Assembly (NCBI RefSeq): GCF_030013595.1
Contig: NZ_CP122768.1
Direction: 5' to 3' (one strand)
From: Escherichia coli
Lineage (GTDB): Bacteria > Pseudomonadota > Gammaproteobacteria > Enterobacterales > Enterobacteriaceae
Length of the DNA stretch: 64,000 nucleotides
In this document: one piece after another, positions 1 through 64,000 of the stretch
Layout of the letters: the number at the start of each line of letters is the position of its first letter
How positions within the stretch are numbered: the first letter of the stretch is position 1
Program-made: the position numbers and the translations under genes
Notes under the pieces: generated by a model
What the model saw: the letters and a program-made list of their open reading frames with translations, nothing else
Told to the model about the DNA's origin: nothing
Database searches by the model: none

Positions 1-650
1 ATATTGCCGATTACGAGCATCTGGGCGTTTATGCTTGCCGAATTATCGTGCCTGGCATGTCCGATATTTATCCGGCTGAAGATCTGTGGCTGGCGAATAA
101 CAGTATGGGCAGCCATTTACGTGAAACGATTCTTTCGTTACCAGGCAGCGAGTGGGAAAAAGAAGATTACCTGAACCTCATCGAGCAACTGGATGAAGAA
201 GGTTTTGATGACTTTACCCGCGTGCGTGAGCTGTTGGGTCTGGCGACCGGGTCGGATAACGGTTGGTACACCCTGCGTATCGGTGAATTAAAAGCCATGC
301 TGGCGCTGGCTGGTGGCGATCTGGAACAGGCTCTGGTCTGGACCGAATGGACGATGGAGTTTAACTCATCAGTATTTAGTCCGGAACGCGCCAACTATTA
401 TCGCTGCCTGCAAACGTTGTTATTACTGGCGCAGGAAGAAGATCGCCAGCCGCTGCAATATCTGAATGCGTTTGTTCGCATGTACGGCGCAGATGCCGTG
501 GAAGCCGCCAGTGCGGCAATGAGCGGCGAAGCGGCGTTTTATGGCTTGCAACCAGTAGATAGCGATCTGCACGCGTTTGCTGCACATCAGTCGTTGTTGA
601 AGGCCTACGAAAAGCTGCAGCGCGCCAAAGCAGCATTCTGGGCAAAATAA
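1..650 (+). CDS. ycaO: YcaO-family protein, C-terminal part (5' end lies outside window; frame is open from base 3)
   Basis: Open frame continuous from window start to stop at 650; sits directly upstream of focA-pflB as in E. coli; assignment from remembered synteny. Confidence 0.6.
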   Translation, partial: IADYEHLGVYACRIIVPGMSDIYPAEDLWLANNSMGSHLRETILSLPGSEWEKEDYLNLIEQLDEEGFDDFTRVRELLGLATGSDNGWYTLRIGELKAMLALAGGDLEQALVWTEWTMEFNSSVFSPERANYYRCLQTLLLLAQEEDRQPLQYLNAFVRMYGADAVEAASAAMSGEAAFYGLQPVDSDLHAFAAHQSLLKAYEKLQRAKAAFWAK

Positions 651-981
651 AATCAAATAGCCTTCGCAATGTAGGCTTAATGATTCGTCTGAGTTATATT
701 ACGGGGCGTTTTTTTAATGCCCCGCTTTACATATATTTGCATTAATAAAATAATTGTAATTATAAAGTTAAATATCGGTAATTTGTATTTAATAAATACG
801 ATCGATATTGTTACTTTATTCGCCTGGTGCTCCCTTTTAATTAACTGTTTTAGCGGAGGATGCGGAAAAAATTCAACTCATTTGTTAATTTTTAAAATTT
901 ATTTTTATTTGGATAATCAAATAGTTACTCCGTATTTGCATAAAAACCATGCGAGTTACGGGCCTATAAGCCAGGCGAGAT

Positions 982-995
982 ATGATCTATATCAA
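982..995 (+). promoter_or_regulatory. Candidate FNR half-site pair (ATGAT-N4-ATCAA) upstream of focA, followed by a TATAAT-like -10 at 1005..1010
   Basis: Match to TTGAT-N4-ATCAA consensus in the AT-rich focA-pfl promoter region; focA-pfl is known to be FNR-activated. Confidence 0.35.
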
Positions 996-1055
996 TTTCT
1001 CATCTATAATGCTTTGTTAGTATCTCGTCGCCGACTTAATAAAGAGAGAGTTAGT

Positions 1056-1913
1056 GTGAAAGCTGACAACCCTTTTGATCTTTTACTTCCTGCAGCAATG
1101 GCCAAAGTGGCCGAAGAGGCAGGTGTCTATAAAGCAACGAAACATCCGCTTAAGACTTTCTATCTGGCGATTACCGCCGGTGTTTTCATCTCAATCGCAT
1201 TCGTCTTCTATATCACAGCAACCACTGGCACAGGCACAATGCCCTTCGGCATGGCAAAACTGGTTGGCGGCATTTGCTTCTCTCTGGGGCTGATTCTTTG
1301 TGTTGTCTGCGGAGCCGATCTCTTTACTTCCACAGTGTTGATTGTTGTTGCTAAGGCGAGTGGGCGAATCACCTGGGGTCAGTTGGCGAAAAACTGGCTA
1401 AATGTCTATTTTGGCAACCTGGTCGGCGCACTGCTGTTTGTACTTTTAATGTGGCTTTCCGGCGAGTATATGACCGCGAATGGTCAATGGGGACTAAACG
1501 TCCTACAAACCGCCGACCACAAAGTGCACCATACTTTTATTGAGGCCGTCTGTCTTGGTATCCTGGCAAACCTGATGGTATGTCTGGCAGTATGGATGAG
1601 TTATTCTGGCCGCAGCCTGATGGATAAAGCGTTCATTATGGTGCTGCCGGTCGCGATGTTTGTTGCCAGCGGTTTTGAGCACAGTATCGCAAACATGTTT
1701 ATGATCCCGATGGGTATTGTAATCCGCGACTTCGCATCTCCGGAATTCTGGACCGCTGTCGGTTCTGCACCGGAAAATTTTTCTCACCTGACCGTGATGA
1801 ACTTCATCACTGATAACCTGATTCCGGTTACGATCGGTAATATTATCGGCGGTGGTTTGTTGGTTGGGTTGACATACTGGGTCATTTACCTGCGTGAAAA
1901 CGATCACCATTAA
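1056..1913 (+). CDS. focA: Formate channel FocA (GTG start; the 717 ORF is an upstream over-extension)
   Basis: Translation VKADNPFDLLLPAAMAKVAEEAGVYKATKHPLKTFYLAITAG... typical formate/nitrite transporter; precedes pflB. Confidence 0.9.
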   Translation: MKADNPFDLLLPAAMAKVAEEAGVYKATKHPLKTFYLAITAGVFISIAFVFYITATTGTGTMPFGMAKLVGGICFSLGLILCVVCGADLFTSTVLIVVAKASGRITWGQLAKNWLNVYFGNLVGALLFVLLMWLSGEYMTANGQWGLNVLQTADHKVHHTFIEAVCLGILANLMVCLAVWMSYSGRSLMDKAFIMVLPVAMFVASGFEHSIANMFMIPMGIVIRDFASPEFWTAVGSAPENFSHLTVMNFITDNLIPVTIGNIIGGGLLVGLTYWVIYLRENDHH

Positions 1914-1967
1914 TGGTTGTCGAAGTACGCAGTAAATAAAAAATCCACTTAAGAAGGTAGGTGTTAC

Positions 1968-4250
1968 ATGTCCGAGCTTAATGAAAAGTTAGCCACAGCC
2001 TGGGAAGGTTTTACCAAAGGTGACTGGCAGAATGAAGTAAACGTCCGTGACTTCATTCAGAAAAACTACACTCCGTACGAGGGTGACGAGTCCTTCCTGG
2101 CTGGCGCTACTGAAGCGACCACCACCCTGTGGGACAAAGTAATGGAAGGCGTTAAACTGGAAAACCGCACTCACGCGCCAGTTGACTTTGACACCGCTGT
2201 TGCTTCCACCATCACCTCTCACGACGCTGGCTACATCAACAAAGCGTTGGAAAAAGTTGTTGGTCTGCAGACTGAAGCTCCGCTGAAACGTGCTCTTATC
2301 CCGTTCGGTGGTATCAAAATGATCGAAGGTTCCTGCAAAGCGTACAACCGCGAACTGGACCCGATGATCAAAAAAATCTTCACTGAATACCGTAAAACTC
2401 ACAACCAGGGCGTGTTCGACGTTTACACTCCGGACATCCTGCGTTGCCGTAAATCCGGTGTTCTGACCGGTCTGCCAGATGCTTATGGCCGTGGTCGTAT
2501 CATCGGTGACTACCGTCGCGTTGCGCTGTACGGTATCGACTACCTGATGAAAGACAAACTTGCACAGTTCACCTCTCTGCAGGCTGATCTGGAAAACGGC
2601 GTAAACCTGGAACAGACTATCCGTCTGCGCGAAGAAATCGCTGAACAGCACCGCGCTCTGGGTCAGATGAAAGAAATGGCTGCGAAATACGGCTACGACA
2701 TCTCTGGTCCGGCTACCAACGCTCAGGAAGCTATCCAGTGGACTTACTTCGGCTACCTGGCTGCTGTTAAGTCTCAGAACGGTGCTGCAATGTCCTTCGG
2801 TCGTACCTCCACCTTCCTGGATGTGTACATCGAACGTGACCTGAAAGCTGGCAAGATCACCGAACAAGAAGCGCAGGAAATGGTTGACCACCTGGTCATG
2901 AAACTGCGTATGGTTCGCTTCCTGCGTACTCCGGAATACGATGAACTGTTCTCTGGCGACCCGATCTGGGCAACCGAATCTATCGGTGGTATGGGCCTCG
3001 ACGGTCGTACCCTGGTTACCAAAAACAGCTTCCGTTTCCTGAACACCCTGTACACCATGGGTCCGTCTCCGGAACCGAACATGACCATTCTGTGGTCTGA
3101 AAAACTGCCGCTGAACTTCAAGAAATTCGCCGCTAAAGTGTCCATCGACACCTCTTCTCTGCAGTATGAGAACGATGACCTGATGCGTCCGGACTTCAAC
3201 AACGATGACTACGCTATCGCTTGCTGCGTAAGCCCGATGATCGTTGGTAAACAAATGCAGTTCTTCGGTGCGCGTGCAAACCTGGCGAAAACCATGCTGT
3301 ACGCAATCAACGGTGGCGTTGACGAAAAACTGAAAATGCAGGTTGGTCCGAAGTCTGAGCCGATCAAAGGCGATCTCCTGAACTACGATGAAGTGATGGA
3401 GCGCATGGATCACTTCATGGACTGGCTGGCTAAACAGTACATCACTGCACTGAACATCATCCACTACATGCACGACAAGTACAGCTACGAAGCCTCTCTG
3501 ATGGCGCTGCACGACCGTGACGTTATCCGCACCATGGCGTGTGGTATCGCTGGTCTGTCCGTTGCTGCTGACTCCCTGTCTGCAATCAAATATGCGAAAG
3601 TTAAACCGATTCGTGACGAAGACGGTCTGGCTATCGACTTCGAAATCGAAGGCGAATACCCGCAGTTTGGTAACAACGATCCGCGTGTAGATGACCTGGC
3701 TGTTGACCTGGTAGAACGTTTCATGAAGAAAATTCAGAAACTGCACACCTACCGTGACGCTATCCCGACTCAGTCTGTTCTGACCATCACTTCTAACGTT
3801 GTGTATGGTAAGAAAACTGGTAACACCCCAGACGGTCGTCGTGCTGGCGCGCCGTTCGGACCGGGTGCTAACCCGATGCACGGTCGTGACCAGAAAGGTG
3901 CAGTAGCCTCTCTGACTTCCGTTGCTAAACTGCCGTTTGCTTACGCTAAAGATGGTATCTCCTACACCTTCTCTATCGTTCCGAACGCACTGGGTAAAGA
4001 CGACGAAGTTCGTAAGACCAACCTGGCTGGTCTGATGGATGGTTACTTCCACCACGAAGCGTCCATCGAAGGTGGTCAGCACCTGAACGTTAACGTGATG
4101 AACCGTGAAATGCTGCTCGACGCGATGGAAAACCCGGAAAAATATCCGCAGCTGACCATCCGTGTATCTGGCTACGCAGTACGTTTCAACTCGCTGACTA
4201 AAGAACAGCAGCAGGACGTTATTACTCGTACCTTCACTCAATCTATGTAA
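1968..4250 (+). CDS. pflB: Pyruvate formate-lyase (formate C-acetyltransferase)
   Basis: 760 aa, [39 protein letters not shown]..., glycyl-radical C-terminus RVSGYAVRF; strong codon bias. Confidence 0.95.
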
Positions 4251-4290
4251 TTAGATTTGACTGAAATCGTACAGTAAAAAGCGTACAATA

Positions 4291-4319
4291 AAGGCTCCAC
4301 GAAAGTGGGGCCTTTTTTA
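4291..4319 (+). terminator. Rho-independent terminator after pflB
   Basis: GC stem ggctccac/gtggggcc followed by T6 run. Confidence 0.6.
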
Positions 4320-4441
4320 GCACGAGAGCCTTTTTTGTCAGCTATCTATACTTTAAGGTGACTGCCAAAACAGACTCGACGTAGCCTTCGAGCTGCGCAC
4401 CAACACGGCCTCAGATGGGCCACATCTGGAGAAACACCGCA

Positions 4442-5182
4442 ATGTCAGTTATTGGTCGCATTCACTCCTTTGAATCCTGTGGAACCGTAGACGGCCCGGG
4501 TATTCGCTTTATCACCTTTTTCCAGGGCTGCCTGATGCGCTGCCTGTATTGTCATAACCGCGACACCTGGGACACGCATGGCGGTAAAGAAGTTACCGTT
4601 GAAGATTTAATGAAAGAGGTGGTGACCTATCGCCACTTTATGAACGCTTCCGGCGGCGGCGTTACCGCATCCGGCGGTGAAGCAATCCTGCAAGCTGAGT
4701 TTGTTCGTGACTGGTTCCGCGCCTGCAAAAAAGAAGGCATTCATACCTGTCTGGACACCAACGGTTTTGTTCGTCGTTACGATCCGGTGATTGATGAACT
4801 GCTGGAAGTAACCGACCTGGTAATGCTCGATCTCAAACAGATGAACGACGAGATCCACCAAAATCTGGTTGGAGTTTCAAACCACCGCACGCTGGAGTTC
4901 GCCAAATATCTGGCGAACAAAAATGTGAAGGTGTGGATCCGCTACGTTGTTGTCCCAGGCTGGTCTGACGATGACGATTCAGCGCATCGCCTCGGTGAAT
5001 TTACCCGTGATATGGGCAACGTTGAGAAAATCGAGCTTCTCCCCTACCACGAACTGGGCAAACACAAATGGGTGGCGATGGGTGAAGAATACAAACTTGA
5101 TGGTGTTAAACCACCGAAGAAAGAGACCATGGAACGCGTGAAAGGTATTCTTGAGCAGTACGGTCATAAGGTAATGTTCTAA
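4442..5182 (+). CDS. pflA: Pyruvate formate-lyase activating enzyme (radical SAM)
   Basis: [23 protein letters not shown]... with CxxxCxxC motif ([10 protein letters not shown]); start chosen at 4442 inside the 4415 ORF. Confidence 0.95.
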
Positions 5183-5192
5183 TTTCCCCGTA

Positions 5193-5226
5193 AAGCGGCA
5201 ACTTTATTGAGTTGCCGCTTTTTTAT
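5193..5226 (+). terminator. Rho-independent terminator after pflA
   Basis: Stem gcggcaac/gttgccgc followed by T-run. Confidence 0.6.
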
Positions 5227-5391
5227 TCCGCGCTGCATAAATAATTCAGAGCTCTATTTCTAACGCCCTTACAGCACAGCTTCCAAATGTATTACCCAAA
5301 CCGCCAGTATATGTCCTGCGGCTTGCGCGCATTTCTCGATTATGTAAAAACGGGTCAGATCTGCCAGAGTCAGCGTCATCGACCACAATAA

Positions 5392-6822
5392 TTATTTACC
5401 ATTCGCTTTACGCGCCAGCAGCGGGAATATCAGTCCTAATCCTACCAACACAAACGGCGTTGCAACATTCAGCGCCAACTGGAAGGTCCACTCTGCAGTG
5501 AAGGCTTCCATTTTCGGGAAGATCCCCGTCAAACAGGCAAAAGCGGTAAAGGCAAAACACCAAATTCCGACGGTCATTGCCAGCGGCTTATTACGAATAA
5601 AGACATATTCCGGCTTATATTTCTGCGCCAGGCGAACAACTGCAATAAATGCAACAAATACCCATAAATAACGCAGCGGCATCACTACCGAGTTAAGATT
5701 CAACAGCCATTTATAGAGATTGTTCATATCACCAATGCCGAGAGTCGGTAGCATTATCAGGATCGCCACCAGCACCAGGGTCAGAAAATAGCCATTAACG
5801 GGCGTACCAGAAGCGTTGGTACGACATAAACTGGCTGGAATATATTTGCTGTCAGCATCGCCTAATAACACTTTAAGCGGCGCATCAATCGAGAATACCA
5901 GCGCAGCTACTTGTCCCAGGGTATTCGCAATGGCATAAATCACCATTAAAGTATTACCCATGTTGTAATACTCGCCCAGCTTCTGAAAGGCGTAATACTG
6001 ACCGTTAGTCATTAAGTCATCCGGGATATTACGCGAGTCAAACATCATCCCCATCGCCAGTGAGCCCAGAATGGCACAAACCGCAACCATCACCGCCAGG
6101 CATAACATCCCTTTTGGAAATTCTTTTCCTGGGTTGCGCGTTTGATTAACGTAAGGAGAAATCTTCTCTGCTCCGCCAACCGCGAAAACCAGCATTGAAA
6201 TAGTGGTAATGTAGGTAAAGTCGATATGAGGAATGAACGTTTCCCAGGTAATGTTTGTGGTCGCAATATGCACTTCAGTAATCGCAGGCGCGGTTACCGC
6301 CATCGCCACATACAGGAGCGACATAACAAACATCGCAATCCCTGCCACAGAACCGACGATTTTCAGCGATTTCATACCGCGTGAAGCAACCCACATAAAG
6401 AAGATAAACAGCACCAGCGTTAACCCCTGTAACGCTACGACTGAATATTCTTTGATTAACGAACCGTCGCCTTTCATCGCCCAACCGAGCGCAATCAGTA
6501 TTGCCTGGGGTTTTTGTGCCAGATAGGGAATATGCACTACCCAGTAGGTCCACGCGGCGAGGTAAGCCAGTCCGGGTCCCATCGTGTGTTTAATCCAGGT
6601 ACTGACCCCGCCCTTCCCATCTTTGAAGGTCGAGCCTAACTGACCAACAATTAGCGCATAAGGTGTGAAATAGAGCGCAAAGATAAACACCCATGAAAAA
6701 ACAACCACCAGCCCCTGGTTGGCGTAGTTATTAACAACGTTGCCAAAACCCCAGACAGTGATAAAAGACATCAGCGCAATGTTGTACCATCGCAGCTGTT
6801 TTTCCTGAACATTCCCAGCCAT
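5392..6822 (-). CDS. ycaM: APC-family amino acid transporter (YcaM-like); start at internal ATG with AAGGA RBS, upstream part of ORF is over-extension
   Basis: Multi-pass membrane protein translation; RBS aagga 8 nt upstream of ATG at 6822; position between pflA and ycaD. Confidence 0.7.
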   Translation of the reverse strand: MAGNVQEKQLRWYNIALMSFITVWGFGNVVNNYANQGLVVVFSWVFIFALYFTPYALIVGQLGSTFKDGKGGVSTWIKHTMGPGLAYLAAWTYWVVHIPYLAQKPQAILIALGWAMKGDGSLIKEYSVVALQGLTLVLFIFFMWVASRGMKSLKIVGSVAGIAMFVMSLLYVAMAVTAPAITEVHIATTNITWETFIPHIDFTYITTISMLVFAVGGAEKISPYVNQTRNPGKEFPKGMLCLAVMVAVCAILGSLAMGMMFDSRNIPDDLMTNGQYYAFQKLGEYYNMGNTLMVIYAIANTLGQVAALVFSIDAPLKVLLGDADSKYIPASLCRTNASGTPVNGYFLTLVLVAILIMLPTLGIGDMNNLYKWLLNLNSVVMPLRYLWVFVAFIAVVRLAQKYKPEYVFIRNKPLAMTVGIWCFAFTAFACLTGIFPKMEAFTAEWTFQLALNVATPFVLVGLGLIFPLLARKANGK

Positions 6823-7031
6823 AGACAAATCCTTCGCCAAAATTAAAGGGGCATCTGTAAAACGAGGGATTATGCGCGGCAAATAAGAAGTGCGGAAATA
6901 GCGAAATGCAAAATTATAACCTGCTGCACATTTTATTTTTAAACGAATAAAATTTGGAATAAAGCAAGTCAGATAGAAGAAACAAAAAAGCAGAGTGTGA
7001 AACAGTAAGTTCACACTCTGCTTGAATTCAT

Positions 7032-8180
7032 TTACACGTGAGCAACGGGTTTCGGCGTATGACCGGCGTTGCGAAGCAGCATCAGCAAATAGATAAACGA
7101 TACGCTGGCGATCATGATAAACAATAAATTATCGGAGAAATTCTGCATTAGCATGGCAGTAAATGACGGGCCAAGCAGACTTCCCACGGTATAGCTCAAC
7201 AGTAAGGCCTGGTTCATCGCCACCAGTTGATGATGTTCAACTTTCTCGCAAGCCCATGCCATCGCCACCGGATATAGCGTAAAGCCAGCGGCACCGAGGA
7301 TGAATAACGCTGGGGCCATCGCCGCCTGGCTAAGCATCGCGATACTGCCGAGAATGACGACAAAGACCTGAACACGCAACACCAGCAGTCGACCAAACTT
7401 ATCCGCCAAACGTCCAATCGGCCATTGTCCAAGGATACCCGCACTGACCAGTACCGCCATCCAGAAACCAATGCTGGCATTGCTCACCCCTTTGTGATTG
7501 AGGTACAGCGGCATCAGGCCATATAGAGATCCCAGAACGATTCCTGAGATAATGCAGCCATTCACGCCAAGCCGCGCCTGACGGAGTTTTAGCATTGACG
7601 TAATTGACGTCGAATCATGGTTTTCAGCCTGCTGATTCAGCACACGCGTAAACAACAGCGGTAAGATCCCTGCCAACGTCAAACCTGTAACCCACGGCAA
7701 TACGGACATCAGCTCGGTTGAAACTTTGCTGACCAGTAACTGGCCTAAAAACGTTCCCACGTAATAAACCATCATATACGCAGCAAGCAAACGCCCACGG
7801 TTACGTGACGTCCCACTGCACATCAGCGCGCTCTCAACAACCACCCAAATCATGGCACAGCCGACGCCGGCGACAAAACGCCAAGCCAACCAGCTCCAGA
7901 ATCCAATCATCAGGCCAAGGCCGGCACAGCCAGCGGCAAAAATGAAGGAGGCCAGATAATAGCTGCGGTTAAAGCCAATGCGCTTAATGACATACCCTGT
8001 CAGCAATGTACCGACCAGGTTGCCGGTAAAATAGGATGAGCTGACAACGCCTACCTGCCATGTGGACATGTGTTCCTGGGCGAGCCAAAGCGGCACGAGT
8101 GTATTTAACACTGCGATCGCCAGAGTCAACAAAAGCAGGCCAGACAGCAAAAGCATGACAGGCCGGGTATACGTGGACAT
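7032..8180 (-). CDS. ycaD: MFS transporter YcaD-like
   Basis: 382 aa, 12-TM-like hydrophobic profile, MFS-type sequence. Confidence 0.75.
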
Positions 8181-8494
8181 GAATTAAAACCGTGAGGAAG
8201 TTCAAATTTCATGCGCATCATGCCACCGCCAAAAACATTGTCAATGGGTGAAAATACGCGCATATCGCAGCGGAGGTATTATCGATTTATATTACTCATT
8301 CATAACGCTAATGCTGGAGAGACGATTAATCTCATCTGATTGTTTTTATTGATCTAACACAAATTTCATACGCTTCGTTCAGTCGAAAAATTTCATGGTC
8401 AAAGCAAACTCATATTTCCCGTCTATGCTTTCAGAGCAATGCATCGCGTCTGACCGATTTCAGACGTACCACTGACTCTCGAAAGGAGAAGAGG

Positions 8495-9121
8495 ATGACC
8501 AAACCGTATGTTCGTCTTGATAAAAATGATGCTGCCGTTTTGCTTGTTGATCACCAGGCTGGTTTACTTTCCCTTGTACGGGATATCGAACCCGATAAGT
8601 TTAAAAATAACGTGCTGGCGCTGGGCGACCTGGCTAAGTATTTCAACTTACCTACTATTCTTACCACCAGTTTTGAAACCGGTCCTAACGGCCCATTAGT
8701 TCCAGAACTGAAAGCACAATTCCCCGATGCACCTTACATTGCTCGCCCGGGCAATATTAACGCCTGGGATAACGAAGATTTTGTAAAAGCAGTCAAAGCG
8801 ACAGGTAAAAAACAGTTAATTATTGCCGGTGTGGTAACCGAAGTTTGCGTGGCATTCCCGGCGCTTTCAGCCATTGAAGAAGGGTTTGACGTCTTTGTCG
8901 TGACTGACGCGTCAGGGACCTTTAATGAAATTACCCGGCATTCGGCATGGGATCGCATGTCGCAAGCTGGTGCGCAATTGATGACATGGTTCGGCGTGGC
9001 GTGCGAGCTGCATCGCGACTGGCGTAATGATATTGAAGGACTGGCGACGTTGTTCTCTAACCATATTCCTGATTATCGTAATTTGATGACCAGTTATGAC
9101 ACGTTAACGAAGCAGAAATAA
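8495..9121 (+). CDS. ycaC: Isochorismatase-family hydrolase YcaC
   Basis: 208 aa, cysteine hydrolase family-like sequence (…VTEVCVAFPAL…). Confidence 0.8.
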   Translation: MTKPYVRLDKNDAAVLLVDHQAGLLSLVRDIEPDKFKNNVLALGDLAKYFNLPTILTTSFETGPNGPLVPELKAQFPDAPYIARPGNINAWDNEDFVKAVKATGKKQLIIAGVVTEVCVAFPALSAIEEGFDVFVVTDASGTFNEITRHSAWDRMSQAGAQLMTWFGVACELHRDWRNDIEGLATLFSNHIPDYRNLMTSYDTLTKQK

Positions 9122-9155
9122 AAGAGAACCGGGGCCGAAACCCCGGTTGTTATGA

Positions 9156-10019
9156 TTAGCTTGCGACGGCCATCCCCACGGTCATATGCAAACCATAGAA
9201 TACGCCACGACCGATTAATTCCCCTGCCAGAAGCAGAATGAATGATACGGAAAGTAGCGGAACCGCAGGCTGATAACCTTTTAGCTGTGGTGCAATCCAC
9301 AAGCACAGGGCAACGGCCAAAAGCACGATCCGCCAGGACATCAGCGCACCATAGTCCGGCACCAGCGCTGCGGCCTGCTGCACAGAGCTATGAATAGTCG
9401 CCAGCTCTGCGCCCTGCATCACTGACACCACGCCACTCACTACCAGGGCCAGTACAGAAATGGCTGGCAGCAGACGCATCGCCCAGCCATCGACGCCAGC
9501 CAGACTCAGCAACAGGTAACCCAGTAACGGGCCGCCCATAAACATCGTCAGGAAGAAGCCCATCGGCGTCCAGATGCTGTACCAGGTCGGAACGGTATCA
9601 ATGCTGTTATACACACGCACCATCATCCAGACAAAGATGACGCCAAGAACCATCGTCACTATCAGCCACAGCGTACGCAATGCCGGTGACAGCTTTTTCA
9701 GCATTGCCAGCAACCAGCCGATGCCACCAACAGCAAAAAAGATCGAACCGCTGGCGATTTCGTTACTGAGTGCTGAAGCCCCTACCCGGTTGAGCGAGTT
9801 AAAGGCGCGCATCGGTGAACCAAGATGAAGCATAGAGGCGATAAAGCCAATGCCCATCAGCACCCATAAACCAAACATGCAGGCAATAACACGCTGCTGG
9901 GCTTCTGCTCGCAGGTCGCCTTTGAGCAGCGCCAAAGCCAGAACGATAAAACCACCCGCTACACATTGCCCGAAGACCGTGAAGATCATCAGCGGCCATT
10001 CATGCCATCCACTTCCCAT
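9156..10019 (-). CDS. dmsC: DMSO reductase membrane anchor subunit
   Basis: Start at MGSGWHEWPLMIFTVFGQ...; polytopic membrane protein immediately downstream of dmsB. Confidence 0.85.
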   Translation of the reverse strand: MGSGWHEWPLMIFTVFGQCVAGGFIVLALALLKGDLRAEAQQRVIACMFGLWVLMGIGFIASMLHLGSPMRAFNSLNRVGASALSNEIASGSIFFAVGGIGWLLAMLKKLSPALRTLWLIVTMVLGVIFVWMMVRVYNSIDTVPTWYSIWTPMGFFLTMFMGGPLLGYLLLSLAGVDGWAMRLLPAISVLALVVSGVVSVMQGAELATIHSSVQQAAALVPDYGALMSWRIVLLAVALCLWIAPQLKGYQPAVPLLSVSFILLLAGELIGRGVFYGLHMTVGMAVAS

Positions 10020-10020
10020 C

Positions 10021-10638
10021 TCACACCTCCTTCGGGTTTGCCAGATAGCCAGTGGTATCCCCGGTCGGGCGGCTGTTGGCATTGGGTTTGATCACAATAT
10101 TCGGTTTGGTAAAGTGAGCTCGCGGCAACGGCGCAACGGCCGCCAGATCGCCATGTTTTTTACGCAGCTCGTCGATAGGGCCGAAATCCAGCGCCCGCAG
10201 CGGGCAAGATTCAACACAGATCGGCTTTTTCCCCTCCGCAACACGGTCATAACAACCATCGCATTTAGTCATATGGCCTTTCGTTTCGTTATATTGCGGT
10301 GCGCCATACGGGCAAGCCATATGGCAGTAGCGGCAGCCAATGCACACATCTTCATCGACCACAACAAAACCATCTTCACGTTTATGCATCGCACCGCTCG
10401 GGCAGACTTTAGTACAAGCCGGATCTTCGCAGTGGTTACATGAAATCGACAGATAGTAGGCAAACACGTTCTGATGCCAGACACCGTTATCTTCCTGCCA
10501 GTCACCGCCAGCATATTCATAAATGCGGCGGAAGCTGACTTCCGGCGTCAGATCTTTATAGTCTTTACAGGCCAGCTCGCAGGTTTTGCAACCGGTGCAA
10601 CGGCTGGAATCAATAAAAAATCCATACTGGGTTGTCAT
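10021..10638 (-). CDS. dmsB: DMSO reductase iron-sulfur subunit
   Basis: 205 aa with four ferredoxin-type Cys clusters (CxxCxxCxxxCP). Confidence 0.9.
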   Translation of the reverse strand: MTTQYGFFIDSSRCTGCKTCELACKDYKDLTPEVSFRRIYEYAGGDWQEDNGVWHQNVFAYYLSISCNHCEDPACTKVCPSGAMHKREDGFVVVDEDVCIGCRYCHMACPYGAPQYNETKGHMTKCDGCYDRVAEGKKPICVESCPLRALDFGPIDELRKKHGDLAAVAPLPRAHFTKPNIVIKPNANSRPTGDTTGYLANPKEV

Positions 10639-10648
10639 CGGTTACTCC

Positions 10649-13093
10649 TTACACCTTTTCAACCTGAACAAGGTTTGTATGTGACGGATTCCCCTTAGCG
10701 AGAGGAGACGGACGTTGAGTGGTCAGTACATTGATACAACCGCCCTTATCGACACGTTTTGCATCCGGGTCATACCAGGCACCTTCACCCAGTGCGACCA
10801 CACCCGGCATCATTCGTGGCGTCACTTTCGCCTCAATATGAACCTCACCACGATCGTTAAAGATCCTGACTTTATCGCCGTTGTTGATACCGCGTTTTTG
10901 CGCATCAAGCGGGTTGATCCACATTTCCTGACGGCAAGCCGCTTTCAGCACATCAACGTTGCCGTAAGTTGAGTGAACGCGAGATTTATAGTGGAAACCC
11001 GTAAGCTGCAGCGGATATTGTTTGTTCAGCGGATCCTGATAACTTTCAAAGCCCGGCGTATAGATCGGCAGTGGATCGATCACATCGCCTTCTGGCAATT
11101 CCCAAGTCGCGGCAATGTCAGCCAGCGCCTGCGAATAAATCTCAATTTTACCCGATGGCGTGGTCAGTGGATTTGCCTGAGGATCTTCACGGAAAGCTTT
11201 ATAAGCAACGTGGTGCCCTTGTGGGTCGCGCTTTTTAAAGATCCCCTGCTTGCGGAACTCTTCAAACGTTGGCAGTTCAGGAATCGCTTCCCGCGACTGG
11301 GCATACAGATGCCGCATCCACTCTTCCTGTGTACGGCCTTCAGTAAACTGTTGCTCAACGCCAAGACGTTTTGCCAGTTCGCTGGTCATTTCATAGATGG
11401 TCTTACATTCAAAGCGCGGTTTAATCACCTGATCGTTGAAAATCACGTAAGACATATTCCCGCAGGATGCATCCAGTGCAAAGTCCATCTGTTCGGAAGC
11501 GGTGCAGTCAGGCAGCAGGATGTCAGCATATTTCGCTGATGAGGTCATGTGGCAGTCGATAACCACAATCAGCTCGCACTTCTTATCATCCTGAAGGATT
11601 TCATGGGTACGGTTGATTTCAGAATGCTGGTTAATCAGGCAGTTACCGGCATAGTTCCAGATCATTTTGATCGGCACATCCAGCTTATCTTTCCCGCGCA
11701 CACCATCACGCAGCGCTGTCATTTCCGGGCCACGTTCAATGGCATCGGTCCACATAAACATCGAAATGCTGGTCTGGATCGGGTTTTCGAGGGTCGGCAT
11801 ACGGACAAACGGTAAGCTGTATGAACCTTCACGCGCGCCGCTGTTGCCTCCGTTAATACCAACGTTACCGGTCAAAATCGCCAGCATCGAGATAGCACGG
11901 GTTGCGATTTCACCGTTAGCGTGACGCTGCGGGCCCCATCCCTGGCTGATAAACGCCGGTTTGGTACTACCGATTTCACGAGCCAGTTTGATGATTTTGT
12001 CTGCCGGAACACCGGTGATTTGCGAGGCCCATTCCGGCGTTTTAGCCACGCCATCTGGCCCTTCACCCAGAATATAAGCTTTATAGTGACCATTTTTCGG
12101 CGCACTGGCTGGCAGTGTTTTCTCGTCGTAGCCAACGCAATATTTATCGAGGAATGCCTGATCCACCAGGTTTTCGGTGATCATGACATACGCCAGACCG
12201 TTAACCAGTGCGGCATCTGTTCCCGGACGAATAGGGATCCACTCATCTTCGCGCCCGGCACCGGTGTCGGTATAGCGCGGATCGATGATGATCATGCGAG
12301 CATTAGATTTCTGGCGCGCCTGTTCAAGATAGTAAGTCACCCCACCGCCACTCATTCGCGTTTCGCCAGGGTTATTACCAAACAGCACTACCAGTTTACT
12401 GTTTTCGATATCCGACGGGCTGTTACCATCTGCCCAGCCGCCGTAGGTATAGTTCAAACCTTCCGCAATTTGCGCGGAAGAGTAGTCACCGTAATGGTTC
12501 AGATAACCGCCGCAGCAGTTCATCAGGCGAGCGACCAGGGTATTTCCCGGCGGCCAGGAGCGGGTCATGGTGCCGCCCAGCGTACCGGTACCATAGTTCA
12601 GATAGATAGACTCGTTGCCGTACTCTTTGATCAGGCGCTGCATATTGGTCGCGATGATGTCGTAGGCTTCTTCCCAGCTAATGCGCTCGAATTTGCCTTC
12701 ACCGCGCGCCCCGACTCGTTTCATCGGATATTTCAGGCGGTCCGGATTGTAGACACGGCGACGCATGGAACGACCACGCAGACAGGCGCGCACCTGGTGC
12801 AGGCCGTCATAGTTGTCATCGCCAGTATTATCCGTTTCAACATATTTGATTTCACCGTCCACGACGTGCATACGTAGCGGGCAGCGACTACCACAGTTAA
12901 CTGTACAGGCGCTCCAGATAACCTTTTCGTCTGATTTTGTTGGAATGGCGCTATCGACAGCGTGCGCAATCCGACTAAAAGGTAATGTTAATGCGCTGCT
13001 GGCCATTGCCAGGCCGCCGATCGCTGTCGTTTTTACCAAACCACGGCGACTCACCTCAGCAGCCAATACCGCATCAGGGATTTTCGTTTTCAT
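10649..13093 (-). CDS. dmsA: DMSO reductase catalytic subunit (molybdopterin), Tat signal
   Basis: 814 aa, twin-arginine motif SRRGLVK in N-terminus, molybdopterin oxidoreductase sequence. Confidence 0.9.
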   Translation of the reverse strand: MKTKIPDAVLAAEVSRRGLVKTTAIGGLAMASSALTLPFSRIAHAVDSAIPTKSDEKVIWSACTVNCGSRCPLRMHVVDGEIKYVETDNTGDDNYDGLHQVRACLRGRSMRRRVYNPDRLKYPMKRVGARGEGKFERISWEEAYDIIATNMQRLIKEYGNESIYLNYGTGTLGGTMTRSWPPGNTLVARLMNCCGGYLNHYGDYSSAQIAEGLNYTYGGWADGNSPSDIENSKLVVLFGNNPGETRMSGGGVTYYLEQARQKSNARMIIIDPRYTDTGAGREDEWIPIRPGTDAALVNGLAYVMITENLVDQAFLDKYCVGYDEKTLPASAPKNGHYKAYILGEGPDGVAKTPEWASQITGVPADKIIKLAREIGSTKPAFISQGWGPQRHANGEIATRAISMLAILTGNVGINGGNSGAREGSYSLPFVRMPTLENPIQTSISMFMWTDAIERGPEMTALRDGVRGKDKLDVPIKMIWNYAGNCLINQHSEINRTHEILQDDKKCELIVVIDCHMTSSAKYADILLPDCTASEQMDFALDASCGNMSYVIFNDQVIKPRFECKTIYEMTSELAKRLGVEQQFTEGRTQEEWMRHLYAQSREAIPELPTFEEFRKQGIFKKRDPQGHHVAYKAFREDPQANPLTTPSGKIEIYSQALADIAATWELPEGDVIDPLPIYTPGFESYQDPLNKQYPLQLTGFHYKSRVHSTYGNVDVLKAACRQEMWINPLDAQKRGINNGDKVRIFNDRGEVHIEAKVTPRMMPGVVALGEGAWYDPDAKRVDKGGCINVLTTQRPSPLAKGNPSHTNLVQVEKV

Positions 13094-13263
13094 AATGGCT
13101 CACTCAAGCTTGCTCACGATTGATTCCAGTAACAAACCGTATTGTGTAATTATTTCTATAGCAGGTCGCTATATAGGCTTGTATACATCTAATAATTTGA
13201 AAATCAAAGAGATAGGTAGATTTTCACTCGAAAGTAGTATTACGTGTAAGTGAGGAGTAATTA

Positions 13264-13277
13264 TTGTTCGGTATCAA
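13264..13277. promoter_or_regulatory. Candidate FNR site (TTGTT-N4-ATCAA) in dmsA upstream region
   Basis: Palindromic match to FNR consensus between serS terminator and dmsA; dmsABC is anaerobically FNR-activated. Confidence 0.35.
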
Positions 13278-13284
13278 AGGGAGA

Positions 13285-13312
13285 CAAAAAAAGCGCCCGC
13301 AGGCGCTTTTTA
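13285..13312 (-). terminator. Hairpin terminator downstream of serS (bidirectional A-run/T-run)
   Basis: aagcgcccgcaggcgctt stem flanked by A6 and T5. Confidence 0.6.
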
Positions 13313-13331
13313 GATTCAGAAAAATTGGGTA

Positions 13332-14645
<1,314 letters not shown>

Positions 14646-14714
14646 TTAAATGGGAGATGTGGCCACAGCCTGCGACCACAGGGATACAGTAACAACATTA
14701 CCGCAACGATAACA

Positions 14715-16058
14715 TTAACGGTAGCGTTTTATGGGGCTATTTTGATCCTGTTCAGCCAGCCAGGCGAGCTTTTCGCCAATCTTGCCTTCAAGGCCCCTGT
14801 TTGTCGGGAAATAATAGCGTGTTTGTGCTATTTCCGGCGGGAAATAAACCTCACCGGCAGCATAAGCGTTTGCTTCATCATGAGCGTAACGATATTCCTG
14901 CCCGTAGCCCATTTCCTTCATTAATTTTGTCGGCGCATTACGCAAATGAACCGGCACGTCATAATCCGGACGTTCGCGAGCATCCGCCAGCGCGGCTTTA
15001 AACGCAGTGTAGACAGCGTTGCTTTTTGGCGCGCAGGCGAGGTAAACAATCGCCTGAGCAATGGCGCGTTCACCTTCCGCCGGGCCAACTCGGGTAAAGC
15101 AATCCCAGGCCGCAATTGCCACCTGCATCGCTCGTGGATCAGCATTACCCACATCTTCAGACGCAATCGCCAGACAGCGACGCGCAACATATAACGGATC
15201 GCCACCAGCGGTAATAATTCGCGCATACCAGTACAGCGCCGCATCGGGTGCGCTACCACGTACCGACTTATGCAGTGCGGAAATGAGATCGTAAAAGCGA
15301 TCGCCTTTGTTATCAAAGCGGGCGCTACGTTCACCGGCGATTTCGGTCAGTAATTCAGGCTTCAGGACCCGCTTACCGCTATCATCGACTTCGGCCATAT
15401 CCGCCATCATTTCCAACGTATTTAACGCCCGGCGCGCGTCGCCATTCACCAGTTCAGCAATGGCGCGTCGTGTTTCATCTGGCAGAACAATATCCTGACC
15501 ACCATAGCCACGGGTTTTGTCTTCCATCGCCTGAGTTAGTACTTGCTCAATATCCTCTGTACTCAGGGATTTCAACAGATAGACACGGGCACGGGAAAGC
15601 AGTGCCGAATTAAGCTCAAACGACGGGTTTTCAGTGGTTGCGCCAATAAAAGTGATGGTGCCGTCTTCAATATGCGGCAGAAATGCATCCTGCTGGCTTT
15701 TGTTGAAACGGTGAACTTCGTCAACAAACAGAATGGTCCGCCGACCAGCATTACGGTTTTGCCGTGCGCGCTCGATCGCCTCGCGAATCTCTTTCACGCC
15801 AGAGGTGACGGCAGAAATACGTTCCACATCAGCGTTCGCATAGCGGGCAATCACTTCAGCGAGGGTTGTTTTGCCGGTACCCGGCGGCCCCCAGAGGATC
15901 ATAGAATGCAAATGCCCGGCTTCGATAGCGCGCGGCAACGGCTTCCCCGCAGCCAGCAAATGTTGCTGGCCGATATACTGTGCTAAATTTTCTGGCCGCA
16001 TACGCGCGGCCAGAGGTTGAAAAGTATTATCCGAAAAATCGAGCGACAGATTGCTCAC
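14715..16058 (-). CDS. rarA: Replication-associated recombination protein A (AAA+ ATPase, MgsA)
   Basis: 447 aa with Walker [12 protein letters not shown]. Confidence 0.9.
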
Positions 16059-16068
16059 TCAGGTGCCT

Positions 16069-16680
16069 CTACTTACGTTGATCATCTACCGTGACGCCTT
16101 GCGGCGGGGTGAAGGTAAATTTCGCTGCTTCCACAGCCCCATTTTGCTGGGATTTCAGTTGATAACTGCTGCGCTGATCGTCCTGCTCCACCGCGCTAAA
16201 CTGATGGATCGTGCCATCACGTCCCACGTTAATGGTGAACTGCTTCAGATTGCCATTGCTGGCTTTCGGCGTCAGGACAAAGTCATCGCCATTCTGTTTG
16301 ATATTGTACTGCTGCCAGTCGCTGGACTGGTTGCGGGCAATCAGCATAAACGGCGTATTACCGGTGGCATCTTTCAGCCAGGTTGCCGTAGCTTGCTCAA
16401 CGAACGGGTTATAGAACCACAGTGTTTTACCGTCAGAAACCAGAATGCTTTCATCAGGTTGAGTCATATGCCAGTTGAATAAGTTTGGACGTTTCACCCA
16501 CAGATCGCCCTGGCCTTCCTGCACCGCCGCGCCGCTACCGTCAGTCACTTTTTGTGTGAAGCTGGCGTGGAAGCTGCTGACTTTATCCAGGCGGCTTTTA
16601 AGATCGCTTGCGGCATCAGCCCAAACGCTGCTTGCTACTAAGCTTGAGAGTAATGCACAGGTGATGGCAATTTTTTTCAT
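16069..16680 (-). CDS. lolA: Outer-membrane lipoprotein carrier protein LolA
   Basis: [27 protein letters not shown]... signal peptide, 203 aa. Confidence 0.9.
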
Positions 16681-16838
16681 CATTATTCCTCAAATTACGT
16701 CACTCCCGATCGGGAGTTCCCTCTACTCTCTATTCCAGGCTAATAATCAGCTTGAGGAAAGAAGAAAATACTGCATTTTCAGTTGTTAGAGTGCCGGATG
16801 CGACGCTACCGCGCCTTATCCGGCCTACGATGCATTAA

Positions 16839-19800
16839 TTAGTCAAACGGCGGTGGGGCCAGCACTTCACGATTACCGTTGTGCCCCTGTTCGCTGACAA
16901 TCCCCTGCGCTTCCATCTGTTCAATAATACGCGCTGCACGGTTATAACCAATGCGGAACTGACGCTGTACGCCAGAAATTGATGCTTTGCGTTTTTCAGT
17001 GACAAACTGCACCGCCTGATCGAACAACGGATCCAGCTCTTCAGCGCCATCGAAACCGCCCGCGCCACCTTCGCTTTCGCTGTCGGAGGTGATGCCATCA
17101 ACATACTGTGGGCGACCACGCGCTTTCCAGTCCTGCACCACGGCATGAACTTCCTGATCGCGAACAAAAGCACCATGAACACGTACCGGCAACGTGGAGT
17201 TCGGCCCAGAGTAAAGCATATCCCCCATACCCAGTAGTGATTCCGCGCCAGCCTGATCAAGAATGGTACGTGAGTCAATCTTACTGGATACGGTAAAGGC
17301 GATACGGGTCGGAATATTCGCTTTAATCAGACCAGTAATAACATCAACCGATGGACGCTGCGTTGCCAGTACGAGGTGGATACCCGCGGCACGGGCTTTT
17401 TGCGCCAGACGTGCTATAAGCTCTTCCACTTTTTTACCTACCGTCATCATCAGGTCGGCAAATTCGTCCACCAACACCACAATGTATGGTTCTTTTTTCA
17501 GCACCGGATGCTGGGCATCCATACTGTCACCCGGCTTCCAGTACGGGTCTGGAATCGGACGCATCATGCGATCGGCTTCAGCAATTTTTTCGTTATAACC
17601 CGCCAGATTACGCACACCCAGCGCAGACATCAGTTTATAACGACGCTCCATCTCGTTAACACACCAGCGCAGCGCGTTGGCGGCATCTTTCATATCGGTA
17701 ACGACTTCCGTTAACAGATGCGGAATGCCTTCATAAACCGAAAGCTCCAGCATTTTCGGGTCAATCATGATGAAACGCACATCTTCTGGCTGTGCTTTAT
17801 AAAGCATGCTCAGGATCATCGCGTTCACCCCGACAGACTTACCGGAACCGGTAGTCCCCGCAACCAACAAGTGCGGCATTTTTGCCAGATCGGCAACCAC
17901 CGGCTCACCGGCGATATCTTTACCCAGCACCACGGTTAATGGCGACGGATTATCGCGGAATTTGGCGTTATCCAAAACTTCGCGCAGATAAACGGTTTGT
18001 CGTTTTTTATTCGGTAACTCCAGACCTACATAGGGTTTGCCAGGAATAACTTCAACGACACGCACCGCCACCGTCGAAAGTGAACGGGCAAGGTCACGTG
18101 ACAAGTTAGAAATACGCGCCGCTTTTACGCCCGGTGCCAGGTTCAATTCAAAGCGAGTGATAACCGGCCCCGGAGAATAATTGACGACATCGGCTTTAAT
18201 ACGGAAATCAGCCAGACGCGCTTCCACCAGGCGCGCCATTTGTTCAAGCGCAAAGGTATCTACCGGCTCCACTTCGCTCGGCGGCGGCGTCAGCAAATCC
18301 AGAGAGGGCAGCGGCGTCGTCGGTTTATGCAACGGACGGCTGTCGCCATTACGCATCAACAGCGGATGAAGCAGGGTATCCTGCGGCTGTGGCGCAACTG
18401 GCTGTTGCGGCTGCTGTGCAACCGGCTGTTGTGGCTGCTGATATTGCTGCTGCGGTGCAACCGGCTGTTGCGGCTGCTGATACTGCGGCTGCGGCGCAAC
18501 TGGTTGCTGCGGCTGCTGATACTGTTGCTGCGGTGCAATCGGTTGTTGCGGCTGCTGTACAGGTTCAACAATTGGCGTAAACAGCGGTTCGTGTGGACCA
18601 TCATCCAGCAACGCTTTCATTGGCGAAAATTCAAAATCATCCAGCGTGAACGGATTCGCCCCAGCCGGTTGTTCGCCGGAATAACGTTGTTGTTGAGTTT
18701 GCGCAAACTGACGAGCCAGTTCAGCCTCTGCCGCAGCATCTGCATCTTCTGCGTTCACGGGCACATCATGTTGATACTGTTCGCCATAGCGTTGCTGCTG
18801 TGTCTGGGCGAACTGACGTGCCAGTTCATCCTGCTGCATCGCATCGATTTCATCATCGTTATACTGATCGCCGGAATCGTACTGATTGCGCTGAGCTTCA
18901 CGGGCTTTTTCTTCTGCCGCACGCTGTGAGGGCAGCTTAATACCGTAAGACGCCAATTCACGACGAGTTGGCACGCGGATACGTTTCGGTCGTGGCAACT
19001 GCGGGCCAATCCCCTCTTTGACCTGCGGACGCGGTCCACCGCTATTTGCCAGACTGAAGACTGGCGCGGCAACGGTTGCGGCAGCCCCCGTCGCCAGTGT
19101 CGCTTTTTTCACGCCAGATGCCAGCGGAGAAACAGCGGCAGCGGCTTCTACTGGAGGTACTGCTGCAACAGAAGGTGCTTTCAGCGAAGATTTGATCGGT
19201 TCTGGTTCTTTAACCGGTTCTGGAATCGGTTGATACCAGGCCGCAAGTTGTTCACGTTCACGGGCTCGCTTCTCTTCCACTTCTTCAAAGTAGTAAAGCG
19301 GCGGACGCGCGGGTTTTGTCTCTTCTACAACGGGTTCAGGCTCCACAACAGGCTGCTGTTCAACAGGTTGCGGCTGTTGGTACAACGGCTCCTGAGCGAC
19401 TGGCTGCTGATAAGTTTGCTCAGTCTGGTATGTAGACTGTGGAGCAAAAGTGGATTGCTGCTCTTCGGCTTGCCAGGCGTTACCTGCCACCGATTGTTCT
19501 GGCGCAGGGGCGTAATACGGCTGTTGCGCAGACTGTTCCGGCGCAGGGGCGTAATACGACTGTTGCGCAGACTGTTCCGGCGCAGTTGCGTAATACGGTT
19601 GCTGAACAGGTTGTTCCGCCGCAGGCGCATAATACGGCTGCTGTGGCTGTACAGGTTGTTGCAGCGGCTCATTATATTGCACTGCAGGCTGCGCATATTG
19701 TGGCTGCTGTGGGTAACCTTCCGGTGCAGGAGCAATAACCGGTTCTCCCGTTTGCGGCCCCGGTACAGGCTGCCAGGCTACTGTAGGTTGTGCAGGTGCA

Positions 19801-20852
19801 ACATCAACAGAGGCAACAGATGGCGTCTGAGTCACAGGTTCAACCGGTGCAGCCCAGCTTTGCGTCGCCGTGGTAGCAGCAGCTGCTACAGCAACAGGTT
19901 CGGTAATTGGCGCACCGTTTAATAATGGATCGTACTCGTCATATTCTGGCTGCGTTGCACGATTGCCCGAAAAGAGGACGTCGTCAGGGTCGGCAGCCAC
20001 ACCGCGTGCAGTGTAGGTAATCTCTTCGTCATCATCCATCCGCTTACCGGAGAACAACGCAGCGTCTGTTTGCCGCCCCATCGGATTAATGAATTTTTCC
20101 GCCAACCGTTTACGACGCGCTAGCGCGCCGCGAAGAATACGAGCACGGCGTGATTCATGCTGTTTGCCGTGATTTTCATCTTCATACTCTTCGTCATCTT
20201 CATACTCATCTTCATCGACCCAGGTATCATCGCGACGGGTACGATTACTGGCGAAGGTGAGAATGTTTAAAATCCAGCCGCCGAGTTTTTCAGCAATGGT
20301 CACCCATGACCAACCGGTGAACAGCGTCAGACCCGCAGCCCAAACGCAGAGCAGCGCAATAGTTCCCCCGCTACTGTGTAGCAGTGGTTGTAGCGTAGTG
20401 CTTAGTAAGCTGCCAATGACGCCACCGGAGGCAAAATACCAGATATCGTCAGCGTTGATTGCCGCCAGACCACAGGAGGTAAGGATGAGCGCCAAAACGC
20501 CAATGATGCGTAGCGAAACGGCAAAATAATCAATGTATTCGTCGCTGGACTGATGACGCCAGGCAAACCAACAACCGCCGACAATAATGACGGGAATGGT
20601 GTAAGCCATCACGCCAAAAATAAAGAACAGCGTATCTGCCAGCCACGCACCGGGCATCCCACCTAAATTATGGATAGGTTCATGCCAGGCCGTTTGCGAC
20701 CAGCTGGGGTCCGAAGGGTTAAAGCTTAGTAAGGCAGCCATCAACCAGACGGCAAACAGGACAATAAGGATCAGCAACGCCTCCAGAAGGCGGCGGCCGC
20801 TACTTAACTTTGTCAATGTGACTTCTTTGTCTTCAGTGTATTCCTGGCTCAA
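16839..20852 (-). CDS. ftsK: DNA translocase FtsK
   Basis: 1337 aa; N-terminal membrane domain, long Pro/Gln-rich linker, C-terminal motor with Walker A GTTGSGKS. Confidence 0.95.
18376..18575. repeat. Imperfect tandem repeats encoding the PQQ-rich FtsK linker
   Basis: Repeated ctgctgcggtgcaaccggctgttgcggctgctgata-like units. Confidence 0.7.
19495..19640. repeat. ~45-bp imperfect tandem repeats in FtsK linker ([13 protein letters not shown] units)
   Basis: Three near-identical units ggcgcaggggcgtaatacggctgttgcgcagactgttcc. Confidence 0.7.
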
Positions 20853-20930
20853 GAAAGGCTCTCCAGGTTACAGGCTTTTCCTGCCCGATGCTAAAACGGA
20901 CAACAGTACCAGGTTACCCCAGTACTGTTG

Positions 20931-20946
20931 CTGTATGGATTAACAG
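20931..20946. promoter_or_regulatory. LexA box (CTGT-N8-ACAG) upstream of ftsK
   Basis: ctgtatggattaacag between lrp stop and ftsK start; ftsK has a known SOS-inducible promoter. Confidence 0.55.
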
Positions 20947-20986
20947 GAGTGTAATCAAAATACGCCGATTTTGCACCTGTTCCGTG

Positions 20987-21481
20987 TTAGCGCGTCTTAA
21001 TAACCAGACGATTACTCTGCTTGACTTCTTCCATAACAACGTATGTCCGTGTGTCATTGACGCCAGGCAGACGCAGCAGGGTTTCCCCCAGCAACTTACG
21101 GTAAGCTGACATATCCGGCACGCGTGTTTTCAACAGGTAGTCGAAATCACCAGATACTAAATGACACTCCTGAATTTCTTCAAGTTTTTGTACAGCGGTA
21201 TTGAATTGTTCAAACACATCCGGTGCGCCACGATTCAGAGTAATCTCAACGAATACCAGAAGTGATGCATCCAGATAATGGGGGTTCAGCAGCGCCGTAT
21301 AGCCCTGAATAAACCCTTGTCTTTCCAGCCGACGCACACGCTCAAGGCACGGCGTTGGGGAAAGTCCCACACGTTTAGAAAGCTCGACGTTAGAAATACG
21401 CCCATCCTTTTGCAACTCATTAAGAATGTTACGATCGATACGGTCGAGATCTTTGCCAGGGCGCTTCTTGCTATCTACCAT
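20987..21481 (-). CDS. lrp: Leucine-responsive regulatory protein
   Basis: MVDSKKRPGKDLDRIDRNILNELQKDGRISNVELSKRVGLSPTPCLERVRRLERQG..., 164 aa. Confidence 0.95.
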   Translation of the reverse strand: MVDSKKRPGKDLDRIDRNILNELQKDGRISNVELSKRVGLSPTPCLERVRRLERQGFIQGYTALLNPHYLDASLLVFVEITLNRGAPDVFEQFNTAVQKLEEIQECHLVSGDFDYLLKTRVPDMSAYRKLLGETLLRLPGVNDTRTYVVMEEVKQSNRLVIKTR

Positions 21482-21908
21482 TATTATTGTCTCTCTGTAT
21501 TCCTTCCCTACTCCTGTCTGACCCTGAAACATCACTGTTCAGAGTCGCTACCCGTCACGATAGACCGAAATCATGAAGATTCACGGCGCGCAATGCCTGG
21601 GTCTACGGTGAGAAGACCGTTGCCTTGTGGCTGCTATCGACATCACGAATGGCGTCTGTCCACGCCATACGTAGATTTCACTAGCACGGTAAACATGGTA
21701 TTTACATGCATGGTTATGCGCATATAAGAATACTGTTTTTTTTCTTCCTCGAATGTTTTCGCAAAACACCAGGGGATTGTCAAAGCAAAACATCGATTTT
21801 TAGTACAACATGCCAGATATTCATTACCAGGGGCGTTTATTCATCATTTAATCGGCTTATAAAGCGGGAAATTTAAGTAGCAGAGGTGATAATGACGGGA
21901 GAATTTGA

Positions 21909-22991
<1,083 letters not shown>

Positions 22992-23113
22992 TTTTACAAA
23001 TCAGTAACAAAAGTAAAGAAGGCGACACCATGCGACTATGGGTCGCCTTTATTTTTTCCTCGTTGTAACATTGCTCTGCAAATAATTCTGATAACTCACC
23101 TGCTAAGCGTGCA

Positions 23114-24880
23114 ATGAATAAATCCCGTCAAAAAGAGTTAACCCGCTGGTTAAAACAGCAAAGCGTCATCTCCCAACGTTGGCTGAATATTTCTCGTCTG
23201 CTGGGCTTTGTGAGCGGCATATTGATCATTGCCCAGGCCTGGTTCATGGCGCGAATTCTGCAACATATGATTATGGAGAATATTCCCCGTGAAGCCCTGC
23301 TGCTTCCCTTTACGTTACTGGTTCTGACCTTTGTACTGCGCGCATGGGTGGTCTGGTTACGCGAACGGGTGGGTTATCACGCCGGGCAGCATATCCGCTT
23401 TGCCATCCGCCGTCAGGTTCTCGACCGTCTGCAACAAGCAGGGCCAGCGTGGATTCAGGGTAAACCGGCGGGGAGCTGGGCGACGCTGGTACTCGAGCAA
23501 ATTGACGATATGCATGATTACTATGCACGCTACCTGCCGCAAATGGCGCTGGCAGTGTCGGTGCCGTTGCTGATTGTGGTGGCTATCTTCCCCTCTAACT
23601 GGGCTGCGGCGCTCATTCTGCTGGGCACTGCTCCGTTAATTCCGTTATTTATGGCGCTGGTTGGAATGGGGGCTGCCGATGCTAACCGACGTAACTTTCT
23701 CGCTCTTGCTCGCTTAAGTGGGCATTTTCTCGATCGCCTGCGCGGCATGGAAACATTGCGTATTTTTGGTCGTGGTGAAGCTGAAATTGAAAGTATTCGT
23801 TCTGCTTCGGAAGATTTCCGCCAACGGACAATGGAAGTGCTACGGCTGGCGTTTTTATCCTCCGGCATTCTCGAATTTTTTACCTCGCTGTCAATTGCTC
23901 TGGTGGCGGTCTACTTTGGTTTTTCCTATCTCGGCGAGCTGGATTTTGGTCACTATGATACTGGCGTGACGCTGGCTGCGGGTTTTCTGGCCCTGATCCT
24001 TGCGCCGGAGTTTTTCCAGCCATTACGCGATCTCGGTACGTTTTATCATGCTAAAGCCCAGGCTGTTGGTGCAGCTGACAGTCTGAAAACGTTTATGGAA
24101 ACCCCGCTTGCCCATCCGCAGCGTGGTGAGGCGGAATTAGCATCGACCGATCCGGTGACCATTGAAGCCGAGGAGCTGTTTATTACATCACCAGAAGGTA
24201 AAACGCTGGCCGGACCGCTGAACTTTACTTTGCCAGCAGGCCAACGTGCAGTGTTGGTTGGTCGCAGCGGTTCAGGTAAAAGCTCACTGCTGAACGCGCT
24301 TTCTGGTTTTCTCTCATATCAGGGATCGCTACGAATCAACGGGATAGAATTACGCGATTTATCACCAGAATCATGGCGTAAACATCTCTCCTGGGTTGGG
24401 CAAAACCCACAATTACCGGCAGCAACACTACGGGATAACGTACTACTGGCACGACCTGATGCCAACGAACACGAGTTACAAGCAGCACTGGATAACGCTT
24501 GGGTCAGTGAGTTTCTACCGCTCCTGCCACAAGGCGTTGATACGCCTGTTGGTGACCAGGCTGCCCGCCTTTCCGTGGGGCAGGCGCAGCGCGTGGCGGT
24601 GGCCCGAGCATTACTGAATCCCTGTTCGCTATTACTGTTGGATGAACCCGCTGCCAGCCTTGATGCTCACAGTGAACAGCGCGTAATGGAGGCGCTTAAT
24701 GCCGCCTCTCTGCGCCAGACAACGTTAATGGTCACCCACCAGTTAGAAGATCTTGCTGACTGGGATGTCATTTGGGTAATGCAGGATGGTCAGATTATTG
24801 AGCAAGGACGTTACGCGGAATTAAGTGTGGCTGGTGGCCCATTCGCCACATTACTGGCCCATCGTCAGGAGGAGATTTAA
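23114..24880 (+). CDS. cydD: Cysteine/glutathione ABC exporter subunit CydD
   Basis: 588 aa, TMD plus NBD with Walker A GRSGSGKSSL. Confidence 0.9.
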   Translation: MNKSRQKELTRWLKQQSVISQRWLNISRLLGFVSGILIIAQAWFMARILQHMIMENIPREALLLPFTLLVLTFVLRAWVVWLRERVGYHAGQHIRFAIRRQVLDRLQQAGPAWIQGKPAGSWATLVLEQIDDMHDYYARYLPQMALAVSVPLLIVVAIFPSNWAAALILLGTAPLIPLFMALVGMGAADANRRNFLALARLSGHFLDRLRGMETLRIFGRGEAEIESIRSASEDFRQRTMEVLRLAFLSSGILEFFTSLSIALVAVYFGFSYLGELDFGHYDTGVTLAAGFLALILAPEFFQPLRDLGTFYHAKAQAVGAADSLKTFMETPLAHPQRGEAELASTDPVTIEAEELFITSPEGKTLAGPLNFTLPAGQRAVLVGRSGSGKSSLLNALSGFLSYQGSLRINGIELRDLSPESWRKHLSWVGQNPQLPAATLRDNVLLARPDANEHELQAALDNAWVSEFLPLLPQGVDTPVGDQAARLSVGQAQRVAVARALLNPCSLLLLDEPAASLDAHSEQRVMEALNAASLRQTTLMVTHQLEDLADWDVIWVMQDGQIIEQGRYAELSVAGGPFATLLAHRQEEI

Positions 24881-26602
24881 ATGCGCGCTTTGCTACCCTA
24901 TCTGGCACTGTATAAACGTCATAAATGGATGTTAAGTCTTGGTATTGCGCTGGCAATTGTCACACTGCTCGCCAGTATCGGTCTGTTGACACTTTCCGGC
25001 TGGTTCCTCTCCGCCTCAGCGGTAGCGGGGGTTGCCGGACTGTATAGCTTCAACTATATGCTACCCGCTGCGGGCGTGCGTGGCGCAGCAATCACCCGTA
25101 CTGCCGGGCGCTATTTTGAACGTCTGGTAAGTCACGACGCGACTTTCCGCGTGTTGCAGCATCTGCGCATTTACACCTTCAGCAAATTGCTGCCCCTATC
25201 CCCTGCCGGACTGGCGCGCTATCGTCAGGGCGAATTGCTCAACCGCGTGGTGGCGGATGTTGATACGCTCGATCATCTTTACCTGCGCGTTATCTCGCCG
25301 CTGGTGGGCGCTTTTGTGGTGATTATGGTGGTGACAATCGGGTTAAGTTTCCTTGATTTCACCCTCGCCTTTACGCTGGGCGGCATTATGTTACTGACGC
25401 TTTTCCTGATGCCACCGCTGTTTTATCGTGCGGGAAAAAGCACCGGGCAAAATCTGACTCATCTTCGCGGGCAGTATCGCCAACAACTGACGGCCTGGCT
25501 GCAAGGGCAAGCTGAGCTGACCATTTTTGGTGCCAGCGATCGTTATCGCACGCAGTTAGAGAATACCGAAATTCAGTGGCTGGAAGCGCAACGACGTCAA
25601 TCTGAACTCACCGCATTGTCGCAAGCGATAATGCTGCTCATTGGCGCGTTAGCGGTGATCCTGATGCTGTGGATGGCGTCTGGCGGCGTTGGCGGCAATG
25701 CTCAACCCGGCGCGTTAATTGCCCTGTTTGTCTTCTGCGCGTTAGCCGCGTTTGAAGCACTGGCACCAGTAACGGGTGCATTTCAGCATCTGGGGCAAGT
25801 CATTGCCTCTGCCGTACGGATCACTGACTTAACGGATCAAAAACCGGAGGTCACCTTCCCTGATACCCAAACTCGTGTTGTCGATCGCGTTTCGCTGACG
25901 TTACGGGATGTTCAGTTCACTTATCCGGAGCAATCCCAACAGGCACTTAAAGGGATTTCTCTTCAGGTAAACGCCGGAGAACATATAGCGATTCTCGGGC
26001 GAACCGGATGCGGCAAATCAACACTGTTACAACTGCTGACCCGCGCATGGGACCCGCAACAGGGCGAGATTTTGCTTAACGATAGCCCCATAGCCAGCCT
26101 GAATGAAGCGACTCTACGACAGACCATCAGCGTTGTGCCACAGCGAGTGCATCTGTTTAGCGCCACGCTGCGTGATAATCTGTTACTCGCCTCACCTGGC
26201 AGTAGTGATGAGGCTCTGGCGGAGATCTTACGTCGCGTTGGTCTGGAGAAGCTGCTCGAGGATGCAGGTCTCAACAGTTGGTTAGGTGAAGGCGGACGCC
26301 AGCTCTCCGGTGGTGAACTGCGCCGTCTGGCTATCGCCCGTGCGCTGTTACATGATGCGCCTCTGGTATTGCTGGATGAACCTACAGAAGGCTTAGATGC
26401 CACAACCGAAAGTCAGATCCTTGAATTGCTTGCAGAAATGATGCATGAGAAAACGGTGTTAATGGTCACCCATCGACTTCGCGGACTCTCTCGTTTCCAA
26501 CAAATAATAGTGATGGACAACGGGCAAATTATTGAGCAAGGTACTCACGCAGAACTGCTTGCCAGACAGGGGCGTTATTACCAGTTTAAGCAGGGTTTGT
26601 AA
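24881..26602 (+). CDS. cydC: Cysteine/glutathione ABC exporter subunit CydC
   Basis: 573 aa, Walker A GRTGCGKSTL, ABC signature LSGGE; start abuts cydD stop. Confidence 0.9.
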   Translation: MRALLPYLALYKRHKWMLSLGIALAIVTLLASIGLLTLSGWFLSASAVAGVAGLYSFNYMLPAAGVRGAAITRTAGRYFERLVSHDATFRVLQHLRIYTFSKLLPLSPAGLARYRQGELLNRVVADVDTLDHLYLRVISPLVGAFVVIMVVTIGLSFLDFTLAFTLGGIMLLTLFLMPPLFYRAGKSTGQNLTHLRGQYRQQLTAWLQGQAELTIFGASDRYRTQLENTEIQWLEAQRRQSELTALSQAIMLLIGALAVILMLWMASGGVGGNAQPGALIALFVFCALAAFEALAPVTGAFQHLGQVIASAVRITDLTDQKPEVTFPDTQTRVVDRVSLTLRDVQFTYPEQSQQALKGISLQVNAGEHIAILGRTGCGKSTLLQLLTRAWDPQQGEILLNDSPIASLNEATLRQTISVVPQRVHLFSATLRDNLLLASPGSSDEALAEILRRVGLEKLLEDAGLNSWLGEGGRQLSGGELRRLAIARALLHDAPLVLLDEPTEGLDATTESQILELLAEMMHEKTVLMVTHRLRGLSRFQQIIVMDNGQIIEQGTHAELLARQGRYYQFKQGL

Positions 26603-26643
26603 GCTATTATTGAACGATCCGACTTGCGTGGAGTTTTGCGGTC

Positions 26644-27348
26644 ATGCGCCTGGTTCAACTTTCTCGCCATTCAATAGCCTTCCCTTCCCCGGAAGGCGCA
26701 TTACGTGAGCCTAACGGCCTGCTGGCACTTGGGGGCGATCTTAGCCCTGCGCGCCTGTTAATGGCTTACCAGCGTGGTATTTTTCCGTGGTTTTCTCCCG
26801 GCGACCCCATCCTCTGGTGGTCGCCCGATCCCCGCGCGGTGTTATGGCCAGAATCACTGCATATCAGCCGTAGTATGAAGCGATTTCATAAACGCTCGCC
26901 CTATCGAGTCACGATGAATTACGCTTTTGGTCAGGTCATTGAAGGCTGTGCCAGCGATCGCGAAGAAGGAACCTGGATCACGCGTGGCGTGGTCGAAGCC
27001 TACCATCGCCTTCACGAACTCGGTCATGCCCACTCTATTGAAGTCTGGCGTGAAGATGAGCTTGTCGGCGGTATGTACGGCGTGGCCCAGGGAACGCTAT
27101 TTTGTGGCGAGTCCATGTTCAGCCGGATGGAAAATGCGTCTAAAACGGCGCTTCTGGTATTCTGTGAGGAATTTATTGGTCATGGCGGTAAACTTATCGA
27201 CTGCCAGGTCCTTAACGATCACACAGCGTCGCTTGGTGCCTGCGAAATTCCCCGCCGGGATTACCTCAATTATCTCAATCAAATGCGCCTCGGACGATTG
27301 CCGAATAATTTCTGGGTACCACGGTGCTTGTTTTCACCACAAGAATGA
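26644..27348 (+). CDS. aat: Leucyl/phenylalanyl-tRNA--protein transferase
   Basis: 234 aa, L/F-transferase-like sequence; conserved position before infA. Confidence 0.9.
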
Positions 27349-27629
27349 ATGTTTTCGGCACATTTCTCCCCAGAGTGTTATAATTGCGGTCGCAGAGTTG
27401 GTTACGCTCATTACCCCGCTGCCGATAAGGAATTTTTCGCGTCAGGTAACGCCCATCGTTTATCTCACCGCTCCCTTATACGTTGCGCTTTTGGTGCGGC
27501 TTAGCCGTGTGTTTTCGGAGTAATGTGCCGAACCTGTTTGTTGCGATTTAGCGCGCAAATCTTTACTTATTTACAGAACTTCGGCATTATCTTGCCGGTT
27601 CAAATTACGGTAGTGATACCCCAGAGGAT

Positions 27630-27851
<222 letters not shown>

Positions 27852-28104
27852 TTGTTTTACCGCCTGATGGGCGAAGAGAAAGAACGAGTAAAAGGTCGGT
27901 TTAACCGGCCTTTTTATTTTGTGATATGTATGAAGTACTTTGGAAGTATAAGTCCATAACTTGTCTCGATGTAGATATACTGCACAACTTGTTTACAGTA
28001 TGAGCAAACAATAATTATCATTAAAATTCTCCTTGACCGTTTTACTCCAACTCCCTATAGTAGCGCCCCGTTGCCACCCATGAGGTTTGGTAGCAAAACA
28101 ATTT

Positions 28105-28192
28105 GGTGAGGTGTCCGAGTGGCTGAAGGAGCACGCCTGGAAAGTGTGTATACGGCAACGTATCGGGGGTTCGAATCCCCCCCTCACCGCCA
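28105..28192 (+). tRNA. serW: tRNA-Ser (anticodon GGA), long variable arm, CCA encoded
   Basis: GGTGAGGTGTCCGAGTGGCTGAAGGAGCACGCCTGGAAAGTG...GGGGTTCGAATCCCCCCCTCACCGCCA; acceptor stem pairs, anticodon loop CTGGAAA. Confidence 0.9.
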
Positions 28193-28198
28193 GATTAT

Positions 28199-28233
28199 AA
28201 GCGCATGTTATTGTTTAACATGCGCTTTTTTAT
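28199..28233 (+). terminator. Hairpin terminator immediately after tRNA-Ser
   Basis: aagcgcatgtta...taacatgcgctt inverted repeat followed by T6. Confidence 0.65.
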
Positions 28234-28341
28234 TTATCCTTCCGGACAGTATGCCATCGGGTATGCCATCTGAAACCGGTTTATATGCCCCGCGATCATA
28301 TCTTATCGGACAATTTCCGATCTTTGAGCATACTGGCAAAG

Positions 28342-29184
28342 CTATACTGCCAGCATGTCAGGATAGTGTTTTGCGATAATATCATTCAGTCTGTCAACCA
28401 GTTCTGGTTTCCTGAACGTGATGTGTGCGGAGCCCTTCTTAAAGTATCTGATGCTGAACATCTCATCTTCATAGCTCTCTTTACCCTGAACAGACTGAAT
28501 GTGATCATCCAGACGAAGGGTGATGTTTCCCCGGTTGTCGGGGATTGGTTTGCCGCTGAACAGGTGCAGCATTCTTTCCAGGTCGGCAAGTCGATCTGCC
28601 TGTTGCCCGCTGTTCAGATGAAATCCCCACCGGTCCCATCTCACCAGATTGTTGACGATAATTTTATTACCAAATTTACAGGGGGAGTTGGTTTTGTAAT
28701 TCCAGCTCAACCCTCTGAAGACGTTGATCACCCCTCGCTCAAACACCTCATCCTTATTCTGGTGCAGTTGTTCAAATGTGCTCAGGATGTTCGCTTCGCT
28801 GATTTCCGGAAAATTATCGTACTCCAGTGACCGGTACCATGTATCACGGGCCTGCGCATCCATTAATGACAGCATCCCGGAACGTTGCATCAGGTCACGC
28901 CAGATTTCTCGATCGAGATTGCGGGTGATGGCTTTCATTGCTGCTTCCGGTTTTTCCATCAGCCAGCAGCCACAGCGAAAATCCTGTTTCATCGCCCAGT
29001 CCAGTGCGGTTTTACCGCCAATACTTTCTGTCATTGCTGAGATTTCAGCCAGTTGCCGGATAAGTGTGTCGATTTGCAGCAGCGTACTCTTTCGTACAGT
29101 CAGAATGTGGCGGATACTGGTTGAGCAGATAACGTCCGTATGCCCGTTGACCACTTCCGGACGGGAGGCTGTGATATCAGACAT
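28342..29184 (-). CDS. Island-associated hypothetical protein (280 aa), last gene of the toxin-antitoxin-distal module
   Basis: Long ORF with good coding look; no recognisable motif by eye. Confidence 0.5.
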   Translation of the reverse strand: MSDITASRPEVVNGHTDVICSTSIRHILTVRKSTLLQIDTLIRQLAEISAMTESIGGKTALDWAMKQDFRCGCWLMEKPEAAMKAITRNLDREIWRDLMQRSGMLSLMDAQARDTWYRSLEYDNFPEISEANILSTFEQLHQNKDEVFERGVINVFRGLSWNYKTNSPCKFGNKIIVNNLVRWDRWGFHLNSGQQADRLADLERMLHLFSGKPIPDNRGNITLRLDDHIQSVQGKESYEDEMFSIRYFKKGSAHITFRKPELVDRLNDIIAKHYPDMLAV

Positions 29185-29268
29185 AATCGATATTCCTTTT
29201 TGCAGATAAATGAAAACGCCAGCCCTGTTCAGGCTGGCGTCAGTGGAATGAAGTCTGGTGAGTAAGAC

Positions 29269-29466
29269 TCACTGGTTCTGTTGCAGAAACTGCAACTGGC
29301 GCAGGGTACGGATATCCTCCCTGGCCTGTTCAATGCAGGGCAGCAGTGCTGCCGAATCCGTTTTATCCTCATCGTTGTCAAAGATAATTCCCGATTCGCA
29401 GTCGATATTGTCCTGTAGCCACGCAATCAGAATATCCAGTGCGGTTTCCGTGGTTAATGATTTCAT
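29269..29466 (-). CDS. Small hypothetical protein (start may be 29511)
   Basis: ORF MKSLTTETALDILIAWLQDNIDCESGIIFDNDEDK...; overlaps stop of upstream gene. Confidence 0.35.
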   Translation of the reverse strand: MKSLTTETALDILIAWLQDNIDCESGIIFDNDEDKTDSAALLPCIEQAREDIRTLRQLQFLQQNQ

Positions 29467-29477
29467 GTTGTTCCTGG

Positions 29478-29966
29478 TTACCAGTCGAAAGTGGGCAGGT
29501 CCGGCAGACATTCAGCGCTGGCATCCAGATGAATGAGACTGACGCCATAACGTTGGATGAGTGTGACAACCAGACGACGGAACGTTTTTGACAGCCCCAG
29601 GCGCTTGAGCCGCAGAACCGGATATGACCACGCATCGGTACGTAACAGATATCCGCTACCTGTGAAATGAATCCATTCTGATTCACCGAAGTCACTGGTC
29701 TGGTGTGACAGCGAGTACAGCCAGGCGTTATCCTTTTCCGTGATATGTGCGGTACTGCAGCGTATGCCGGCAAGGGTTGCAAACGGTGGTAGTGTGCAGG
29801 TTGACTGTTGGTCGGATTCCTCCACCACGCGGAGTGAATAACCGTTTTCAGCGACCTTGTTAATCAGTTCAGTGAGATTAACACCATCGACGTCAGCGAC
29901 AATTCGCCCCATGTTCAGTGCCTGCACGTTAATGCTGTCGGCTTCCAGCGTCAGGGCCAGTTTCAT
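29478..29966 (-). CDS. Hypothetical protein immediately downstream of CbtA toxin (YeeW-position gene)
   Basis: 162-aa ORF, start overlaps cbtA stop by 4 bp (ATGA), indicating coupling. Confidence 0.45.
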   Translation of the reverse strand: MKLALTLEADSINVQALNMGRIVADVDGVNLTELINKVAENGYSLRVVEESDQQSTCTLPPFATLAGIRCSTAHITEKDNAWLYSLSHQTSDFGESEWIHFTGSGYLLRTDAWSYPVLRLKRLGLSKTFRRLVVTLIQRYGVSLIHLDASAECLPDLPTFDW

Positions 29967-30340
29967 TGTTTCGCCCCCGGATGTTTACCCAAGGTAATGT
30001 TATTTACCGTTCTGTAATTGTCGCGGGTCATCAGGCCTGTCGCCCGGCGGGCCCGGAGGATATCGATGCTGTTTATTAACTGAGAGTGGGTACAGGCGCT
30101 GAATCCCGGCTGGTCGGTACGCACCAGTGCGTATTTTTCCACGAGAAAGTTCACCGCATCACACAGTGAAATGCCAGCTTCAATATGCTGCTCAATCACA
30201 CGTTCATCGGCAAACGGTGTGTCATTCAGTGTGAGGCCGTAGTGCTGGTCCAGCAGTCGGGACAGCAGTATCTGCCAGATTTCAACAGGAGACGGGCGAG
30301 AACTGGCCGCCTGCCCGGGTAATACAGGTAATGTTTTCAT
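29963..30340 (-). CDS. cbtA: CbtA/YeeV/YkfI/YpjF-family toxin (type IV TA, cytoskeleton-binding)
   Basis: MKTLPVLPGQAASSRPSPVEIWQILLSRLLDQHYGLTLNDTPFADERVIEQHIEAGISLCDAVNFLVEKYALVRTD... near-identical to remembered K-12 YeeV. Confidence 0.8.
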   Translation of the reverse strand: MKTLPVLPGQAASSRPSPVEIWQILLSRLLDQHYGLTLNDTPFADERVIEQHIEAGISLCDAVNFLVEKYALVRTDQPGFSACTHSQLINSIDILRARRATGLMTRDNYRTVNNITLGKHPGAKQ

Positions 30341-30428
30341 ACTGAAGATTTTCCTGATATGCAGATATAAAAATGGGAAAGTGGCGTGGTGAAAACACCA
30401 GGCCGTAGCAGAAGGCTATTCTGGAGAG

Positions 30429-30797
30429 TTAATTTTTCATTTTGGGCGTCGGATAAACAGCCAGATAAACGTAACCACAACTGCTGAGGGTATCGGCTTT
30501 GCAGGTCAGCCCTCTGGCATACAGCGTGACGGTATGCTGATGGCGGGGATTCAGTTCACCGCTGGTGAGCATGAGCTCCAGTTGTTTCATCAGCAGCGGA
30601 AGGGCCTGGTCCAGGTGGTACGCATCCGCGTCGCTGAACCGGCCTCTGATACCGGCACGGTCGGCAAGGTAATGCAACCGGTTACCCTCCTGCACCAGAC
30701 GTGCCCCAAAACAGGGCGTCACGGTGCAGGGTAGCCCCCACCAGGGGCGGTCGTTGTTATCGTCGGGATAATTTGTTTCATGGAGTGAGTCTGACAC
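30429..30797 (-). CDS. cbeA: CbeA/YeeU/YafW/YfjZ-family antitoxin (GTG start with AAGGA RBS; ORF-track start at 30905 is over-extension)
   Basis: ...PDDNNDRPWWGLPCTVTPCFGARLVQEGNRLHYLADRAGIRGRFSDADAYHLDQALPLLMKQLELMLTSGELNPRHQHTVTLYARGLTCKADTL... Confidence 0.8.
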   Translation of the reverse strand: MSDSLHETNYPDDNNDRPWWGLPCTVTPCFGARLVQEGNRLHYLADRAGIRGRFSDADAYHLDQALPLLMKQLELMLTSGELNPRHQHTVTLYARGLTCKADTLSSCGYVYLAVYPTPKMKN

Positions 30798-30846
30798 GAT
30801 AAAATCCTTACAGAAAATCGGTGAATGATAGTTTAACGATGACGAG

Positions 30847-31494
30847 TCAGCCGGCGCGCAGACCGGCTTCGGTGAAGGTGTATTCGTTGATGAGAAGGGC
30901 CTCATCCACAGCGGCGTCTGAGGTCAGCCAGTCGTACTCGTTTTCCAGTTGACGGTACAACCAGAAGGCCAGGTCGCGCAGGGCTTCGCTGACTGCGGCT
31001 TCCGCATCGGTTGTCATAGCCTGACCAGTCGGACTGTTCCGGGTGACGGTGATATCCATGCTGTACGGATGGCAGTAACGTCCCCTGTGACTGATTTCAG
31101 CCTGCAACTGCCAGAAGTTACGTTTCTGCACCGCCTGCAGGGCATCCGTGATACGATGAAGCTCACGGTCCTGCGGGGCATATTCCCTGATTTTCCGGGG
31201 TGCCGCTGGCTGCCAGTGCCAGCGCCCTTCAAAACAGGCTCCGTCCCCCTGGCTGCAGAATCCGCTGAACCAGATGCACGGCTCTTCCATAAACCTGCCG
31301 TTGCTGAGCCGGAAAACGCGCTGGCGGAGGCTAATCCCGAAAATGTTACAGACCTCCCTGAAGTCTTCATACACGTTTTCATACCAGTTGCTGTTAGCAT
31401 GATACTGACGGTACCAGTCGCGGGCTTTTTCCCGTGCAGCAGGGCAGGAAAGTTCATCCAGCGTATACACAGTGGTGGTGATAATGCTGCTCAT
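30847..31494 (-). CDS. Hypothetical 215-aa protein inserted between yeeT-like and cbeA
   Basis: Clean ORF MSSIITTTVYTLDELSCPAAREKARDWYRQYHANSNWYENVYEDF...; not part of the canonical yeeS-yeeT-yeeU-yeeV order as I remember it. Confidence 0.5.
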   Translation of the reverse strand: MSSIITTTVYTLDELSCPAAREKARDWYRQYHANSNWYENVYEDFREVCNIFGISLRQRVFRLSNGRFMEEPCIWFSGFCSQGDGACFEGRWHWQPAAPRKIREYAPQDRELHRITDALQAVQKRNFWQLQAEISHRGRYCHPYSMDITVTRNSPTGQAMTTDAEAAVSEALRDLAFWLYRQLENEYDWLTSDAAVDEALLINEYTFTEAGLRAG

Positions 31495-31512
31495 CAGAAT
31501 CCCCTTTCTGAT

Positions 31513-31734
31513 TCAGTTCAGGGTGACGCTCATCAGCCGGACATACGGGCCAAAACTGTCCTTACGGCGTTCTGCAAACACAGCCAGCACACCGGGAATA
31601 TCCTGCACTTCACGACCGGTATACGCCTCAGCACTGCCGTGCCAGCGGTACTTACCGGTGCAGAACGGAAAAAGACGGGATGCCGGATGCTGACGGTGAA
31701 TGCGCATGGCTTCACCACGGGTGATAATTTTCAT
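31513..31734 (-). CDS. YeeT/YkfH/YpjJ-family protein (DUF987)
   Basis: 73 aa MKIITRGEAMRIHRQHPASRLFPFCTGKYRWHGSAEAYTGREVQDIPGVLAVFAERRKDS... Confidence 0.7.
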   Translation of the reverse strand: MKIITRGEAMRIHRQHPASRLFPFCTGKYRWHGSAEAYTGREVQDIPGVLAVFAERRKDSFGPYVRLMSVTLN

Positions 31735-31802
31735 AATGGGATACCTCTGAAGACAGAAGATAAAAGTGAAAACAGGTGTGATGTGGTTGTGACGGTGACG
31801 GG

Positions 31803-32294
31803 TTAAAGCAGACCGTGTTCGGCAAAGGAGAATACCTGGCTGCCACCGACTATCAGATGGTCCGGCACCCGGATATCCACCAGGCCCAGTGCCTGTACCA
31901 GACGTTCCGTGATAAGGCGGTCTGCCTTGCTGGGTGTGACTTCACCGGACGGGTGATTGTGTGCCAGTACCACAGCAGCGGCATTGTGATACAGGGCGCG
32001 TTTAATCACTTCCCGGGGATGGACTTCCGTGCGGTTGATGGTGCCGGTGAAGAGGGTTTCACCGGCAATCAACTGATTCTGGTTGTTCAGATACAGTACC
32101 CGGAACTCTTCCCGCTCCAGTCCTGCCATGTTCAGAATCAGCCATTCCCGTGCCGCATGCGTGGAGGTGAAGGCCACACCGGGTTCATGAAGATGGCGGT
32201 CCAGGGTTTTCAGGGCCCGCTGAATGAGGCTGCGCTCACCGGGCGTCATCTCTCCGGGCAGAAAGGAAAGCTGTTGCATTGTGCTTCTCTCCAT
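31803..32294 (-). CDS. RadC-like JAB/MPN-domain protein (YeeS/YkfG/YfjY family); start possibly at 32279
   Basis: JAMM motif HNHPSGE, ...LITERLVQALGLVDIRVPDHLIVGG... Confidence 0.8.
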   Translation of the reverse strand: MERSTMQQLSFLPGEMTPGERSLIQRALKTLDRHLHEPGVAFTSTHAAREWLILNMAGLEREEFRVLYLNNQNQLIAGETLFTGTINRTEVHPREVIKRALYHNAAAVVLAHNHPSGEVTPSKADRLITERLVQALGLVDIRVPDHLIVGGSQVFSFAEHGLL

Positions 32295-32780
32295 TCAGTC
32301 GATGATGCGCATAATGGCGCTGCATTCCGGATGCTGCAGGGCATAATCCCGCAGCCGGTAATAATGGACCGTCATGGCATAACACTCCGTACGACAGGCA
32401 TGATGACTGTACGTCATCAGACAGGCAGCAATGCCGGCGGCTTCCGGGCTCATTTCAGCGCGGTTACCGTTCATGACATTGAACAGTACCCATGTTTCGT
32501 CATCATCGTCATCCGGTTCGGGGGCCATAAATGCCCCGCCGTTGTTCAGGGTGTACAGATTCCAGATACCACCGCAGTAGTCTTCACACAGACGGTCCAT
32601 CCAGCCGAAGACACGGGGCTCCAGGGTCACCCACTGTGGAATAAGGCCAAAATGTTGCGGCCAGAAGCTGATGCGCTGTTCATCAGGGACGAGAGTAGCA
32701 ACCAGCTGAGGTGGGTTATTCCCTGATGCAGCGGTTACGGAAACAGAAGGTGTGGTGGAATTATGCGTAACGGTTGTCAT
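32295..32780 (-). CDS. Antirestriction protein (KlcA/ArdB-like; YafX/YfjX family)
   Basis: 161 aa with acidic stretch PEPDDDDDETW and conserved position next to radC-like gene. Confidence 0.7.
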   Translation of the reverse strand: MTTVTHNSTTPSVSVTAASGNNPPQLVATLVPDEQRISFWPQHFGLIPQWVTLEPRVFGWMDRLCEDYCGGIWNLYTLNNGGAFMAPEPDDDDDETWVLFNVMNGNRAEMSPEAAGIAACLMTYSHHACRTECYAMTVHYYRLRDYALQHPECSAIMRIID

Positions 32781-32871
32781 GAGATTATTCCTTATAAAAA
32801 GTAAATGAATGGAAGAATGTCCGGAGGCAGGGACGGAAGTGAGTCAGGACTGCGCTTTCAGGGAAAAGGCA

Positions 32872-33690
32872 TCAGCGCATGCTCTCCAGCAGCGTTTCTG
32901 CCATCACCCACAATGCGCGATTGAGCTTAATGTCGGTGTCGATGCTGTGAATGGCCCGGGTGTGGATACGTTTTCCTCTGGCACTGCGACCGGAAATTCC
33001 GCCTTTCAGCATATTCTCCTGGATGGTCTGATATGCGCTCCACAGGTCCTTGCCGTAATCCTCCCTGCGTCGTGGTGTCAGAATGTCAGCAGTGGTGACG
33101 GGCTGATGTTCGTCACCATAACGGTAAGTCAGTGCCGCCTGCGCCAGTGCCTGGCGTGCCGGTGGCGGCAGGACCAGCGACTGCATGGCATCACGTTTCT
33201 CCTCAATCCGGTCAAACACGCCCACCACTTCGTAAGCCCCTTCAATAACTTTCTCCACCACGTTTCCCCGGTGCGGAACACGCACTTCCCCCAGAGACTG
33301 ACCACAGACGCAGCCGTTCTGGCAGACGAATCTGAAGTAACCCGGCAGCATCTGGTAGCTGGAGGTACCGTCATGGGAGTTGAGCAGAATAATTTCAGGG
33401 ACATGTTGTCCGGTTATCTCCCCGTCACGCCGCAGACGCAGCATGTGTTTTGTGTATTCCCGGCGACCCGGGTCACGCACACGTGTCTGGCAGGCGAAGA
33501 ATGGCTGAAAGCCTTCCCGCTGCAGACTTTCCAGTACGGTGATGGTGGGAATGTACGCATAGCGTTCACTGCGGGAGGTATGCCGGTCTTCTCCAAAAAT
33601 ACTGGGAACATAGTGCATCAGCTCTTCATGTGTCAGTGGACGTTCACGGCGTATCTGGTTTGTATAACCAAAACGACTGGCTAATCGCAT
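32872..33690 (-). CDS. DUF932-family protein (YafZ/YfjQ-like)
   Basis: 272 aa; family assignment from remembered similarity to CP4 prophage proteins. Confidence 0.65.
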   Translation of the reverse strand: MRLASRFGYTNQIRRERPLTHEELMHYVPSIFGEDRHTSRSERYAYIPTITVLESLQREGFQPFFACQTRVRDPGRREYTKHMLRLRRDGEITGQHVPEIILLNSHDGTSSYQMLPGYFRFVCQNGCVCGQSLGEVRVPHRGNVVEKVIEGAYEVVGVFDRIEEKRDAMQSLVLPPPARQALAQAALTYRYGDEHQPVTTADILTPRRREDYGKDLWSAYQTIQENMLKGGISGRSARGKRIHTRAIHSIDTDIKLNRALWVMAETLLESMR

Positions 33691-34100
33691 AATTGCTCCT
33701 TATGAATGATTAAGCGGTATAAATGAAAAAACCGCGTCTCCCGGAGAAGACGCGGCCTGATGGGTGAAATGAATGAGGTTTATTGTCCGGGAAGCCCTTC
33801 ACTGGTGAGCCACGCATTAAGTTGTTTGCCTGCATAGGGTTCAGAATTCCGGCAGCGCCAGCGTCGCTGACCTTCCGCGTTGCGGATAATCCGCCGGAAA
33901 TGCATTCCTGGATAAACACATTGCGGTAAGCTGTTATGACAGCAACTGTCTGTTTGCGTGAGAAAGGATCTTCGGAAAATAAAAGTAATGTACAGCCCGT
34001 CATGTATTTTCAGGTAAAAATAAAGCCCCTGCCATTATGGCAGAGGATTTATTTACATTTGATATTAATAACGCGCAGATAAGATACTATAATTCATACA

Positions 34101-34514
34101 TTAAATTTTGATTTCGTCAAGCCCGACAATCTTATGAATCGTATTGTCGTAAAGTTTAACGCCCGGTTTACCGTTTTTTAGGGTAACGAAACCGGCGGTG
34201 ATGTTGCCTTCACAACTTTGATTGTTGTTGTATTTGATGGTCTGGGCTTTACCGGTATAGAAATTAATTACGCCGTATAAACCATCCCAGCACGCTGTAC
34301 CCCCCATGGCGTGTACCAGACCGTATTGCATGTCTTTGGATGTGCCCAGGTATTCACAACCTCCGTCGATAGTATCAGTACCCTGACACCAGAATTCTGT
34401 ACCGTCAGTAACGTCAGTCAGGTTGGTCGGTAAAGGAACGGCATTGTTTGCTGATACATTAGCAGTAAAGAAACTGATAACTGCAATCATTAAAATAGTG
34501 ATGATATTTTTCAT
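34101..34514 (-). CDS. Small secreted cysteine-containing protein (signal peptide), function unknown
   Basis: MKNIITILMIAVISFFTANVSA signal, 4 Cys in mature part, terminator hairpin downstream (34021..34050). Confidence 0.5.
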   Translation of the reverse strand: MKNIITILMIAVISFFTANVSANNAVPLPTNLTDVTDGTEFWCQGTDTIDGGCEYLGTSKDMQYGLVHAMGGTACWDGLYGVINFYTGKAQTIKYNNNQSCEGNITAGFVTLKNGKPGVKLYDNTIHKIVGLDEIKI

Positions 34515-34783
34515 GATAAATACTCCATTGTTTCTGATGTTAAATAAAAGTATAAAAACTGTTTCTGCAATACTTATAATCCACTCGAGAGGTCAGGATT
34601 AACCCCCGACTTGTTTATTAAACACATACCTGAAGATATGACCTTCAACATGGTGATATATTTATACTATGTTTCTGACTGTCTCCTGAATCAAATAAAA
34701 TATATCCGTTCCATGATGAACATCATTTACCTGTTAAGAACACTAATAACCTGATTATTTAGCAAACTCTGCGAGAAAGAATA

Positions 34784-35323
34784 TCAGATCGTAAATAACA
34801 CCAGTATCAGCATAACCAGCCAGACCCAGAAATAAGCAGGTTTTTGCCCGAGGATCTTTGCCCGACGCCACAGATAAACCGGGATCAGCCATGCCAGCCA
34901 GCCAAATGCTGTGGTATCAACACCAGATTTACGGAGTTTTCGTTCATCCAGATATCCCAGAGCAATATTCAGAATCAGAGAGATAAACCAGTACTGGCCT
35001 TCGCTGACTGCATCATAAGCCCGTTCAAATGACATACCGTTCAGCCCGGCAGTCCACATCTCAAGTATGTACCCAATCAAAGGGGCAAATGCCAGCGTCC
35101 AGACAACGTCTCCGGGAATGCGGTGACCCGGAAGGGCCGGAGGAACTTCACTTTGTTTCAGTATTTCCGCCAGTGATGTGGCTGAAACTGGCTGCCATTC
35201 CAGCATGCCCTGTTGCCACACCAGTGTTGATGCATTCAGTTCACCACGCCGGATACGTTCGATAATATCTTCCTCTGTTACGTTATCATAACGTACACCA
35301 TTTTTTTCATAATGCCAGTTCAT
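34784..35323 (-). CDS. Membrane protein with soluble N-terminal domain, function unknown
   Basis: 179 aa, hydrophilic N-terminus (MNWHYEKNGVRYDNVTEEDIIERIRRGEL...) then 3-4 hydrophobic segments. Confidence 0.5.
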   Translation of the reverse strand: MNWHYEKNGVRYDNVTEEDIIERIRRGELNASTLVWQQGMLEWQPVSATSLAEILKQSEVPPALPGHRIPGDVVWTLAFAPLIGYILEMWTAGLNGMSFERAYDAVSEGQYWFISLILNIALGYLDERKLRKSGVDTTAFGWLAWLIPVYLWRRAKILGQKPAYFWVWLVMLILVLFTI

Positions 35324-35439
35324 CTGATTCTCCTGTTAATCATTCAGTTAATAAAACATGTGACATCCAAAACAAAAATATTTTTATGATATTCATTTTC
35401 ACTCACTGTATTAAATTAAACTGAGGTGTTTTACACCAC

Positions 35440-35905
35440 GTTATCAATTATTCCTGGAACCAGGTGTTCCAGCAGCTACCGTAGAATTTGTTACCCAAAG
35501 TCTTTTTCTCATTTTTGATATTTGCGGTATAGCTGTCGACTTTCTTACCGTTTACTAAAACGTCGAGCTTCGTGGCTTCACCGATAGCATCGATAAAGTA
35601 TACCCACGCATTCTTATTCATTCGTGTTCCGTCGACAGGTGGGGCCGAATACTTTTTACCGTTGATGATAAAAATAATATCAGAATCGTACTGATTTAGC
35701 GGGGTGGGGGTATGACCGTAAATCCACTCATATGTGGTAGCAAATTGTTGTCTTCTGGATTAATCGTGCAGTTAATAGAAACACTACCGACACTGAACAT
35801 ATCGGTGCCAGCAACACTGTTACGCTTCTACAATGCCGATTCTGCTTGTGCTACGGTTGTACTTACAGTTAAAACAACAGCTAAAAGAATGTTTAACAGT
35901 TTCAT
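35440..35905 (-). pseudogene. Disrupted gene for a small secreted protein (in-frame TAG after residue 25, then frameshift at G5TG5 tract)
   Basis: ATG at 35905 gives MKLLNILLAVVLTVSTTVAQAESAL*; downstream frames continue ...SVGSVSINCTINPEDNNLLPHMSGF... and ...YDSDIIFIINGKKYSAPPVDGTRMNKNAWVYFIDAIGEATKLDVLVNGKKVDSYT...SCWNTWFQE*. Confidence 0.35.
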
Positions 35906-36036
35906 GAGATTTCTCCCCAAAATTAAATAAATTAATCTTAACCATCATCCGGGTAATATATATCTGAAAATATTTTCAATAACACCAGATAAGAAAAACA
36001 CCACCACAGTGGCGGTGGCGTTTCTCCGGTGTGTCT

Positions 36037-37107
36037 TTATTTAATCCGGGCCATCGCGTTTCTCAGTGCCGAATCTGCACCTTCAGTTATCTCCTGGCTT
36101 TTCTGTAATACCGCCTCTGACCGGGTCAGTGCCTGACGCGCCGCCAGTGGTTTCCGGATATGCTCCATCGTCAGCATCGTGTCCTCGTAGCCCTGCTGAC
36201 GCCAGGCGTCGATATGTGCCGACGTGAAACTGAGCAGACCGCCACTGTTGCCACCATCACCTGCATGTTTCAGCCTTTTCCGGGGACGGATTTCAAGGAT
36301 TGTGGTGTCCGGAAAAGCCCGACGATCCCATAAAGAACCGTCACTCAGATGCGTCACAATCACCATATTGCATCCGGCATCCACCAGTGGCGTCACGGGA
36401 GTATTCCCCTGCCTGTTTCGCCATCCGCCCATCCCACCATCACCGTACATTGTTCCCTGAACCTCGCGGGGACGGAACAGCAGAGGCAGCGCGGCTGACG
36501 CCAGTAAAGCTTCTTTCTGCTGCCCGCGGGGCAGACTCTGGATATGCTGAAAAACGGCGTTTTTCGTGGTTCCGGCACCCAGTTCAGCACGAATGCAGTC
36601 AATAATATCCTGCATGCCTCCTTCTGTGGGGTACAGCGACACGTACAGCGGTAGCCCGTCAGCCAGAGCATCTGTATCAAGATAATGATCCATCAGCGCT
36701 GTCAGGGGCTCATCTGACAACAGCGGCTGAATCATCGGATTGTCGAACCCGTTGATTGTCGATATATGGCGAAAAAGCGTCGTAAGCAGTGCGCCCGCAC
36801 GTCCGGGGATCTGGCAGAGGTTCATGGCCTGAACCAGTTTTTTCAGCAATGAAAAGTAAACCGATCTGTTTACCGACAGAACCTGATTATTCCCCAGATG
36901 ATCCCAGAGCGCCTCCAGGCGTAAGGTGGCTTCTGACAGATCGGGAGAGGCCGCGATAATGGCACCATTGAGAGCCCCGATACTGGCTCCTGAGACCATA
37001 CTGATCTGTGCGCCGCACTCTGCCAGTGCCTTAACCACCCCCGCCTGATAAGCGCCCACCGCTCCGCCGCCGGACAGCACCAGCCCCGTTTGCATTTCTG
37101 TACTCAT
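36037..37107 (-). CDS. Patatin-like phospholipase
   Basis: GGGAVGAYQAG oxyanion motif, GASIG serine-lipase motif (GxSxG), YGDGG Asp motif; start overlaps upstream gene stop by 4 bp. Confidence 0.8.
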   Translation of the reverse strand: MSTEMQTGLVLSGGGAVGAYQAGVVKALAECGAQISMVSGASIGALNGAIIAASPDLSEATLRLEALWDHLGNNQVLSVNRSVYFSLLKKLVQAMNLCQIPGRAGALLTTLFRHISTINGFDNPMIQPLLSDEPLTALMDHYLDTDALADGLPLYVSLYPTEGGMQDIIDCIRAELGAGTTKNAVFQHIQSLPRGQQKEALLASAALPLLFRPREVQGTMYGDGGMGGWRNRQGNTPVTPLVDAGCNMVIVTHLSDGSLWDRRAFPDTTILEIRPRKRLKHAGDGGNSGGLLSFTSAHIDAWRQQGYEDTMLTMEHIRKPLAARQALTRSEAVLQKSQEITEGADSALRNAMARIK

Positions 37108-38009
37108 GCCTCTCCCTTCTGAAATATTTCATCAACCATACTTTCAGAGAGGCGTTCTGCAGAGCAGAGACGGGGCATACGAACCGGTAAGTGTTCTGCA
37201 GCCTGCGTGGTTGACCAGATCACAGGATGCCGCTCTTCACTGCACCAGTCCCCCAGCCAGTTAACCGCTTCATGCCATTCGTTATCAGCCTGTTCCCGGC
37301 GCTGACCACCAAGCCAGTCCAGTGTGTTCAGACGTACTGTTGCGCTACCGCCACTCTCCCGTGCCATCTGCGTTAATGCTTTATATCTGAGAATATCCAG
37401 TAACTGATTAACCTGGCCTGTTTCACCCTGACGAATCACATCACCAAACGCGCCCCAGCGAAGCTCTTCAAGCGCCACATAACAACGTCCGGCAGGGGAA
37501 AATGACGCGTATCGCCCGGCGCTCCACCACGAGAATATCTGCTCAAGATGTAACTGTGCCCGCTGAACCTGGTCAACACGGTGGAGTTTTTCCTCAAGAT
37601 GATTCAGTTTCTGATGAACCTGTTCTGCCAGAGTGAGTAACTGCTCCCGCGTGTCAGCCGAATAATGCGCCAGCCTGGCAGTATCACTGACCAGTGAACT
37701 GACCCTGTCGTTTACCCGGGTAATCGCGTAGTTTGTGGTGGCAAGTGACGTTGTCAGCTCCGTCAGCCAGCGCAGGGACGCCTCAACGCCCTGTGCAAGC
37801 GACGCATTGATGGCATTCTGCCGTGCAGCGCCTTCGCCGGTCAGCCCCTCTTTTAAACGCCGGAAGAACGTGCGCTCTCCGGCCGTGCGGATATGCTCCT
37901 GTGCAACATCGATTCCGTTTGCGAAATCAACCACAAATTTTTCAGGAAGACAGGTGAGTACCTGACATACCCGGTTATCAGCAATTTGTTGAATAAATGG
38001 TGAAGTCAC
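37104..38009 (-). CDS. Hypothetical protein (301 aa) between dynamin-like GTPase and patatin genes
   Basis: ORF overlaps both neighbours by 4 bp (ATGA), implying a coupled operon; no motif recognised. Confidence 0.6.
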   Translation of the reverse strand: MTSPFIQQIADNRVCQVLTCLPEKFVVDFANGIDVAQEHIRTAGERTFFRRLKEGLTGEGAARQNAINASLAQGVEASLRWLTELTTSLATTNYAITRVNDRVSSLVSDTARLAHYSADTREQLLTLAEQVHQKLNHLEEKLHRVDQVQRAQLHLEQIFSWWSAGRYASFSPAGRCYVALEELRWGAFGDVIRQGETGQVNQLLDILRYKALTQMARESGGSATVRLNTLDWLGGQRREQADNEWHEAVNWLGDWCSEERHPVIWSTTQAAEHLPVRMPRLCSAERLSESMVDEIFQKGEA

Positions 38010-40393
38010 AGCATTGTCTCCAGCTCTTCCCTCAGCGCCTTACTGTCAGTAATGAGCTCAGGAACCCTTTCATTTAATGCCTGAAGTCGCCCGGTAAGCC
38101 GTTCCTGCGCCTGCTGATCGCGTTTATGATCTTCAGAGCTCTGAATCAGCGTGTTACGCAGTTGTTCAACTTTCTCCCTGAATGCGCAGAAAAAGGCATC
38201 GATTTCCTGGCGGACGGGCTGGTTAATATCCTGCTCAATGGATGCCTGCAGCTCCCCGAAATATGCCCGGGTCAGTGACATAACTTCCTCTCTGGCCTTG
38301 TTGATATTGATCACGCTGCGACTCACATCCTCGTCATAGTTTTCCCAGCCCAGGTCACTGGTGCCAAACCATCGACAAACGGTTCCCCATACGCCACTCT
38401 GCCGACGGCGACGGGTGACGGTCTCCGTTCTTTCCTCCATAAGCGCACTCAGATTTATTTTTACCGCGAGCCGGGTCTGTAACTGGCTGACTGCCGGAAA
38501 ACTGATTTTTACGGTAAAGCCCTCATCCTCCAGGCGGGCATTGATGCGACCGGCAATGTTTTCTGTGGCGTACAGGGCCGTGCCACGAAAACCTGTTTCA
38601 ATCCCGCTGACGATTTTCTCCAGCTCAGGCCGGAACTGTGCTTCAGCCTCACGGTGCAGGCTGGTCACGGTCGATTCGATTTGCGTCATCAGTTCAAGGG
38701 CTGCCCTGCGATCACTGAATTTTATTTCGGGGCTGTCCGGATCAAAGTCCCGCATCCTGTCATGCTGATTTCCGGTTCCGAAAATATCGTGAAAGAAAGC
38801 GAATGCGTTTCTCTCCCGGGGCTGCGCTGAATTTTCTTCCTCCAGCATTTGCTGTTCTTTGCGTTTACCGCTTCTGAAATAGTCGTTCAGCTCCTCCTCC
38901 AGTGAGGCACAGACCTTCGTCAGTAATTCCCCGGTTTTGGTATTGATGTCCTCCATGGCCATTCTGACATCACCGGTCACCTGATTCTGACATTCCTCAA
39001 TCTCCTGGATATCCGCCAGCAGGCTGGTAATATGCGCCTGTAGTGACTGAATGCTTTGCTGCAGCCCCTGATGACGTAATGACAGATATTCGCTGACATT
39101 TTCTGCATTCTGCATCAGTTTTGCGGCGGCAGAGTCAACCGCCAGTGCCGCCGCTCTGGAATGGGAGCTCTGTATGACTTCCGTTATCAGTTGATCGATC
39201 AGAGATATATTCCAGAGTTTTTCTGCCTTTTTATTTACCTTAGTGCTGTCTTTCCAGTCGTCCTCTTCCACCATAGGTCCGAAAGCTTCCCTGATAAAAT
39301 CATCGACCCAGGCTTCATCAACCGGAAGCGCACCGTTTTTTCGTAACTCATGAAGCGCACGGTTAGCCAGGTACGCCTGACGTGATGAGCCGGGATAAAC
39401 GCGGGAGGCGGGCAGCACATCGCTGTTCAGCATTGCTGGCACCTTCTGGCGTACGGCATCCGCACCATCACCATTGCGATCTTTTTCATCGAATTTATTG
39501 ACCAGCACAAACAGACGACCGGCTGAGACGTCAGCAATGGCATTAAGCTCTTTACGAACCTCCTCATCGGCTTTCGAGTTCATCTGGGTGTAATCCATCA
39601 CCGCCAGCACCGCAGAGGCTTTCTGTAGTTGATCCCGCATCATCATTTCCATCTGTGGTTGTCCGGCTTCATTAGGGCCGGGGGTATCCAGCAGTGTGAG
39701 TGTTCCCTGACATGCATCCATTCCCACCAGGTGGCTGAACGCCACGTCGATCACCGGTAGTTTCTGCACTTCTGCGTATTCGTCAAAAGGAAATTCAGTC
39801 CCCATTGCCGCAGCAAGACGAACCAGGTCATTTAACGATGCCAGTCCGGTAAAGATTTCGTCTTCCCCGTGGTATTCATTTTTAAGCCAGACATCATCCG
39901 CCAGAATATCCAGTAGTTCGCGGGTATCCCCGGTTTGCTGCAGGGACTGTGCGACTTGCTGCCCTGCCGGGGTGGCGAGTTTTTCCTGCAGTGTGATTAA
40001 TAAATTGCGGACGGGCTGAATATGTTCCAGATGGAGGACCGGTTCCGTTTTTCCGGGAACGTGGCGGATCAATGTCGGTACCGAGGTCATGGGGCGGTTA
40101 CGGTTGGGCAGAATTTCCTGCCCCACAATGGCGTTGATGGTGGTTGATTTGCCCGCCTTCATCGTGCCGACCACAGCCAGCACCATCTCCCTGCGGGCGG
40201 TTTTGATTTGTTCGCCCTCCAGCTCCTCAATTCTTTTCAGCGCTTTCCGTTTATCAAAAAGCAGCCCGTTTTCGTTCTTACTGTCAGATAACACATCCGG
40301 CTCATCAACCATTTGCCGGAGCAGATTGATATTCAGTTGCAAAAGCCGGTCGGCTTCATCACAAAGCAGGGCGATGTTCTTTTCGTGCATCAT
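38006..40393 (-). CDS. Dynamin-family large GTPase (bacterial dynamin-like protein)
   Basis: 795 aa; N-terminal G-domain with P-loop GTMKAGKSTTINAIVG, DTPG-like G3 (LLDTPGPNE), long coiled-coil-like C-terminal region. Confidence 0.75.
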   Translation of the reverse strand: MMHEKNIALLCDEADRLLQLNINLLRQMVDEPDVLSDSKNENGLLFDKRKALKRIEELEGEQIKTARREMVLAVVGTMKAGKSTTINAIVGQEILPNRNRPMTSVPTLIRHVPGKTEPVLHLEHIQPVRNLLITLQEKLATPAGQQVAQSLQQTGDTRELLDILADDVWLKNEYHGEDEIFTGLASLNDLVRLAAAMGTEFPFDEYAEVQKLPVIDVAFSHLVGMDACQGTLTLLDTPGPNEAGQPQMEMMMRDQLQKASAVLAVMDYTQMNSKADEEVRKELNAIADVSAGRLFVLVNKFDEKDRNGDGADAVRQKVPAMLNSDVLPASRVYPGSSRQAYLANRALHELRKNGALPVDEAWVDDFIREAFGPMVEEDDWKDSTKVNKKAEKLWNISLIDQLITEVIQSSHSRAAALAVDSAAAKLMQNAENVSEYLSLRHQGLQQSIQSLQAHITSLLADIQEIEECQNQVTGDVRMAMEDINTKTGELLTKVCASLEEELNDYFRSGKRKEQQMLEEENSAQPRERNAFAFFHDIFGTGNQHDRMRDFDPDSPEIKFSDRRAALELMTQIESTVTSLHREAEAQFRPELEKIVSGIETGFRGTALYATENIAGRINARLEDEGFTVKISFPAVSQLQTRLAVKINLSALMEERTETVTRRRRQSGVWGTVCRWFGTSDLGWENYDEDVSRSVININKAREEVMSLTRAYFGELQASIEQDINQPVRQEIDAFFCAFREKVEQLRNTLIQSSEDHKRDQQAQERLTGRLQALNERVPELITDSKALREELETML

Positions 40394-40500
40394 TCACCTT
40401 TATAAATTCAATAATTCAGAACTGCGGTGAACAGCAATGAGCGTCCTTTCCCATTACTGCATGAATTTTCCTGAAATCGTATTTCCGGGATACCGTATAA

Positions 40501-43350
40501 TCAGAAAGTCATATTCAGCGTAGCCTGACCGTTATAGCCTTCAGCGCTGCTGCCGCTGACGCTGTGGGCATAACCGGCCTGAACGCCCAGGGTGATATTT
40601 TCCCGGATACGGGCTTCCAGTCCGGCCTGCAGGTCCAGTGACGTGCCATTCCGGGACGGTGAGAACGTCATGTTACTGCCGGCTGCGGCTGTCCCCATGC
40701 TCATGTCACCCCGGGAGCTGAAGGTGCGGATAACAGAAGGCTGTACCCACCAGTTCACCGGCAGTTCACTCACACTGTGTTTTGCACTGTCGCGCAGGGT
40801 GTCACGGGATGAGGTGCCTTCACCAAAGGTCATATCGTTGTGGCTGCCCAGACGGAAACCGGCACGCACATGTTGTGCACTGCCATGCCCGAACTTCACA
40901 TAACCGGCGTTATCCTGGCCGTCATCCAGGGAGAGTCCCTGCCAGGTGTACTGCAGTTGTGGCTCCAGCATCAGATTGTCAGTGATACTGAAGGGCAGAC
41001 CGGTTTCCAGTGAGCCCAGCCAGCCCCAGCCCCGGGCGCGGAAGTCGTTATTGTCCGATGACGCTTTCATGCTGTGACGGGTTCCCTGGGCCACAATGTC
41101 AGCCCACAGGCCGGAGGATGTGTGTACCAGATTCAGGTATCCGCCCAGACTGCCGGCATCATCCCGGACCGTGCCGGCGCGGGAACCGTCATCATCCTTA
41201 ACATCAACGGAAGAATGGCCTGCAGCACCATACACCCCTGTCGTCAGAGACATACCGGCAACCTCTGTTCTGAGCAGGTCACCCTCCAGACGGACGAAGC
41301 CATAGCTGCCGCTGCTTTCCGGCGTGGCTCCACGGGCAATACCGCCGTTGTTATCGTGACCGAGATGACCGCCCTGAATGCTGAGACGGACGCTGTTATT
41401 TTCACCGTTTACACCGGTCTGATGGCTGCGGGAGCCTGCCAGAATCCGGTCATAGTCCATTGCCTGTGTCAACATGGATGTATACAGGGGGACTTCAGCA
41501 CGATAAGCATTTTCACTGCGCAGGTACCAGTCTTCATCGCTGTCACGGTTCAGGGTGTAGTTAAAGGCGCCGGCCTGAAGCGGGCGACTCAGGGCAAACG
41601 CACCTTCTTCTGTGGTGGCGCCATTCTGTGCATCCACAACCCGGATACCCTGTCCGGTGGTTGCCACCCCGAGGTTGCTGTTTCCGACATTTGTAAACGC
41701 AAGCCAGGTTTTGCCGGTTGCCTGACCACCATTAATCACCAGCTGGTCAGAGGCATTGCTGCCATCAAGGCGAACACGCATATTGATGGTGCCGCCCTGG
41801 CCGGTGAGGTTCGTGGTGGTCAGTTTATGGAACGTTACCGGGGAGTTACTTTTTGCAACAGCACGGCTCAGCGCGGCATTCGGTGTCGTCTGATTATCAA
41901 AGCGAATCTCCCCTGCGTTAACAATATCGCCGGTACTGACCACATCACCATTCAGTACCATACTGGCGCCTTTACTGAGCTGTGTTCTGCCACTCAGACT
42001 TCCCCCGGCAGCCAGCGTCAGTGTTCCACGATGTCCGACAGTGGTGTTGCCAGCCTGTCCCCCGGCATTAACCGTAAAGCTGCCGCCATTTTCCAGCAGC
42101 AGGCCGCTGGCCTGACCGGATGTGCCATCAATACTGAACTTACCGCTGGCATTGGTCCCCTCAACAGTGGCACCACTGTCTGCAATCAGGGCACCACCGG
42201 ATGTTATGGTGACACTTGTCGCCTTACCGCCGGCAGACACTGCCAGGGTACCGCCGTCATCCACTAGGGTATTCTGTGCTGAATGGCTCTCCAGTACATC
42301 CAGACGACCGCCGGATTCCAGAACAACACCGTCAGCCTTACCGTTTTCCACCGTGAAATTCCCCAGACGGTTTGTGCCGATGACAGTTGCAGCAGTACTG
42401 GTAACCAGTGCACCGCCCGTGTTCTGGGTGACTGCAGTGGCTTCCCCGCCGGCATGTACCCTCAGTTCACCGTTCTGATTTATGGTGGTGTTACCGGCAG
42501 CGCCACCTGCCTTAACAACCTGCCAGCCCCCCTCGTTAATTACCGTGTTCAGCGCAAGTCCGTCCCTGTGCACATACTGGTAACCGCCATTCAGTGTGGT
42601 ATTCAGGGCCCTTCCGTGTACCGACTGGTCACCACCTGCGTAAATGAGAGTGTCACGGGCTAGCCCGGAAAATAAGATAATCTGCCGTCCATTTTTGTTG
42701 ATGGTGGTGGATTCTGCTGTTCCCTGGACCTTCTGACCCGTATACGAGTTGTCAGAATCAGGGCCGCCTTCTGCGCCGGTGTTGATGATGGTTCCTGTTG
42801 CCAGCCCGCCACTTTTAACGCTCTGGTAACCGTCGCGGTTGATAATTGTACCGGTGGCAACCCCGCCCTCATGCACCCACTGCTCGCCTCTGTTATTCAG
42901 TGTGGTGTTCACCGCCAGTCCGTTCAGGCTCTGTCCCCCGCCGTCACGAATAACCGTATCACTGGCTGTTCCCCCCTCCAGCACGACCTGACGACCATTT
43001 GTGGTGACAGTGGTGTTTCCGGCTATCCCGCCATTCTGTATCCATTGCCCACCGGTGTTTTCTTCACTGTCCGGCCCCAGTTCCAGCCCGGTACTGATGG
43101 TCATTCCGTTGGCCGTACCGAAGACAATCTGGTTGTCATGATTTGTCAGTGTTCCATCGTTCACGGTTTCTCCCGCCTGTACAACCTTGTCAGCAGCCAG
43201 TGCCGGGACTGATGTGACAGCAGCAAGAGACAGCGCAACCGCCACACCGGCGCGTTTTCCCCGTGAGCGGGCCAGTTCGGAAGCCACCACCAGGGTGCCC
43301 GTAATGTGATTCCATACCAGCCTGTAGCTGGTGTTCAGATGTCGTTTCAT
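40501..43350 (-). CDS. flu: Antigen 43-type self-associating autotransporter adhesin (AIDA-I family)
   Basis: Extended signal peptide MKRHLNTSYRLVWNHITGTLVVASELA..., Gly/Thr-rich beta-helical repeats, C-terminal beta-barrel ending ...QATLNMTF. Confidence 0.85.
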   Translation of the reverse strand: MKRHLNTSYRLVWNHITGTLVVASELARSRGKRAGVAVALSLAAVTSVPALAADKVVQAGETVNDGTLTNHDNQIVFGTANGMTISTGLELGPDSEENTGGQWIQNGGIAGNTTVTTNGRQVVLEGGTASDTVIRDGGGQSLNGLAVNTTLNNRGEQWVHEGGVATGTIINRDGYQSVKSGGLATGTIINTGAEGGPDSDNSYTGQKVQGTAESTTINKNGRQIILFSGLARDTLIYAGGDQSVHGRALNTTLNGGYQYVHRDGLALNTVINEGGWQVVKAGGAAGNTTINQNGELRVHAGGEATAVTQNTGGALVTSTAATVIGTNRLGNFTVENGKADGVVLESGGRLDVLESHSAQNTLVDDGGTLAVSAGGKATSVTITSGGALIADSGATVEGTNASGKFSIDGTSGQASGLLLENGGSFTVNAGGQAGNTTVGHRGTLTLAAGGSLSGRTQLSKGASMVLNGDVVSTGDIVNAGEIRFDNQTTPNAALSRAVAKSNSPVTFHKLTTTNLTGQGGTINMRVRLDGSNASDQLVINGGQATGKTWLAFTNVGNSNLGVATTGQGIRVVDAQNGATTEEGAFALSRPLQAGAFNYTLNRDSDEDWYLRSENAYRAEVPLYTSMLTQAMDYDRILAGSRSHQTGVNGENNSVRLSIQGGHLGHDNNGGIARGATPESSGSYGFVRLEGDLLRTEVAGMSLTTGVYGAAGHSSVDVKDDDGSRAGTVRDDAGSLGGYLNLVHTSSGLWADIVAQGTRHSMKASSDNNDFRARGWGWLGSLETGLPFSITDNLMLEPQLQYTWQGLSLDDGQDNAGYVKFGHGSAQHVRAGFRLGSHNDMTFGEGTSSRDTLRDSAKHSVSELPVNWWVQPSVIRTFSSRGDMSMGTAAAGSNMTFSPSRNGTSLDLQAGLEARIRENITLGVQAGYAHSVSGSSAEGYNGQATLNMTF

Positions 43351-43567
43351 CAGCTTTTCCTTACAGAGTGTGAATAAAAAAGCCGGTACCCACAAAAGTG
43401 GATACCGGCAGGTACAAAACAGCATGGTCAGATAAAGTGGTTTTTCCCGGACATAAATGCTTCCCCTCTCTCATCCGCCAGAGAAGTATCAGTCCGTTGT
43501 GTGCAATTCCGTTATGCATGATGAAGAGATTCAGCTGCCTTTTCGCAGACCATTAACCACTATAAAC

Positions 43568-43603
43568 GATCGATGGAAACGATCGATACCTGTTTTATCG
43601 ATC
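43568..43603. promoter_or_regulatory. Three closely spaced GATC sites upstream of Ag43 gene (Dam/OxyR phase-variation switch candidate)
   Basis: aacGATCgatggaaacGATCgatacctgttttatcGATCg; agn43 phase variation is known to use three GATC sites in the OxyR operator. Confidence 0.55.
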
Positions 43604-43721
43604 GTTTTATTCTATTAACAGCAAGGCAGTCACGCAAGAGAAAGAGGTGGATATGAGGGGGGTGTATCATGTTTTCAGTTGGTTAACGCAATGTAATCAG
43701 GCATTTCCCCTGGCAGACTGT

Positions 43722-44594
43722 TCAGAAGAAAATCCAGTTCCATACAGCGCGGGCAACAGAGACCACCGTGTCACGGACGGCACGCAGAACTGTGCGTGCA
43801 ACAGAGGCAACACAGACGCTCTCCACCGTGTCAAATATCCGGTCCACCGCACCGGTAAACTGTTCACGGGCCTGCCCCCGGACAGATTCCGTGCACAGCT
43901 CGTCCTGCAGGCGGGTCATCAGGGGACTGGCGGCATGGTCGGGAAGCGCTGTCATGAGCGCACTGACCAGCGTATCCAGTTCCCAGCCGGTACGGGCCGA
44001 TACGGCAACAACCGGATGTACGGGCCGGAACAGCCGGAATACCGCATCTGTTTTTTCGCGAATGTTCTGTTCCTGTGCGGGAGAAGGCTGAATACCTGCC
44101 ATATCCCATTCATGGCAGGGCTCTGTTTTGTCGGCCTGCGTCACCACAAACAGCACCTGCTGATGTCCCCGGTGCAGTATGTGTCGCCAGAAATACTCAT
44201 CCACAGACAGGGCACGGTCATCGGCTTTAATCAGCCACAGCACCAGGTCCAGTTCAGGCAGAATGTCACGGTACAGGGCTTCATACTCTGCATCCCTGTC
44301 CCGGCTCTCGCCCACCCCGGGCAGGTCAGTGATAACCATGCTGTGACCATGGCCACTCAGACGGAAGCGCCGCACTTCCCGGGTGCCGGCGTGAACATCA
44401 CTGACCGGGGTGACCTCCCCCTGAAACAGTGCATTACAGAGTGAGGATTTACCGGCCCCGCTTTTACCCATAATGCCAATCACGGGTTCGTGACTGGTGA
44501 GTTTGCGCAGATGTTCCAGGATGTGACGGGAAAGCGAGTAAGGCAGGGAGGAGAGCGGTTTTTCAATTGCCTCAATGGCATCAGACGGATTCAT
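43722..44594 (-). CDS. YeeP/YkfA/YfjP-family GTPase
   Basis: P-loop GIMGKSGAGKSSLCNALF; conserved position upstream of Ag43 gene as in CP4-44. Confidence 0.75.
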   Translation of the reverse strand: MNPSDAIEAIEKPLSSLPYSLSRHILEHLRKLTSHEPVIGIMGKSGAGKSSLCNALFQGEVTPVSDVHAGTREVRRFRLSGHGHSMVITDLPGVGESRDRDAEYEALYRDILPELDLVLWLIKADDRALSVDEYFWRHILHRGHQQVLFVVTQADKTEPCHEWDMAGIQPSPAQEQNIREKTDAVFRLFRPVHPVVAVSARTGWELDTLVSALMTALPDHAASPLMTRLQDELCTESVRGQAREQFTGAVDRIFDTVESVCVASVARTVLRAVRDTVVSVARAVWNWIFF

Positions 44595-44820
44595 ACATGT
44601 ATTCCCGGTGAAAAAAGACAAAACCCCGCGCACCGGAAAGGTGGCGGGGGATTCACAACGATAATATCTGTCTGAAATTATTTAGGATGCAGGTATCTTC
44701 TGATAATCATACATCCCGAATTTTGTTCTTAATAGGTAACCGTCTCATTTAAACCGTCTTTCGCCTCCCTTTCCTGTTTCCGATACTAATGTCCATTTTC
44801 GCAGTAAAGGGACATTTAAG

Positions 44821-45471
44821 ATGAATGCACGAAAAGCGGTACTGGCAGACAATCCGGAATTGATCCTGCGTGTGCTACAGCTGAGATTTGACGAGTCACT
44901 GTCGTACCCGCGCATTTCTGCGCAGACCGGTGTCAGCAAAACCGCCATTTTTTCTCTGGTGAGGCGATTTCACCAGGTATTCACTGACTGGCCTCTTTCC
45001 GGTGAATATTCCTGCGGGCAACTGGCCCGGGCTCTTTTCCCGGGGCGATACCCTTCAGCCCCGACCGTGACTCAGCCTGTGAAAGCAGAGAAACCCCGCC
45101 GGAACCGATTTTCACCGGAGTTTAAATGGAGACTGGTTCAGCAAACTCTTTTACCCGGTGCCTGTGTCGCACAAATAGCTCGAGAGAATGGAATTAACGA
45201 TAACCTGCTCTTTAACTGGCGGCATCTCTGGCGTAACGGTGGCCTGCAACCGCCCGGCGAACATGAAACATCGCTACTTCCCGTGACGTTAACTCCGGAG
45301 CCGGATAATAAAATCCCGGCACCAGTGCAGATACCTGAACAGATAAATACACTGCCAGACAGTCTGTGCTGCGAGCTGGTTCTGCCGGCCGGAACTCTCA
45401 GGCTGAAAGGTGAACTGACACCGGCGTTATTACAGACACTTATCCGCGAAATGAAAGGGAGCAGCCACTGA
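44821..45471 (+). CDS. IS66-family OrfA-like protein with ~90-aa N-terminal extension
   Basis: C-terminal two thirds (...RRNRFSPEFKWRLVQQTLLPGACVAQIARENGINDNLLFNWR...) resembles IS66 OrfA; N-terminal part does not. Confidence 0.55.
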   Translation: MNARKAVLADNPELILRVLQLRFDESLSYPRISAQTGVSKTAIFSLVRRFHQVFTDWPLSGEYSCGQLARALFPGRYPSAPTVTQPVKAEKPRRNRFSPEFKWRLVQQTLLPGACVAQIARENGINDNLLFNWRHLWRNGGLQPPGEHETSLLPVTLTPEPDNKIPAPVQIPEQINTLPDSLCCELVLPAGTLRLKGELTPALLQTLIREMKGSSH

Positions 45472-45818
45472 TGATATCTCTCCCTGCCGGTTCGCGTATC
45501 TGGCTGGTTGCCGGTATCACCGATATGCGAAATGGCTTTAACGGCCTGGCCTCAAAAGTTCAGAACGTCCTGAAGGATGACCCGTTCTCCGGGCATCTGT
45601 TCATCTTCCGCGGACGCCGGGGTGACCAGATAAAAGTGCTGTGGGCTGACAGTGACGGACTGTGCCTCTTCACCAAACGCCTGGAGCGGGGCCGCTTCGT
45701 CTGGCCGGTCACCCGCGATGGAAAGGTTCACCTTACTCCGGCTCAGTTGTCCATGCTTCTCGAAGGCATCGACTGGAAGCACCCGAAACGAACGGAACGC
45801 GCTGGCATCCGCATATAA
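45471..45818 (+). CDS. IS66-family accessory protein TnpB (Orf2)
   Basis: MISLPAGSRIWLVAGITDMRNGFNGLASKVQNVLKDDPFSGHLFIFRGRRGDQIKVLWAD... typical IS66 Orf2. Confidence 0.8.
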   Translation: MISLPAGSRIWLVAGITDMRNGFNGLASKVQNVLKDDPFSGHLFIFRGRRGDQIKVLWADSDGLCLFTKRLERGRFVWPVTRDGKVHLTPAQLSMLLEGIDWKHPKRTERAGIRI

Positions 45819-45837
45819 CCCGTTGTAAAGTGAGGAT

Positions 45838-47409
45838 ATGGACACCTCACTTGCTCATGAGAATGCCCGCCTGCGGGCACTGTTGCAGACGCAACAGGAC
45901 ACCATCCGCCAGATGGCGAAATACAACCGCCTGCTCTCACAGCGGGTGGCGGCTTATGCTTCCGAAATCAACCGGCTGAAGGCGCTGGTTGCGAAACTGC
46001 AGCGCATGCAGTTCGGTAAAAGCTCAGAAAAACTTCGCGCTAAAACCGAACGGCAGATACAGGAAGCCCAGGAGCGAATCAGCGCACTTCAGGAAGAAAT
46101 GGCGGAAACGCTGGATGAGCAATATGACCCGGTACTGCCATCCGCCCTGCGCCAGTCTTCAGCCCGTAAGCCGTTACCGGCCTCACTTCCCCGTGAAACC
46201 CGGGTCATCCGGCCGGAAGAGGAATGCTGCCCGGCCTGTGGTGGTGACCTCAGTCCTCTGGGGTGTGATGTGTCAGAGCAACTGGAGCTTATCAGCAGCG
46301 CCTTTAAGGTTATCGAAACACAACGTCCGAAACTGGCCTGTTGCCGGTGCGACCATATCGTGCAGGCAACAGTACCTTCAAAACCCATTGCACGCAGTTA
46401 TGCCGGAGCGGGGCTTCTGGCCCATGTTGTTACCGGGAAATATGCAGACCATCTGCCGTTATACCGCCAGTCAGAAATATACCGTCGCCAGGGCGTGGAG
46501 CTGAGCCGCGCCACGCTGGGGCGCTGGACAGGTGCCGTTGCTGAACTGCTGGAGCCGCTGTATGACGTCCTGCGCCAGTATGTGCTGATGCCCGGTAAAG
46601 TCCATGCGGATGATATCCCCGTTCCGGTCCAGGAGCCGGGCAGTGGTAAAACAAGAACTGCCCGGCTGTGGGTCTATGTCCGTGATGACCGTAACGCCGG
46701 TTCACAGATGCCCCCGGCGGTCTGGTTCGCGTACAGCCCGGACCGGAAAGGTATCCATCCACAGAATCACCTGGCCGGTTACAGCGGTGTGCTTCAGGCA
46801 GATGCTTACGGTGGTTACCGGGCGTTATACGAATCCGGCAGAATAACGGAAGCCGCGTGTATGGCCCATGCCCGGAGAAAAATCCACGATGTGCATGCAA
46901 GAGTGCCAACCGACATCACCACGGAAGCCCTGCAGCGTATCGGTGAACTGTATGTCATCGAGGCAGAAGTCCGGGGATGTTCAGCAGAACAGCGTCTGGC
47001 AGCAAGAAAAGCCAGAGCGGCTCCACTGATGCAGTCACTGTATGACTGGATACAGGAACAGATGAAAACACTGTCGCGTCACTCGGATACGGCAAAAGCG
47101 TTCGCATACCTGCTGAAACAGTGGGAGGCCCTGAACGTGTACTGCAGTAATGGCTGGGTGGAAATCGACAACAACATCGCAGAGAACGCCTTACGGGGAG
47201 TGGCCGTAGGCCGGAAAAACTGGCTCTTCGCGGGTTCCGACAGCGGTGGCGAACATGCGGCGGTGTTGTACTCGCTGATCGGCACATGCCGTCTGAACAA
47301 TGTGGAACCAGAAAAATGGCTGCGTTACGTCATTGAGCATATCCAGGATTGGCCGGCAAACCGGGTACGCGATCTGTTGCCCTGGAAAGTTGATCTGACC
47401 TCTCAGTAA
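45838..47409 (+). CDS. IS66-family transposase TnpC
   Basis: 523 aa with leucine-zipper N-terminus, CxxC...CxxC zinc-finger-like motif (CPACGG...CCRC) and DDE-like core. Confidence 0.85.
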
Positions 47410-47952
47410 ATATCAATACGGTTCTGGCGAGCCGCTTACAATTATTGCCCCCCCCAAAGGAGATGATTTCATGTATAATTGTGGTGAATCATATTCAGAA
47501 TACGACATATCATTATCTGACGATGAAAACTATGACGATGACTATTATCGTGAACGCCCGTGTCCGGGAGAAGTTTTCGGCTATGATAATACTGAGGATA
47601 ATGATGAGGCGGCATCTGATTATGCATTAAAAATAAATGAAAACTCTGATTAATACGGGGGTAGCTGATAATAAGACAATCAATGACAGATATTAATGAA
47701 TAAACATAATCAGGCGCTCAATACTTGGTTTAATCTGGGCGCCTGATTAAAATCTGAGGAAACATATAATAATTTTCATCAAAATAGTATTTATGTACTA
47801 ACTAAGCTGGATTTGAACCTCTATTTCTGGGTATTTGTTATCACTTAATCCATTACTGCTCCTCCTTCAGCATATGTCGTATCCGTTGAAGGATTTACGC
47901 ATATCGGTAACGTCGGCAACGAGCCAGATGCGGGTACCTGACGGGAGTGAGA

Positions 47953-48378
47953 TCATCGTCCCCTCCCGGTCAGTTCACGGATCAACAGCGTGAGCAGCTC
48001 TGGCGATGGATTTTCCAGCGTCATGTTACCGTGACGGAACTCCACCTTGCAGGAGCCGGCACTGACACTGGTCTGAGTGGAAGTGGATAAAGACGGCGCA
48101 ATGGCCGCCACCGGTTCTTTCTGCTCATCCGGCGTTATTTCTACAGGTAATAATTCAACGCCAGTGTCAGAAGAGGTCGTTACCTGAAGACGCCGTGATA
48201 TACGCCCTTCGTTCTGCCAGAGCCTGAGCCATTTGAACAGGAGGTTATCATTGATATCGTGTTCCCGGGCAATACGGGCAACAGAGGCTCCTGGTTGTGA
48301 TGCCAGTTCCACCATACGAAGTTTGAATTCATTCGAATAGTTTTTACGAGGTTCTTTTCGCCAGTCCTGTAATTCCAT
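47953..48378 (-). CDS. IS66-family OrfA (orphan; no cognate orfB/orfC downstream)
   Basis: MELQDWRKEPRKNYSNEFKLRMVELASQPGASVARIAREHDINDNLLFKWLRLWQNEG... Confidence 0.7.
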   Translation of the reverse strand: MELQDWRKEPRKNYSNEFKLRMVELASQPGASVARIAREHDINDNLLFKWLRLWQNEGRISRRLQVTTSSDTGVELLPVEITPDEQKEPVAAIAPSLSTSTQTSVSAGSCKVEFRHGNMTLENPSPELLTLLIRELTGRGR

Positions 48379-48431
48379 ACTTAGATGTCCGTCTATATCA
48401 GATGGGCGTCTAAGTTACCAATTTTCGTCTG

Positions 48432-48680
48432 ATGGCTACATACGGCGGTCAGTTTACGCTTACTGACAACGCGATGGCGGAGAGCATCAATGGTCTTTAC
48501 AAAGCGGAGGTAATACACCGTAAGAGCTGGAAAAACCGTGCAGAAGTGGAACTGGCCACACTCACGTGGGTGGACTGGTATAACAATCGACGATTGCTGG
48601 AAAGGCTGGGCCATACTCCTCCGGCAGAAGCAGAAAAAGCTTATTATGCTTCCATCGGAAACGATGATCTGGCAGCCTGA
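48432..48680 (+). pseudogene. C-terminal fragment of an IS3-family transposase (OrfB integrase core tail)
   Basis: ...AESINGLYKAEVIHRKSWKNRAEVELATLTWVDWYNNRRLLERLGHTPPAEAE... Confidence 0.5.
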
Positions 48681-49062
48681 GTTCACAGATAAAACACTCT
48701 CCAGGAAACCCGGGGCGGTTCAAACCTGATTCTGGAAAAGGACTTTGTGGATTGTTGCTATTGCCAGTGAGATTGAATGAAGTCGTTTTAACTCGCTTTG
48801 AATACGTCTTGCCCCCAGATTTCGCTGAGAACGTAACTCCAGAATCAGAGCGACTTCGCAAGTGCCGGTTTTCGTTGATGGTGAACGCTTGGGGCGACGG
48901 CTGTGGCTTTCCAGACCAGCGATGCCCTGAGCCAGATATCTGCGCCACCATTTTACGCAATGTGGGCCGAGAAATGCCACAGCGACGGCATACAAATCCC
49001 GCATCACCGGACGTTTCATAGAGTTTTACCCACTGTAGCCGCTGCTGAATTTCCCTGTTCAT
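48562..49062 (-). pseudogene. Frameshifted N-terminal fragment of a transposase (HTH region)
   Basis: MNREIQQRLQWVKLYETSGDAGFVCRRCGISRPTLRKW-like N-terminus, overlapping alternative-frame ORF 48720..49019; family not assigned with confidence. Confidence 0.4.
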
Positions 49063-49412
49063 AATTTGGCATTAGTTCAGCTCAATCCCGACTTAAAAAG
49101 TCCCTACAGGATGTTCCGGACCTGAGGCACAGTTCATATCCTTATCCATAAAAAATTTAGCTATGTCTATAGCATTAATCTTGACAAGACGACGTTAGGG
49201 CCTGGCGATGAATCATTTCCCCTGCCAGATATCCTTTGGGGTGCACCAGAACTACCGTTTTATATCTATATAACTGAAACGTCCCTCGCCATCCTTCATA
49301 TTTTGATGTAGTAACACCATTCACTTTCATCTACCCCCCGTTTTATTAACATATAGTAAAAATCACCTCGCCGCATTTTATTCTTTTGAAGTAAAATCAT
49401 TTACCAGTTCAC

Positions 49413-50021
49413 TTAAAGCTCTCTTTTGTTCATCATCATACAGAGATTGAATCCGGAATTTAATCTCTTCTGCAACCAGTCTTGCATCGGGCTCATAAAA
49501 TAATTTGTTATTCGCTGTTTCTGATGTTCAGGCTGGTCTTCCATATTTCGTAAAACCAGATGAAATAATATATCATAAAGTGCGCAATGCCATGAATAAC
49601 CATCATTGGTTAAAATAAGCTCCCAAACCCGCTCCTGCTCGGCAATAAGCTGCAGAACAAAGGACTCAACCTGTTCTGTTTGTTCGGGGGCAACACGGTA
49701 TAGCGGAGCAATCACAGCAAAAGATAGTTCATTTAACCAGGATTCCGCTTCCTTCTCGCTCCTGAACGGTGGACAGTTTTGTATTCTTCGTTCGTATTCA
49801 CGGGTAATCTGCTCCAGAATATCCTCCGGCGGTGTCAGCCACTTATTCCTGAGCAATACACTGGTTGATGGATGACAGCTGGCTATTTCAGCAATAATTT
49901 CACGTAATGTCTCCGGGCTGAACTTCTTCAGCTGATTGTAGTGCTCCCGGGTAAAACCATGTTCATCGCATAAAAGTTGCCATGTCATTGATATACTGTT
50001 TGCCATTCCTTGCTTCATCAT
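49413..50021 (-). CDS. Hypothetical protein (202 aa) downstream of PerC-like gene
   Basis: ORF in same orientation and tight spacing with 50042..52245 cluster. Confidence 0.45.
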   Translation of the reverse strand: MMKQGMANSISMTWQLLCDEHGFTREHYNQLKKFSPETLREIIAEIASCHPSTSVLLRNKWLTPPEDILEQITREYERRIQNCPPFRSEKEAESWLNELSFAVIAPLYRVAPEQTEQVESFVLQLIAEQERVWELILTNDGYSWHCALYDILFHLVLRNMEDQPEHQKQRITNYFMSPMQDWLQKRLNSGFNLCMMMNKREL

Positions 50022-50041
50022 TAATACCTGTTACCTGAATA

Positions 50042-50350
50042 TCAACAGACCGGTGTACCTTTTCTGAATACCTCCCCGGACGGAGTGGCAATCCCCATTC
50101 GCCTCAGCGTGGCATCTGCAGCTTTCGCCACCTCGCTGATATCCAGCGTTTCAGGTAGCGGCGGGGACGATATCTGCGCCAGACAATAATTCCGGCGCAA
50201 CAACAACCACTCCCGTTGTGCTTCTGTACATTCAACATTTCCCATAACAAAAAGCCAGCGGTCAGAAGCTCTGCGCCAGCAACCAGCAGCCTCCAGTTTC
50301 TGCGCAACCATGTCTTCCACAACTTCCGGGGTACTCTTTTTCCTGCTCAA
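50042..50350 (-). CDS. PerC/Pch-family transcriptional regulator-like protein
   Basis: ...LEAAGCWRRASDRWLFVMGNVECTEAQREWLLLRRNYC... resembles PerC-family core (from memory). Confidence 0.55.
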   Translation of the reverse strand: MSRKKSTPEVVEDMVAQKLEAAGCWRRASDRWLFVMGNVECTEAQREWLLLRRNYCLAQISSPPLPETLDISEVAKAADATLRRMGIATPSGEVFRKGTPVC

Positions 50351-50389
50351 AACATTAACTCACTGAAATAATATACATATCTGACGGTC

Positions 50390-51028
50390 TCAGCGAACCG
50401 TCCATGCCGGGCTGAAATCCTCTTCCTGAAACAGCTCCGTCAGCCCGCTAATCTGTTTCAATCTGAGAACTTCATCCTGGTCCATACCCAGCTCCGTACC
50501 AATGCGTTCATTCGTCCAGCCCAGGCGCGACAGGTCCCTGACAATATCAGACATTGAGGTTATCTGATGTTTGCCCCTGGCCCGGTTATGTCGGATGGTC
50601 GCAGCAATACGTGAGGCCTGTCCCTTTCTCTCCGGATTAATACAGACCACCGGCAGCCAGCCCTTCAGACGTTTTCCCGTACCTGCTTCCCTGCCCAGCA
50701 CCTGGCGATGAAAACCATCCACCACCAGGTAATGGTTCTTTTCCTCAGACACCACCACCGGTTGTGTGAAACCATCTTTCTCCAGTGACTGCTTCAGCAG
50801 TTTCTTCTCACCCGGCGCCATGACATTAGGATTGTAATCATTGGCCACCACCTCATCTGCTTTTACCCACAGCACACAGTCCACTGGCTCATGTGCAAAA
50901 GGACTGACTTCATGAAGCACTCTGCGCAGGTGATTAAGGGCCTGTATGGTCTCTTCTTCTGGTCGTTCCTGGCTGAAGTACTGACGAATCATGTTGCCAA
51001 TTATCTCCGGTGTCACAGAATCCCCCAT
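50390..51028 (-). CDS. ParB/Srx-like nuclease-domain protein (IbrB-like)
   Basis: 212 aa, ...YNPNVMAPGEKKLLKQSLEKDGFTQPVVV...YLVVDGFHRQ... ParB-N-like motif; overlaps upstream gene by 16 bp. Confidence 0.65.
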   Translation of the reverse strand: MGDSVTPEIIGNMIRQYFSQERPEEETIQALNHLRRVLHEVSPFAHEPVDCVLWVKADEVVANDYNPNVMAPGEKKLLKQSLEKDGFTQPVVVSEEKNHYLVVDGFHRQVLGREAGTGKRLKGWLPVVCINPERKGQASRIAATIRHNRARGKHQITSMSDIVRDLSRLGWTNERIGTELGMDQDEVLRLKQISGLTELFQEEDFSPAWTVR

Positions 51029-52245
51029 TCCTTCCTCCTTTCTTTCATACGCTGCAGATAACGTTCATAGTGCCGGGGTTTGTTCGGACTGAAGGAGAGG
51101 GTCCGGTACCAGAAATCATTCTTTATAAGTGTCTTACAGATACGCCGCCAGGACGGAATATCCCGGCTCCCCAGGTCATTCTCCTGTTCATCCGGGATGT
51201 CATCCGGGAAGCCCCGCGTCTGATACCAGCGCAGGTAGACAGCAATTTTATTACGGTAATGTTCTGCCGTTCTTTCCGGCATCACATCCAGCAGGAACAT
51301 CGCATAGCTGCGCCAGGTATGATGGGCTGGTTTTGATATACGTTTACGCAGGGCAAAATAGGCACCGCTTTCATTGGCATAAAGCGCCCCGCTGGCAGCG
51401 CCTGACACCCGCTCACACATCCTGGCCCAGGTTTCCGGCTCCAGAACATGGTAAAGCCACAGCCCCTTACGTTGTTCAGGACCAAAAGGTTCACAGACAC
51501 GCATGTTGCGTAACGGCACGTCGGCACGGTACATCAGGTCATACAGAGGATTGTAAATGGCACAAGCTCTGGCGTTATATATCCAGATATCGCGGGCTTT
51601 CCAGTCATACAACGGATACATGGTGTAATAAAACCCTTCAGGCGATGCCGTGGTCCAGGGCTTATCATCGGCATATCTCAGTTTGCGCTGAGACACCAGC
51701 CCCATAAAGCGATTGAGGGATTCATCCGCACGAACACCGGTCAGCACTGCCACTCCACACCGGTTACCGGCAAACCAGGAAGAAAATGCCGGAACAAATT
51801 CTTCAAACGTCATGGCATACCGGAAAAAGGGAAAATATGTCATATCCGTAATGGCCTCTTCCGGTGGCTGGCGAACCCAGGTCACTCCTGGCTCCCAGCA
51901 TATCCACTCCGGCTGAAACTGCGAGACGCCGTTTACCGTGGTCAGGGGAAGTGCCACCCAGTAAAAGGTTTCCGTCACATCATGGTACATTTCCCGCATC
52001 TTCTGAATATGTTCAATGGTGCACCGATACTGGGCCTCCCAGTCAATGAACAGAACAGAGAAATGACGTTTTCTCCTGCGGGCCACCTCTGCCACAAGAT
52101 GGAAAAGCACGGTGGAATCCTTTCCACCTGAAAAAGACAGACATACCGACGGAAATGTTTCAAAAATCCACTCAATGCGGGCGATTGCAGCACGCAAAAC
52201 ATTTTCTCCGGTAAGGATTTTTTCGGTTAAAAGCGTATCACTCAT
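51013..52245 (-). CDS. PAPS-reductase-like PP-loop ATPase domain protein (IbrA-like); start at ATG 52245 with AGGAAA RBS
   Basis: PP-loop SFSGGKDS; large C-terminal extension; paired with ParB-like gene. Confidence 0.65.
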   Translation of the reverse strand: MSDTLLTEKILTGENVLRAAIARIEWIFETFPSVCLSFSGGKDSTVLFHLVAEVARRRKRHFSVLFIDWEAQYRCTIEHIQKMREMYHDVTETFYWVALPLTTVNGVSQFQPEWICWEPGVTWVRQPPEEAITDMTYFPFFRYAMTFEEFVPAFSSWFAGNRCGVAVLTGVRADESLNRFMGLVSQRKLRYADDKPWTTASPEGFYYTMYPLYDWKARDIWIYNARACAIYNPLYDLMYRADVPLRNMRVCEPFGPEQRKGLWLYHVLEPETWARMCERVSGAASGALYANESGAYFALRKRISKPAHHTWRSYAMFLLDVMPERTAEHYRNKIAVYLRWYQTRGFPDDIPDEQENDLGSRDIPSWRRICKTLIKNDFWYRTLSFSPNKPRHYERYLQRMKERRKEWGIL

Positions 52246-52745
52246 TTTCCTGGCTTTATGTCGAATAATTCTGTTTATACATTCAGGCAAACTTCATTAA
52301 TAACTCACCGCTTTGGGGATAAATAATAACAACAAAAATCTTCAGATATTAACCTGGTTGTTGGATTTGTTATCACATCCTTTATCCACCTGCTTCTTAC
52401 TGGTAACACACCTGGAAAATCCATGCATTTTCAACATATACTATCCTTTCAACTTGTAAATAAGAAAATATGATGCAGATGGTGAACAATTCAAATATCA
52501 TTTTGCAGGAAGTATTCACTGTAATAGAATTACCCCCTGATAAAGTTTATTCACTAAGGAATTATTCAACAGAAACATTCCCTGTTAGCTTTGAGCAATA
52601 GCACTTATTTTTATATGTATCAGGAATACGTACGTTGATGTAACCAAAACAAAGAAGCCTGTGTCCATGGGGTTCGTACAATTGTGTGTGGCACATGACC
52701 AAATCAGGTTTGAGACCTCCCGCTGCAATATTTTTTATTCAGATT

Positions 52746-55427
52746 TTAGCCTGTCAGGCCTGACAGAAACGCTCCCAACTTCCCTTCTATATCACTGTCT
52801 ATAGTACGTAATCTTAGCAATGGCAGGCCGCATTTCTTCAGTATACTGTTTTTAAGTTCATCACGTTCAGCCTGAACACTGGTCAGATGATAACCTCCAT
52901 CCACTTCAATAACCCCTAATGGAGTCTTCCCGACCTTATAGTAAACAACAAAGTCACAACTGGCCCGGTTACGCATGAATAACTGTTCACGGTGTGTAAA
53001 ATCCCCCCGCTCCAGCGACACCAACTGATTCAGCGCTATTTGTGAATGAAACATCATACTCCGATAACTATCCTGCGACAGGATATCCCGCAACAGGCAG
53101 GCCACAATCTGTTCTGACTTAAAGTGTGAATCATTTGAATTCAATCTACTATTCAGTCGTTCCAGTGATTTGTCATACTCACTGTACAGCAAATCAAATG
53201 CTGATATGACCGGGCTCTCGAAAATCTCTCCGTCATCAGCGTAGTATTTGATGTAACGAATCAGCGCCGCAATATGTCCAGCGTGGCGTTCAAATACATC
53301 ATTACCAGTCACCAGCGTAAATTTATTTCGGGCCCTTGAAACAGCGACATTCACCAGTTCAGGATTATCAACAAACGCGATGTTCCGACTGTGCTGGCTG
53401 CTGCGCTTCTTATCCAGCACAGTGGAAAACACAATTTCATCGCACTCCCGTCCCTGAAATTTATGCACCGTCGATTTCACAAAATCAGCAGGCAGCACTT
53501 TTTCAGCCAGATTAACCTGTGCATTATATGGGGCAATGTATCCCCTGCTACTTTCTTCATCCCAGTAATGACCTTCCAGAGATTCAAGCTCCCTGAGATT
53601 TGAAAAATTACGGGTATGGTTTCCTTTTGCCGTGATGACCAGAGATAATGAGGCTTCACCGGAATCAACCGTTAACGGTATCAGAGCATTATCATAAAAC
53701 TGCTTATTACAAAATTGAATGATTTTAGGATGACAACGATAATGCTCTTTAAGAAGGGTTACTGGCACCATGTTCCTGAACAACATACAAACCGAATCAA
53801 GTAGACTATATTTCTCACAATTATAGTATTCTGCCGGTGGAGATGGGCTGTTCGGGAGTAATACAGGAACATGTGGAAGTTGCTTACGATCCCCTACAAC
53901 GATTACATTACGGGCACATCCCAGTCCCAGAATGCCCGGAACAATATCCTGCTGCGAGGCTTCATCAATAATAACATAATCAAGAAGGGCCCCCTTGCCG
54001 ATAGAGTTAATAATCGAATGCGTACTGCTACCAATAATCGGAAAACGCTTTATAAAACGGTCAAATTCATCCCTGTATGTCTCTGCCGAGAATGAACTTC
54101 TTGTTGAAACATTTCTTCGCAGATGTTGCTTTAAATAAAGCATAGACCATGATGTCAGGCGCCCCAGTAAAATTTTAAAATCAGATTTTTTAAATACTTC
54201 CTCATATTCATTCAGAGAAATTTGTTTTTCCCGGATATTTTTTTCATAATAAGAAAGCTGAAGAGAAGTAAATAGCGCCAGCCTTCTCTCCGGAATCATC
54301 AATGGTTTGACTTTCAGTATCATGAAGTTTAACAACAAATCAATTCTGTTTCTGAATCCAATCCGCCTGTCAGAAAGGTAATGAATATAAGCCATCAGGT
54401 CGGTTGTTTTTTGTGAGGAAAATCGGTATTTGTGAGAAAAAAGCTCCTCCGGTCGAAGATTCTGACTCTGCCATTGCTGCAGGTATTTATACTCAATATT
54501 CAGCTCATTAATTTCTGCTTTTAACGAAGCGACCTGGTTAATGGCATTCAGGTGTTTTTTCACTTGTTGAAGTACATCATCAATCGCATTTGCAGACGGT
54601 GAGTCAGGTAAGACTTCCTCAGAACGCGAAATCGACGTTGAAAAAAACTGTTGCCTGTTCCCCGTACTCCCCAGTCGTGCCATCACATATCCCAGTTGCT
54701 GTTTGTCCATCTTTTCATAAACATTACTGACAGCTGAGTTATTATTGGACAAAATTGCCACTGTTTTATTCTGAATTAATATATTAGCAACAATATTGAG
54801 TATAGTCTGTGTTTTACCTGTTCCAGGTGGTCCTTCAATAACTGAAATCTGTGAGGAAAATGCCCGTTCGACAGCCAGCAACTGACTTTCATTAAGACCA
54901 AACGGAAAAATCAAACCCCATGGCGAATCACGTTTTTTACTCTGTCCTGAACAGTATGCATGCAAGGCGGTATCCGGATGAGGAACTATTTTCTTTATCT
55001 GCCTAAGGATATTCTCATCGATATTTCTGTTATTACCACGGGCATAAAAAATACGTTCATTAGCCACCCTACACAAGTAATTAAACACGGCATGCTCTGT
55101 AAATGCTGAACACTGTTGAAAGTCAAGGCCGGTCGTTTTCATGATGTAGGGTCGTTCACCCTCGCGGTAATAAACAGCAGCATATTTATCACCATATATA
55201 ATAACCAGTTCAGCCCGGGATGTTACAGCGTTCCCTTTCCTTTCGAGGAAAACATTTCGCAAATTTACAGTTGGCGTTATCTGACATACAGAAAGCGGAC
55301 GAGTATATTTTCTCCCGCTGCGAAAATGACAGGTCAGCATAACCTCTCTGTCGTCATTTCCAGCCCACAGCGTCCAGTCGGTAATTTTATGAGTCTTATT
55401 TTCACCGTCAACACAAATCGTGACCAT
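52746..55427 (-). CDS. Superfamily-1 (Upf1/DNA2-like) helicase with unknown N-terminal domain and C-terminal restriction-endonuclease-like domain
   Basis: Walker [11 protein letters not shown], Walker B IIDEASQ, motif VHKFQGRECD; C-terminal ...VYYKVGKTPLGVIEVDGGYHL...ERDELKN... endonuclease-like signature. Confidence 0.75.
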   Translation of the reverse strand: MVTICVDGENKTHKITDWTLWAGNDDREVMLTCHFRSGRKYTRPLSVCQITPTVNLRNVFLERKGNAVTSRAELVIIYGDKYAAVYYREGERPYIMKTTGLDFQQCSAFTEHAVFNYLCRVANERIFYARGNNRNIDENILRQIKKIVPHPDTALHAYCSGQSKKRDSPWGLIFPFGLNESQLLAVERAFSSQISVIEGPPGTGKTQTILNIVANILIQNKTVAILSNNNSAVSNVYEKMDKQQLGYVMARLGSTGNRQQFFSTSISRSEEVLPDSPSANAIDDVLQQVKKHLNAINQVASLKAEINELNIEYKYLQQWQSQNLRPEELFSHKYRFSSQKTTDLMAYIHYLSDRRIGFRNRIDLLLNFMILKVKPLMIPERRLALFTSLQLSYYEKNIREKQISLNEYEEVFKKSDFKILLGRLTSWSMLYLKQHLRRNVSTRSSFSAETYRDEFDRFIKRFPIIGSSTHSIINSIGKGALLDYVIIDEASQQDIVPGILGLGCARNVIVVGDRKQLPHVPVLLPNSPSPPAEYYNCEKYSLLDSVCMLFRNMVPVTLLKEHYRCHPKIIQFCNKQFYDNALIPLTVDSGEASLSLVITAKGNHTRNFSNLRELESLEGHYWDEESSRGYIAPYNAQVNLAEKVLPADFVKSTVHKFQGRECDEIVFSTVLDKKRSSQHSRNIAFVDNPELVNVAVSRARNKFTLVTGNDVFERHAGHIAALIRYIKYYADDGEIFESPVISAFDLLYSEYDKSLERLNSRLNSNDSHFKSEQIVACLLRDILSQDSYRSMMFHSQIALNQLVSLERGDFTHREQLFMRNRASCDFVVYYKVGKTPLGVIEVDGGYHLTSVQAERDELKNSILKKCGLPLLRLRTIDSDIEGKLGAFLSGLTG

Positions 55428-55667
55428 ATTCTTACTCAGAAATTATCATTTAACTTACGGAAAATTGTTAAGGCACTCCCGATATTAGCTCCGGAGGATT
55501 TTCCACAACTCCGGGACTGTTAACATATTTCTGCCTGCCATATATACATTGAATTTAGTCATAACAGTCAATACCAGAATTACAGGAATGCGATGCCGAT
55601 ACGCTGGTTATTGAATACTGGTAGCCCCTGAGCACTAATTCATCACGATACTCTGTATTTACTGTTT

Positions 55668-56801
55668 TCACTGCTTTTTACAACCATTCCCCCAGGTAAA
55701 ATGCTGCTCCTCCGGTGATGGCTGTGTCAGAAACTGCCATCCCGGAATAGCCACGCTGACCGCCAGCAATGCCGCACAGACACCAGCCACAAACGGTTTC
55801 AGAAACGTGGGCGGGGATTTCTGAAGGGAGGGTGACTGCTCCGCCTGCACTTTCCCCTTGCGATTATCAAGGCTCAGTGCATCCAGACGCACCGCGCCAT
55901 TTGCCGCAAGCAGCCCTTCCCGGTTATCCACGCTTCCCGGCAGACTCAGCGAAAAATCCCCTGTTCCCGTCTGAATCAGACTGCCTTTACGATTTGACAG
56001 GCTTTGTGCCGATATCTGCAGTGTGTCGGCATTTATCGTACCGCCATTACTGCTGAACTGCCCGGCAGTCCGGGCGGAAAGCGTATCGGCACTCAGTTGC
56101 GCATTCTGTGTAGACAGATTTCCACTGGTTGCATTCAGCTCAGTATGTTGTCCCTGTATCCGGCTGTTACCTAAATCCAGCCCCTGCTCAATGTCCCGTA
56201 AATCCAGCAGAGAACCTTCGTGTGCCGGGAATGAGGAATACAACTGAATATAGTCATCACTGTCCGGTGTCAGACGCACATGTCGCACAACACCGGGAAT
56301 AATAACCAGCCGGAGGATACCGCTTTTTAAATCCTGCGAAGGTGCCAGAACACGGGTGGTGACATAACCATGATCGACCAGACGGTTCTGCAATGTACTC
56401 ATCAGCAGATTAATTCCTTTCGCCCCCAGGCAATGCCCGACCGCCCCGTTGGCGATTTTTTGTAAAGGCAGCCAGTGTGGTAACGCATCAGCCCCCTTCA
56501 GTTCCGTCTGTTTAATCTGAAAACAGGGCGTTTCAACAGGAAAATTAATCTTATGGGCAAAAGAGCCAGGTGCAGAAAGGCGAACATCAGGGGCTGAAGG
56601 CGTCAGTTGTTGCTCAAGGGCTTCCTGACGCTGCTGCTGAATGATAAATGCTTCATCTCCGCTACGCCGGACATCCGCTGCCTGAAGAGATAAAGGCGAT
56701 AATAAAGCAGACATCAGTGTCAGTGACAGCAAGGACGGACAGCGCCGGAATAAGCTTTGTTCCTCAGTCCTCTCGTTCCTGCAACATAATTTTCCAGTCA
56801 A
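55668..56801 (-). pseudogene. Probable remnant of a two-partner-secretion locus: TpsB-like (ShlB/FhaC/CdiB) signal peptide and POTRA region fused to hemagglutinin-repeat-like sequence
   Basis: N-terminus ...[26 protein letters not shown]...[11 protein letters not shown]... then Ser/Asn/Gly-rich repeats ...[10 protein letters not shown]...; too short for an intact TpsB barrel. Confidence 0.35.
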
Positions 56802-57388
56802 ACGAAAAACCTTTTATTCATGTCATACCAACAATCACCAGCCTCCTGACGATACCTCCCACCATGTTTTGCGATGGCACGCTACCGCCCTTCCGGTATT
56901 TACCCGCATCAACCGGTACCAGAATGCTGAGTAACAAACCAGCTAGAATTGACTTAATTTTGATCATTATAGAATAATGATCTGAACTACAGCAACATGA
57001 CAGATTTATCGATCGATATAACACAAATGAACAGTTCTTTATTCTGACAAATATCGCAAAAACAGCACATTACAAAATTTATAACCATAATTACTGGAAA
57101 AGTGCAGAAAATTATTCCACTGAATGCTTTTAATACAGTTGGTTAGCTTAAAAAATAGCAATTTTTGATTTCAGTCATTGAAAGTTGCAATGTTTGACGA
57201 TTCAACAGCATTTAAGTGAGTTTCAGGATATGGGAAGGACATGAAAGGAGGAGCGCAATAAAATACACAGGAAGAAGGGGAAAATGTTTCGTAAAAACAG
57301 AAAATTAACAGCGCACATCAGGAAACGCAGTCTCCTGATTCAGTGCTACCACATGAAAATTTAGTTAACTGTTACCGTACTAAAATTT

Positions 57389-57580
57389 ATGTCAGAAGAT
57401 GTTCCATTACCGAAAGTCAATCAGCGATACAAAGACGATCATGGTGCGCTTGTCACCCTGACCAGTGTTGAGGAAACCCGGGTGGTGTTTATGCAGGACG
57501 GCTATCCGCATCCCTGCATGCGACCGATGTACAACTTTCTGGGAAAATTCAAACCCGAACCCCGGGAAGAAACAGAATAA
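57389..57580 (+). CDS. Small hypothetical protein
   Basis: 63-aa ORF in intergenic position; weak. Confidence 0.25.
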   Translation: MSEDVPLPKVNQRYKDDHGALVTLTSVEETRVVFMQDGYPHPCMRPMYNFLGKFKPEPREETE

Positions 57581-57632
57581 AACGAAATCCCTGCCGGCAA
57601 TCACACTACCTGATAGCAGCATAATCCACTTA

Positions 57633-57941
57633 TTAATTCTCATCCCCGGAGACAAGCCCAGAAAACCACTCCGGGTGTTCACTGTATGCCGTGTTCAGCG
57701 CATCCCTGGAAACGTTTATATAAAAGCTGTCCTGCAATTTGCGGGTAACAACTTCTGCCAGGCGATTCCGGTTATCCACCAGTCCGGCATAACCTCTCTC
57801 TGCCAGCCACTCATTCAGTTCATGTTCCAGAGACAGATTGATAATATCATAATCGGACCTTGCCATTCCCGTTTCCTTAGCACATGTTTTCAGGCACGGG
57901 GATAAAGTATAAAGAATGTCATACTGCTGCTGCCAGAGCAA
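57633..57941 (-). CDS. Small hypothetical protein (true start may be internal ATG at MARSDYDIINL...)
   Basis: ORF co-oriented with adjacent YfjJ-like pseudogene. Confidence 0.3.
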   Translation of the reverse strand: MLWQQQYDILYTLSPCLKTCAKETGMARSDYDIINLSLEHELNEWLAERGYAGLVDNRNRLAEVVTRKLQDSFYINVSRDALNTAYSEHPEWFSGLVSGDEN

Positions 57942-57961
57942 TATTCCCCCTGATGGTTGTA

Positions 57962-59183
57962 TCAGAGATGGTATGCCGGTACTTTGCGGGTTGTTCCCGT
58001 CAGGTTATCGTGCACCTCCACGGTCGTGGTCACCACCGGCATTCCGGCCTTTCTCAGCCTCAGAACATCAGCCGCAATACGCTGACTGCCAAACCAGAAC
58101 AGGCCGTCCAGTGCAGTCACCAGTAAACCCGCCTCCAGTGCATACTTCAGCCGTTCACGGGGCGCTTTCACTTCCCGGGCAACCTGCTGATATGGCAATG
58201 ATGTGTTTTCATTCCCAACCACGCGACGAATACGGTGAGACAGATGATACCGGTATGTATCCGGCACACCAGAAAGGCTGGCCTTCAGGCTGTACACGCA
58301 GCCAAACCGTTTATCGTTAAACACCTCATTTTTCTGGCTGATGCCCCATTCTTCACGCAGCGCGGCAATCAATTGCGGTGTACGGGTAAGCAGCAAGCGA
58401 AAAGGCAGTTCAAAACTGGTGACGTAATCCACATTCAGCAGTGCAATACGCAACCGTTCTTCTGGCCCGGCCTCTGTCTGCCGGCACTCCTCCAGAACAT
58501 CCTGCCACTGCCGGCGAAGACGGGGGGATTCGTTCCGTTCTGTAAAACAGTATTTATCCGCCAGATAGTCAATTCGTGTACGCATACTGAAAGGAATTCC
58601 GTATAAAGATTCAGCAGACAAAACTTTATCAGCCAGTAAAAATTAACGGAAGCATTGATATTCCTCCCGACAATCACCGGATGATTGTTGCAATAACCTG
58701 CGACATAAAGGACTGAACAGCCGTTTTTAACGCCACGTATTGCCCTGATGAACCAGGCCGGGCCACCCGAAAACATCTTTCCACCCGGCATTGTCCGCCA
58801 GCACTTATCACCGACCAGGTCTGTTGCAGTAAATCCACCAGTTGCGCACATTCTTCATCAGCCATGACGCCGACTCGCGGATGGCAAATACTCGTCTGGC
58901 TGAGCAGCAACAGACATCGTATCTGTGCTCCTTCATGTTGTTCCCGCAACCAGCGTAATACCACCGGCGCTGATGGGCTGACCGTGTGATTATGCTCCGT
59001 AATACGTTCGTGTACCCGTCGGTGAAAGGAACTACAAAATGTCTGAATCTGTTGACCATAGATTCCTTCTGCCGAATAGAGCGTGAAGTGAAATGCCAAC
59101 AGATTTGGCCAGTGGTCCACCGCCTGCTGAACAAAACGCCGGATTTCCCCCGGCTCTGAAATTAAGGCTTCGGTTATTTGCAC
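57962..59183 (-). pseudogene. Split YagK/YfjJ-like (inovirus Gp2-type) gene, two consecutive ORFs 58674..59183 and 57962..58621
   Basis: Two adjacent same-strand ORFs whose combined length matches an integrase-proximal prophage gene family; interruption near 58620..58675. Confidence 0.4.
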
Positions 59184-59628
59184 GAAATGTTCCTTTTCAA
59201 CCCCTGTTGAATTTTGTCAAGCCGGTGCAGACACAGTAAAGCGCGCATCAACACCTGAAAGGTACGATACAAACACAAGTTACAAACAATAAGAACGGAA
59301 GGACAATTAATCAGTGAGGAATAATAACTAAATTAACCAAAAGAATGTTACTGACAATACTACCAATACTTAAATAGCAATATATTAATTAATGTAAGAA
59401 CAGATGCCCGGTAGGACATATACACAATACATCCACAAACACACTCTTTTCATTAAATCAATCACCTGATTAAACCATGAAAGTGTGATGTAAGTCAAAA
59501 TTACTGATACTATCAATTGATAATGATTATCTCTATCATTATCGTGAAATTCGAGAATGAAAGGAGAAGTAGTCATTATAAGCCTTTTATAAATCGTCAT
59601 CATCATAGTAAAGTAGAACACTTTTTAT

Positions 59629-60099
59629 ATGAGTTACTATATGAAAATATACTGGACAAGAAAACGTATTCCTGAACTTTCAGCACTTCCACCTTCATTA
59701 AGAAAGAAAAATTTTACTGACGCATATAATGCAGCATCTTCTCATATCGAATACTGGATAGGTGCTGGCGTCTCATTTATCTCGATGATGATTTTATCCA
59801 GAGTATATGACTTTCTTTTACCCGCCCAAGATACTTTCCCGGGTGATATCATCAGAAGTTTATGTGTTGTGTGTCCATCCATATTAATCTGGTTTCAGTT
59901 TTCGGTATATGTCATGAGGAAATATTACAGACATATTCTGGTGCGAGGAAAAGAAACCGAAACCATTTCAGAAAGGTTGATACGTGAGGCTGATACACGA
60001 GAATATGAACTATGGCGTCCGGTCCGTCGCTTTTTCTCCATTGTTTTCCTCATTGTTCTATTAGGTTGCATTCATTCACTGATAACAACTATAAAATAA
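59629..60099 (+). CDS. Hypothetical membrane protein
   Basis: 156 aa with 2-3 hydrophobic segments; AT-rich low-confidence region. Confidence 0.3.
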   Translation: MSYYMKIYWTRKRIPELSALPPSLRKKNFTDAYNAASSHIEYWIGAGVSFISMMILSRVYDFLLPAQDTFPGDIIRSLCVVCPSILIWFQFSVYVMRKYYRHILVRGKETETISERLIREADTREYELWRPVRRFFSIVFLIVLLGCIHSLITTIK

Positions 60100-60336
60100 A
60101 AGTTATGGCTGTTCTGATACAGGAAAATAAACGTTCATTCTATGGTTACCTCTTCCTGTTATATAGAAGAATTTTAAACGACAAGTAAGGGAATATAAAT
60201 GAAAATAACAAAAAATAAAAATGCAACTATAAAAAACAGTCATCAGTCGGCTGCTTTTCAATGTTTACCTTATCATTTTCTGGTAATGCTGCCAACTTAC
60301 TGATTTAGTGTATGATGGTGATTTTAAGGTGCTTGC

Positions 60337-60612
60337 GTGGCTTCCATTTCCATCAGATGTCCTTCCTGCTCCGCTACTGAAGGCGTGGTGCGTAACGGCA
60401 AAAGCACTGCCGGACATCAGCGCTATCTCTGCTCTCATTGCCGTAAAACATGGCAACTACAGTTCACTTACACCGCCTCTCAGCCCGGTAAGCACCAGAA
60501 AATCATTGATATGGCCATGAATGGCGTCGGATGTCGCGCCAGTGCACGCATTATGGGCGTTGGCCTCAACACGGTTTTACGTCACTTAAAAAACTCAGGC
60601 CGCAGTCGGTAA
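60337..60612 (+). CDS. insA: IS1 InsA
   Basis: [91 protein letters not shown]. Confidence 0.9.
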
Positions 60613-61034
60613 CCTCGCGCATACAACCGGGCAGTGATGTGATTGTCTGCGCTGAAATGGACGAACAGTGGGGCTACGTCGGTGCTAAATCACGTCAGCG
60701 CTGGCTGTTTTACGCGTATGACAGGATACGGAGGACGGTTGTGGCGCACGTCTTCGGTGAACGCACTCTGGCCACACTGGAGCGTCTTCTGAGCCTGCTG
60801 TCGGCCTTTGAGGTCGTGGTATGGATGACGGATGGCTGGCCGCTGTATGAATCACGCCTGAAGGGAAAGCTGCACGTTATCAGCAAGCGTTACACTCAGC
60901 GCATTGAGCGACATAATCTGAATCTGAGACAACATCTGGCAAGGCTGGGACGGAAGTCACTGTCGTTCTCAAAATCGGTGGAGCTGCATGACAAGGTCAT
61001 CGGGCATTATCTGAACATAAAACACTATCAGTAA
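60531..61034 (+). CDS. insB: IS1 InsB (expressed as InsAB' by frameshift)
   Basis: ...[54 protein letters not shown]... Confidence 0.85.
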
Positions 61035-61035
61035 G

Positions 61036-61311
61036 TTGGAGTCATTACCTGAGAATAATACCTCCTGGGTAAGTGAGCAGATACTTTCAGCGCCTCCGAA
61101 AGATGTAAATATTCGACTTGGAGTCGGTTCTTTAGAAGGTACAACCGTCTCACATGTTCAGCGATTGCATCATTCGTTAATCGCAGCTGGTTTGGAAAGT
61201 AACCTCACTGTCTATACCGGTGGTCACGATTATGCCTGGTGGCGCGGAGCAATTATTGATGAATTAGCAAATTATAATTGCAGGAAGGTATCAAATAATA
61301 ACTCTGTGTAA
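61036..61311 (+). pseudogene. Possible C-terminal fragment of an esterase-family gene truncated by IS1
   Basis: ORF begins inside IS1 right end; tail ...LTVYTGGHDYAWWRGAIIDELAN resembles enterochelin-esterase-type C-termini (weak, from memory). Confidence 0.25.
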
Positions 61312-61452
61312 AATATCGTTTTATCGTCAGATAACTCTTTCTGCAATATTATTATGGGAGACTATCTCATTTATTTAGTGATGTCCTTCATTTATGTGAT
61401 GAAGGACATTATATTACTCATAACATTTCTCGTTGAAAATTTCAGCAATACG

Positions 61453-62577
61453 CTACAATTGTTTCCCGTTGTTTTTTAATTTTCTCATCAAAACCTCTGC
61501 AATCTCTGCAGGACTGGGTTGTTCAGCCATTTCAGCGGCTACCTGATCTGAACAGAAGCGTAGTGAATCATCATAAAGAAGGCGATTTACCAAATCACTG
61601 GTCAGTCCATGCTTGTCCGGAATAATCCCACACCCACGCTTCGCAACAATTTCTGCATTAACAGAGCGATCTGCACCTTCGCCAAACACAATCTGTGGTA
61701 TTCCACTATACAGCGCTGTCAGGGTATTACCTGCGCCACCGTGATGAATAAATCCATCAGCTCCATTAAGGAATACACCCATAGGTATCCAGTCAACCAG
61801 ACGTACATTTGATGGTAGTTTTCGTAAACCAGTACGAGCATTTATTGCAAGTTGCAAAATGATATCAGCATCAACTTCATTTGCAGAATCCATAACCCAT
61901 GAAATCAGCTCCAGACCATCAACCATTGGTTTTACAGTGCCAAGGCTGATAAGTAAACGTTTCCGATCAGAATCCCTGTCCCACCATGTTTCCTTTACAG
62001 CACCTCCGTTATAAGGAATATATCTCATTGAGATAACCGGTTCTCCAGCATTTTTAAGAATGCTCATACTTGGGGGAGCAACATCAATCCATGCTAAATC
62101 ACATAGTGGACCGCTGACTCCATGCCGCCTGTAAGCATTGCTTAAAGAACGGTTTAACATCTGAATATGGGCAGATGTATGCGCGAATCCAACAGCCAGC
62201 ATCACTGAAGGAATTCTATATTTAGCAGCAACCAATGGGCCTGCCGGATCAAGAGGGGGATAGACTATTAAATCTGGCCTCCATTTTCCTGCAAAATCGA
62301 TGAGGTTATCTGCCATTTCATCGCTAAAAAAAGAGAAATGACCAATAATATTACTTTTTTTCCTCAACTCTTCCTGATGGCGATATCCAGCCTCTGAATC
62401 TAAACCTGGAACTGCATCAAAAACAACCAGTCCAGCTTCTGCTGCTTTATTCGCGAATTTGCCAGCGCTACTAATTACTACATCATGTCCAATTACACGA
62501 AAGGCCTGAGCCAGAGAAATCAATGGGTATAACAAACCGTACAGCGGTGGGCCAATAAAAAGAATACGTTTTCGCAT
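61453..62577 (-). CDS. GT-B glycosyltransferase of the IroB/MchA (enterobactin C-glucosyltransferase) family
   Basis: MRKRILFIGPPLYGLLYPLISLAQAFRVIGHDVVISSAGKFANKAAEAGLVVFDAVPGLDSEAGYRH... closely resembles remembered IroB; C-terminal HHGGAGNT UDP-sugar motif. Confidence 0.65.
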   Translation of the reverse strand: MRKRILFIGPPLYGLLYPLISLAQAFRVIGHDVVISSAGKFANKAAEAGLVVFDAVPGLDSEAGYRHQEELRKKSNIIGHFSFFSDEMADNLIDFAGKWRPDLIVYPPLDPAGPLVAAKYRIPSVMLAVGFAHTSAHIQMLNRSLSNAYRRHGVSGPLCDLAWIDVAPPSMSILKNAGEPVISMRYIPYNGGAVKETWWDRDSDRKRLLISLGTVKPMVDGLELISWVMDSANEVDADIILQLAINARTGLRKLPSNVRLVDWIPMGVFLNGADGFIHHGGAGNTLTALYSGIPQIVFGEGADRSVNAEIVAKRGCGIIPDKHGLTSDLVNRLLYDDSLRFCSDQVAAEMAEQPSPAEIAEVLMRKLKNNGKQL

Positions 62578-63306
62578 TAAAAAAGTCCGTCTTCTGCTTA
62601 CCTGTTTATTTTTCTATCTCTAAGAAAACATAATTAATATTATTTTTATGTGAGCTTATGCACAAAAATAACCAAGTATATTATCTTCTGGTAGAGATTC
62701 AGGATACAGTTTGTAGGAGCTTTCTTTTTTGAACAATGATTTGCAGGACAGTTATGCTAAACTAGCGGAATCAGTATCACAACAATAAATGACTGATCAT
62801 ACCTGAAATTTGAATTAACAGGCATCATGAATGTCAATAGTCTAAGCGGTGACTACTTATATCGCTTGCATAAATACTAAACACTGACTAGAAAAGTATT
62901 GGATAACCCCGTCACTAAAAGTAACGCTTCGGTTATTTGCTCGGAATGTATTAACGCCAAGATTGTTAGCCGTTACGCCTTATATCACTGGCGCTGACAA
63001 ATGTTTCTTTTCTAATTTACTGAACCGGCGCAGACACGCAGGAAAGCACGCCGGCACCGGTGTAATGCCAGTTCTAATCAATAAGAATGGAATGACGAAT
63101 CAGTCAGGAAGGGATAACAACCCGCTGCTGAACGGAAGGTATCAGCAGGAAGATGAACGGGAATATCGCCAGCACCAAGGGCAGGGCCGGGTTCCACAAT
63201 ACCAGCGCTGGCATTTTGCACATTGCCAGCGTACCGGCATTACAACACGTTTCATGCTGCTGCCCCCCAGGATTCCTCGATTCGTTGCTACATCCACTGC
63301 TCTACT

Positions 63307-63504
63307 TCACTTCCACTGCTCCACTTCACTTTTGTACCAGCGGCTGCTGCGCCCCAGTTTGATGGGTTTAGGGAAATGGCCTTCACTGATCAACTTGTAA
63401 AACCATTTGTCGGTCATACCGGTGAAACTGGTGATATAGTTCATGTCGATCAGGGAATTATCGGCACGCAGAAATACGCTGTCGTGGCTTGTTGTAGTCA
63501 ACAT
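63307..63504 (-). CDS. AlpA-family prophage transcriptional regulator (MerR-like HTH)
   Basis: ...DMNYITSFTGMTDKWFYKLISEGHFPKPIKLGRSSRWYKSEVEQW... Confidence 0.6.
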   Translation of the reverse strand: MLTTTSHDSVFLRADNSLIDMNYITSFTGMTDKWFYKLISEGHFPKPIKLGRSSRWYKSEVEQWK

Positions 63505-64000
63505 GGTCAGAATGTCCTGTGAGATTTATGAAGATTGTGCGAATGCGGGAAATCTACTGAGCTGTGCTTTCAGAACTGGCCTGTTACGGGATACCAGGGA
63601 TTACCGGCGGGGTAACGGGCTTCCGGATCATACACACCACGATTATCGCGGACAAAATCACTGAACGCCCATATCACCTCTTTAAGTATGTCTTCGCAGT
63701 CCGGTAAATGACGATCCAGCGCCACATCCCGGGTGGTACAGCTTTGATGCGCCCGGTGACACAAAGCCCGGATTGTTCCAGACATCCTGAATCAAACGCC
63801 CCAGATTAGGGGCGTCGAAATATGCCTCTCTGACCATTATATTCCGGCGTATAGGTAGCAGGTCTGAAGTGACAATGCGTCACCTGACGTTAAAAGTCAC
63901 CCAAGATGACCCCAGTGGGGGCAACAAGTATAAAACCGTTTTTTGATTAAGTGGTCGGATATGAAAAGGGGAAGGTTTATGTGAAAAATACCTGTGTTTT

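Follow-up and report, generated by a model that had tools for sequence, protein, structure and literature searches.

The window analyzed here, a stretch of 64,000 nucleotides of Escherichia coli DNA (NCBI RefSeq assembly GCF_030013595.1, contig NZ_CP122768.1), is collinear with K-12 MG1655 over positions 1-28.2 kb, in reverse orientation and at 98-99% identity, and presents the gene order focA, pflB, pflA, ycaM, ycaD, ycaC, dmsCBA. Gene coordinates were carried over by alignment from a RefSeq-annotated strain whose sequence matches window positions 4400-7300 at 100% identity. The locus of interest is bordered on the left by an intact pflA (4442-5182, plus strand; 98.4% identical to K-12 pflA), which encodes the pyruvate formate-lyase activating enzyme, and on the right by an intact ycaM (5392-6822, minus strand; 97.7% identical to K-12), which encodes an APC-family permease with a Pfam AA_permease_2 match. 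The spacer between them measures 209 bp (5183-5391), in agreement with the gap of ~210 bp given by the initial annotation of this DNA, whereas the same interval in K-12 spans 1,680 bp and has ycaK and ycaN inside it. In this orientation, K-12 reads pflA, ycaK (minus), ycaN (plus), ycaM (minus), with the locus pflA-ycaK-ycaN-ycaM-ycaD corresponding to b0902-b0898; the synteny that the initial annotation gave for these genes is correct by the K-12 annotation. YcaK is a Flavodoxin_2-fold NAD(P)H oxidoreductase by Pfam and has been handled as a nitroreductase-type candidate (PMC3695803). YcaN is a LysR-type regulator with Pfam HTH_1 and LysR_substrate domains.

Alignment of the interval with MG1655, which had been suggested as a check, leaves 1,511 bp of K-12 where the window has 40 bp. 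Megablast pairs window 1-5238 and 5279-18557 with K-12, and the inner anchors are window 5238 (MG1655 950284) and window 5279 (MG1655 948772). The K-12 sequence missing here contains ycaK together with the initial four fifths of ycaN; the stretch at ~948,773-950,252 of MG1655 that has no counterpart in the window comprises ycaK minus its stop codon and ycaN codons 1 to ~260. The flanks are collinear and 98-99% identical, and the two genomes share the pflA terminator, the region of the ycaM stop codon, and the final 113 nt of ycaN. The proposal that ycaN and ycaK are absent is accordingly accurate in part. Relative to K-12, ycaK and most of ycaN are gone, but a 119-nt 3' piece of ycaN survives, which RefSeq carries as a partial pseudogene.

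Reading from pflA, the first feature of the spacer is a predicted intrinsic terminator (5192-5227, plus strand) with a 13-bp stem containing 6 G-C pairs, a 4-nt loop, and a TTTTTT tract; the terminator scan thus recovers the terminator that the initial annotation had noticed in this spacer. Judged by its sequence, the element has the makeup expected of a Rho-independent terminator, namely a G+C-rich stem-loop with a T run directly after it, placed just 3' of the pflA stop codon. The hairpin itself (5192-5221) is followed by the T run and lies outside the deletion. It is kept in K-12, in the pflA-ycaD allele described below, and in other Escherichia species, and the terminator region is identical to both K-12 and the pflA-ycaD allele up to position 5224. 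The same hairpin dominates the opposite-strand fold of the spacer. A promoter scan of the spacer returned one promoter-like match against 0.7 expected, which is chance level.

Beyond the terminator, positions 5239-5272 hold a diverged remnant of the ycaK 3' flank that terminates in TTA (5269-5271), the ycaK stop codon in complement. BLAST of this remnant against K-12 gave no match; gapped alignment places it on positions 2490-2518 of the K-12 locus (L001), and it is 78% identical to the same stretch of E. albertii. Within E. coli, the remnant occurs only in the 1,023 genomes that carry the short allele, always at the pflA-ycaM locus. We had considered that the 40 unalignable base pairs might be foreign filler DNA, as local alignment to the deleted K-12 segment scored at the level of shuffled sequence, but affine-gap alignment and the other Escherichia loci identified them as diverged ycaK 3' flank. 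The stop codon and this flank are all that the spacer retains of ycaK, with no Flavodoxin_2 ORF and no tblastn match.

The deletion junction occupies 5273-5279, as located by split and affine-gap alignment, and joins the K-12 ycaK stop region (…CTTAT[AG]) to ycaN at codon ~261 ([AG]CACAG), giving …CTTAC followed by AGCACAG… in the window. The string AGCACAG is K-12 ycaN sequence (L001 3985-3991); a 10-nt gap lies directly to its right, after which the sequence runs to the ycaN stop. By split alignment, the net loss relative to K-12 is 1,476 bp. A version of the split alignment with linear gap costs had left the junction ambiguous over 5274-5279 and made the window resemble two other Escherichia loci, L005 and L006; it was abandoned when affine gap costs refined the junction to the AG dinucleotide plus the 10-nt loss and separated three junction types.

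The rest of the spacer (5273-5391, plus strand) is a pseudogene fragment made up of the last 119 nt of ycaN, the in-frame part of which (5281-5391) encodes FQMYYPNRQYMSCGLRAFLDYVKTGQICQSQRHRPQ and ends in a stop codon. Over 5279-5391 (113 nt), the fragment is 96.5% identical to the K-12 ycaN 3' end and stays in frame to the ycaN stop codon, which sits at the same place as in K-12. Its identity is established by homology to ycaN in the syntenic position and by this stop codon, which abuts the stop codon of ycaM. The translation FQMYYPNRQYMSCGLRAFLDYVKTG… aligns with an invariant C-terminal block of orthologues from Pseudocitrobacter, Shimwellia, Hafnia, and a Budviciaceae genome, and the block falls within the Pfam LysR_substrate match of K-12 YcaN. 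The fragment does not amount to a functional ycaN: residues ~265-302 are all that remain of a protein that in K-12 has HTH_1 at residues 7-63 and LysR_substrate at residues 91-290, and the ycaN frame upstream of the fragment is interrupted by stop codons. RefSeq labels it 'hypothetical protein, incomplete, missing N-terminus', a partial pseudogene. Together, the two gene fragments are non-coding debris without promoter, start codon, or HTH domain.

To place the window allele within the species, we surveyed 5,426 complete E. coli genomes. The K-12-type allele, counted as present when at least 80% of the ycaK-ycaN segment sits in one place, was found in 3,323 of them (61%), including K-12, B, O104:H4, O111:H8, and O103:H2. 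The window-type junction was found in 1,021 genomes with an 809-bp query and in 1,023 with a 46-bp junction probe (~19%), O157:H7 and pig isolates among them, and the probe had no match elsewhere in the 5,426 genomes. A third allele, pflA-ycaD, which also lacks ycaM, accounts for a further 1,047 genomes (19%), such as the ST131 strains EC958, JJ1886, and SE15, and ~35 genomes carry none of the three. The nearest matches of the window are pig isolates. O157:H7 and other short-allele strains share both the junction and the flank haplotype with the window, cover the 809-bp query in full at 97.5-100% identity, and differ from the window by ordinary point differences only. An error of assembly or sequencing could in principle yield a short spacer; the probability of such an artefact here is negligible, since the identical junction recurs in 1,021-1,023 complete genomes assembled independently by many laboratories.

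The allele of the ST131-type strains is likewise a deletion at this site that spares the pflA terminator, as in the window, but it is larger: it extends from just past the T run of the pflA terminator to the ycaD terminator, so that ycaM is gone and no ycaN fragment is left. In strain FDAARGOS_1264 (L003 6300-6400), the junction corresponds to window position 5224 joined to 6982, with the pflA terminator fused straight to the ycaD terminator. The pflA-ycaM indel is therefore a common three-state polymorphism and not strain-specific. On this point the initial annotation, which had suggested a possible strain-specific indel, does not hold, as 19% of the complete E. coli genomes, O157:H7 included, and the E. 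albertii type strain have the same junction. The short pflA-ycaM spacing in other genomes, which it had named as a refutation, does exist and overturns the strain-specific part of the proposal, while the indel relative to K-12 stands. Our literature search found no paper describing this ycaK-ycaN polymorphism specifically; it is an ordinary gene-content polymorphism, the fragment of which is already flagged in public annotation.

The direction of change was approached by an outgroup scan in which one genome per species was selected by YcaM and then searched by tblastn with the K-12 proteins. The order ycaD-ycaM-pflA with a short spacer and no ycaK-ycaN was found in E. albertii, two other Escherichia lineages, an atypical 'E. 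coli' that is 94-95% identical to the window (L005), Citrobacter, Salmonella arizonae/diarizonae, Kluyvera, Yokenella, and Pluralibacter. Escherichia spacers of this kind measure 209-240 bp, and every one has ycaN 3' fragments; the short spacers of the other genera measure 46-160 bp, and tblastn with YcaN gave no match in them. Such a distribution raised the possibility that the short spacer is ancestral and that K-12-type strains gained ycaK-ycaN by horizontal transfer, as an inserted 'K-island'. At least 25 outgroup loci in which ycaM lies 46-240 bp from pflA without ycaK-ycaN speak for this order of events, as does the fall in YcaN identity from 99-100% in E. coli and Shigella straight to at most 85% in the closest homologues elsewhere. 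We nevertheless dropped it as highly improbable, on the two gene fragments and on synteny outside Escherichia. Remnants of both genes persist in the short allele: from ycaK its stop codon and the adjoining flank, and from ycaN the final 37-39 codons, in frame and matching the invariant LysR C-terminal block. An inserted segment cannot break off partway through a domain and meet, in frame, resident sequence that already codes for the remainder. The K-12 segment has no IS element, integrase, or target-site duplication at its borders, and the segment itself does not look like a mobile element: it consists of ycaK and ycaN only, its right boundary falls inside the ycaN frame, and its ends have in common a 2-nt AG. 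Shimwellia blattae and Pseudocitrobacter corydidari have ycaK-ycaN, but no ycaM, between pflA and ycaD; the pair adjoining pflA in these two species is therefore old at the locus, and the window allele arose by deletion. Whether ycaK-ycaN or ycaM was gained earlier still, in an ancestor of Escherichia, is a question separate from the origin of the window allele, and such a gain may have occurred.

We thus hold with high confidence that the 209-bp spacer is the scar of a deletion of the divergent ycaK-ycaN pair. The ycaN fragment is in frame, 96.5% identical to K-12, retains the invariant residues, and lies within LysR_substrate, and it therefore derives from a complete gene. In the model that we propose, the ancestor would have had the order pflA-ycaK-ycaN-ycaM, as in K-12, and a primary deletion of ~1,466 bp would have joined the ycaK stop region to ycaN codon ~261, possibly through the 2-nt AG microhomology. 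A secondary loss of 10 nt to the right of the junction would then bring the missing sequence to 1,476 bp overall. The pflA terminator and the whole of ycaM were spared, and the leftovers are the 3' flank of ycaK and the final 119 nt of ycaN. The resulting allele is old as well as widespread, and it exists alongside the full allele and the larger pflA-ycaD deletion.

Comparable scars lie in other Escherichia loci (L004 7705-7949, L005 8428-8648, L006 8428-8641, and L007 8428-8644), and their junctions differ. The E. albertii type strain shares with the window the junction string CTTA[C/T]AGCACA and the ycaK 3' flank haplotype (78% identity), which we designate 'CATAAATAATTCAG' for the window/E. 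albertii type and which is undetectable in K-12, L004, L005, and L006. L005 and L006 keep 10 more ycaK bases and fewer ycaN bases than the window (…GCATCAACC joined to TATTACCC), and in L004 the ycaK stop codon is joined to ycaN codon ~250. At least three different junctions thus exist in the genus (window/E. albertii, L005/L006, and L004), with endpoints that scatter over no more than ~16 bp at the ycaK end and ~53 bp at the ycaN end. Counting the pflA-ycaD allele, this would amount to at least four deletion events, and one older deletion, later modified by small secondary losses where its ends were joined, could also account for the pattern. All Escherichia deletions leave the pflA terminator intact, and in the three cases where ycaM is kept, its 3' end is untouched as well; from their sequences, the clustered endpoints may be read as erosion bounded by functional elements.

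The relationship between the E. coli and E. albertii alleles is less straightforward. Despite a junction common to E. albertii, the window ycaN fragment differs from the functional K-12 gene by only 3.5%, a much smaller distance than expected had the deletion preceded the split of E. coli and E. albertii. This combination requires later recombination in the flanks that reached the junction, recurrent deletion, or interspecies transfer. Were the two short alleles products of independent deletions at a hotspot, the at least three tightly clustered junctions would be expected, as deletion here does recur, and so would a fragment that resembles K-12 (96.5%) much more than E. albertii (91% over a 78-nt block). 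The common junction string and the distinctive flank haplotype argue the other way, and we consider independent origins rather unlikely, though a real contender. As an observation in its own right, 91% identity over 78 nt is higher than expected for an old pseudogene.

That conservation bears on the further possibility that the ycaN fragment was kept for a new role, as the 3' UTR or terminator of ycaM, a small RNA, or a peptide. The three independent deletions all leave ~100-150 nt beside the ycaM stop codon, the 91% identity of the 78-nt block between the window and E. albertii is similar to that of the adjacent coding genes, and the ycaM and ycaN transcripts overlap in K-12 (PMC12288877). 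Against these points, the terminator scan gave no terminator-like site on the minus strand, the pflA hairpin explains the fold z-score of -3.2, and Rfam has no match in the spacer; a minus-strand terminator or structured RNA serving ycaM was rejected as a candidate on these three analyses. Moreover, the fragment is more diverged than the flanking genes in L004, L005, and L006, with a 7-nt deletion in L006, and E. albertii has no alignable counterpart of the 27 nt adjoining ycaM. Retention for a new role is on balance quite improbable. Only slightly less so is a broader reading in which the presence or absence of ycaK-ycaN is an old cross-species polymorphism, perhaps maintained by balancing or niche-dependent selection on the YcaN-controlled formate and anaerobic genes by pflAB-focA, or in which the spared fragment was co-opted as the ycaM 3' end; that other Escherichia lineages and ST131-type strains lost the genes repeatedly and independently would agree with the first of these two.

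A deletional origin places the scar in familiar company. Pseudogene remnants left by deletional decay of accessory genes are a general phenomenon in enterobacterial genomes. Like them, the window has a truncated piece without start or promoter and functional elements on both sides, and the junctions at this locus vary among related lineages; the sole unusual feature is a junction shared with a second species, E. albertii.

Several observations on the same site and on YcaM were made along the way. Some Citrobacter and Kluyvera pflA-ycaM spacers hold other cargo (L009 8419-14207, L011, L031, and L040; L014, L019, and L032). One version is an operon of ~5 kb whose ORFs resemble, by eye, PTS components, split transketolase subunits, and a regulator, and the other is a single gene for a protein of ~263 aa with a signal-peptide-like N-terminus. 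The pflA-ycaM site appears to act generally as a hotspot of changing gene content. Among loci L033-L039 and L044, YcaM homologues from Clostridium, Pelosinus, and Anaerospora are 62-66% identical, much closer than expected across phyla, which suggests horizontal transfer; the same set includes a 396-bp contig of a Corallococcus assembly with a 99% identical YcaM fragment, probably E. coli contamination. A genome deposited as 'E. coli strain E69' (CP089930.1, L021) is only ~91% identical to the window over ycaM-dmsA and is thus probably not E. coli in the strict sense; past its ycaM stop codon, unrelated AT-rich sequence stands in place of pflA.

Elsewhere in the window, collinearity with K-12 ends at the 3' end of the tRNA-Ser(GGA) gene serW (28105-28192), and from there on (at least 35.8 kb of 28105-64000) the sequence belongs to a genomic island that K-12 lacks. 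The porcine ETEC strains ETEC1716, ETEC4085, and ETEC1747 carry this island at serW, with 100% identity over 24.9 kb; only 12 of the 5,426 genomes have at least 80% of this 24.9-kb stretch in one place, and UMNK88 carries the island at a different position. By RefSeq, the island encodes a cbtA/yeeU toxin-antitoxin system, an antirestriction protein, patatin-like and dynamin-family proteins, a Cah (Ag43-like) autotransporter, IS66 copies, a PerC-family regulator, and IbrA/IbrB-like genes, and Rfam places an IS102 RNA inside it (43369-43605, minus strand). Within the collinear part, Rfam locates the STnc130 sRNA upstream of dmsA (13184-13318, plus strand), and the ftsK linker (18405-19573) aligns to K-12 in overlapping, offset pieces, which implies a difference in repeat number.

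Returning to the deletion of ycaK-ycaN, its consequences can be anticipated by analogy with K-12. A K-12 ycaN knockout shows decreased ycaC expression, increased ycaD and focA expression, and an altered formate phenotype (PMC9068703). Carriers of the short allele are, by this analogy, likely natural YcaN/YcaK nulls that would lack YcaN control of ycaC, ycaD, and focA. In K-12, ycaM-ycaN is also listed as a convergent excludon (PMC12288877). With the ycaN promoter and 5' part deleted in the window, the overlap partner of ycaM in this excludon should be missing, and we infer that short-allele strains would have no convergent ycaN transcription into the ycaM 3' end. Termination of pflA, in turn, should stay unchanged in these strains.

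The significance of the locus is slight beyond bookkeeping. The pflA-ycaM site is a tidy case of recurrent deletional decay, confined between a terminator and the end of a gene, and it may serve as a simple three-state lineage marker. With O157:H7 and ST131 strains among them, approximately 40% of complete E. coli genomes probably represent natural null mutants of YcaN, a poorly characterized regulator, and of the oxidoreductase YcaK, and K-12 results on YcaN-dependent ycaC, ycaD, and focA can therefore not be assumed to apply to those strains.

Follow-up and report, generated by a model that had tools for sequence, protein, structure and literature searches.

Two 39-bp tandem arrays of variable copy number in the proline- and glutamine-rich linker of an Escherichia coli ftsK gene

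The ftsK locus

The interval studied here, positions 18376-19740 of a 64,000-nucleotide stretch of Escherichia coli DNA (the window), lies within ftsK. The ftsK coding sequence is the largest open reading frame (ORF) over this interval, as seen from the ORF list and its translation, and its coordinates are given in Table 1 together with those of the other features. All of the 4TM, alpha, beta and gamma domains of an FtsK/SpoIIIE DNA translocase were detected in the 1337-aa product by a Pfam scan, namely FtsK_4TM (PF13491, aa 20-191, E = 5e-42), FtsK_alpha (PF17854, aa 848-948), the P-loop motor FtsK_SpoIIIE (PF01580, aa 956-1169, E = 9e-88) and FtsK_gamma (PF09397, aa 1272-1332). PDB entry 2IUS matches aa 826-1337 of the protein. 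The exact 1337-aa sequence is already present in NCBI and UniRef, where it is named 'DNA translocase FtsK [Escherichia coli]' and is carried by 59 contigs. The gene in the window is therefore E. coli ftsK.

The surroundings agree with this identification. The ftsK region has megablast matches in 5425 of the 5426 complete E. coli genomes and is annotated as ftsK every time. The gene order rarA, lolA, ftsK, lrp, trxB and the TTG start codon are common to all the RefSeq loci that were fetched (9/9), and alignment of these nine loci to the window places lrp upstream of ftsK and lolA and rarA downstream of it. No Rfam family reached its gathering score on either strand between 16500 and 21800. A plasmid-borne relative was also considered and rejected: each of the 11 matches in the plasmid collection is an ordinary ftsK on a record typed as non-mobilizable, of 74 kb to 4.9 Mb, and these records are taken to represent whole or partial chromosomes that were deposited under the label of plasmids.

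Table 1. Positions of the ftsK features in the window (strand and basis of each assignment)
Feature	Position	Strand	Basis or remark
ftsK CDS	16839..20852	-	TTG start; 1337 aa + stop; ORF list, translation, Pfam, RefSeq annotations
Linker-coding region (aa ~192-847)	18312..20279	-	Between Pfam-bounded 4TM and alpha domains
Array A, 39-bp (13-aa) tandem array, ~4.5 units, VNTR ms07/CVN001	18381..18557	-	TRF, repeat search, shuffle test, unit parsing, primers
39-bp unit extra relative to strain HCP5S3_I2	18432..18470	-	Pairwise DNA alignment; placement inside array arbitrary
Array B, 39-bp (13-aa) tandem array, 4 units, VNTR ms06	19488..19643	-	TRF, repeat search, offset-39 scan, unit parsing, primers
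Two-copy duplicate, 105 bp (35 aa) spacing, each copy encoding 14 aa	18681-18727 and 18786-18832	-	47 nt, 81% identity
ms07 reverse primer site	18285-18304	+	One mismatch
CVN001 reverse primer (ECMLV4-R) site	18289-18310	+	One mismatch
CVN001 forward primer (ECMLV4-F) site	18652..18672	-	Exact match
ms07 forward primer site	18798..18817	-	Exact match
ms06 reverse primer site	19375..19394	+	Exact match
ms06 forward primer site	19734..19753	-	One mismatch
Second overlapping ORF, 229 aa	18240-18929	+	Codon-aligned antisense frame
Longest overlapping ORF, 230 aa	19230-19922	+	Codon-aligned antisense frame

Composition and predicted disorder of the linker

The interval encodes aa 372-826 of FtsK, which make up the middle of the linker together with its C-proximal portion. 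Over the whole linker the composition is 13.6% Pro, 14.5% Gln and 13.4% Ala. Within the interval, Pro reaches 15.4% and Gln 19.1%, compared with 5.7% and 3.1% in the remaining protein; the initial annotation had placed the interval in a Pro/Gln-rich FtsK linker, and both the composition and the gene assignment (Pfam domains, RefSeq annotation and the exact NCBI protein) bear this out. Pro and Gln together make up 34.5% of the interval, and the Pro+Gln profile of the linker has two peaks, which coincide with two tandem arrays, here called A and B. In array A the two residues account for 75% of the sequence, while in the stretch separating the arrays the Pro+Gln fraction is only 10-27%.

The linker is probably an unstructured, low-complexity tether, as judged from its composition, from a simple charge-hydropathy estimate and from the lack of solved structures for most of its length. 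Its mean hydropathy of 0.399 lies below the charge-hydropathy boundary of 0.434; for the interval the corresponding values are 0.39 and 0.433, with a disorder-promoting fraction of 0.71. The solved structures of FtsK cover residues 805/826-1337 only, and none extends over aa 192-804. PMC2800217 and the review PMC5357621 likewise describe an E. coli FtsK linker of about 650 aa that is Pro/Gln-rich, is termed unstructured and differs in length among species. The same papers, citing Bigot 2004 and Dubarry 2010 in the case of PMC5357621, state that full chromosome-dimer resolution activity requires the linker, and PMC5357621, again with reference to these two studies, that the linker helps to contact the divisome proteins FtsZ, FtsQ, FtsL and FtsI.

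Two arrays with a 39-bp unit

Periodicity was assessed against 1000 codon shuffles of the interval, taking the best match count per 117-nt window at each offset. At an offset of 39 the interval reaches 100 matches out of 117, a value attained by none of the 1000 shuffles (mean 48.9, maximum 61). The best counts at offsets of 24 (74 matches), 78 (79 matches) and 105 (69 matches) were also reached by 0/1000 shuffles each. A 48-bp period was rejected as not significant, since its best count of 56 is reached by 27/1000 shuffles. Of the imperfect tandem repeats of about 39-48 bp that the initial annotation had proposed, the 39-bp end of the range thus stands and the 48-bp end does not.

The signal comes from two places. 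In an offset-39 scan of the whole ftsK gene only aa 401-459 and aa 762-824 stand out, and Tandem Repeats Finder (TRF) reports a 39-bp period at 18406-18557 (3.9 copies, 86% matches, score 220) and at 19495-19640 (3.7 copies, 85% matches, score 201). It also reports sub-patterns of 24, 18 and 21 bp across 18382 to 18565, on the array A side, and sub-steps of 24 and 15 bp occur at one end of array A. Array A is laid out as three units of QQPQQP[IV]APQ[QP]QY, followed by an 8-aa unit, QQPQQPVA, and a last unit of 12 aa; array B consists of four units of QQ[PS]YYA[PT]A[AP]EQ[PS][VA]. Adjacent 39-bp units are 80-90% identical. The two arrays are real, but with 177 + 156 = 333 bases they take up 24% of the 1365-base interval and lie at its opposite ends, so that, contrary to what had been proposed, repeats do not encode the linker as a whole. 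In the roughly 930 bp that separate them, a repeat search found no tandem repetition and just one two-copy duplicate (Table 1), whose length is constant and whose alignment is gap-free in all ten alleles compared below.

Within array A the peptide is better preserved than the DNA. Across the ten alleles, 25 distinct DNA units encode just 8 distinct peptides, with 843 synonymous versus 338 non-synonymous codon differences. Because synonymous differences are in excess among its units, the comparison hints at some constraint on the peptide motif of array A, and the arrays may be more than an inert spacer.

Correspondence with published typing loci

Array A is the established variable-number tandem repeat (VNTR) typing locus ms07/CVN001, and array B is ms06. 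All six ms06, ms07 and CVN001 primers, with sequences taken from PMC4553163 and PMC11773471, have one match each in the window, with 0-1 mismatch, and converge around the arrays. Both arrays thus combine a 39-bp unit, flanking published primers and a copy number that varies among strains. In the literature, ms06 and ms07 are 39-bp loci of E. coli/Shigella multilocus VNTR analysis (MLVA) and CVN001 is an alias of ms07 (PMC4553163, PMC11773471); one paper assigns the CVN001 locus to the gene ftsK (PMC4553163, PMC11773471). Array A resembles ms07/CVN001 of the Shigella/E. coli MLVA of Gorge et al. and the generic E. coli MLVA of Lindstedt et al. in its 39-bp ftsK unit and in the two primer pairs that bracket it, and it is multi-allelic, as CVN001 is among Swedish ESBL-producing E. 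coli, where alleles of 4-8 repeats were found (PMC5217547). Array B resembles ms06 of Gorge et al. in its 39-bp unit, its primers and its alleles of 2, 3 and 4 units, and the window, with the 4-unit (379-bp) allele, shows no notable difference from that locus. For Shigella sonnei, alleles of 2-4 repeats at ms06 and of 2-8 repeats at ms07 have been described (PMC4553163). These published ranges are in line with the unit counts observed here. Repeats in the ftsK linker and their variability are therefore already known and serve as routine typing markers.

A similar locus exists in another genus. The 39-bp VNTR of Salmonella ftsK is used in typing as STTR7 or SENTR2 (PMC2430564). It shares with array A a 39-bp repeat in the ftsK linker, and two S. 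Enteritidis isolates differ by a natural indel of a 28-aa linker repeat at residues 757-784 (P757-Q784), a site that corresponds to array A in its relative position (PMC6137255). The Salmonella locus has a higher copy number (9.3 in S. Enteritidis), and the two are likened by their published descriptions.

Copy-number variation between strains

We aligned the window ftsK with the alleles of nine RefSeq genomes picked across the BLAST ranking. The ten proteins are 1277, 1324, 1329 (K-12), 1337 (window), 1342 (O157:H7), 1347, 1355 (three genomes) and 1368 aa long. All alignment gaps are confined to the arrays, at window aa 417-442 and 766-812, and the unit count ranges from 0.9 to 7.9 in array A and from 2 to 4 in array B. 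The alleles differ in length only by multiples of 3, and each of the ten is an intact, in-frame gene. This comparison of linker lengths among E. coli alleles agrees with the initial annotation, which had expected the repeats to vary in copy number between strains; what it said about the gene, about the region and about how that region behaves is supported as essentially right.

K-12 FtsK shares with the window protein its TTG start, its domain order and its place between lrp on the upstream side and lolA and rarA on the downstream side, and the ftsK DNA of the two is 97-99% identical outside the arrays. The window protein is 8 aa longer, with four units in array B versus two in K-12 (+26 aa) and about 4.5 units in array A versus 5.9 (-18 aa), one window unit being shortened to 8 aa. 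At the lower extreme, the natural isolate NZ_CP013029 has an intact ftsK of 1277 aa in which array A is down to one unit. Because this isolate keeps an intact gene with a single unit, array A is mostly dispensable for viability in nature.

In-silico amplicon spans were collected from RefSeq complete genomes taken rank-spread by BLAST, a non-random sample whose row counts are not population frequencies. For ms07 the spans were 494 (1 row), 548 (1), 587 (14), 602 (1), 605 (1), 626 (16), 665 (4) and 704 bp (1), and for ms06 they were 301 (19), 340 (20), 367 (1) and 379 bp (19). The window has 379 bp at ms06 and 533 bp at ms07. The latter value is an additional 15-bp step off the main 39-bp ladder (587, 626, 665 bp) and is absent among the 39 fully covered RefSeq genomes sampled.

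Among complete genomes, the nearest are two pig isolates sampled in the UK, whose ftsK shows no mismatch to that of the window but is shorter by a single 39-bp unit in array A. An allele of the window's length was not found among the best 12 of the 5426 RefSeq complete genomes. Against NZ_CM149870, the window ftsK has no mismatch in 3975 aligned bases and a single gap of 39 columns, at gene nt 2383-2421 in array A. The window thus differs from its closest genomes by a single-unit step in an otherwise identical background.

A flexible tether with polymorphic in-frame arrays

Almost certainly, the interval is part of a tether that links the membrane-anchored division domain of FtsK to its DNA-pumping motor and that contains two polymorphic in-frame arrays used as typing loci. 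According to this model, the linker would act as a flexible joint between the two domains, with arrays A and B sitting at its two Pro/Gln-rich peaks. Whole 13-aa units would be gained or lost by slipped-strand mispairing or unequal recombination; such events could proceed in frame because the unit consists of whole codons (39 is a multiple of 3) and neighbouring units are 80-90% identical. The tether would tolerate the resulting changes in length, and the arrays would therefore become polymorphic between lineages.

Tolerance is not the only way to look at this variation. The number of units could act as a tuning knob, with the length of the tether or the number of QQPQQPVAP motifs setting the reach of the motor from the septum or the strength with which the linker binds divisome partners, and with lineages selected for different values. 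The contacts with FtsZ, FtsQ, FtsL and FtsI and the role in dimer resolution that PMC5357621 reports for the linker would fit such a function, as would the better conservation of the peptide units than of their DNA. The alleles also look lineage-stable in our samples, K-12 derivatives having mostly one length, O157:H7 rows another and two ST131-labelled rows a third, and CVN001 is monomorphic in ST131 (PMC5217547). Neutral descent, however, predicts the same stability within lineages. Moreover, viable natural isolates span about 1 to 8 units of array A, array B shows no compensation, and exchange of the alleles that differ by the 28-aa indel in S. Enteritidis left the phenotype unchanged in the single survival assay used (PMC6137255). 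No phenotype data for the E. coli alleles were found in the literature searched. We regard tuning by copy number as unlikely, and the more specific proposal, that the unit number in both arrays is non-neutral and, through tether length or the number of divisome-binding motifs, tunes the timing and reach with which the FtsK motor engages terminus DNA, with lineages selected for different settings, as slightly less likely still.

The single-unit difference between the window and its nearest complete genome could also have arisen in assembly. Assemblers can collapse or expand arrays of about 180 bp, and the two sequences are identical elsewhere. On the other hand, the 1337-aa protein occurs under several NCBI accessions, and the 1324-aa form was recovered from two RefSeq assemblies that are independent of each other. 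As each allele has thus been seen repeatedly, an artefact is improbable, and because 59 public contigs carry it, the 1337-aa allele is not a one-off assembly error.

ORFs overlapping ftsK

Besides ftsK, eight ORFs of 63-230 aa (at least 60 aa being counted) overlap the interval on both strands. The initial annotation had regarded such ORFs as spurious and their number as a product of the repeats. The first part agrees with our data: the ORFs look spurious, having no Pfam matches (0/8), no annotation at their positions in the nine RefSeq records and open lengths that vary among alleles. The second part does not. With ftsK included the interval has nine ORFs, and when the window is cut into tiles of that size, 23% of them contain as many or more (mean 6.6, s.d. 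2.2, maximum 12); the excess is modest and due to the amino-acid and codon composition, not to repetition as such. Stops in the alternative frames number 2.86 per 100 codons in the interval versus 5.15 in the N-terminal part of the gene and 4.13 in the motor. Stops in other frames seldom arise from Pro, Gln, Ala or Glu codons, and the additional ORFs are by-products of this composition.

Could one of these long ORFs nevertheless be a real gene? The two candidates are the 229-aa and 230-aa ORFs of Table 1. Both are longer than antisense ORFs usually are, and their frame, the codon-aligned antisense one, is nearly stop-free, with 1 stop in 455 codons across the interval and up to 330 open codons. 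This openness has a simple explanation, however, because a stop in that frame needs a TTA, CTA or TCA codon on the sense strand, and these are scarce in a Pro/Gln/Ala-rich stretch. The longest open antisense stretch ranges from 244 to 330 codons among the alleles, and the total number of ORFs is inside the normal range of the window. Together with the missing Pfam matches and annotation, this makes an overlapping gene very improbable.

The least credible reading, which the in-frame unit excludes, treats the arrays as a contingency (phase-variation) locus toggling FtsK expression or function: intragenic tandem repeats of strain-variable copy number are a hallmark of such loci, but the 39-bp unit is a multiple of 3, the ten alleles and all span differences keep the frame, and ftsK is an essential division gene, whose off state would be lethal.

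Consequences for annotation and typing

The interval should be annotated as ftsK alone, and the eight overlapping ORFs can be disregarded. Where strains differ in the length of ftsK, this should be put down to VNTR variation at ms06 and ms07/CVN001 and not mistaken for an error or a truncation. Short-read assemblies may get the unit counts in the ftsK arrays wrong. Beyond such annotation hygiene the relevance is small. A minor practical point concerns fragment-size typing: as 15 bp are missing from one of its units, the window allele gives a non-integer repeat call at ms07/CVN001.

Length variants in the ftsK linker and MLVA typing

Typing at ms07 is affected by the 3' end of array A, the array of 39-bp units in the linker of the window's ftsK, where one unit encodes QQPQQPVA and lacks PQQQY. 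Because this unit is cut to 24 bp, the ms07 amplicon, at 533 bp, falls outside the usual 39-bp size ladder, and the allele would yield a non-integer MLVA call. Of the six MLVA primers published for ms06, ms07 and CVN001, three have a single mismatch each to the window allele (sites in 18285-18310 and 19734-19753), none of them at the 3' terminal base.

Minor repeat features of the window's ftsK linker
Feature	Window position	Location or structure
3' end of array A (gene orientation), with the shortened unit	18381-18420	one unit cut to 24 bp
Two-copy duplicate	18681-18727 and 18786-18832	copies 35 aa apart; 81% DNA identity
Third small tandem repeat	20175-20216	N-proximal linker, outside 18376-19740; period 6, 9 or 18 bp

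Alignment of the window's ftsK with those of nine RefSeq genomes showed that the two-copy duplicate, which codes for a 14-residue sequence, has a fixed length in each of the ten alleles. This duplicate could be the sign of a structured or binding element inside an otherwise low-complexity linker. The third repeat encodes an acidic run of 14 residues, and no length variation was seen there across the same ten alleles.

Related and apparent additional ftsK loci

The window's ftsK (16839-20852; compared with NZ_CM149870, 1140-5114) matches the genes of two isolates from pig faeces in the UK, HCP5S3_I2 and LCP30S3_I5, at every base except one 39-bp unit, and the window probably derives from a close relative of these isolates.

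In searches of RefSeq complete E. coli genomes, at least two 'places' were reported for the single-copy ftsK in most genomes; the extra ones are likely off-register alignments of repeat units that were tallied separately, rather than a second locus. Ordinary chromosomal ftsK is also present in eleven PLSDB 'plasmid' records (H173-H183) with lengths between 74 kb and 4.9 Mb; all of them are typed as non-mobilizable, and they look like chromosomes or chromosome fragments entered as plasmids.

Follow-up and report, generated by a model that had tools for sequence, protein, structure and literature searches.

Why should an island that borders a tRNA gene present its toxin-antitoxin end, and not an integrase, to that tRNA? 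The question is raised by a 64,000-nucleotide stretch of Escherichia coli contig NZ_CP122768.1 (the window), in whose right-hand part, from 28193 to 64000, an initial annotation noted an arrangement that it took to be the outcome of IS-mediated inversion, of fusion of several islands, or of an integrase lying just outside the window. Our analysis leads to a simpler reading, to which we assign a probability of about 0.93: the 36 kb seen in the window form the attL side of a single, intact integrative element of the SpLE1/O-island 43/48/TAI type that occupies the 3' end of serW.

The serW junction and the 36 kb that follow it

The tRNA-Ser gene recognized by the initial annotation does stand at the island border, and the context upstream (cydD-cydC-aat-infA), together with comparison with K-12, identifies it as serW. 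The 14-bp core with which it ends, CCCCCTCACCGCCA, corresponds in reverse complement to the published direct repeat TGGCGGTGAGGGGG (PMC3064760) and is found once in the window at up to 2 mismatches; island DNA begins at 28193. Insertion in the 3' end of serW with TGGCGGTGAGGGGG at the junction is the arrangement of the SpLE1/OI-43/OI-48 site. In genomes with an empty site the match starts precisely at the first base of the core, and comparison with the empty site of K-12 shows that the native serW terminator has been displaced by a hairpin of the island, the native copy staying at the clpA end. Features of the junction and of the island backbone are as follows.

28105..28192, plus strand: serW, tRNA-Ser(GGA), the intact tRNA at the left junction, attL (ARAGORN)
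28179..28192, plus strand: attL copy of the 14-bp core, or direct repeat, forming the final 14 bp of serW
28179..64000, backbone genes on the minus strand: part assigned to the serW-proximal 40% of an SpLE1/OI-43-type integrative island (collinearity with ETEC1716 and Sakai SpLE1)
28199..28237, plus strand: island-derived terminator-like hairpin and T-run (K-12 empty-site comparison)
28249..28269, plus strand: tandem GTATGCCAT x2 in 12-bp register, attL arm; putative arm-type integrase binding sites
28304..28313, plus strand: TATCGGACAA motif, unique in the window, recurring once in the attR arm
28342..29184, minus strand: DUF4942 protein, with whose gene the CP4-like backbone ends (Pfam E=1.8e-69; PGAP)
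29963..30797, minus strand: type IV toxin-antitoxin pair (PGAP annotation of identical DNA)
29963..30340, minus strand: CbtA toxin (PGAP)
30429..30797, minus strand: YeeU/CbeA-family antitoxin (PGAP)
31513..33690, minus strand: DUF987, JAB/RadC-like, antirestriction and DUF932 genes, homologues of YpjJ, LfgB, LfgA and YfjQ (tblastn, 66-74% identity; PGAP)
43722..44594, minus strand: YfjP/YeeP-like GTPase of the CP4 backbone (50% identity to YfjP; Pfam MMR_HSR1)

In ETEC1716 the tandem GTATGCCAT pair also stands upstream of int, at the other end of the island, and Sakai SpLE1 has it at either end; the two copies would be arm-type integrase sites, and TATCGGACAA may be bound by Int, by a directionality factor or by a host factor. 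That the tRNA-proximal end is a CP4-like toxin-antitoxin module, as initially described, is borne out by the run of minus-strand genes from DUF4942 to DUF932, which also includes DUF957 and DUF5983 genes between DUF4942 and cbtA. Toxin and antitoxin have 65% amino acid identity to YpjF and YfjZ of K-12, and the genes from DUF987 to DUF932 stand in CP4-57 order; tblastn extends this order over the minus strand at 50-74% identity, from the GTPase through DUF932, antirestriction, RadC/JAB, DUF987 and the CbeA-family antitoxin to the CbtA-family toxin.

Between and beyond these genes lie cargo and insertion sequences:

33836..35910, strand not given: insert of low GC content (about 40%) that Sakai SpLE1 does not have, coding for a GYF_2/DUF4339 protein and for small hypothetical proteins
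36037..40393, minus strand: operon of patatin-like phospholipase, YjcZ/RdcB-family protein and dynamin-family GTPase, homologues of ECs_1399-1397 (Pfam)
40501..43350, minus strand: cah, calcium-binding antigen-43-like autotransporter (PGAP; Sakai ECs_1396)
44736..47439, plus strand: complete IS66-family element (tnpA, tnpB, tnpC), simply inserted between collinear flanks and absent from Sakai SpLE1
47882..48722, strand not given: fragments of IS66 (ISEc23) and IS3 (IS1203) shared with Sakai SpLE1 (coordinates mapped from Sakai)
50042..52290, minus strand: PerC-family regulator (pchD-like), IbrB-like protein and IbrA, PAPS-reductase-like (Pfam)
52746..55427, minus strand: SF1 helicase (AAA_11/AAA_12) with C-terminal DUF2726 domain, intact; its Sakai counterpart ECs_1383 is a pseudogene
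60282..61049, plus strand: IS1 element, placed where Sakai SpLE1 has IS1F
63307..63504, minus strand: second, internal AlpA-like regulator, homologue of ECs_5414 (Pfam Phage_AlpA E=5.4e-10)

The IS66, the IS1 and the IS66/IS3 fragments reported at first are thus all present. The AlpA-like gene is real too, but it was said to point away from the tRNA; the ORF list places it on the minus strand, and it and its neighbours read toward serW. The YfjJ/YagK-like gene proposed at about 58 kb finds no support: Pfam, NCBIfam, tblastn and relaxed blastp gave no significant YagK/YfjJ homology for the ORFs of 57.9-59.2 kb. One of these, 57962..58621, belongs to the 'ECs1377 family'; the other, 58674..59183, has no family match in Pfam or NCBIfam. 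By eye, the latter shows two unproven resemblances, of 'LLAFHFTLY' to 'LIAVRVDLHY' and of 'LRWLREQ..IRCLLLL' to 'IIWAKEY..HYHICLLF'. PADLOC returned for the cargo genes just a generic helicase and weak LeoBC/BrxP-type matches, which have no bearing on polarity.

The absence of an integrase from 28193..64000 was correctly noted: when the whole window was searched by tblastn with the SpLE1-type integrase and with IntF, the best E was 0.4, and IntA had no match at E<=1e-3 in 28000-64000. PGAP annotation of the ETEC1716 stretch that is 99.9% identical to the window likewise contains DDE-transposase fragments and no integrase.

The far end of the island in porcine ETEC strains

The window stops at 64000, and the other end of the island is seen in close relatives. 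Among 5426 complete E. coli genomes, the one nearest to the window across the junction matches it at 99.4%. Porcine ETEC1716 aligns with window positions 26044-64000 in one collinear block at 99.9% identity, and over the island part just 9 differences are seen in 36 kb; by this measure the island hardly differs from the one in porcine ETEC strains. In ETEC1716 the island is 90.1 kb long; it starts at serW and ends with a P4-like integrase, after which the 14 bp of the serW 3' end (CCCCCTCACCGCCA) recur and clpA follows; in the nearest relatives, then, total length is about 90 kb. Beyond the stretch shared with the window come iha, ter, ure, IEE, YfjI, AlpA and finally the integrase, a protein of 400 aa whose domains are Arm-DNA-bind_3, Phage_int_M and Phage_integrase; it shares 99.75% identity with ECs_1299 of O157:H7 Sakai SpLE1. 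The core occurs exactly twice in ETEC1716, once per island end, the second copy lying between the integrase gene and clpA, and the DNA past it is identical to the downstream flank of serW in K-12. At both ends the att arms directly abut the core, and they are conserved. ETEC1747 has the same iha-ter-ure-IEE continuation, traced up to the YfjI gene, and in ETEC4090 this variant of the island is found at serX, its polarity unchanged.

From these relatives we infer that the integrase of the window's own genome would lie about 53 kb past the right edge, at the far end of the island. The suggestion of an integrase just beyond the window is thus right as to direction, by the relatives, but not as to distance: about 53 kb separate it from the edge, and it occupies the opposite end of a 90-kb element.

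The two ends can be followed through complete E. coli genomes. The serW-attL-DUF4942 junction is present in 281 of 5426 and the int-attR-clpA junction in 225 of the same 5426, so that serW junctions of this island occur in about 4-5%. The excess of attL over canonical attR implies variant or truncated integrase ends in some strains. The integrase itself is carried by roughly 600 genomes.

Known islands and the proposed geometry

The closest described element is SpLE1 of Sakai, inserted at serX; its equivalents are O-islands 43 (serW) and 48 (serX) in EDL933, as well as the tellurite resistance and adherence-conferring island (TAI). It is collinear with the entire 36 kb at 88-99.96% nucleotide identity: six collinear blocks span 28098-64000, with gene content and order as in SpLE1, and the gaps between them correspond to the low-GC insert, the IS66, divergent stretches of the toxin-antitoxin module and an IS629 confined to Sakai. 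The 14-bp core and att arms are the same, as is the polarity, with int by ycdU at the tRNA stub and the toxin-antitoxin module by intact serX. Unlike SpLE1, the island here is at serW, matching the island of the porcine ETEC strains; relative to SpLE1 it has the extra IS66 (44736-47439) and the 2-kb low-GC insert (33836-35910), lacks IS629, keeps intact the helicase gene that is a pseudogene in Sakai, and in its 5 kb nearest the toxin-antitoxin end shows 88-93% identity only.

Published work on OI-43/48 describes perfect 14-bp direct repeats, a P4-family int, and a serW/serX gene that is intact at one end and cryptic at the other; experiments are reported in which OI-43/48 and SpLE1 excise by site-specific recombination, completely so in the case of OI-43/48 (PMC3064760). 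Shigella flexneri 2a carries at serX the SRL pathogenicity island, in which these 14-bp direct repeats recur together with an int 99% identical at the nucleotide level (PMC3064760), and for which precise, Int-dependent excision is described (reviewed in PMC7545054); the cargo of that island differs, consisting of antibiotic resistance and fec genes, and the likeness is drawn here from these publications.

Two K-12 elements frame the question of polarity. CP4-57, at ssrA, has the same int-to-toxin backbone order as the 90-kb element, with no internal inversion, at identities of 35% (IntA), 52% (AlpA), 41% (YfjI), 50% (YfjP), 74% (YfjQ) and 65% (YpjF); it differs in that int adjoins the tRNA-like gene and the toxin-antitoxin pair is distal, its core being oriented oppositely relative to int. 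The CP4-57 trait of an integrase directly beside an intact tRNA or tmRNA is not seen here, none being found in 28193-64000 and that of the relatives being at the far end. CP4-6, at thrW, has the architecture of our island: the tRNA on the plus strand is followed by the minus-strand toxin-antitoxin pair ykfI/yafW, DUF987, RadC, DUF932 and the GTPase, while intF (minus strand) lies about 100 bp from the far end and so is integrase-distal. CP4-6 differs in tRNA and cargo, and its integrase is distantly related, a 54-aa stretch alone aligning at 30% identity. An integrase beside the tRNA, which the initial annotation took as the rule, is the commoner case, but CP4-6 (thrW-ykfI/yafW ... intF) departs from it; the general rule places int close to one of the two ends (PMC7192596). 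To call the polarity at serW atypical was accordingly a judgement and not an observation, this being the normal polarity of the SpLE1/OI-43 family.

A geometry that would account for the arrangement can be proposed. The backbone runs int - alpA - yfjI ... yfjP-like GTPase - cah - DUF932 - antirestriction - RadC - DUF987 - antitoxin - CbtA toxin - DUF4942, a CP4-57-like order interrupted by insertion sequences and by cargo such as IEE, ure, ter, iha and ibrAB. The P4-family tyrosine integrase would recombine the 14-bp core common to attP and the final 14 bp of serW or serX, and the circular attP junction would read int-side arm ...GGCGGTCCCCCTCACCGCCAGATTATAAGCGC... TA-side arm. The core in attP would be so oriented as to place the int-proximal arm beside the displaced tRNA stub (ser'W, adjoining clpA), and the toxin-antitoxin end would be joined to the intact tRNA, to which it would give a new terminator. 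No integrase would then be expected within 36 kb of serW, because the core orientation puts the int arm at the clpA-side stub.

Other histories considered, and what the island means

The toxin-antitoxin end could have been brought to serW if inversion through IS elements had turned round an island that once had its integrase next to the tRNA; IS66, IS1 and IS fragments are indeed in the region, and most tRNA-linked elements of K-12, such as CP4-57, have int beside the tRNA. We regard this as extremely improbable. Collinearity with ETEC1716 and Sakai SpLE1 is unbroken across the 36 kb, the IS66 and IS1 being simple insertions; the entire element reads from int to toxin on one strand, like CP4-57; conserved att arms abut the core directly at both ends; islands at serX share this polarity, as do those of hundreds of genomes; and the element excises precisely (PMC3064760). 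The island is syntenic and uninverted in ETEC1716, Sakai and ETEC1747, which therefore tells against the rearrangement that the initial annotation had suggested. Loss or rearrangement of the integrase end in the window's own genome, leaving an immobile remnant, has precedents: large internal deletions of OI-43/48 arise through IS recombination, and one of them took out the integrase end (PMC3064760); the attL junction, moreover, is found in about 20% more genomes than canonical attR. It is nevertheless a poor prospect for this strain, given that the island part differs at just 9 positions from that of ETEC1716, which keeps the full integrase end, and that ETEC1747 continues likewise as far as YfjI.

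Fusion is a claim about ancestry, compatible with a single unit today. It would make the part from the AlpA-like gene (63.3 kb) to the toxin-antitoxin pair what is left of a separate CP4-like island whose integrase and att site have disappeared, its partner being a ter/ure/iha island that supplied the sole integrase. Two AlpA-family genes in one element, at 63307..63504 of the window and at L002 37494..37790, hint at a composite history, as do mosaic GC content and the many IS scars. Against it, no internal core copy is found in the island at up to 2 mismatches bar one chance-like match inside ISEc8; tblastn with SpLE1-type Int, IntF and IntA over the window and the full 90-kb relative finds the terminal int alone; ARAGORN finds no tRNA or pseudo-tRNA within the relative's island; and the backbone is unduplicated (one YfjI, GTPase, DUF932 and toxin-antitoxin pair), as expected of a single backbone gaining cargo. 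We consider such a fusion unlikely, and as a cause of the polarity, the role first proposed for it, it finds no support, the CP4-57 int-to-toxin order being kept throughout the 90-kb element. Equally doubtful is a variant in which the 36 kb would be a once-independent CP4-like element carried, and possibly AlpA-regulated, by the integrase of the ter/ure half, with the conserved GTATGCCAT x2 and TATCGGACAA arm motifs setting the integrase-distal geometry.

The reading we prefer, a single intact SpLE1/OI-43-type element, concerns an island already known: the 14-bp repeats at its att sites, the position of its P4-family integrase away from the intact tRNA, and the fact that it excises were described between 2001 and 2011. 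Its lesson is one of annotation, that a missing integrase beside a tRNA does not imply a rearranged or dead island; the integrase sits by attP and may land at either terminus, and both ends of an island should therefore be inspected. Sequence divergence jumps exactly at serW. Of minor interest is the presence of an EHEC-type ter/ure/iha island, almost unchanged, in porcine ETEC-like backgrounds; at the level of sequence, its near-constancy and the step in divergence at serW are consistent with recent horizontal spread.

The serW junction and neighbouring genes

ARAGORN finds one tRNA gene in the window, tRNA-Ser(GGA), with focA-pflBA ... dmsABC-serS-rarA-lolA-ftsK-lrp-trxB-cydDC-aat-infA on its 5' side; the locus is E. 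coli serW, in the orientation opposite to the K-12 reading direction. K-12 has serW, then ~340 bp, then clpA; in the window, foreign DNA begins immediately 3' of serW.

Features of the serW island in the window
28105..28192, + strand: serW, tRNA-Ser(GGA)
28199-28237: island-supplied terminator-like hairpin with T-run, 7 bp 3' of serW
28249-28269: tandem GTATGCCAT pair, 12-bp register
28304-28313: single TATCGGACAA motif
33836-35910: low-GC (about 40%) 2-kb segment, missing from Sakai SpLE1
34784..35323: GYF_2/DUF4339 protein, in the low-GC segment
36037-40393, - strand: three-gene operon (patatin-like phospholipase, YjcZ/RdcB-family protein, dynamin-family GTPase)
about 44736-47439: IS66
about 47.9-48.7 kb: IS fragments
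52746-55427, - strand: SF1 helicase, 893 aa, C-terminal DUF2726 domain
about 60282-61049: IS1
63307..63504, - strand: AlpA-family ORF (Pfam E=5e-10)

The toxin-antitoxin (TA) end of the island is tRNA-proximal, as the initial annotation had it: on the minus strand the order from serW is DUF4942, DUF957, DUF5983, CbtA toxin, YeeU-family antitoxin, DUF987, JAB/RadC, antirestriction and DUF932. Its facts were mostly right, including the IS elements and the lack of an integrase in the 36 kb after the tRNA: tblastn of SpLE1-type integrase and IntF queries against the whole window gave a best E of 0.4, an IntA query had no match at E<=1e-3 in 28000-64000, and the PGAP annotation of the 99.9%-identical DNA of strain ETEC1716 contains only DDE-transposase fragments and no tyrosine recombinase. 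Two details were imprecise. The AlpA gene, said to point away from the tRNA, is real but is transcribed toward it, like the rest of the backbone; and the YfjJ/YagK label for ORFs near 58-59 kb finds no support from Pfam, NCBIfam or BLAST. One minus-strand ORF there (58674-59183, 169 aa, no family match) resembles by eye the blocks conserved among YagK/YfjJ/inovirus-Gp2 proteins, though it has no H-x-H motif; it could be a degenerate relative, and the resemblance may explain the label.

The low-GC segment also encodes small proteins without family match, and PADLOC gives the three-gene operon only a weak LeoBC-like match. The SF1 helicase gene is intact, whereas its Sakai counterpart, ECs_1383, is a pseudogene. 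The helicase core encoded by the intact gene scores against the PADLOC Mokosh MkoA/MkoC models at E=3e-43, and on this sequence evidence it may be a defence gene. A 1-base deletion relative to ETEC1716 at position 49503, in a hypothetical gene downstream of a PerC-like regulator, alters the C-terminus (ORF 49413..50021, as against a 645-nt gene in ETEC1716).

The complete island in ETEC1716 and its boundaries

Window positions 26044-64000 align with porcine ETEC1716 (NZ_CP122880.1) as a single collinear block at 99.9% identity. Beyond the part shared with the window, the ETEC1716 island carries iha, the ter and ure operons, IEE (the IS-excision enhancer, an AEP primase-helicase), a YfjI-family protein, an AlpA homologue and, as terminal gene, a P4-family integrase of 400 aa that combines the domains Arm-DNA-bind_3, Phage_int_M and Phage_integrase; ETEC1747 has the same continuation up to the YfjI gene. 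By ETEC1716 coordinates the integrase gene would start ~52.9 kb past position 64000: the suggestion of an integrase just beyond the window was correct as to the side, judged by ETEC1716, but short by some 53 kb.

The last 14 bp of serW, CCCCCTCACCGCCA, recur in ETEC1716 between the int start and clpA; everything from this second copy onward, the native terminator included, is identical to what lies downstream of serW in K-12. At the clpA end that terminator stays beside the 14-bp stub, and the hairpin of the TA-side arm replaces it at serW. Across the 100 kb examined the 14-mer is confined to the two island ends, and in empty-site genomes the match begins precisely at its first base. From repeat to repeat the element measures 90.1 kb, of which the window holds the first 35.8 kb.

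Both att arms contain the GTATGCCAT pair and TATCGGACAA, on the same strand and unique to the arms; in the ETEC1716 stretch with the integrase end they lie at 42130-42150 and 42185-42194. They are identical in Sakai SpLE1, where the genes alongside reach only about 92% identity. These motifs are candidates for arm-type sites of Int or for accessory-factor sites; the integrase would bind arm-type sites through its N-terminal arm-binding domain.

The island is an ordinary, well-described one, already known because it matches SpLE1 (at serX in O157:H7 Sakai) and because the repeats, integrase and excision of its relatives OI-43 (serW) and OI-48 (serX) have been published. ECs_1299, the SpLE1 integrase, and the integrase of ETEC1716 share 99.75% identity. 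Along the serX-proximal part of SpLE1 the window aligns collinearly, at 88-99.96% identity, differing in its IS66 and 2-kb low-GC insertions, in the absence of one Sakai IS629 and in a more divergent TA-proximal end. OI-43 and OI-48 are bounded by perfect 14-bp repeats, TGGCGGTGAGGGGG, the reverse complement of CCCCCTCACCGCCA; their P4-family integrase and the one encoded by the Shigella SRL PAI share 99% identity, intact and cryptic serW/serX lie at opposite island ends, and complete excision via site-specific recombination is reported (Bielaszewska et al. 2011, PMC3064760).

Polarity of the island

Read from the clpA side, the island runs Int (35% identity to IntA), AlpA (52%), YfjI (41%), cargo, YfjP-like GTPase (50%), cah, DUF932 (74%), antirestriction (67%), RadC (71%), DUF987 (66%), antitoxin (65%) and toxin (65%). 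All lie on one strand, no segment is inverted, and the order is that of the K-12 cryptic prophage CP4-57; the only difference from CP4-57 is how, in attP, the tRNA-derived core is oriented with respect to int. In the serW island the arm next to int meets the displaced tRNA stub, and the arm next to the TA genes meets the intact tRNA. The same layout is seen in CP4-6 (thrW followed by ykfI/yafW, and intF some 100 bp from the opposite boundary), in the curated annotation of Sakai SpLE1 (integrase at the ycdU end, TA and DUF4942 genes adjoining serX) and in ETEC4090, where the same island variant sits at serX with its TA end again adjoining an intact tRNA. The rule formulated by the Williams group places int close to one end of the element, which need not be the tRNA-proximal end (PMC7192596). 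The polarity, which had been called atypical, is not anomalous.

The IS-mediated inversion proposed to account for it is contradicted by the collinearity with relatives, by arms that are intact and by the same arrangement at two different tRNA genes; the island is syntenic and uninverted in ETEC1716 (serW) and Sakai (serX), a result that the initial annotation had itself named as refuting its rearrangement hypothesis. That two CP4-like elements fused long ago is possible as history, in keeping with a second AlpA gene and the mosaic composition, but the element shows neither a leftover att site in its interior nor traces of another integrase, and none of its backbone modules is duplicated. The window's own strain is unlikely to have lost its integrase end, as the 36 kb differ at only 9 positions from ETEC1716, whose island is complete.

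Distribution and possible transfer

Among 5426 complete E. coli genomes, 281 have the infA-serW-attL-DUF4942 junction and 225 the int-attR-clpA junction; in about 56, the integrase may be a variant allele or its end of the island truncated. In 592 of the 5426 this integrase occurs together with its arm and core, at either serW or serX. In ETEC4090 (NZ_CP122620.1 3166000-3194000) the TA end adjoins serX/ghrA, past which come phage genes and a truncated ycdX, and an int-attR-clpA junction lies about 349 kb from this end, a layout that suggests either a second copy of the island or a large rearrangement.

To the left of serW, 2 kb of core genome (26111-28031, about 1.4% divergence) hold 28 of the 37 mismatches between the window and ETEC1716; there are none in 28032-43368 and 9 differences in the entire island part. 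Divergence steps at the tRNA, and the same island therefore lies in different chromosomal backgrounds, a pattern consistent with recent horizontal transfer.

What the first reader, a model, noticed from the sequence alone, without database searches (positions are those of the whole stretch)
29478..30797. Type IV toxin-antitoxin pair CbtA/CbeA with coupled downstream gene
Toxin and antitoxin are near-identical to the remembered YeeV/YeeU proteins. The antitoxin probably starts at GTG (30797) with a good RBS rather than at the upstream ATG of the ORF track. The downstream 162-aa ORF overlaps the toxin stop by 4 bp and may be a full-length version of the yeeW-position gene.
Basis: partly seen in the sequence, partly recalled or inferred. 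Interest (0 to 1): 0.3.

Follow-up and report, generated by a model that had tools for sequence, protein, structure and literature searches.

The report
Known CbtA/CbeA toxin-antitoxin with full-length YeeW
This is an ordinary, already annotated copy of the E. coli CbeA/CbtA cell-shape toxin-antitoxin pair. It sits at the end of a genomic island next to a serine tRNA gene and is followed by the intact form of a gene of unknown function that strain K-12 carries only as the stump called yeeW.

Summary

- **Genes (minus strand).** A YeeU/CbeA-family antitoxin lies at 30797-30429 (122 aa, GTG start). CbtA toxin lies at 30340-29963 (125 aa). A DUF5983 protein lies at 29966-29478 (162 aa), and its ATG overlaps the toxin stop in ATGA.
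- **Similarity to K-12.** The toxin is 97.6% identical to K-12 CbtA and the antitoxin 91.0% identical to K-12 CbeA. The other two K-12 pairs are far less similar (57-63%).
- **Start codon.** K-12 cbeA also starts at GTG, with the same ribosome-binding context. All 8 loci examined keep this GTG, and 3 of them have an in-frame stop 27 nt upstream. RefSeq annotates the same start.
- **yeeW.** K-12 YeeW (64 aa) corresponds to the N-terminal domain only. K-12 lacks window 29820-29352.
- **Prior annotation.** The DNA is 100% identical to annotated porcine ETEC genomes such as UMNK88. About 3,670 of 5,426 complete E. coli genomes carry a stretch covering at least 80% of this four-gene region.
- **DUF5983.** It is under purifying selection and folds confidently, but it has no solved structural relative. 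Distant relatives occur without cbtA, so it is probably not an obligate toxin-antitoxin partner.

The mechanism (CbtA blocks FtsZ and MreB; CbeA counteracts it at the targets) is inferred by homology. Interest is low.

The parts
30429..30797 (-). YeeU/CbeA-family type IV antitoxin gene, 122 aa, GTG start
   Evidence: Pfam PF06154 E=2.5e-52. It is 91.0% identical to K-12 CbeA and matches PDB 2H28 at E=5.7e-76 over residues 1-122. The PGAP CDS WP_001285114.1 has the same coordinates in identical DNA.
30805..30809 (-). Shine-Dalgarno sequence AAGGA, 7 nt upstream of the antitoxin GTG
   Evidence: Read directly from the sequence. An RAGGA motif at the same spacing is conserved in all 8 loci examined.
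30341..30428 (-). 88-nt spacer between antitoxin and toxin, the same length as in K-12 CP4-44
   Evidence: Window coordinates; K-12 cbeA ends at 3481 and cbtA starts at 3570 in L002. No Rfam family matches here.
29963..30340 (-). cbtA (yeeV) toxin gene, 125 aa
   Evidence: Pfam PF06755 E=7.7e-58, covering 1-112 of 112 model positions. It is 97.6% identical to K-12 CbtA. R15 and F65, the residues needed for the MreB and FtsZ interactions in PMC5624674, are both present. PGAP labels it cbtA, WP_000854808.1.
29478..29966 (-). DUF5983 family gene, 162 aa; the full-length counterpart of the K-12 yeeW stump; its ATG overlaps the cbtA stop (ATGA)
   Evidence: Pfam DUF5983_N E=3.9e-29 and DUF5983 C-domain E=9.4e-22. 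K-12 YeeW aligns only to residues 4-~60. blastn homology to K-12 ends at window 29821. dN/dS is 0.18-0.33. The AF2 model has pLDDT 86, with the C-domain around 95. PGAP: WP_000761657.1.
29269..29466 (-). Small gene, 65 aa, labelled 'DUF957' by PGAP; it has its own AGGA ribosome-binding site 11 nt after the DUF5983 stop and is the last gene before the terminator-like hairpin
   Evidence: PGAP CDS WP_000839248.1. Junction sequence. dN/dS is 0.16-0.34. No hit in the current Pfam-A.
29215..29241 (-). Terminator-like hairpin (11-bp stem followed by a T-run) after the DUF957 gene; the likely 3' end of the transcription unit
   Evidence: Consensus scan. The sequence is conserved in K-12 downstream of yeeW (81% block, window 29351-29186).
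30847..31494 (-). Upstream 215-aa gene (context only; absent from K-12 CP4-44); its 3' end overlaps the spurious 5' extension of the antitoxin ORF
   Evidence: ORF. PGAP calls it 'hypothetical protein' here and 'antitoxin of toxin-antitoxin stability system' elsewhere. PHROG 5162 E=2.6e-35.

Best explanation
Window 29478-30797 (minus strand) holds an intact copy of the CP4-44-type CbeA(YeeU)/CbtA(YeeV) type IV toxin-antitoxin pair. It is followed by a translationally coupled full-length DUF5983 ('YeeW') gene. All of this sits at the tRNA-proximal end of a CP4-like genomic island inserted at serW.

Inferred by homology to the K-12 proteins, not shown here:
- CbtA binds FtsZ and MreB directly and independently, which blocks division and elongation and produces lemon-shaped cells.
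- CbeA, translated from the conserved GTG, neutralises this. It does not sequester the toxin; it binds the FtsZ and MreB polymers and promotes their bundling.

Shown here:
- The gene identities, start codon, gene order and overlaps.
- Conservation and purifying selection.
- That K-12 yeeW is a deletion remnant of this 162-aa gene.

The DUF5983 protein is a real, constrained protein of unknown function. It is most likely an accessory island gene co-expressed with cbtA rather than a required antitoxin.
For: - Pfam full-length matches.
- 97.6% and 91.0% identity to K-12 CbtA and CbeA, against 57-63% to the paralogous K-12 pairs.
- The same 88-nt spacer and the same 4-nt toxin/yeeW overlap as in K-12.
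- CbtA residues R15 and F65 are retained. They are required for MreB and FtsZ binding in PMC5624674.
- The type IV mechanism is summarised in PMC5371832, citing Masuda 2012.
- The antitoxin matches the YeeU crystal-structure sequence 2H28.
- The DNA is 100% identical to annotated RefSeq genomes carrying the same gene calls.
- GTG plus ribosome-binding site is conserved in 8 of 8 loci, and an in-frame stop 27 nt upstream is present in 3 of 8.
- dN/dS is 0.08-0.63 for the antitoxin (below 0.35 in all but one nearly identical pair), 0.09-0.39 for cbtA, 0.18-0.33 for DUF5983 and 0.16-0.34 for DUF957.
- blastn delimits the K-12 deletion.
- K-12, EC24 and 730V1 keep intact cbtA with a truncated DUF5983. 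Distant DUF5983 C-domain proteins sit without cbtA on a 290-kb record next to DUF932 and IncFII RepA genes and on a contig next to DUF932 and relaxase genes, and they also occur in phages.
Against: - Toxicity, the FtsZ/MreB targets and the non-binding mode of the antitoxin are all carried over from K-12 by homology.
- The antitoxin differs from K-12 CbeA at 11 positions, mostly in the N-terminal tail, and their effect is unknown.
- No sigma-70-like promoter was found directly upstream, so the expression unit is not defined.
- The tight ATGA coupling of DUF5983 to cbtA, conserved in four other loci, leaves room for a functional link that I cannot exclude.
Confidence: 0.92

Rival explanations
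1. The unit is really a three-component system. The DUF5983 protein, translationally coupled to cbtA, modulates the toxin as a second antitoxin, a chaperone or adaptor, or a sensor that releases CbtA.
For: - The ATGA overlap with cbtA is conserved in the window, K-12 and four other loci.
- A survey of E. coli toxin-antitoxin systems lists DUF5983 as the constant downstream 'partner' of CbtA in all sequence types except ST11 (PMC10790755).
- Purifying selection is similar to that on the toxin-antitoxin genes.
- The fold is confident, with invariant H74 and D79 in a CSTAHIT..DN motif.
Against: - K-12 lacks the C-domain, yet CbeA alone neutralises CbtA there (literature).
- Other genomes keep cbtA with a truncated DUF5983.
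- Distant DUF5983 C-domain proteins occur without any cbtA, next to plasmid-type replication and transfer genes and in phages.
- The K-12 paralogues ykfI and ypjF have no such neighbour.
- There is no structural relative to suggest an activity.
Confidence: 0.15
2. The pair is not primarily an addiction or stress module. It belongs to the 'establishment' gene set of a transferable island (DUF932, antirestriction, RadC, DUF987, 215-aa gene, CbeA, CbtA, DUF5983, DUF957, DUF4942), and its products act when the element enters a new host.
For: - The whole gene string lies on one strand with short gaps, bracketed by terminator-like hairpins at 33758-33729 and 29241-29215.
- DUF932 and DUF5983 C-domain genes lie next to a relaxase gene on a metagenome contig.
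- CbeA, YagB and YfjZ were translocated through the F type IV secretion system in a Cre reporter screen (PMC11288057).
Against: - This is compatible with, rather than exclusive of, the toxin-antitoxin reading.
- The transfer frequencies in that screen were low (10^-7 to 10^-5).
- No transfer genes were identified next to the module in the window.
Confidence: 0.2
3. The antitoxin is the 158-aa product of the longer ORF that starts at ATG 30905.
For: The ORF is open from 30905, and ATG is the commoner start codon. The same upstream ATG is present in 4 of the 8 loci.
Against: - ATG 30905 lies 59 nt inside the 215-aa gene and has no Shine-Dalgarno sequence.
- 3 of 8 loci have an in-frame stop 27 nt upstream of the GTG.
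- Homology to K-12 starts at 30821.
- The Pfam domain and the crystallised protein both fit the 122-aa form.
- PGAP aa (124 aa in one locus), starting at the same GTG, in every locus.
Confidence: 0.03

Closest known systems
CbtA/CbeA (YeeV/YeeU) of cryptic prophage CP4-44, E. coli K-12 (b2005/b2004)
   Same: - Same families, gene order and strand.
- Same GTG start and ribosome-binding context.
- Same 88-nt spacer and same 4-nt overlap with the downstream gene.
- 97.6% (toxin) and 91.0% (antitoxin) identity; R15 and F65 retained.
   Different: - 11 substitutions in the antitoxin, mostly in residues 4-15.
- The toxin is one residue longer, with 3 substitutions.
- The island is at serW rather than at the CP4-44 site.
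- A 215-aa gene sits between the DUF987 gene and the antitoxin, where K-12 has 73 nt.
- The downstream gene is intact.
YeeW (b2006), K-12, 64 aa
   Same: Same position and same ATGA coupling to cbtA. It is 64.5% identical to the N-terminal domain of the window protein.
   Different: K-12 lacks the sequence equivalent to window 29820-29352. It therefore has no DUF5983 C-terminal domain and only the 3' part of the DUF957 gene. The window gene is the complete two-domain form, which is also the common form in E. coli.
YkfI/YafW (CP4-6) and YpjF/YfjZ (CP4-57), K-12
   Same: Same Pfam families and the same island gene neighbourhood of antirestriction, RadC and DUF987 genes.
   Different: Only 57-63% identity. 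Their antitoxins are 105 aa and lack the N-terminal tail. Neither has a DUF5983 gene downstream.
Annotated locus in E. coli UMNK88 (NC_017641.1, 1275713-1277241) and in ETEC1747 (NZ_CP122722.1)
   Same: 100% DNA identity over window 29200-31000 and the same five gene calls (WP_001285114.1, WP_000854808.1, WP_000761657.1, WP_000839248.1, WP_001280436.1).
   Different: In UMNK88 the best-matching copy lies at serX (next to ghrA). In the window and in ETEC1747 it lies at serW (next to infA).

Membership tests
CbtA/CbeA type IV toxin-antitoxin system | The toxin carries a full-length CbtA_toxin domain (PF06755) | tested here: met
   E=7.7e-58, model positions 1-112 of 112
CbtA/CbeA type IV toxin-antitoxin system | The antitoxin carries a CbeA_antitoxin domain (PF06154) and matches the YeeU structure sequence | tested here: met
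   E=2.5e-52, model positions 1-100 of 101; PDB 2H28 E=5.7e-76
CbtA/CbeA type IV toxin-antitoxin system | The antitoxin gene lies immediately upstream of the toxin gene on the same strand | tested here: met
   30797-30429, then 30340-29963, with an 88-nt spacer as in K-12
CbtA/CbeA type IV toxin-antitoxin system | The toxin residues required for MreB (R15) and FtsZ (F65) binding are present | tested here: met
   R15 and F65 are both present; their roles come from PMC5624674
CbtA/CbeA type IV toxin-antitoxin system | The toxin arrests growth by inhibiting FtsZ and MreB polymerisation | not testable with these tools
   Inferred from 97.6% identity to the characterised protein
CbtA/CbeA type IV toxin-antitoxin system | The antitoxin acts on the toxin's targets (bundling FtsZ and MreB) without binding the toxin; this is what defines type IV | not testable with these tools
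   Literature only: Masuda 2012 as cited in PMC5371832
CbtA/CbeA type IV toxin-antitoxin system | Orthologous to the CP4-44 pair rather than to the YkfI/YafW or YpjF/YfjZ paralogues | tested here: met
   97.6% and 91.0% against 57.5-63.3%
DUF5983 (YeeW) family | Both Pfam domains are present: DUF5983_N (PF25638) and the DUF5983 C-terminal domain (PF19419) | tested here: met
   E=3.9e-29 and E=9.4e-22
DUF5983 (YeeW) family | Located directly downstream of cbtA with overlapping stop and start codons | tested here: met
   ATGA overlap in the window and K-12, and a 4-nt overlap in four other loci
DUF5983 (YeeW) family | A known biochemical function | not testable with these tools
   [not shown]

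The most novel reading that the evidence does not exclude
The full-length DUF5983 protein is a functional third partner of CbtA/CbeA that K-12 has lost. It has a conserved CSTAHIT..DN motif with near-invariant His74 and Asp79, and its translation is coupled to cbtA. It could be a modulator or trigger that links toxin activity to a signal such as phage infection or island transfer. If so, the K-12 work on this 'type IV' system would have been done on an incomplete module.
Probability: 0.1. Interest if true: 0.45.

Novelty: already known. Interest (0 to 1): 0.08.

Why it matters
It matters little for discovery. The locus, its start codon and its gene calls are already in RefSeq, and the pair is the founding example of type IV toxin-antitoxin systems.

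Two modest points remain:
- The widely studied K-12 module is a truncated version of the common E. coli arrangement. The full form, antitoxin-toxin-DUF5983-DUF957, covers at least 80% of the query in about 3,670 of 5,426 complete genomes.
- The two small downstream genes are under purifying selection but have no known function, no solved structural relative for DUF5983, and no experimental study.

Tried and rejected
- **Family libraries.** NCBIfam and PADLOC scans of the module proteins found nothing. PHROGs returned only families of unknown function.
- **Sequence search of the PDB.** No significant match for CbtA, DUF5983 or the 215-aa protein.
- **RNA families.** An Rfam scan of 27500-34500 found only the tRNA and sub-threshold noise.
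- **Promoters.** The scan found no convincing promoter for the pair.
- **Alignment.** A global MAFFT alignment of the window against K-12 downstream of cbtA was misleading because of the deletion. I replaced it with blastn.
- **Artefact locus.** Locus L009, the context of P0151, appears from its ORF translations to be a C-to-T converted (bisulfite-like) assembly and was discarded.
- **Literature.** A search for 'yeeW' alone was swamped by author names.
- **Longer antitoxin.** The 158-aa form starting at ATG 30905 was considered and rejected.

Full report
**What is at the coordinates.** The minus strand of window 28342-33690 carries an unbroken string of genes:

| Window coordinates | Gene |
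|---|---|
| 33690-32872 | DUF932 |
| 32780-32295 | antirestriction |
| 32294/32279-31803 | RadC/JAB |
| 31734-31513 | DUF987 |
| 31494-30847 | 215-aa gene with no Pfam match |
| 30797-30429 | YeeU/CbeA-family antitoxin |
| 30340-29963 | CbtA toxin |
| 29966-29478 | DUF5983 protein |
| 29466-29269 | 65-aa 'DUF957' gene |
| 29184-28342 | DUF4942 |

The string ends at tRNA-Ser(GGA) serW (28105-28192, plus strand), which follows cydC-aat-infA. The finding's span, 29478-30797, covers exactly the antitoxin, the toxin and the DUF5983 gene. The Pfam E-values are 2.5e-52, 7.7e-58, and 3.9e-29 plus 9.4e-22, so these are not chance ORFs.

**Comparison with K-12.** I fetched the three K-12 loci and aligned the proteins.
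- The toxin is 121/124 identical (97.6%) to CbtA.
- The antitoxin is 111/122 identical (91.0%) to CbeA.
- Identity to YkfI/YafW and YpjF/YfjZ is only 57-63%, so this is the CP4-44-type pair.
- The antitoxin's differences cluster in the N-terminal tail.
- CbtA residues R15 and F65 are both present. Substituting them abolishes MreB and FtsZ binding respectively (PMC5624674).
- The antitoxin matches the sequence of the YeeU crystal structure 2H28 over residues 1-122 at E=5.7e-76.
- The antitoxin-toxin spacer is 88 nt in both genomes.

**Start codon.** The ORF is open from ATG 30905, but five lines of evidence point to GTG 30797.
- K-12 cbeA is annotated at the same GTG, with the identical context TTTTCTGTAAGGATTTTATCGTG.
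- In eight loci (the window, K-12 and six diverse E. coli genomes) the GTG and an RAGGA motif 7 nt upstream are invariant. In three of them an in-frame stop lies 27 nt upstream, with no other start codon in between.
- blastn homology to K-12 begins at window 30821, only 24 nt upstream of the GTG.
- ATG 30905 lies 59 nt inside the upstream 215-aa gene and is preceded by GCCGCTGTGG, which is not a Shine-Dalgarno sequence.
- PGAP nt (375 nt in one locus, L014) from this GTG in every genome examined.

**The downstream gene.**
- The toxin stop and the 162-aa ORF's start share ATGA. K-12 cbtA/yeeW has the same overlap, and four of the other loci show a 4-nt overlap.
- K-12 YeeW (64 aa) aligns only to the N-terminal domain, at 64.5% identity.
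- At the DNA level, K-12 matches window 30821-29821 (93.7%) and then 29351-29186 (81%). It therefore lacks the equivalent of 29820-29352, which is the DUF5983 C-terminal domain plus the 5' part of the DUF957 gene. yeeW is thus a deletion remnant and the window gene is the intact form.
- The intact form is the norm. 3,668 of 5,426 complete E. coli genomes have a place covering at least 80% of the 1.8-kb query that spans antitoxin, toxin, DUF5983 and DUF957, with a median of three matching places per genome that has any match.
- Truncated versions like K-12's also occur elsewhere.

**Are the downstream genes real, and what do they do?**
- Pairwise dN/dS across five loci is 0.18-0.33 for DUF5983 and 0.16-0.34 for DUF957. 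This is the same range as for the toxin-antitoxin genes.
- A search of 1.84 billion cluster representatives found only 216 relatives of DUF5983, many of them fragments.
- The alignment shows a conserved C-terminal domain with the motif CSTAHIT..DN (H74 and D79 near-invariant), EWIH.TG.GYL.R and a terminal FDW.
- AlphaFold2 gives mean pLDDT 86. The C-domain is around 95, the N-domain is weaker, and the linker at residues 51-56 is disordered.
- Distant C-domain homologues with a different N-terminus lie on a 290-kb record next to DUF932 and IncFII RepA genes, and on a contig next to DUF932, NikA and relaxase genes. Neither has cbtA nearby.
- K-12 also shows that CbeA alone suffices against CbtA (literature).

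Taken together, DUF5983 is unlikely to be an obligate antitoxin. A modulatory role cannot be excluded, because the coupling to cbtA is tightly conserved. One E. coli survey lists DUF5983 as the constant downstream 'partner' of CbtA (PMC10790755).

**Mechanism.**
- Shown here: gene identity, arrangement, start codon, coupling, selection, and a terminator-like hairpin after the DUF957 gene (29241-29215).
- Inferred by homology:
  - CbtA binds FtsZ and MreB independently and blocks division and elongation (PMC5624674).
  - CbeA does not bind CbtA. It binds and bundles the FtsZ and MreB polymers (Masuda 2012, as cited in PMC5371832).
- Not established: the promoter and the physiological trigger.
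- A side observation from the literature: CbeA, YagB and YfjZ can be translocated through the F type IV secretion system (PMC11288057). This fits the view that the whole DUF932-to-DUF4942 string is an island 'establishment' set. That is speculation.

**Novelty and verdict.** The DNA is 100% identical over window 29200-31000 to RefSeq genomes of porcine ETEC (UMNK88, ETEC1747 and others), and those genomes are annotated with exactly these genes. The finding is correct in every particular and already known. The one residual open question is the function of DUF5983 and DUF957, which this window does not make any more tractable than thousands of other E. coli genomes do. Interest is low.

Noticed in passing
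[not shown]
   Followed up: partly
L011-L014 (about 162 nt upstream of the antitoxin); L016 955-1986; proteins P0273-P0295: Loci that lack the 215-aa gene still keep about 150 nt of its 3' end upstream of the antitoxin (around 90% identity), which suggests the gene was lost by deletion. In other genomes a small deletion fuses the 215-aa ORF in frame with YeeU, giving predicted proteins of 342-343 aa.
   Followed up: partly
window 29269-29466 (-): PGAP labels this 65-aa gene 'DUF957', but it has no hit in the current Pfam-A. It is nevertheless under purifying selection (dN/dS 0.16-0.34) and has its own AGGA ribosome-binding site. A 2026 preprint (10.64898/2026.06.09.728211) argues that an AntiFam 'spurious' family (ANF00264) found next to DUF5983 and cbtA is a real protein and may involve a frameshift. 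If that family is this gene, which I did not verify, no frameshift is needed here.
   Followed up: partly
window 28105-28192 (+) and L001 8809-8896: The same island end, 100% identical from the antitoxin region to the DUF957 gene and annotated with the same DUF4942 protein, abuts serW (infA side) in the window and in ETEC1747, but serX (ghrA side) in UMNK88. The island therefore uses either of the two tRNA-Ser(GGA) genes. The end carrying the toxin-antitoxin pair, not an integrase gene, faces the 3' end of the tRNA.
   Followed up: partly
L006 4001-4567; L010 852-1421: Proteins with the DUF5983 C-terminal domain but a different N-terminal domain lie next to plasmid-type genes (DUF932 and IncFII RepA in L006; DUF932, NikA and relaxase in L010), with no cbtA nearby.
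   Followed up: partly
L009 (Logan SRR18740011 contig): Judging from its ORF translations, which are very rich in V, L, F and I, this contig appears to be a C-to-T converted (bisulfite-type) assembly of the same module. Its predicted proteins enter the 50%-identity library as spurious 'divergent' relatives such as P0151.
   Followed up: no
window about 34000-49300 (from L005 annotation): The island cargo upstream of the module includes a patatin-like phospholipase, an RdcB-family protein, a dynamin-family protein, the Cah/Ag43-like autotransporter, a YeeP-like GTPase and IS66 copies. Window 49000-64000 matches a stretch of the same ETEC genomes that carries AAA-domain, PAPS reductase-like and IS1 transposase genes, among others.
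   Followed up: no
window 31803-32294 (-): The RadC/JAB gene is called at 477 nt (start 32279) by PGAP, whereas the longest ORF starts at 32294 and abuts the antirestriction gene's stop. This is another start-codon ambiguity in the same operon.
   Followed up: no

Follow-up and report, generated by a model that had tools for sequence, protein, structure and literature searches.

The locus examined here raises the question of why a gene of 215 codons should stand between the DUF987 (yeeT-type) gene and the type IV antitoxin gene of a chromosomal island module in which K-12 has nothing of the kind, and of what such a gene might do. The original prediction had described an ORF of 215 aa, in the same orientation as its neighbours and tightly spaced with them, and this description is exact in every detail: the ORF, hereafter gene X, occupies positions 30847-31494 of the window (the whole stretch of 64,000 nucleotides that was analysed) on the minus strand, runs from an ATG start to a TGA stop, begins 18 nt past the DUF987 stop at 31513 and ends 49 nt ahead of the GTG at 30797, the RefSeq start of cbeA, with all three genes on the same strand. 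The accompanying statement that in K-12 the DUF987 gene is followed at once by the antitoxin gene is likewise borne out by MG1655, where 73, 37 and 18 nt separate the two genes in CP4-44, CP4-57 and CP4-6, respectively. The features of the window on which the argument draws are as follows.

28105 to 28192, plus strand: tRNA-Ser(GGA) gene serW, next to infA; integration site of the island
28342 to 29966, minus strand: genes for DUF5983, DUF957 and DUF4942, downstream of X and co-directional with it, ending at the island boundary
29963 to 30340, minus strand: cbtA toxin gene
30429 to 30797, minus strand: YeeU/CbeA-family type IV antitoxin gene (cbeA), GTG start
30847 to 31494, minus strand: gene X, an ORF with a 100% match to an annotated CDS (WP_000094919.1), backed by homologues, an AlphaFold2 model and dN/dS
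30847 to 30959, minus strand: the 3' 113 nt of X including its stop, a stretch that O157-type modules retain as a non-coding remnant after loss of the gene
31500 to 31505, minus strand: Shine-Dalgarno sequence of X, AGGGGA, 5 nt before the ATG, from the sequence and the K-12 alignment
31513 to 31734, minus strand: DUF987 (YeeT-type) gene, immediately upstream of X
31803 to 32279, minus strand: RadC/JAB gene, upstream of X and co-directional
32295 to 32780, minus strand: antirestriction PF03230 gene, upstream of X and co-directional
32872 to 33690, minus strand: DUF932 gene, upstream of X and co-directional
31803 to 33690, minus strand: these three upstream co-directional genes as a group

Read in the direction of transcription, the block runs DUF932, antirestriction PF03230, RadC/JAB, DUF987, X, CbeA, CbtA, DUF5983, DUF957 and DUF4942 and ends at serW; no promoter- or terminator-like sites were found on the minus strand between X and its neighbours, nor any repeats or mobile-element ends flanking X in the sequence read. 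Ahead of its GTG, the frame of cbeA happens to run on without a stop for a further 36 codons (30798-30905, minus strand); 59 nt of this stretch overlap X at its 3' end, and mechanical ORF lists therefore carry a spurious ORF of 158 aa extending to 30905. As to the wider setting, porcine ETEC strains, e.g. ETEC1747, match the window at 99.9% identity, and the island holds a three-gene cluster on the minus strand at ~36037-40390 (coordinates carried over from the ETEC1747 annotation) that encodes a dynamin-family protein, an RdcB-family protein and a patatin-like phospholipase and that may be a cassette for defence or signalling. Further cargo at ~40501-43350, at 44821-47409 and from ~50043 comprises a Cah/Ag43-family autotransporter, IS66 copies and remnants, a PerC-family regulator and IbrB-like and PAPS-reductase-like genes.

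The databases already contain gene X and its family, and for this reason the finding is in itself an ordinary one. The protein is 100% identical to RefSeq WP_000094919.1 and has been called as a CDS by RefSeq in thousands of genomes; the gene is thus an annotated one, of a family without a known function. The names under which X and its relatives are recorded are "hypothetical protein", "antitoxin of toxin-antitoxin stability system" and "DUF8835 domain-containing", and some relatives carry the RefSeq/UniProt name "Antitoxin of the YeeV-YeeU toxin-antitoxin system". X shares 87-93% identity with the E. coli clusters named "antitoxin of toxin-antitoxin stability system"/DUF8835 and 60-65% with the members so named in Salmonella, Klebsiella and Alphaproteobacteria; the RefSeq label DUF8835 domain-containing sits on alleles of X that are 93-96% identical. 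Full-length homology and the predicted fold together assign X to this family. Our literature searches found no paper on the protein and no experiment behind the "antitoxin" name, which appears to derive from the position of the gene beside cbtA and cbeA.

The BLAST and HMM searches that had been proposed as a check were fruitful as regards relatives and barren as regards named families. A search of 1.84 billion cluster representatives returned 3450 relatives at E<=1e-3, 397 of them at E<=1e-30, each relative being the representative of a cluster at 50% identity. Conversely, Pfam-A holds no significant family for X or for any of 70 relatives searched individually, NCBIfam gives no match for X, the PADLOC defence HMMs yield 0 families at E<=1, and the sole match among the PHROGs is phrog_5162, itself a family without known function. 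The AlphaFold2 model, built on an alignment of 70 sequences, is an alpha/beta fold of high confidence (pLDDT 96.6, pTM 0.89); against AFDB50, Foldseek superimposes it on members of the family with TM-scores of 0.96-0.98 and E-values down to 1e-38, no solved structure matches the fold, and sequence searches of the PDB with X alone and with a profile found no match. X is a soluble protein of 25 kDa with a pI of 5.3 and a net charge of -7, acidity being more pronounced across the family (median pI 4.8, median net charge -16). Six polar residues are nearly invariant in the family, namely E14, Q82, D84, Q123, H142 and N203, with Q82 and D84 lying within the motif FSGFxSQGDGAxFEG. None of five E. 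coli alleles compared across islands is broken, and their pairwise dN/dS values lie at 0.18-0.44, which points to purifying selection. Together with the RefSeq identity, the number of relatives and the confident model, this makes X a real gene, far beyond a chance ORF.

How often, then, does the module carry it? Of 5426 complete E. coli genomes, 1963 (36%) contain the body of X when positions 30965-31465 serve as the megablast query, with 2826 places in all; the DUF987 gene is found by the same method at 12904 places in 4801 of the 5426, so that about 22% of the DUF987 modules detectable by megablast carry X. The gene is therefore common in E. coli but in a minority among modules and among genomes, and the suggestion that it is an accessory gene of variable presence across homologous islands is well founded. 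The counter-possibility named with that suggestion, i.e. that X might prove a standard, annotated member of such modules in most E. coli genomes, is borne out as to the annotation and, on the evidence given below, as to ancestry, though not as to "most". The order DUF987-X-CbeA-CbtA recurs at five chromosomal sites, which are serW (the window), serX/ghrA (strains UMNK88 and ATCC 25922), cadC, pitB/yghD and the CP4-44 site between yeeA and tmaR, and an E. coli allele of only 65% identity keeps the same position within the module. In UMNK88 (L001) a 100%-identical X with the same annotated neighbours lies at serX, the other gene for tRNA-Ser(GGA), beside ghrA, and a 100%-identical copy is also present on a 260-kb E. 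coli plasmid (NZ_OQ420472.1, 257333-257977; H101).

The direction of the change between the two kinds of module can be read from what the gene-less modules have retained. In K-12, yeeT of CP4-44 is followed by a scar in which X survives as its Shine-Dalgarno sequence, its ATG and its 8 opening codons (MSRIIATT), after which the sequence resumes ~38 nt upstream of cbeA; 3494 of the 5426 E. coli genomes have a 5' scar of this CP4-44 type at >=80% coverage. At the orthologous site, with yeeA and tmaR flanking, strain Ecol_276 holds a complete X of 214 codons between yeeT and cbeA. Because the K-12 module keeps a 5' fragment of the gene where Ecol_276 has the whole of it, the change is a loss, and the polarity of the original prediction, which had taken X for an "extra" gene "inserted" in the module, is reversed. 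A second scar, seen in three aligned gene-less modules of the O157 type, consists of the last 113 nt of X with its stop, placed directly after the DUF987 stop; this 3' remnant appears as matches of 17% coverage with no annotated feature, and about 1080 places in E. coli hold the 3' stretch only (3908 minus 2826), a figure that is an estimate by subtraction from a search that joins pieces across a 535-nt gap. The two scars cannot have arisen one from the other, and X must therefore have been lost at least twice, independently; K-12 is without X because the gene has been deleted from the module repeatedly. The CP4-57 and CP4-6 modules, which are divergent, show no recognisable remnant of X. Taken together, these alignments argue that X is an old, original and often-deleted member of the enterobacterial tRNA-inserted island block, and that the modules without it, in K-12 and in most other cases, are deletion derivatives.

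Beyond E. coli the family keeps different company. A scan of one genome per species placed relatives of X in at least 487 species, and among the best 80 of these species-level loci, which are those most similar to the query and not representative of the whole family, 79 are alphaproteobacterial. A marker-protein search of the same 80 loci found CbtA, CbeA and DUF987 in a single one (Salmonella diarizonae), a 138-aa protein overlapping the start of X in 71, a large AAA_34/Helicase_C_4 helicase in 64, a Toprim primase-like gene in 52, a 710-aa protein in 51, YAcAr in 41 and ArdC in 38; individual loci also hold PF03230 antirestriction, DUF4326, ParB_N and DUF736 proteins, a relaxase, a T4CP or a plasmid replication protein, and a position of X relative to oriT is seen in one locus only, that of Tistrella (L005), where a NikA-like gene and a relaxase follow ~2.5 kb downstream of X. 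Relatives occur on 113 plasmids, of which 50 are predicted to be conjugative or mobilizable, and in 55 phage records. The Caulobacter jumbo phages CcrPW, CcrSC, CcrBL9 and CcrColossus encode homologues of 33-37% identity, e.g. gp017 of CcrPW (L109, 6001-6651), inside their long terminal repeats and hence twice per genome, and in the Pseudomonas phage UAntarctica the relative lies amid a run of small unannotated genes. Phages of Brevundimonas, Pseudomonas, Acinetobacter and enterobacteria carry relatives too. The main homes of the family are thus conjugative plasmids or ICEs and phage early or terminal-repeat regions, mostly without CbtA/CbeA; their common denominator is DNA that invades new cells, and several of the placements are typical of early-entering or establishment regions.

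Two further observations concern the neighbours of these distant homologues. The 138-aa protein, which bears the motifs MADYFTHFSC and FGGGAHV, stands directly upstream of X in alphaproteobacterial elements and overlaps its start codon (L006 7592-8008, L023 6592-7008 and 71 of the loci L025-L104); it has no Pfam match, and the idea that it is a hidden CbeA/YeeT homologue, so that CbeA and X would form an ancient pair, was abandoned, with an hhalign probability of 0.1% and nothing from BLAST. An X domain of 60% identity is also part of a 969-aa "fungal" protein in AFDB that is named for DUF4326 (A0A4P9WST2, Blyttiomyces helicus). In Devosia the genes for X and DUF4326 stand side by side, and on that account the entry is probably a contaminant contig from a bacterium, on which a eukaryotic gene caller joined neighbouring genes into one.

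Conjugative elements are known to gather many uncharacterized families in their leading regions, together with genes for anti-defence and TA functions (Samuel et al. 2024, PMC11541004). Against this background, the explanation that we favour, and hold to be moderately probable, is that X is an ancestral but dispensable accessory of mobile elements with an early establishment or anti-defence role, and no essential part of a TA system; the role itself we infer from genomic context, i.e. by guilt by association. X would be made soon after the DNA of the element enters a new cell and would bind or modify a protein of the host, most likely one concerned with defence or DNA processing; the action may proceed through a candidate conserved polar site (E14, Q82-G-D84, Q123, H142, N203) and would aid establishment of the element, and X would be no essential part of the CbtA/CbeA pair. 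A bolder version, which we put forward only tentatively and think rather less likely to be right than wrong, is that X founds a new and very widespread class of counter-defence or host-takeover proteins, carried alike by ICEs, plasmids, jumbo phages and enterobacterial islands, whose fold is unseen in solved structures, with Q82-G-D84 and H142 acting on a target in the host.

The nearly invariant polar residues could equally mark the active site of an enzyme, and this leads to the strongest of the competing explanations, by which X would serve the DNA metabolism of the element itself (replication, transfer or recombination) as an enzyme or factor, and would not counter host defence. Those six residues, in or beside FSGFxSQGDGAxFEG, do resemble an active or metal-binding site, and the alphaproteobacterial homologue sits in a conserved block with the AAA_34/Helicase_C_4 helicase, the Toprim primase-like gene and a ParB_N protein; however, no known catalytic family or fold corresponds to X, most E. 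coli islands do without it, and ICEs, plasmids, jumbo phages and degenerate islands have entry into a host in common, not machinery for replication or transfer. We consider this explanation unlikely.

The database names imply yet another one, namely that X joins CbtA and CbeA as a third member of the type IV module, be it a second antitoxin, an adaptor or a regulator. Adjacency speaks for it: in all the enterobacterial loci examined, the 65%-identical allele included, X is contiguous with cbeA and cbtA, and the association persists in a second gene order, DUF987-CbeA-X-CbtA, found in Klebsiella michiganensis (L020/L021, 6610-7996) and Salmonella diarizonae (L022, 6293-8084), where homologues of 61-62% identity lie between cbeA and cbtA. 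The enterobacterial sequences of X group together, weakly (34% bootstrap), in a neighbour-joining tree, which is compatible both with one acquisition and a later move within the module and with two separate acquisitions. The Salmonella diarizonae module has two tandem cbeA paralogues, the second of which is overlapped by X by 4 nt. There are, moreover, natural in-frame X::CbeA fusions of 343 aa (P0015, P0019 and P0004; L018, 3368-3382) with the junction ...GLRAG-L-PEDFI-VSD..., which arise, in alleles where X and cbeA lie 15 nt apart, by a change of TGA to TTA at the stop of X; the form is represented by at least 16 small clusters at 90% identity, one of them on a 4.66-Mb chromosome, and the fusion alleles retain the Shine-Dalgarno sequence and GTG of cbeA within them.

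Against this stand several observations, and we regard a part for X in the TA pair as quite improbable. Co-occurrence with cbtA is not obligate: 79 of the 80 best species-level loci, as well as the phage homologues examined, have no CbtA/CbeA nearby, and where X has been deleted, on at least two occasions, cbeA and cbtA are still intact, as they are in the modules that keep it. The K-12 CP4-44 pair, which lacks X and is the TA system whose function has been characterised by experiment, also counts against a third component. In Pfam-A, X has no homology to PF06154, which is hit only by the 343-aa fusions through their CbeA part, and neither X nor its 70 relatives resemble an antitoxin DNA-binding domain; the fusions themselves are rare small clusters in which cbeA keeps its own translation signals. 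On a direct binding of CbtA by X there is a weak negative: the AlphaFold2 model of X joined to CbtA through a (GGGGS)6 linker gave a pTM of 0.64, with low confidence in the linker and the CbtA tail and with low power owing to a shallow paired alignment, and because this value is about that expected of X alone (215 of 370 residues), no confident interface is predicted.

That X is cargo recently inserted between yeeT and cbeA, as its lack in all three K-12 modules and its presence in only about a fifth of the detectable ones might suggest, is scarcely credible in view of the 5' or 3' fragments at the exact position in gene-less modules, the full gene at the orthologous CP4-44 locus of another strain, the divergence of alleles at this position down to 65% protein identity and the lack of flanking repeats or mobile-element ends in the sequence read.

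These findings bear on how the module is to be read. K-12 is here the degenerate reference. The yeeS-yeeT-cbeA-cbtA module was originally one gene longer, and the gene survives, under a misleading "antitoxin" name, in about one in three complete E. coli genomes. What the present analysis adds to the database record is the recognition that the modules of K-12 and most others are, by their scars, deletion derivatives, that the gene exists in two orders and that the family is spread across ICEs, plasmids and phage early regions; it is on account of these three points that the "antitoxin" label becomes doubtful and X a reasonable target for anti-defence screening. A protein that is predicted to be well folded, is strongly conserved, has a fold with no match and is common to conjugative elements, phage early regions and pathogenicity-type islands is worth including in screens for establishment or anti-defence functions.

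X may also be set beside the known systems closest to it. With the NCBI/UniProt DUF8835/"antitoxin" family there is no difference to report, length, the motif FSGFxSQGDGAxFEG and predicted fold being the same. CbeA/YeeU (PF06154) resembles X in being its neighbour in the co-directional block and in being fused to it in frame in rare alleles, but the two have no sequence similarity, X is nearly twice as long, and most of the X family lives without CbeA. The antirestriction proteins ArdA, ArdB/KlcA (PF03230) and ArdC (PF08401) differ from X in that neither sequence nor fold similarity links X to any of them, and yet the likenesses are several: they are small, soluble proteins, as the members of the X family are acidic ones, they are carried by plasmids, ICEs and phages, and they share neighbourhoods with X, a PF03230 gene lying three genes upstream of X in the window and two genes downstream of it in Devosia, and ArdC occurring in nearly half of the 80 loci. 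A further parallel is with the uncharacterized families enriched in plasmid leading regions (Samuel et al. 2024, PMC11541004), since X too is conserved and lies beside anti-defence and TA genes on conjugative elements.

Follow-up and report, generated by a model that had tools for sequence, protein, structure and literature searches.

Three overlapping minus-strand genes in the 64,000-nt stretch of Escherichia coli DNA analysed here (the window) form a real and widespread cassette, in which a pair consisting of a dynamin-like GTPase and an RdcB-like protein is always accompanied by the gene for a patatin-like phospholipase. Over its full length, the dynamin-like protein is paralogous to RdcA, and the middle protein belongs to the YjcZ family; the operon therefore represents a diverged RdcA/RdcB pair to which a patatin gene is joined. 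Its gene order recurs across species more than by chance, and the cassette is self-contained, horizontally mobile and accessory. Its function is most likely that of a GTPase-controlled phospholipase, and its biological role is most likely related to conflict; it may reasonably be regarded as a candidate system against phages or membrane stress.

Organization of the operon and its products

Reading of the open reading frames returned all three genes at exactly the coordinates and on the strand given in the initial annotation. RefSeq holds the same three genes, with the start of the dynamin gene one codon downstream. The features are:

40394..40500, minus strand: 107-nt spacer separating the stop codon of cah from the dynamin gene, with the ribosome-binding site AAAGGTGA
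38006..40393, minus strand: gene for the dynamin-like GTPase, RdcA/CrfC lineage, 795 aa; start placed at 40390 in RefSeq
40145..40168, minus strand: P-loop (G1) codons, GTMKAGKS, aa 76-83; G76-S83 invariant in 38 family sequences
38306..38440, minus strand: predicted stalk tip element, aa 652-696; beta-hairpin and short helix in the AF2 model, RRRR...GVWGTVCRWF...GW
37104..38009, minus strand: gene for the RdcB/YjcZ-family partner, 301 aa; its start codon GTG overlaps the stop of the dynamin gene (GTGA)
36037..37107, minus strand: gene for the predicted cytoplasmic patatin-like phospholipase, 356 aa; its start codon ATG overlaps the stop of the RdcB-like gene (ATGA)
36976..36990, minus strand: codons of the nucleophile motif GASIG (Ser42), read from the sequence; invariant across taxa
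36433..36441, minus strand: codons of the catalytic DGG (Asp223), read from the sequence; invariant across taxa
35999..36017, minus strand: terminator-like hairpin, 20 nt past the patatin stop, followed by a T-run

Both junctions are 4-nt overlaps, the commonest junction geometry among trio-type loci, with Shine-Dalgarno-like GGAG and GGGAGAGG located within the preceding gene. The overlaps had been described as ATGA, which applies to 37104..37107; the junction at 38006..38009 reads GTGA. Downstream of the operon, a consensus scan identified an 8-bp stem with five GC pairs at 36017..35999, followed by TTTTTCTTAT, and homology to other E. coli island copies stops at about 35952, just past this hairpin. 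The same type of scan found neither a sigma-70 consensus nor a terminator in the spacer at 40394..40500, which suggests that transcription reads through from cah or starts at a promoter that departs from the consensus. As homology with E. coli island copies of 93% identity stops at about 40400, the promoter would be located outside the conserved cassette. The anticipated co-expression is supported by the gene overlaps, by the terminator-like hairpin and by RNA-seq of another strain, in which the trio genes are co-regulated (PMC12922286); the authors of that lysogen study flagged multi-mapping for one of the two cassette copies (PMC12922286).

The upstream autotransporter, recognised early as Ag43, is the Ag43 homologue Cah, and the proposed island location was borne out: the cassette resides in a tRNA-Ser island that adjoins the csg curli locus. 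This adjacency results from insertion of the island at tRNA-Ser(serX), and further copies have different genomic locations. A link to Ag43, as had been implied, did not hold, as E. coli copies without any Ag43 gene exist and the cassette also occurs in Pseudomonas, in Betaproteobacteria and on plasmids. Toxin-antitoxin genes such as CbtA/CbeA neighbour the cassette.

The 795-aa protein matches Pfam Dynamin_N (5.4e-18), and the motif GTMKAGKSTTINAIVG, from which a dynamin-type G domain had been deduced, is located at aa 76-91. It aligns with K-12 RdcA over the full length (BLASTP, 33% identity, E = 9e-124). The NCBIfam CrfC model NF007368 matched residues 2-794 at 566.7 bits and thus did not reach its equivalog cutoff of 1146 bits. 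This score, together with the position in a tRNA-Ser island and not at the phn-yjdM-rdcAB-proP locus, places it outside the orthologues of the DgcE regulator. Among the family sequences, G2 Thr103, G3 DTPG (236-239) and G4 NKxD (299-302) are invariant as well, and the invariant K82 and T103 provide the G1 Lys and G2 Thr of RdcA-type proteins. With regard to the N-terminal beta-clamp-binding motif of CrfC, the segment opposite 'PQLALPW' of K-12 reads 'ENGLLFD' in the alignment and shows no conservation.

In the AF2 model (pLDDT 79), the G domain is followed by a helical stalk or trunk with a tip element, as in the BDLP/mitofusin class, and Foldseek correspondingly retrieved SynDLP (6.7e-13), BDLP (7.7e-13), IniA and MFN1/2. 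In the tip region, trio-type proteins have a mean of 6.8 aromatic residues and 7.3 Lys/Arg, vs 3.9 and 4.9 in core RdcA; the tip helix lacks strong amphipathicity (rank 114 of 784). Judging from its composition, this basic, Trp-rich tip may bind the membrane. One locus (L027) encodes a natural tandem fusion of two GTPases.

The 301-aa middle protein, in which the initial annotation had recognised no motif, matches Pfam YjcZ (PF13990) over the entire model (positions 1-272 of 272, E = 1.9e-69). It shares 31% identity with K-12 RdcB (E = 4e-38) and is named 'diguanylate cyclase regulator RdcB family protein' in RefSeq. With a YjcZ partner encoded directly downstream of a full-length Dynamin_N homologue, the pair belongs to the broad RdcA/RdcB family. 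The AF2 model of the RdcB-like protein is all-alpha (pLDDT 77) and gave no informative relative among solved structures.

The third protein was retrieved with Pfam Patatin (PF01734, 5.7e-24), so that the proposed HMM search returned both expected families, Dynamin_N and Patatin. All three catalytic motifs noted before are present, namely GGGAVG, GASIG with Ser42 and DGG with Asp223, which correspond to the Gly-rich oxyanion hole, the GxSxG serine and the DG[GA] aspartate of the patatin family. Judged from these residues, the Ser-Asp dyad is intact. All 30 patatin sequences compared contain G13-G15, G40xS42xG44 and D223-G224 without exception, and conservation includes the C-terminal extension. 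Matches to the patatin domains of PlpD, VipD and ExoU cover only the first ~60 residues, around GGG/GxSxG. Neither a signal peptide nor a TM helix was predicted in any of the three proteins.

Conservation, distribution and genomic context

Conservation was assessed in 79 species-representative loci, of which 29 contain a trio-type RdcB and 50 are enterobacterial core rdcAB loci. The patatin gene lies directly downstream in 29/29 trio-type loci and in 0/50 core loci, and the dynamin gene lies upstream wherever the contig reaches. A neighbourhood search had been suggested, and loss-of-function mutations in homologues had been named as evidence against a functional module: the trio co-occurs across species in all 29 loci, and the G1-G4 motifs and the patatin Ser/Asp residues are invariant instead. 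The dN/dS values of the cassette genes are 0.10-0.21. Even distant family members (P0385, P0375 and P0358) keep the order Dynamin_N, YjcZ, Patatin, and the lists of RdcB and patatin homologues comprise the same taxa and the same contigs. Conservation is limited to the three genes, with variable flanking genes. The effector is constant: it is always a patatin, unlike in many modular defence systems.

Of the complete E. coli genomes, 45% carry the cassette and 99.6% carry core rdcAB, the core pair being a separate locus that is present in addition to the cassette. Copies were found on 46 plasmids, some of them conjugative, and none in phage genomes. The trees are incongruent with taxonomy, and the hosts include Pseudomonas, Betaproteobacteria and Chromatiales, where the genomic surroundings are unrelated. 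Carriers range from free-living Gallionella, Allochromatium, Thiodictyon and Macromonas to ETEC, EHEC and UPEC, where pathogenicity-type islands harbour the cassette.

ORFs for WYL regulators occur in 9/29 trio loci vs 0/50 core loci; these are raw counts without background control, and the core loci, being syntenic, effectively amount to one observation. Further neighbours are BREX BrxC (L004), a type I R-M system 179 bp downstream (L020), PDC-S24 85 bp downstream (L031) and a SNF2/ZacB-like module (L005/L030). Such adjacency to defence genes is found in a sizeable minority of lineages, with other loci having none, and some cassette copies adjoin polA or miaA. PADLOC has no model covering the trio, the main texts of the DefensePredictor paper and of a domain-centric E. 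coli screen do not mention a dynamin/patatin system, and no functional test of the trio was found in the literature searched. A 2026 transcriptomics paper noticed the same trio and, speculating by analogy with Eleos, called it a putative defence system (PMC12922286). The initial view of the combination as undescribed thus stands with regard to its function and to the missing PADLOC model, but not with regard to the trio itself having been noticed.

A possible mechanism and competing explanations

In K-12, RdcA dimerises, binds RdcB and activates a membrane enzyme by direct contact in a GTPase-dependent manner (PMC6510439). By analogy, the cassette GTPase would dimerise and bind the RdcB-like protein. 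The resulting complex may join the inner membrane via its basic, Trp-rich tip and may gate or position the phospholipase in a GTP-dependent fashion, upon which the latter would hydrolyse the cell's own membrane phospholipids. We infer that the patatin interacts with its GTPase/RdcB-like partners in this process. Carrier islands and plasmids would benefit from the cassette, either through abortive infection or through a reaction to membrane damage during phage attack. The two-gene RdcA/RdcB-DgcE signalling system appears to be a derivative that has lost the lipase and is restricted to the Enterobacteriaceae lineage. The reading as a whole, a GTPase-controlled phospholipase with a role in conflict from which RdcA/RdcB-DgcE derives without the lipase, is the one we favour, if tentatively and somewhat short of an even chance. 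A bolder version is possible but rather doubtful: here, the trio would be the ancestral and widespread RdcA/RdcB form, a GTP-gated phospholipase that serves Proteobacteria as an immune module for abortive infection or membrane integrity, and RdcA/RdcB-DgcE its domesticated derivative. If correct, the E. coli RdcA/RdcB-DgcE biofilm switch derives from an immune system minus its lipase.

The cassette may instead serve non-suicidal membrane maintenance, with the dynamin sealing or remodelling damaged inner membrane like B. subtilis DynA and the lipase removing or reshaping lesion lipids so that the cell survives; delayed lysis would then account for any protection against phages. The BDLP/mitofusin-class fold with its basic, aromatic tip and the tandem, two-headed DynA-like fusion in L027 are consistent with this, as is the constant effector, which would befit an integrated machine more than a sensor whose toxins can be exchanged; DynA-type protection at the population level has also been cited (PMC12922286). 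However, K-12 RdcA has been described as a GTPase that is soluble and acts in signalling, not as a membrane remodeller (PMC6510439), and one would look for a constitutively useful repair system in core genomes, not on islands and plasmids accompanied by WYL regulators. We therefore consider this explanation unlikely.

Two further possibilities appear improbable. Membership in the RdcA/RdcB family and an island near the csg locus, whose expression is controlled by DgcE, could point to a second RdcA/RdcB pair, in keeping with the name given by RefSeq. Its target for activation would be DgcE or a different enzyme with a MASE1 domain, and the patatin would be an accessory or additional output. Against c-di-GMP signalling of this kind stand the identity of only 31-33%, the co-existing core pair in 99.6% of E. 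coli genomes and the csg neighbourhood, which stems only from the serX insertion. Moreover, the patatin is always present, also in the unrelated contexts of Pseudomonas, Betaproteobacteria and Chromatiales, and the most divergent region is the tip, the likeliest surface for contacts with partner or membrane. The cassette could also be an addiction module, in which a phospholipase toxin is restrained by the GTPase/RdcB-like complex and segregants die upon loss of the island or plasmid. Its location on plasmids and integrative islands beside CbtA/CbeA toxin-antitoxin genes and a predicted cytoplasmic, potentially self-toxic lipase would fit, but three large proteins of 1,450 aa in total are unusual for such a module, some chromosomal copies sit next to housekeeping genes, and there is no sign of differential component stability. 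Finally, a virulence phospholipase that is exported to eukaryotic host cells like ExoU or VipD, the GTPase pair being its chaperone or regulator, is suggested by the PlpD, VipD and ExoU matches and the islands of ETEC, EHEC and UPEC, but is very improbable given the ~60-residue span of these matches, the lack of a secretion signal and of a linked secretion system, and the occurrence of the trio in free-living bacteria.

Relation to known systems

ExoU, VipD and PlpD share the patatin catalytic motifs with the cassette lipase. Cofactor-activated patatin toxins are inactive until a protein partner binds. Unlike the cassette protein, ExoU, VipD and PlpD are secreted and act on eukaryotic membranes, and the similarity is restricted to ~60 N-terminal residues. 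CBASS type I with CapV likewise encodes a cytoplasmic patatin-like phospholipase together with its controller, and WYL regulators of the CapW/BrxR type (cf. PMC9122588) are sometimes adjacent. However, a CBASS with patatin effector is rejected by the score of the NF041079 lipase model (16.6 bits vs a cutoff of 200) and by the absence of a CD-NTase (cyclase) gene in the operon; control would come from a protein GTPase complex, not from a cyclic nucleotide.

Kinship with LeoA/Eleos, which the initial annotation had considered, was not upheld: with the PADLOC models, LeoBC gave only 23 bits (E = 9.2e-6) with no stretch passing alone, and LeoA gave no match. Eleos (LeoA and LeoBC) and the cassette have bacterial dynamin-like GTPases and island location in common, but Eleos comprises several dynamins and contains neither a YjcZ partner nor a lipase. 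The predicted fold agrees over the full length with the DynA/BDLP/SynDLP/IniA class, and B. subtilis DynA is a tandem-fused form similar to that at L027. Sequence similarity to this class, however, is confined to the G domain, and its members function with neither a partner of the RdcB type nor a lipase of their own.

The true relatives of the cassette are RdcA (YjdA/CrfC) and RdcB (YjcZ), which serve the diguanylate cyclase DgcE as its GTPase partner system. As the only characterised relatives, these act in c-di-GMP signalling, not in defence. The K-12 pair shares with the cassette both protein families, the gene order and the 4-nt overlap, the G1 Lys and G2 Thr, a dynamin N-terminal half followed by a long helical half, and a soluble partner of about 300 aa. 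It differs in sequence (31-33% identity; 567 vs 1146 bits with NF007368) and in being core and syntenic, whereas the cassette is accessory and mobile. The cassette, in turn, has a more basic and aromatic tip and a third, translationally coupled gene for a patatin, and its target is presumably this lipase rather than DgcE.

Gene organization and protein families

The operon comprises three minus-strand open reading frames, whose positions agree with those of the initial annotation. These and two further features lie in the window as follows:

38006..40393, minus strand: dynamin-like GTPase gene (795 aa)
37104..38009, minus strand: RdcB-like gene (301 aa)
36037..37107, minus strand: patatin-like phospholipase gene (356 aa)
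36017..35999: terminator-like hairpin followed by a T-run, 20 nt past the patatin stop codon
28105-28192, plus strand: tRNA-Ser(GGA), adjacent to DUF4942, the first gene of the island

Neighboring genes overlap by 4 nt at both junctions, but the ATGA initially reported for both is present only at the second; the first is GTGA with a GTG start codon. Each upstream gene has a Shine-Dalgarno-like sequence within its 3' end. The assumed co-expression of the three genes is supported by transcriptome data from lysogens with the same operon, for one copy of which multi-mapping was flagged (PMC12922286). The 107-nt spacer between the Ag43 homologue gene cah and the dynamin gene yielded neither a promoter in a sigma-70 consensus scan nor a terminator. 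In E. coli UMNK88, the 4.6-kb query sequence is identical and the RefSeq annotation contains the same three genes. Outside the operon, about 1.1 kb of the UMNK88 RefSeq record (hypothetical gene UMNK88_RS06280) is missing at ~44634-44820 of the window, and downstream features are offset by ~1105 nt between the two.

All sequence motifs cited earlier were found, and Pfam assigned Dynamin_N (5.4e-18) to the first and Patatin (5.7e-24) to the last protein. The middle protein, previously described as lacking any recognizable motif, in fact contains a full-length YjcZ domain (PF13990, 1.9e-69), YjcZ being RdcB. The GTPase matches the NCBIfam model of CrfC (also YjdA or RdcA) from end to end with 567 bits, the equivalog cutoff being 1146 bits. 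Aligned over its whole length, it is 33% identical to K-12 RdcA (E = 9e-124); the RdcB-like protein shares 31% identity with K-12 RdcB (E = 4e-38). As in the window, K-12 rdcA and rdcB overlap by 4 nt. K-12 RdcA is a GTPase that forms dimers, associates with RdcB and contacts the diguanylate cyclase DgcE at its MASE1 membrane domain; the resulting activation of DgcE requires K82 and T103 (PMC6510439). By the homology of both proteins, the operon thus combines a diverged RdcA/RdcB-type pair with a phospholipase gene. It is a real and, as initially proposed, interesting uncharacterized module, but less novel than claimed, with two of its three proteins belonging to an already named and partly characterized family.

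The G1-G4 motifs of the GTPase are invariant in 38 family members. Its AlphaFold model (pLDDT 79) shows a G domain and a long helical stalk, with full-length structural matches to SynDLP, BDLP, IniA, Campylobacter DLP1/2 and mitofusins. The predicted stalk tip (residues 652-696) is formed by a beta-hairpin and a short helix that together carry RRRR...GVWGTVCRWF...GW. In trio-type proteins, encoded next to a patatin gene, this segment contains on average 6.8 aromatic and 7.3 basic residues, compared to 3.9 and 4.9 in core RdcA from enterobacterial rdcAB loci, which was reported to be soluble (PMC6510439). The tip is thus a possible membrane-interface element. As the hydrophobic moment argues against a strongly amphipathic helix, we describe it simply as basic and aromatic. 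The RdcB-like protein was modeled as all-alpha (pLDDT 77, pTM 0.80), and a search for informative solved structural relatives of this model returned none. In a metagenome-assembled genome (MAG) labeled Synergistaceae (L027:1290-6356), the trio GTPase has 1,688 aa and consists of two dynamin modules fused in tandem, with Dynamin_N domains at residues 102-329 and from residue 941 onward, an arrangement that recalls the two-headed DynA and fits a GTPase that works as a dimer.

The three genes are obligately linked

Gene-neighborhood conservation had been suggested as a check. An alignment of the RdcB family was used to scan one genome per species (GTDB representatives), which gave 79 loci in two clean classes. 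The RdcB-like gene is directly followed by a patatin gene in the same orientation at all 29 trio-type loci, and preceded by the dynamin gene on every contig that is long enough; a 4-nt overlap is the commonest geometry at both junctions. The 50 core-type loci are all Enterobacteriaceae RdcA/RdcB orthologues, and none has a patatin gene. Trio-type loci occur in Escherichia albertii, Pantoea, Erwinia, Budvicia, eight Pseudomonas genomes, Allochromatium, Thiodictyon, Macromonas, Aquaspirillum, Comamonadaceae, Paenacidovorax, Gallionella, Yanghanlia, Pontibacterium, Marinospirillum, HdN1 and several MAGs.

The RdcB family is small, as an exhaustive profile search of 1.84 billion proteins found just 498 representatives. 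The most distant members inspected still show the order Dynamin_N, YjcZ, Patatin, with no case of effector swapping among them, and separate searches for homologues of the RdcB-like protein and of the patatin agreed in the taxa found and in the lengths of many contigs. With the linkage constant even in distant members, the patatin is a constant, integral partner and not a swappable effector. No conserved fourth gene was found around the trio loci; WYL-domain regulators alone recur, at a minority of them.

The oxyanion glycines, the GxSxG Ser42 and Asp223-Gly of the patatin are invariant in 30 sequences, and its C-terminal extension beyond the Pfam domain is conserved as well. In comparisons of diverged E. 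coli alleles, the three genes have dN/dS values of 0.10-0.21. Intact copies are thus under purifying selection, but a minority of copies is decaying, as E. coli homologue clusters contain numerous truncated or fused RdcB-like and patatin proteins; examples are patatin fragments of 262 aa and 238 aa, each cluster counting hundreds of members, and H24, a copy disrupted by an IS element. Neither a signal peptide nor a transmembrane helix was predicted in any of the three proteins, which places the lipase in the cytoplasm, turned to the inner membrane of its own cell. Scores far below the curated cutoffs rule out that the lipase is CapV, RssA or VpdC.

A mobile cassette and its genomic surroundings

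At a query coverage of at least 80%, the trio is present in 2,442 of 5,426 complete E. coli genomes (~45%), and single genomes have as many as five copies. Core rdcAB is found in 5,404 of the 5,426; it occurs together with the trio, and neither is redundant. Within a family of tRNA-linked E. coli islands, one slot is taken by the trio, just upstream of a DUF932-antirestriction-JAB-DUF987-CbeA/CbtA block. In the window, tRNA-Ser(GGA) lies between ghrA/csg and the island and so resembles an integration site. The trio is also part of islands in O157:H7, ETEC and UPEC strains and is found on Enterobacter plasmids; in total, 46 plasmids carry it, among them conjugative IncFII plasmids of Klebsiella and two Nostoc plasmids. 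It was found in no phage genome. Outside E. coli, the flanking genes vary between almost all lineages, with recombinase, ICE or helicase genes at some loci and polA or miaA at others, and the three genes alone are conserved. On one Klebsiella IncFII plasmid (L084:7009-10004), IS1 abuts the 5' end of the dynamin gene, whose product is annotated with just 743 aa and may be N-terminally truncated, and an IS30-family element follows the patatin gene.

In both the window and O157:H7 the trio is located behind cah, while another strain has no adjacent Ag43-type gene. An obligatory association with Ag43 is ruled out by its absence in strain S1-KEN-05-A and from all non-E. coli copies. Upstream of cah, a YeeP-type GTPase gene (43722-44633, minus strand) gives a weak LeoBC match (31 bits); it is frameshifted according to the UMNK88 annotation and intact in O157:H7.

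PADLOC returned marginal matches for the three proteins, which rules out a catalogued defense system. The kinship to LeoA/Eleos-type systems considered earlier did not hold either, given a LeoBC match of 23 bits and none to LeoA. WYL-domain (BrxR/CapW-like) regulator genes occur within a few kb of 9 of the 29 trio loci (L006, L010, L011, L013, L014, L020, L022, L024 and L026) versus none of the 50 core loci; in L026 it immediately precedes the trio in the same orientation, and in L020 and L024 it is divergent. Further neighbors include a full BREX BrxC in L004 and an SNF2/ZacB-like module in L005 and L030. In L020, type I restriction-modification genes for a methylase and a specificity subunit lie 179 bp downstream of the trio, and in L031 the candidate-system protein PDC-S24 is encoded 85 bp downstream; at several trio loci, no defense neighbors were found. 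Taken together, the defense-linked neighbors amount to a suggestive but not conclusive enrichment.

Elsewhere in the window, PADLOC partially matched an 893-aa AAA/helicase (52746-55427, minus strand) to Mokosh MkoA/MkoC (147 and 137 bits) and to PDC-S37. The helicase gene adjoins a PAPS-reductase/IbrB-like gene pair (51013-52290, 50390-51028), and the region may be a second defense-like module of the island.

The combination had been considered a candidate for an undescribed module. It is, however, routinely annotated and was termed a putative defense system in a 2026 study whose authors found no literature that links dynamins with phospholipases (PMC12922286); the literature searched contained no functional test of it. 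The main texts of the DefensePredictor paper and of a domain-centric E. coli defense screen report no dynamin/patatin system. An IS26 transposon was described in 'yjdA', the paralogue not being specified there (PMC6331395). In the variant table for evolved E. coli ATCC25922 lines, 'crfC' (122 calls) and 'rssA' (75) stand far above other genes (PMC7696260), which probably reflects read mis-mapping among trio island copies and not real selection.

Proposed function and origin

By analogy to RdcA/RdcB acting on DgcE, the best-supported reading of the operon is a GTPase-controlled phospholipase, in which the RdcA-like GTPase and its RdcB-like partner would gate or position a cytoplasmic patatin at the inner membrane. 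We infer that the two couple physically to the lipase, bind the membrane and respond to a trigger, with death or repair as the outcome. Since the cassette is mobile, accessory and partly in a defense-island context, a conflict-related role is most likely.

Non-suicidal membrane repair, which the cell would survive, is a less likely alternative. A role in c-di-GMP signaling would be in line with the RefSeq name 'diguanylate cyclase regulator RdcB family protein', which is probably misleading for trio copies. An addiction module would be a further, less likely possibility for a plasmid-borne cassette. A secreted virulence lipase might be expected in pathogen islands, but is unlikely for a protein with no predicted signal peptide.

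Neighbor-joining trees (midpoint roots, without support values) point to horizontal transfer, as Pseudomonas trios are intermixed with betaproteobacterial ones. Core RdcA forms a clade with the Budvicia trio dynamin in the GTPase tree, and in the RdcB tree the core is a long-branched sister group of all trio sequences. Because the trio is taxonomically broad and the two-gene form confined to Enterobacteriaceae, the two-gene DgcE regulator may have arisen from a trio through loss of the lipase. Within E. coli, the window and O157:H7 (L083) show no differences in the 2,385 nt of the dynamin gene, whereas the RdcB-like and patatin genes differ (dS 0.16 and 0.24), which implies a recombination breakpoint near the first junction (~38006) and a mosaic allele.

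Present in ~45% of E. coli genomes, in pathogen islands and on plasmids, the trio is among the commoner uncharacterized accessory operons of clinically relevant Enterobacterales. To our knowledge, what bacterial dynamin-like proteins do is still largely unestablished, and one genetically tied to a phospholipid-hydrolyzing enzyme and a partner with a tractable K-12 relative offers an experimental handle. If the operon is a defense or membrane-stress system, a large GTPase gating a lipase would be a new control principle, and the RdcA/RdcB-DgcE input into biofilm formation would be a derivative of a mobile conflict module.
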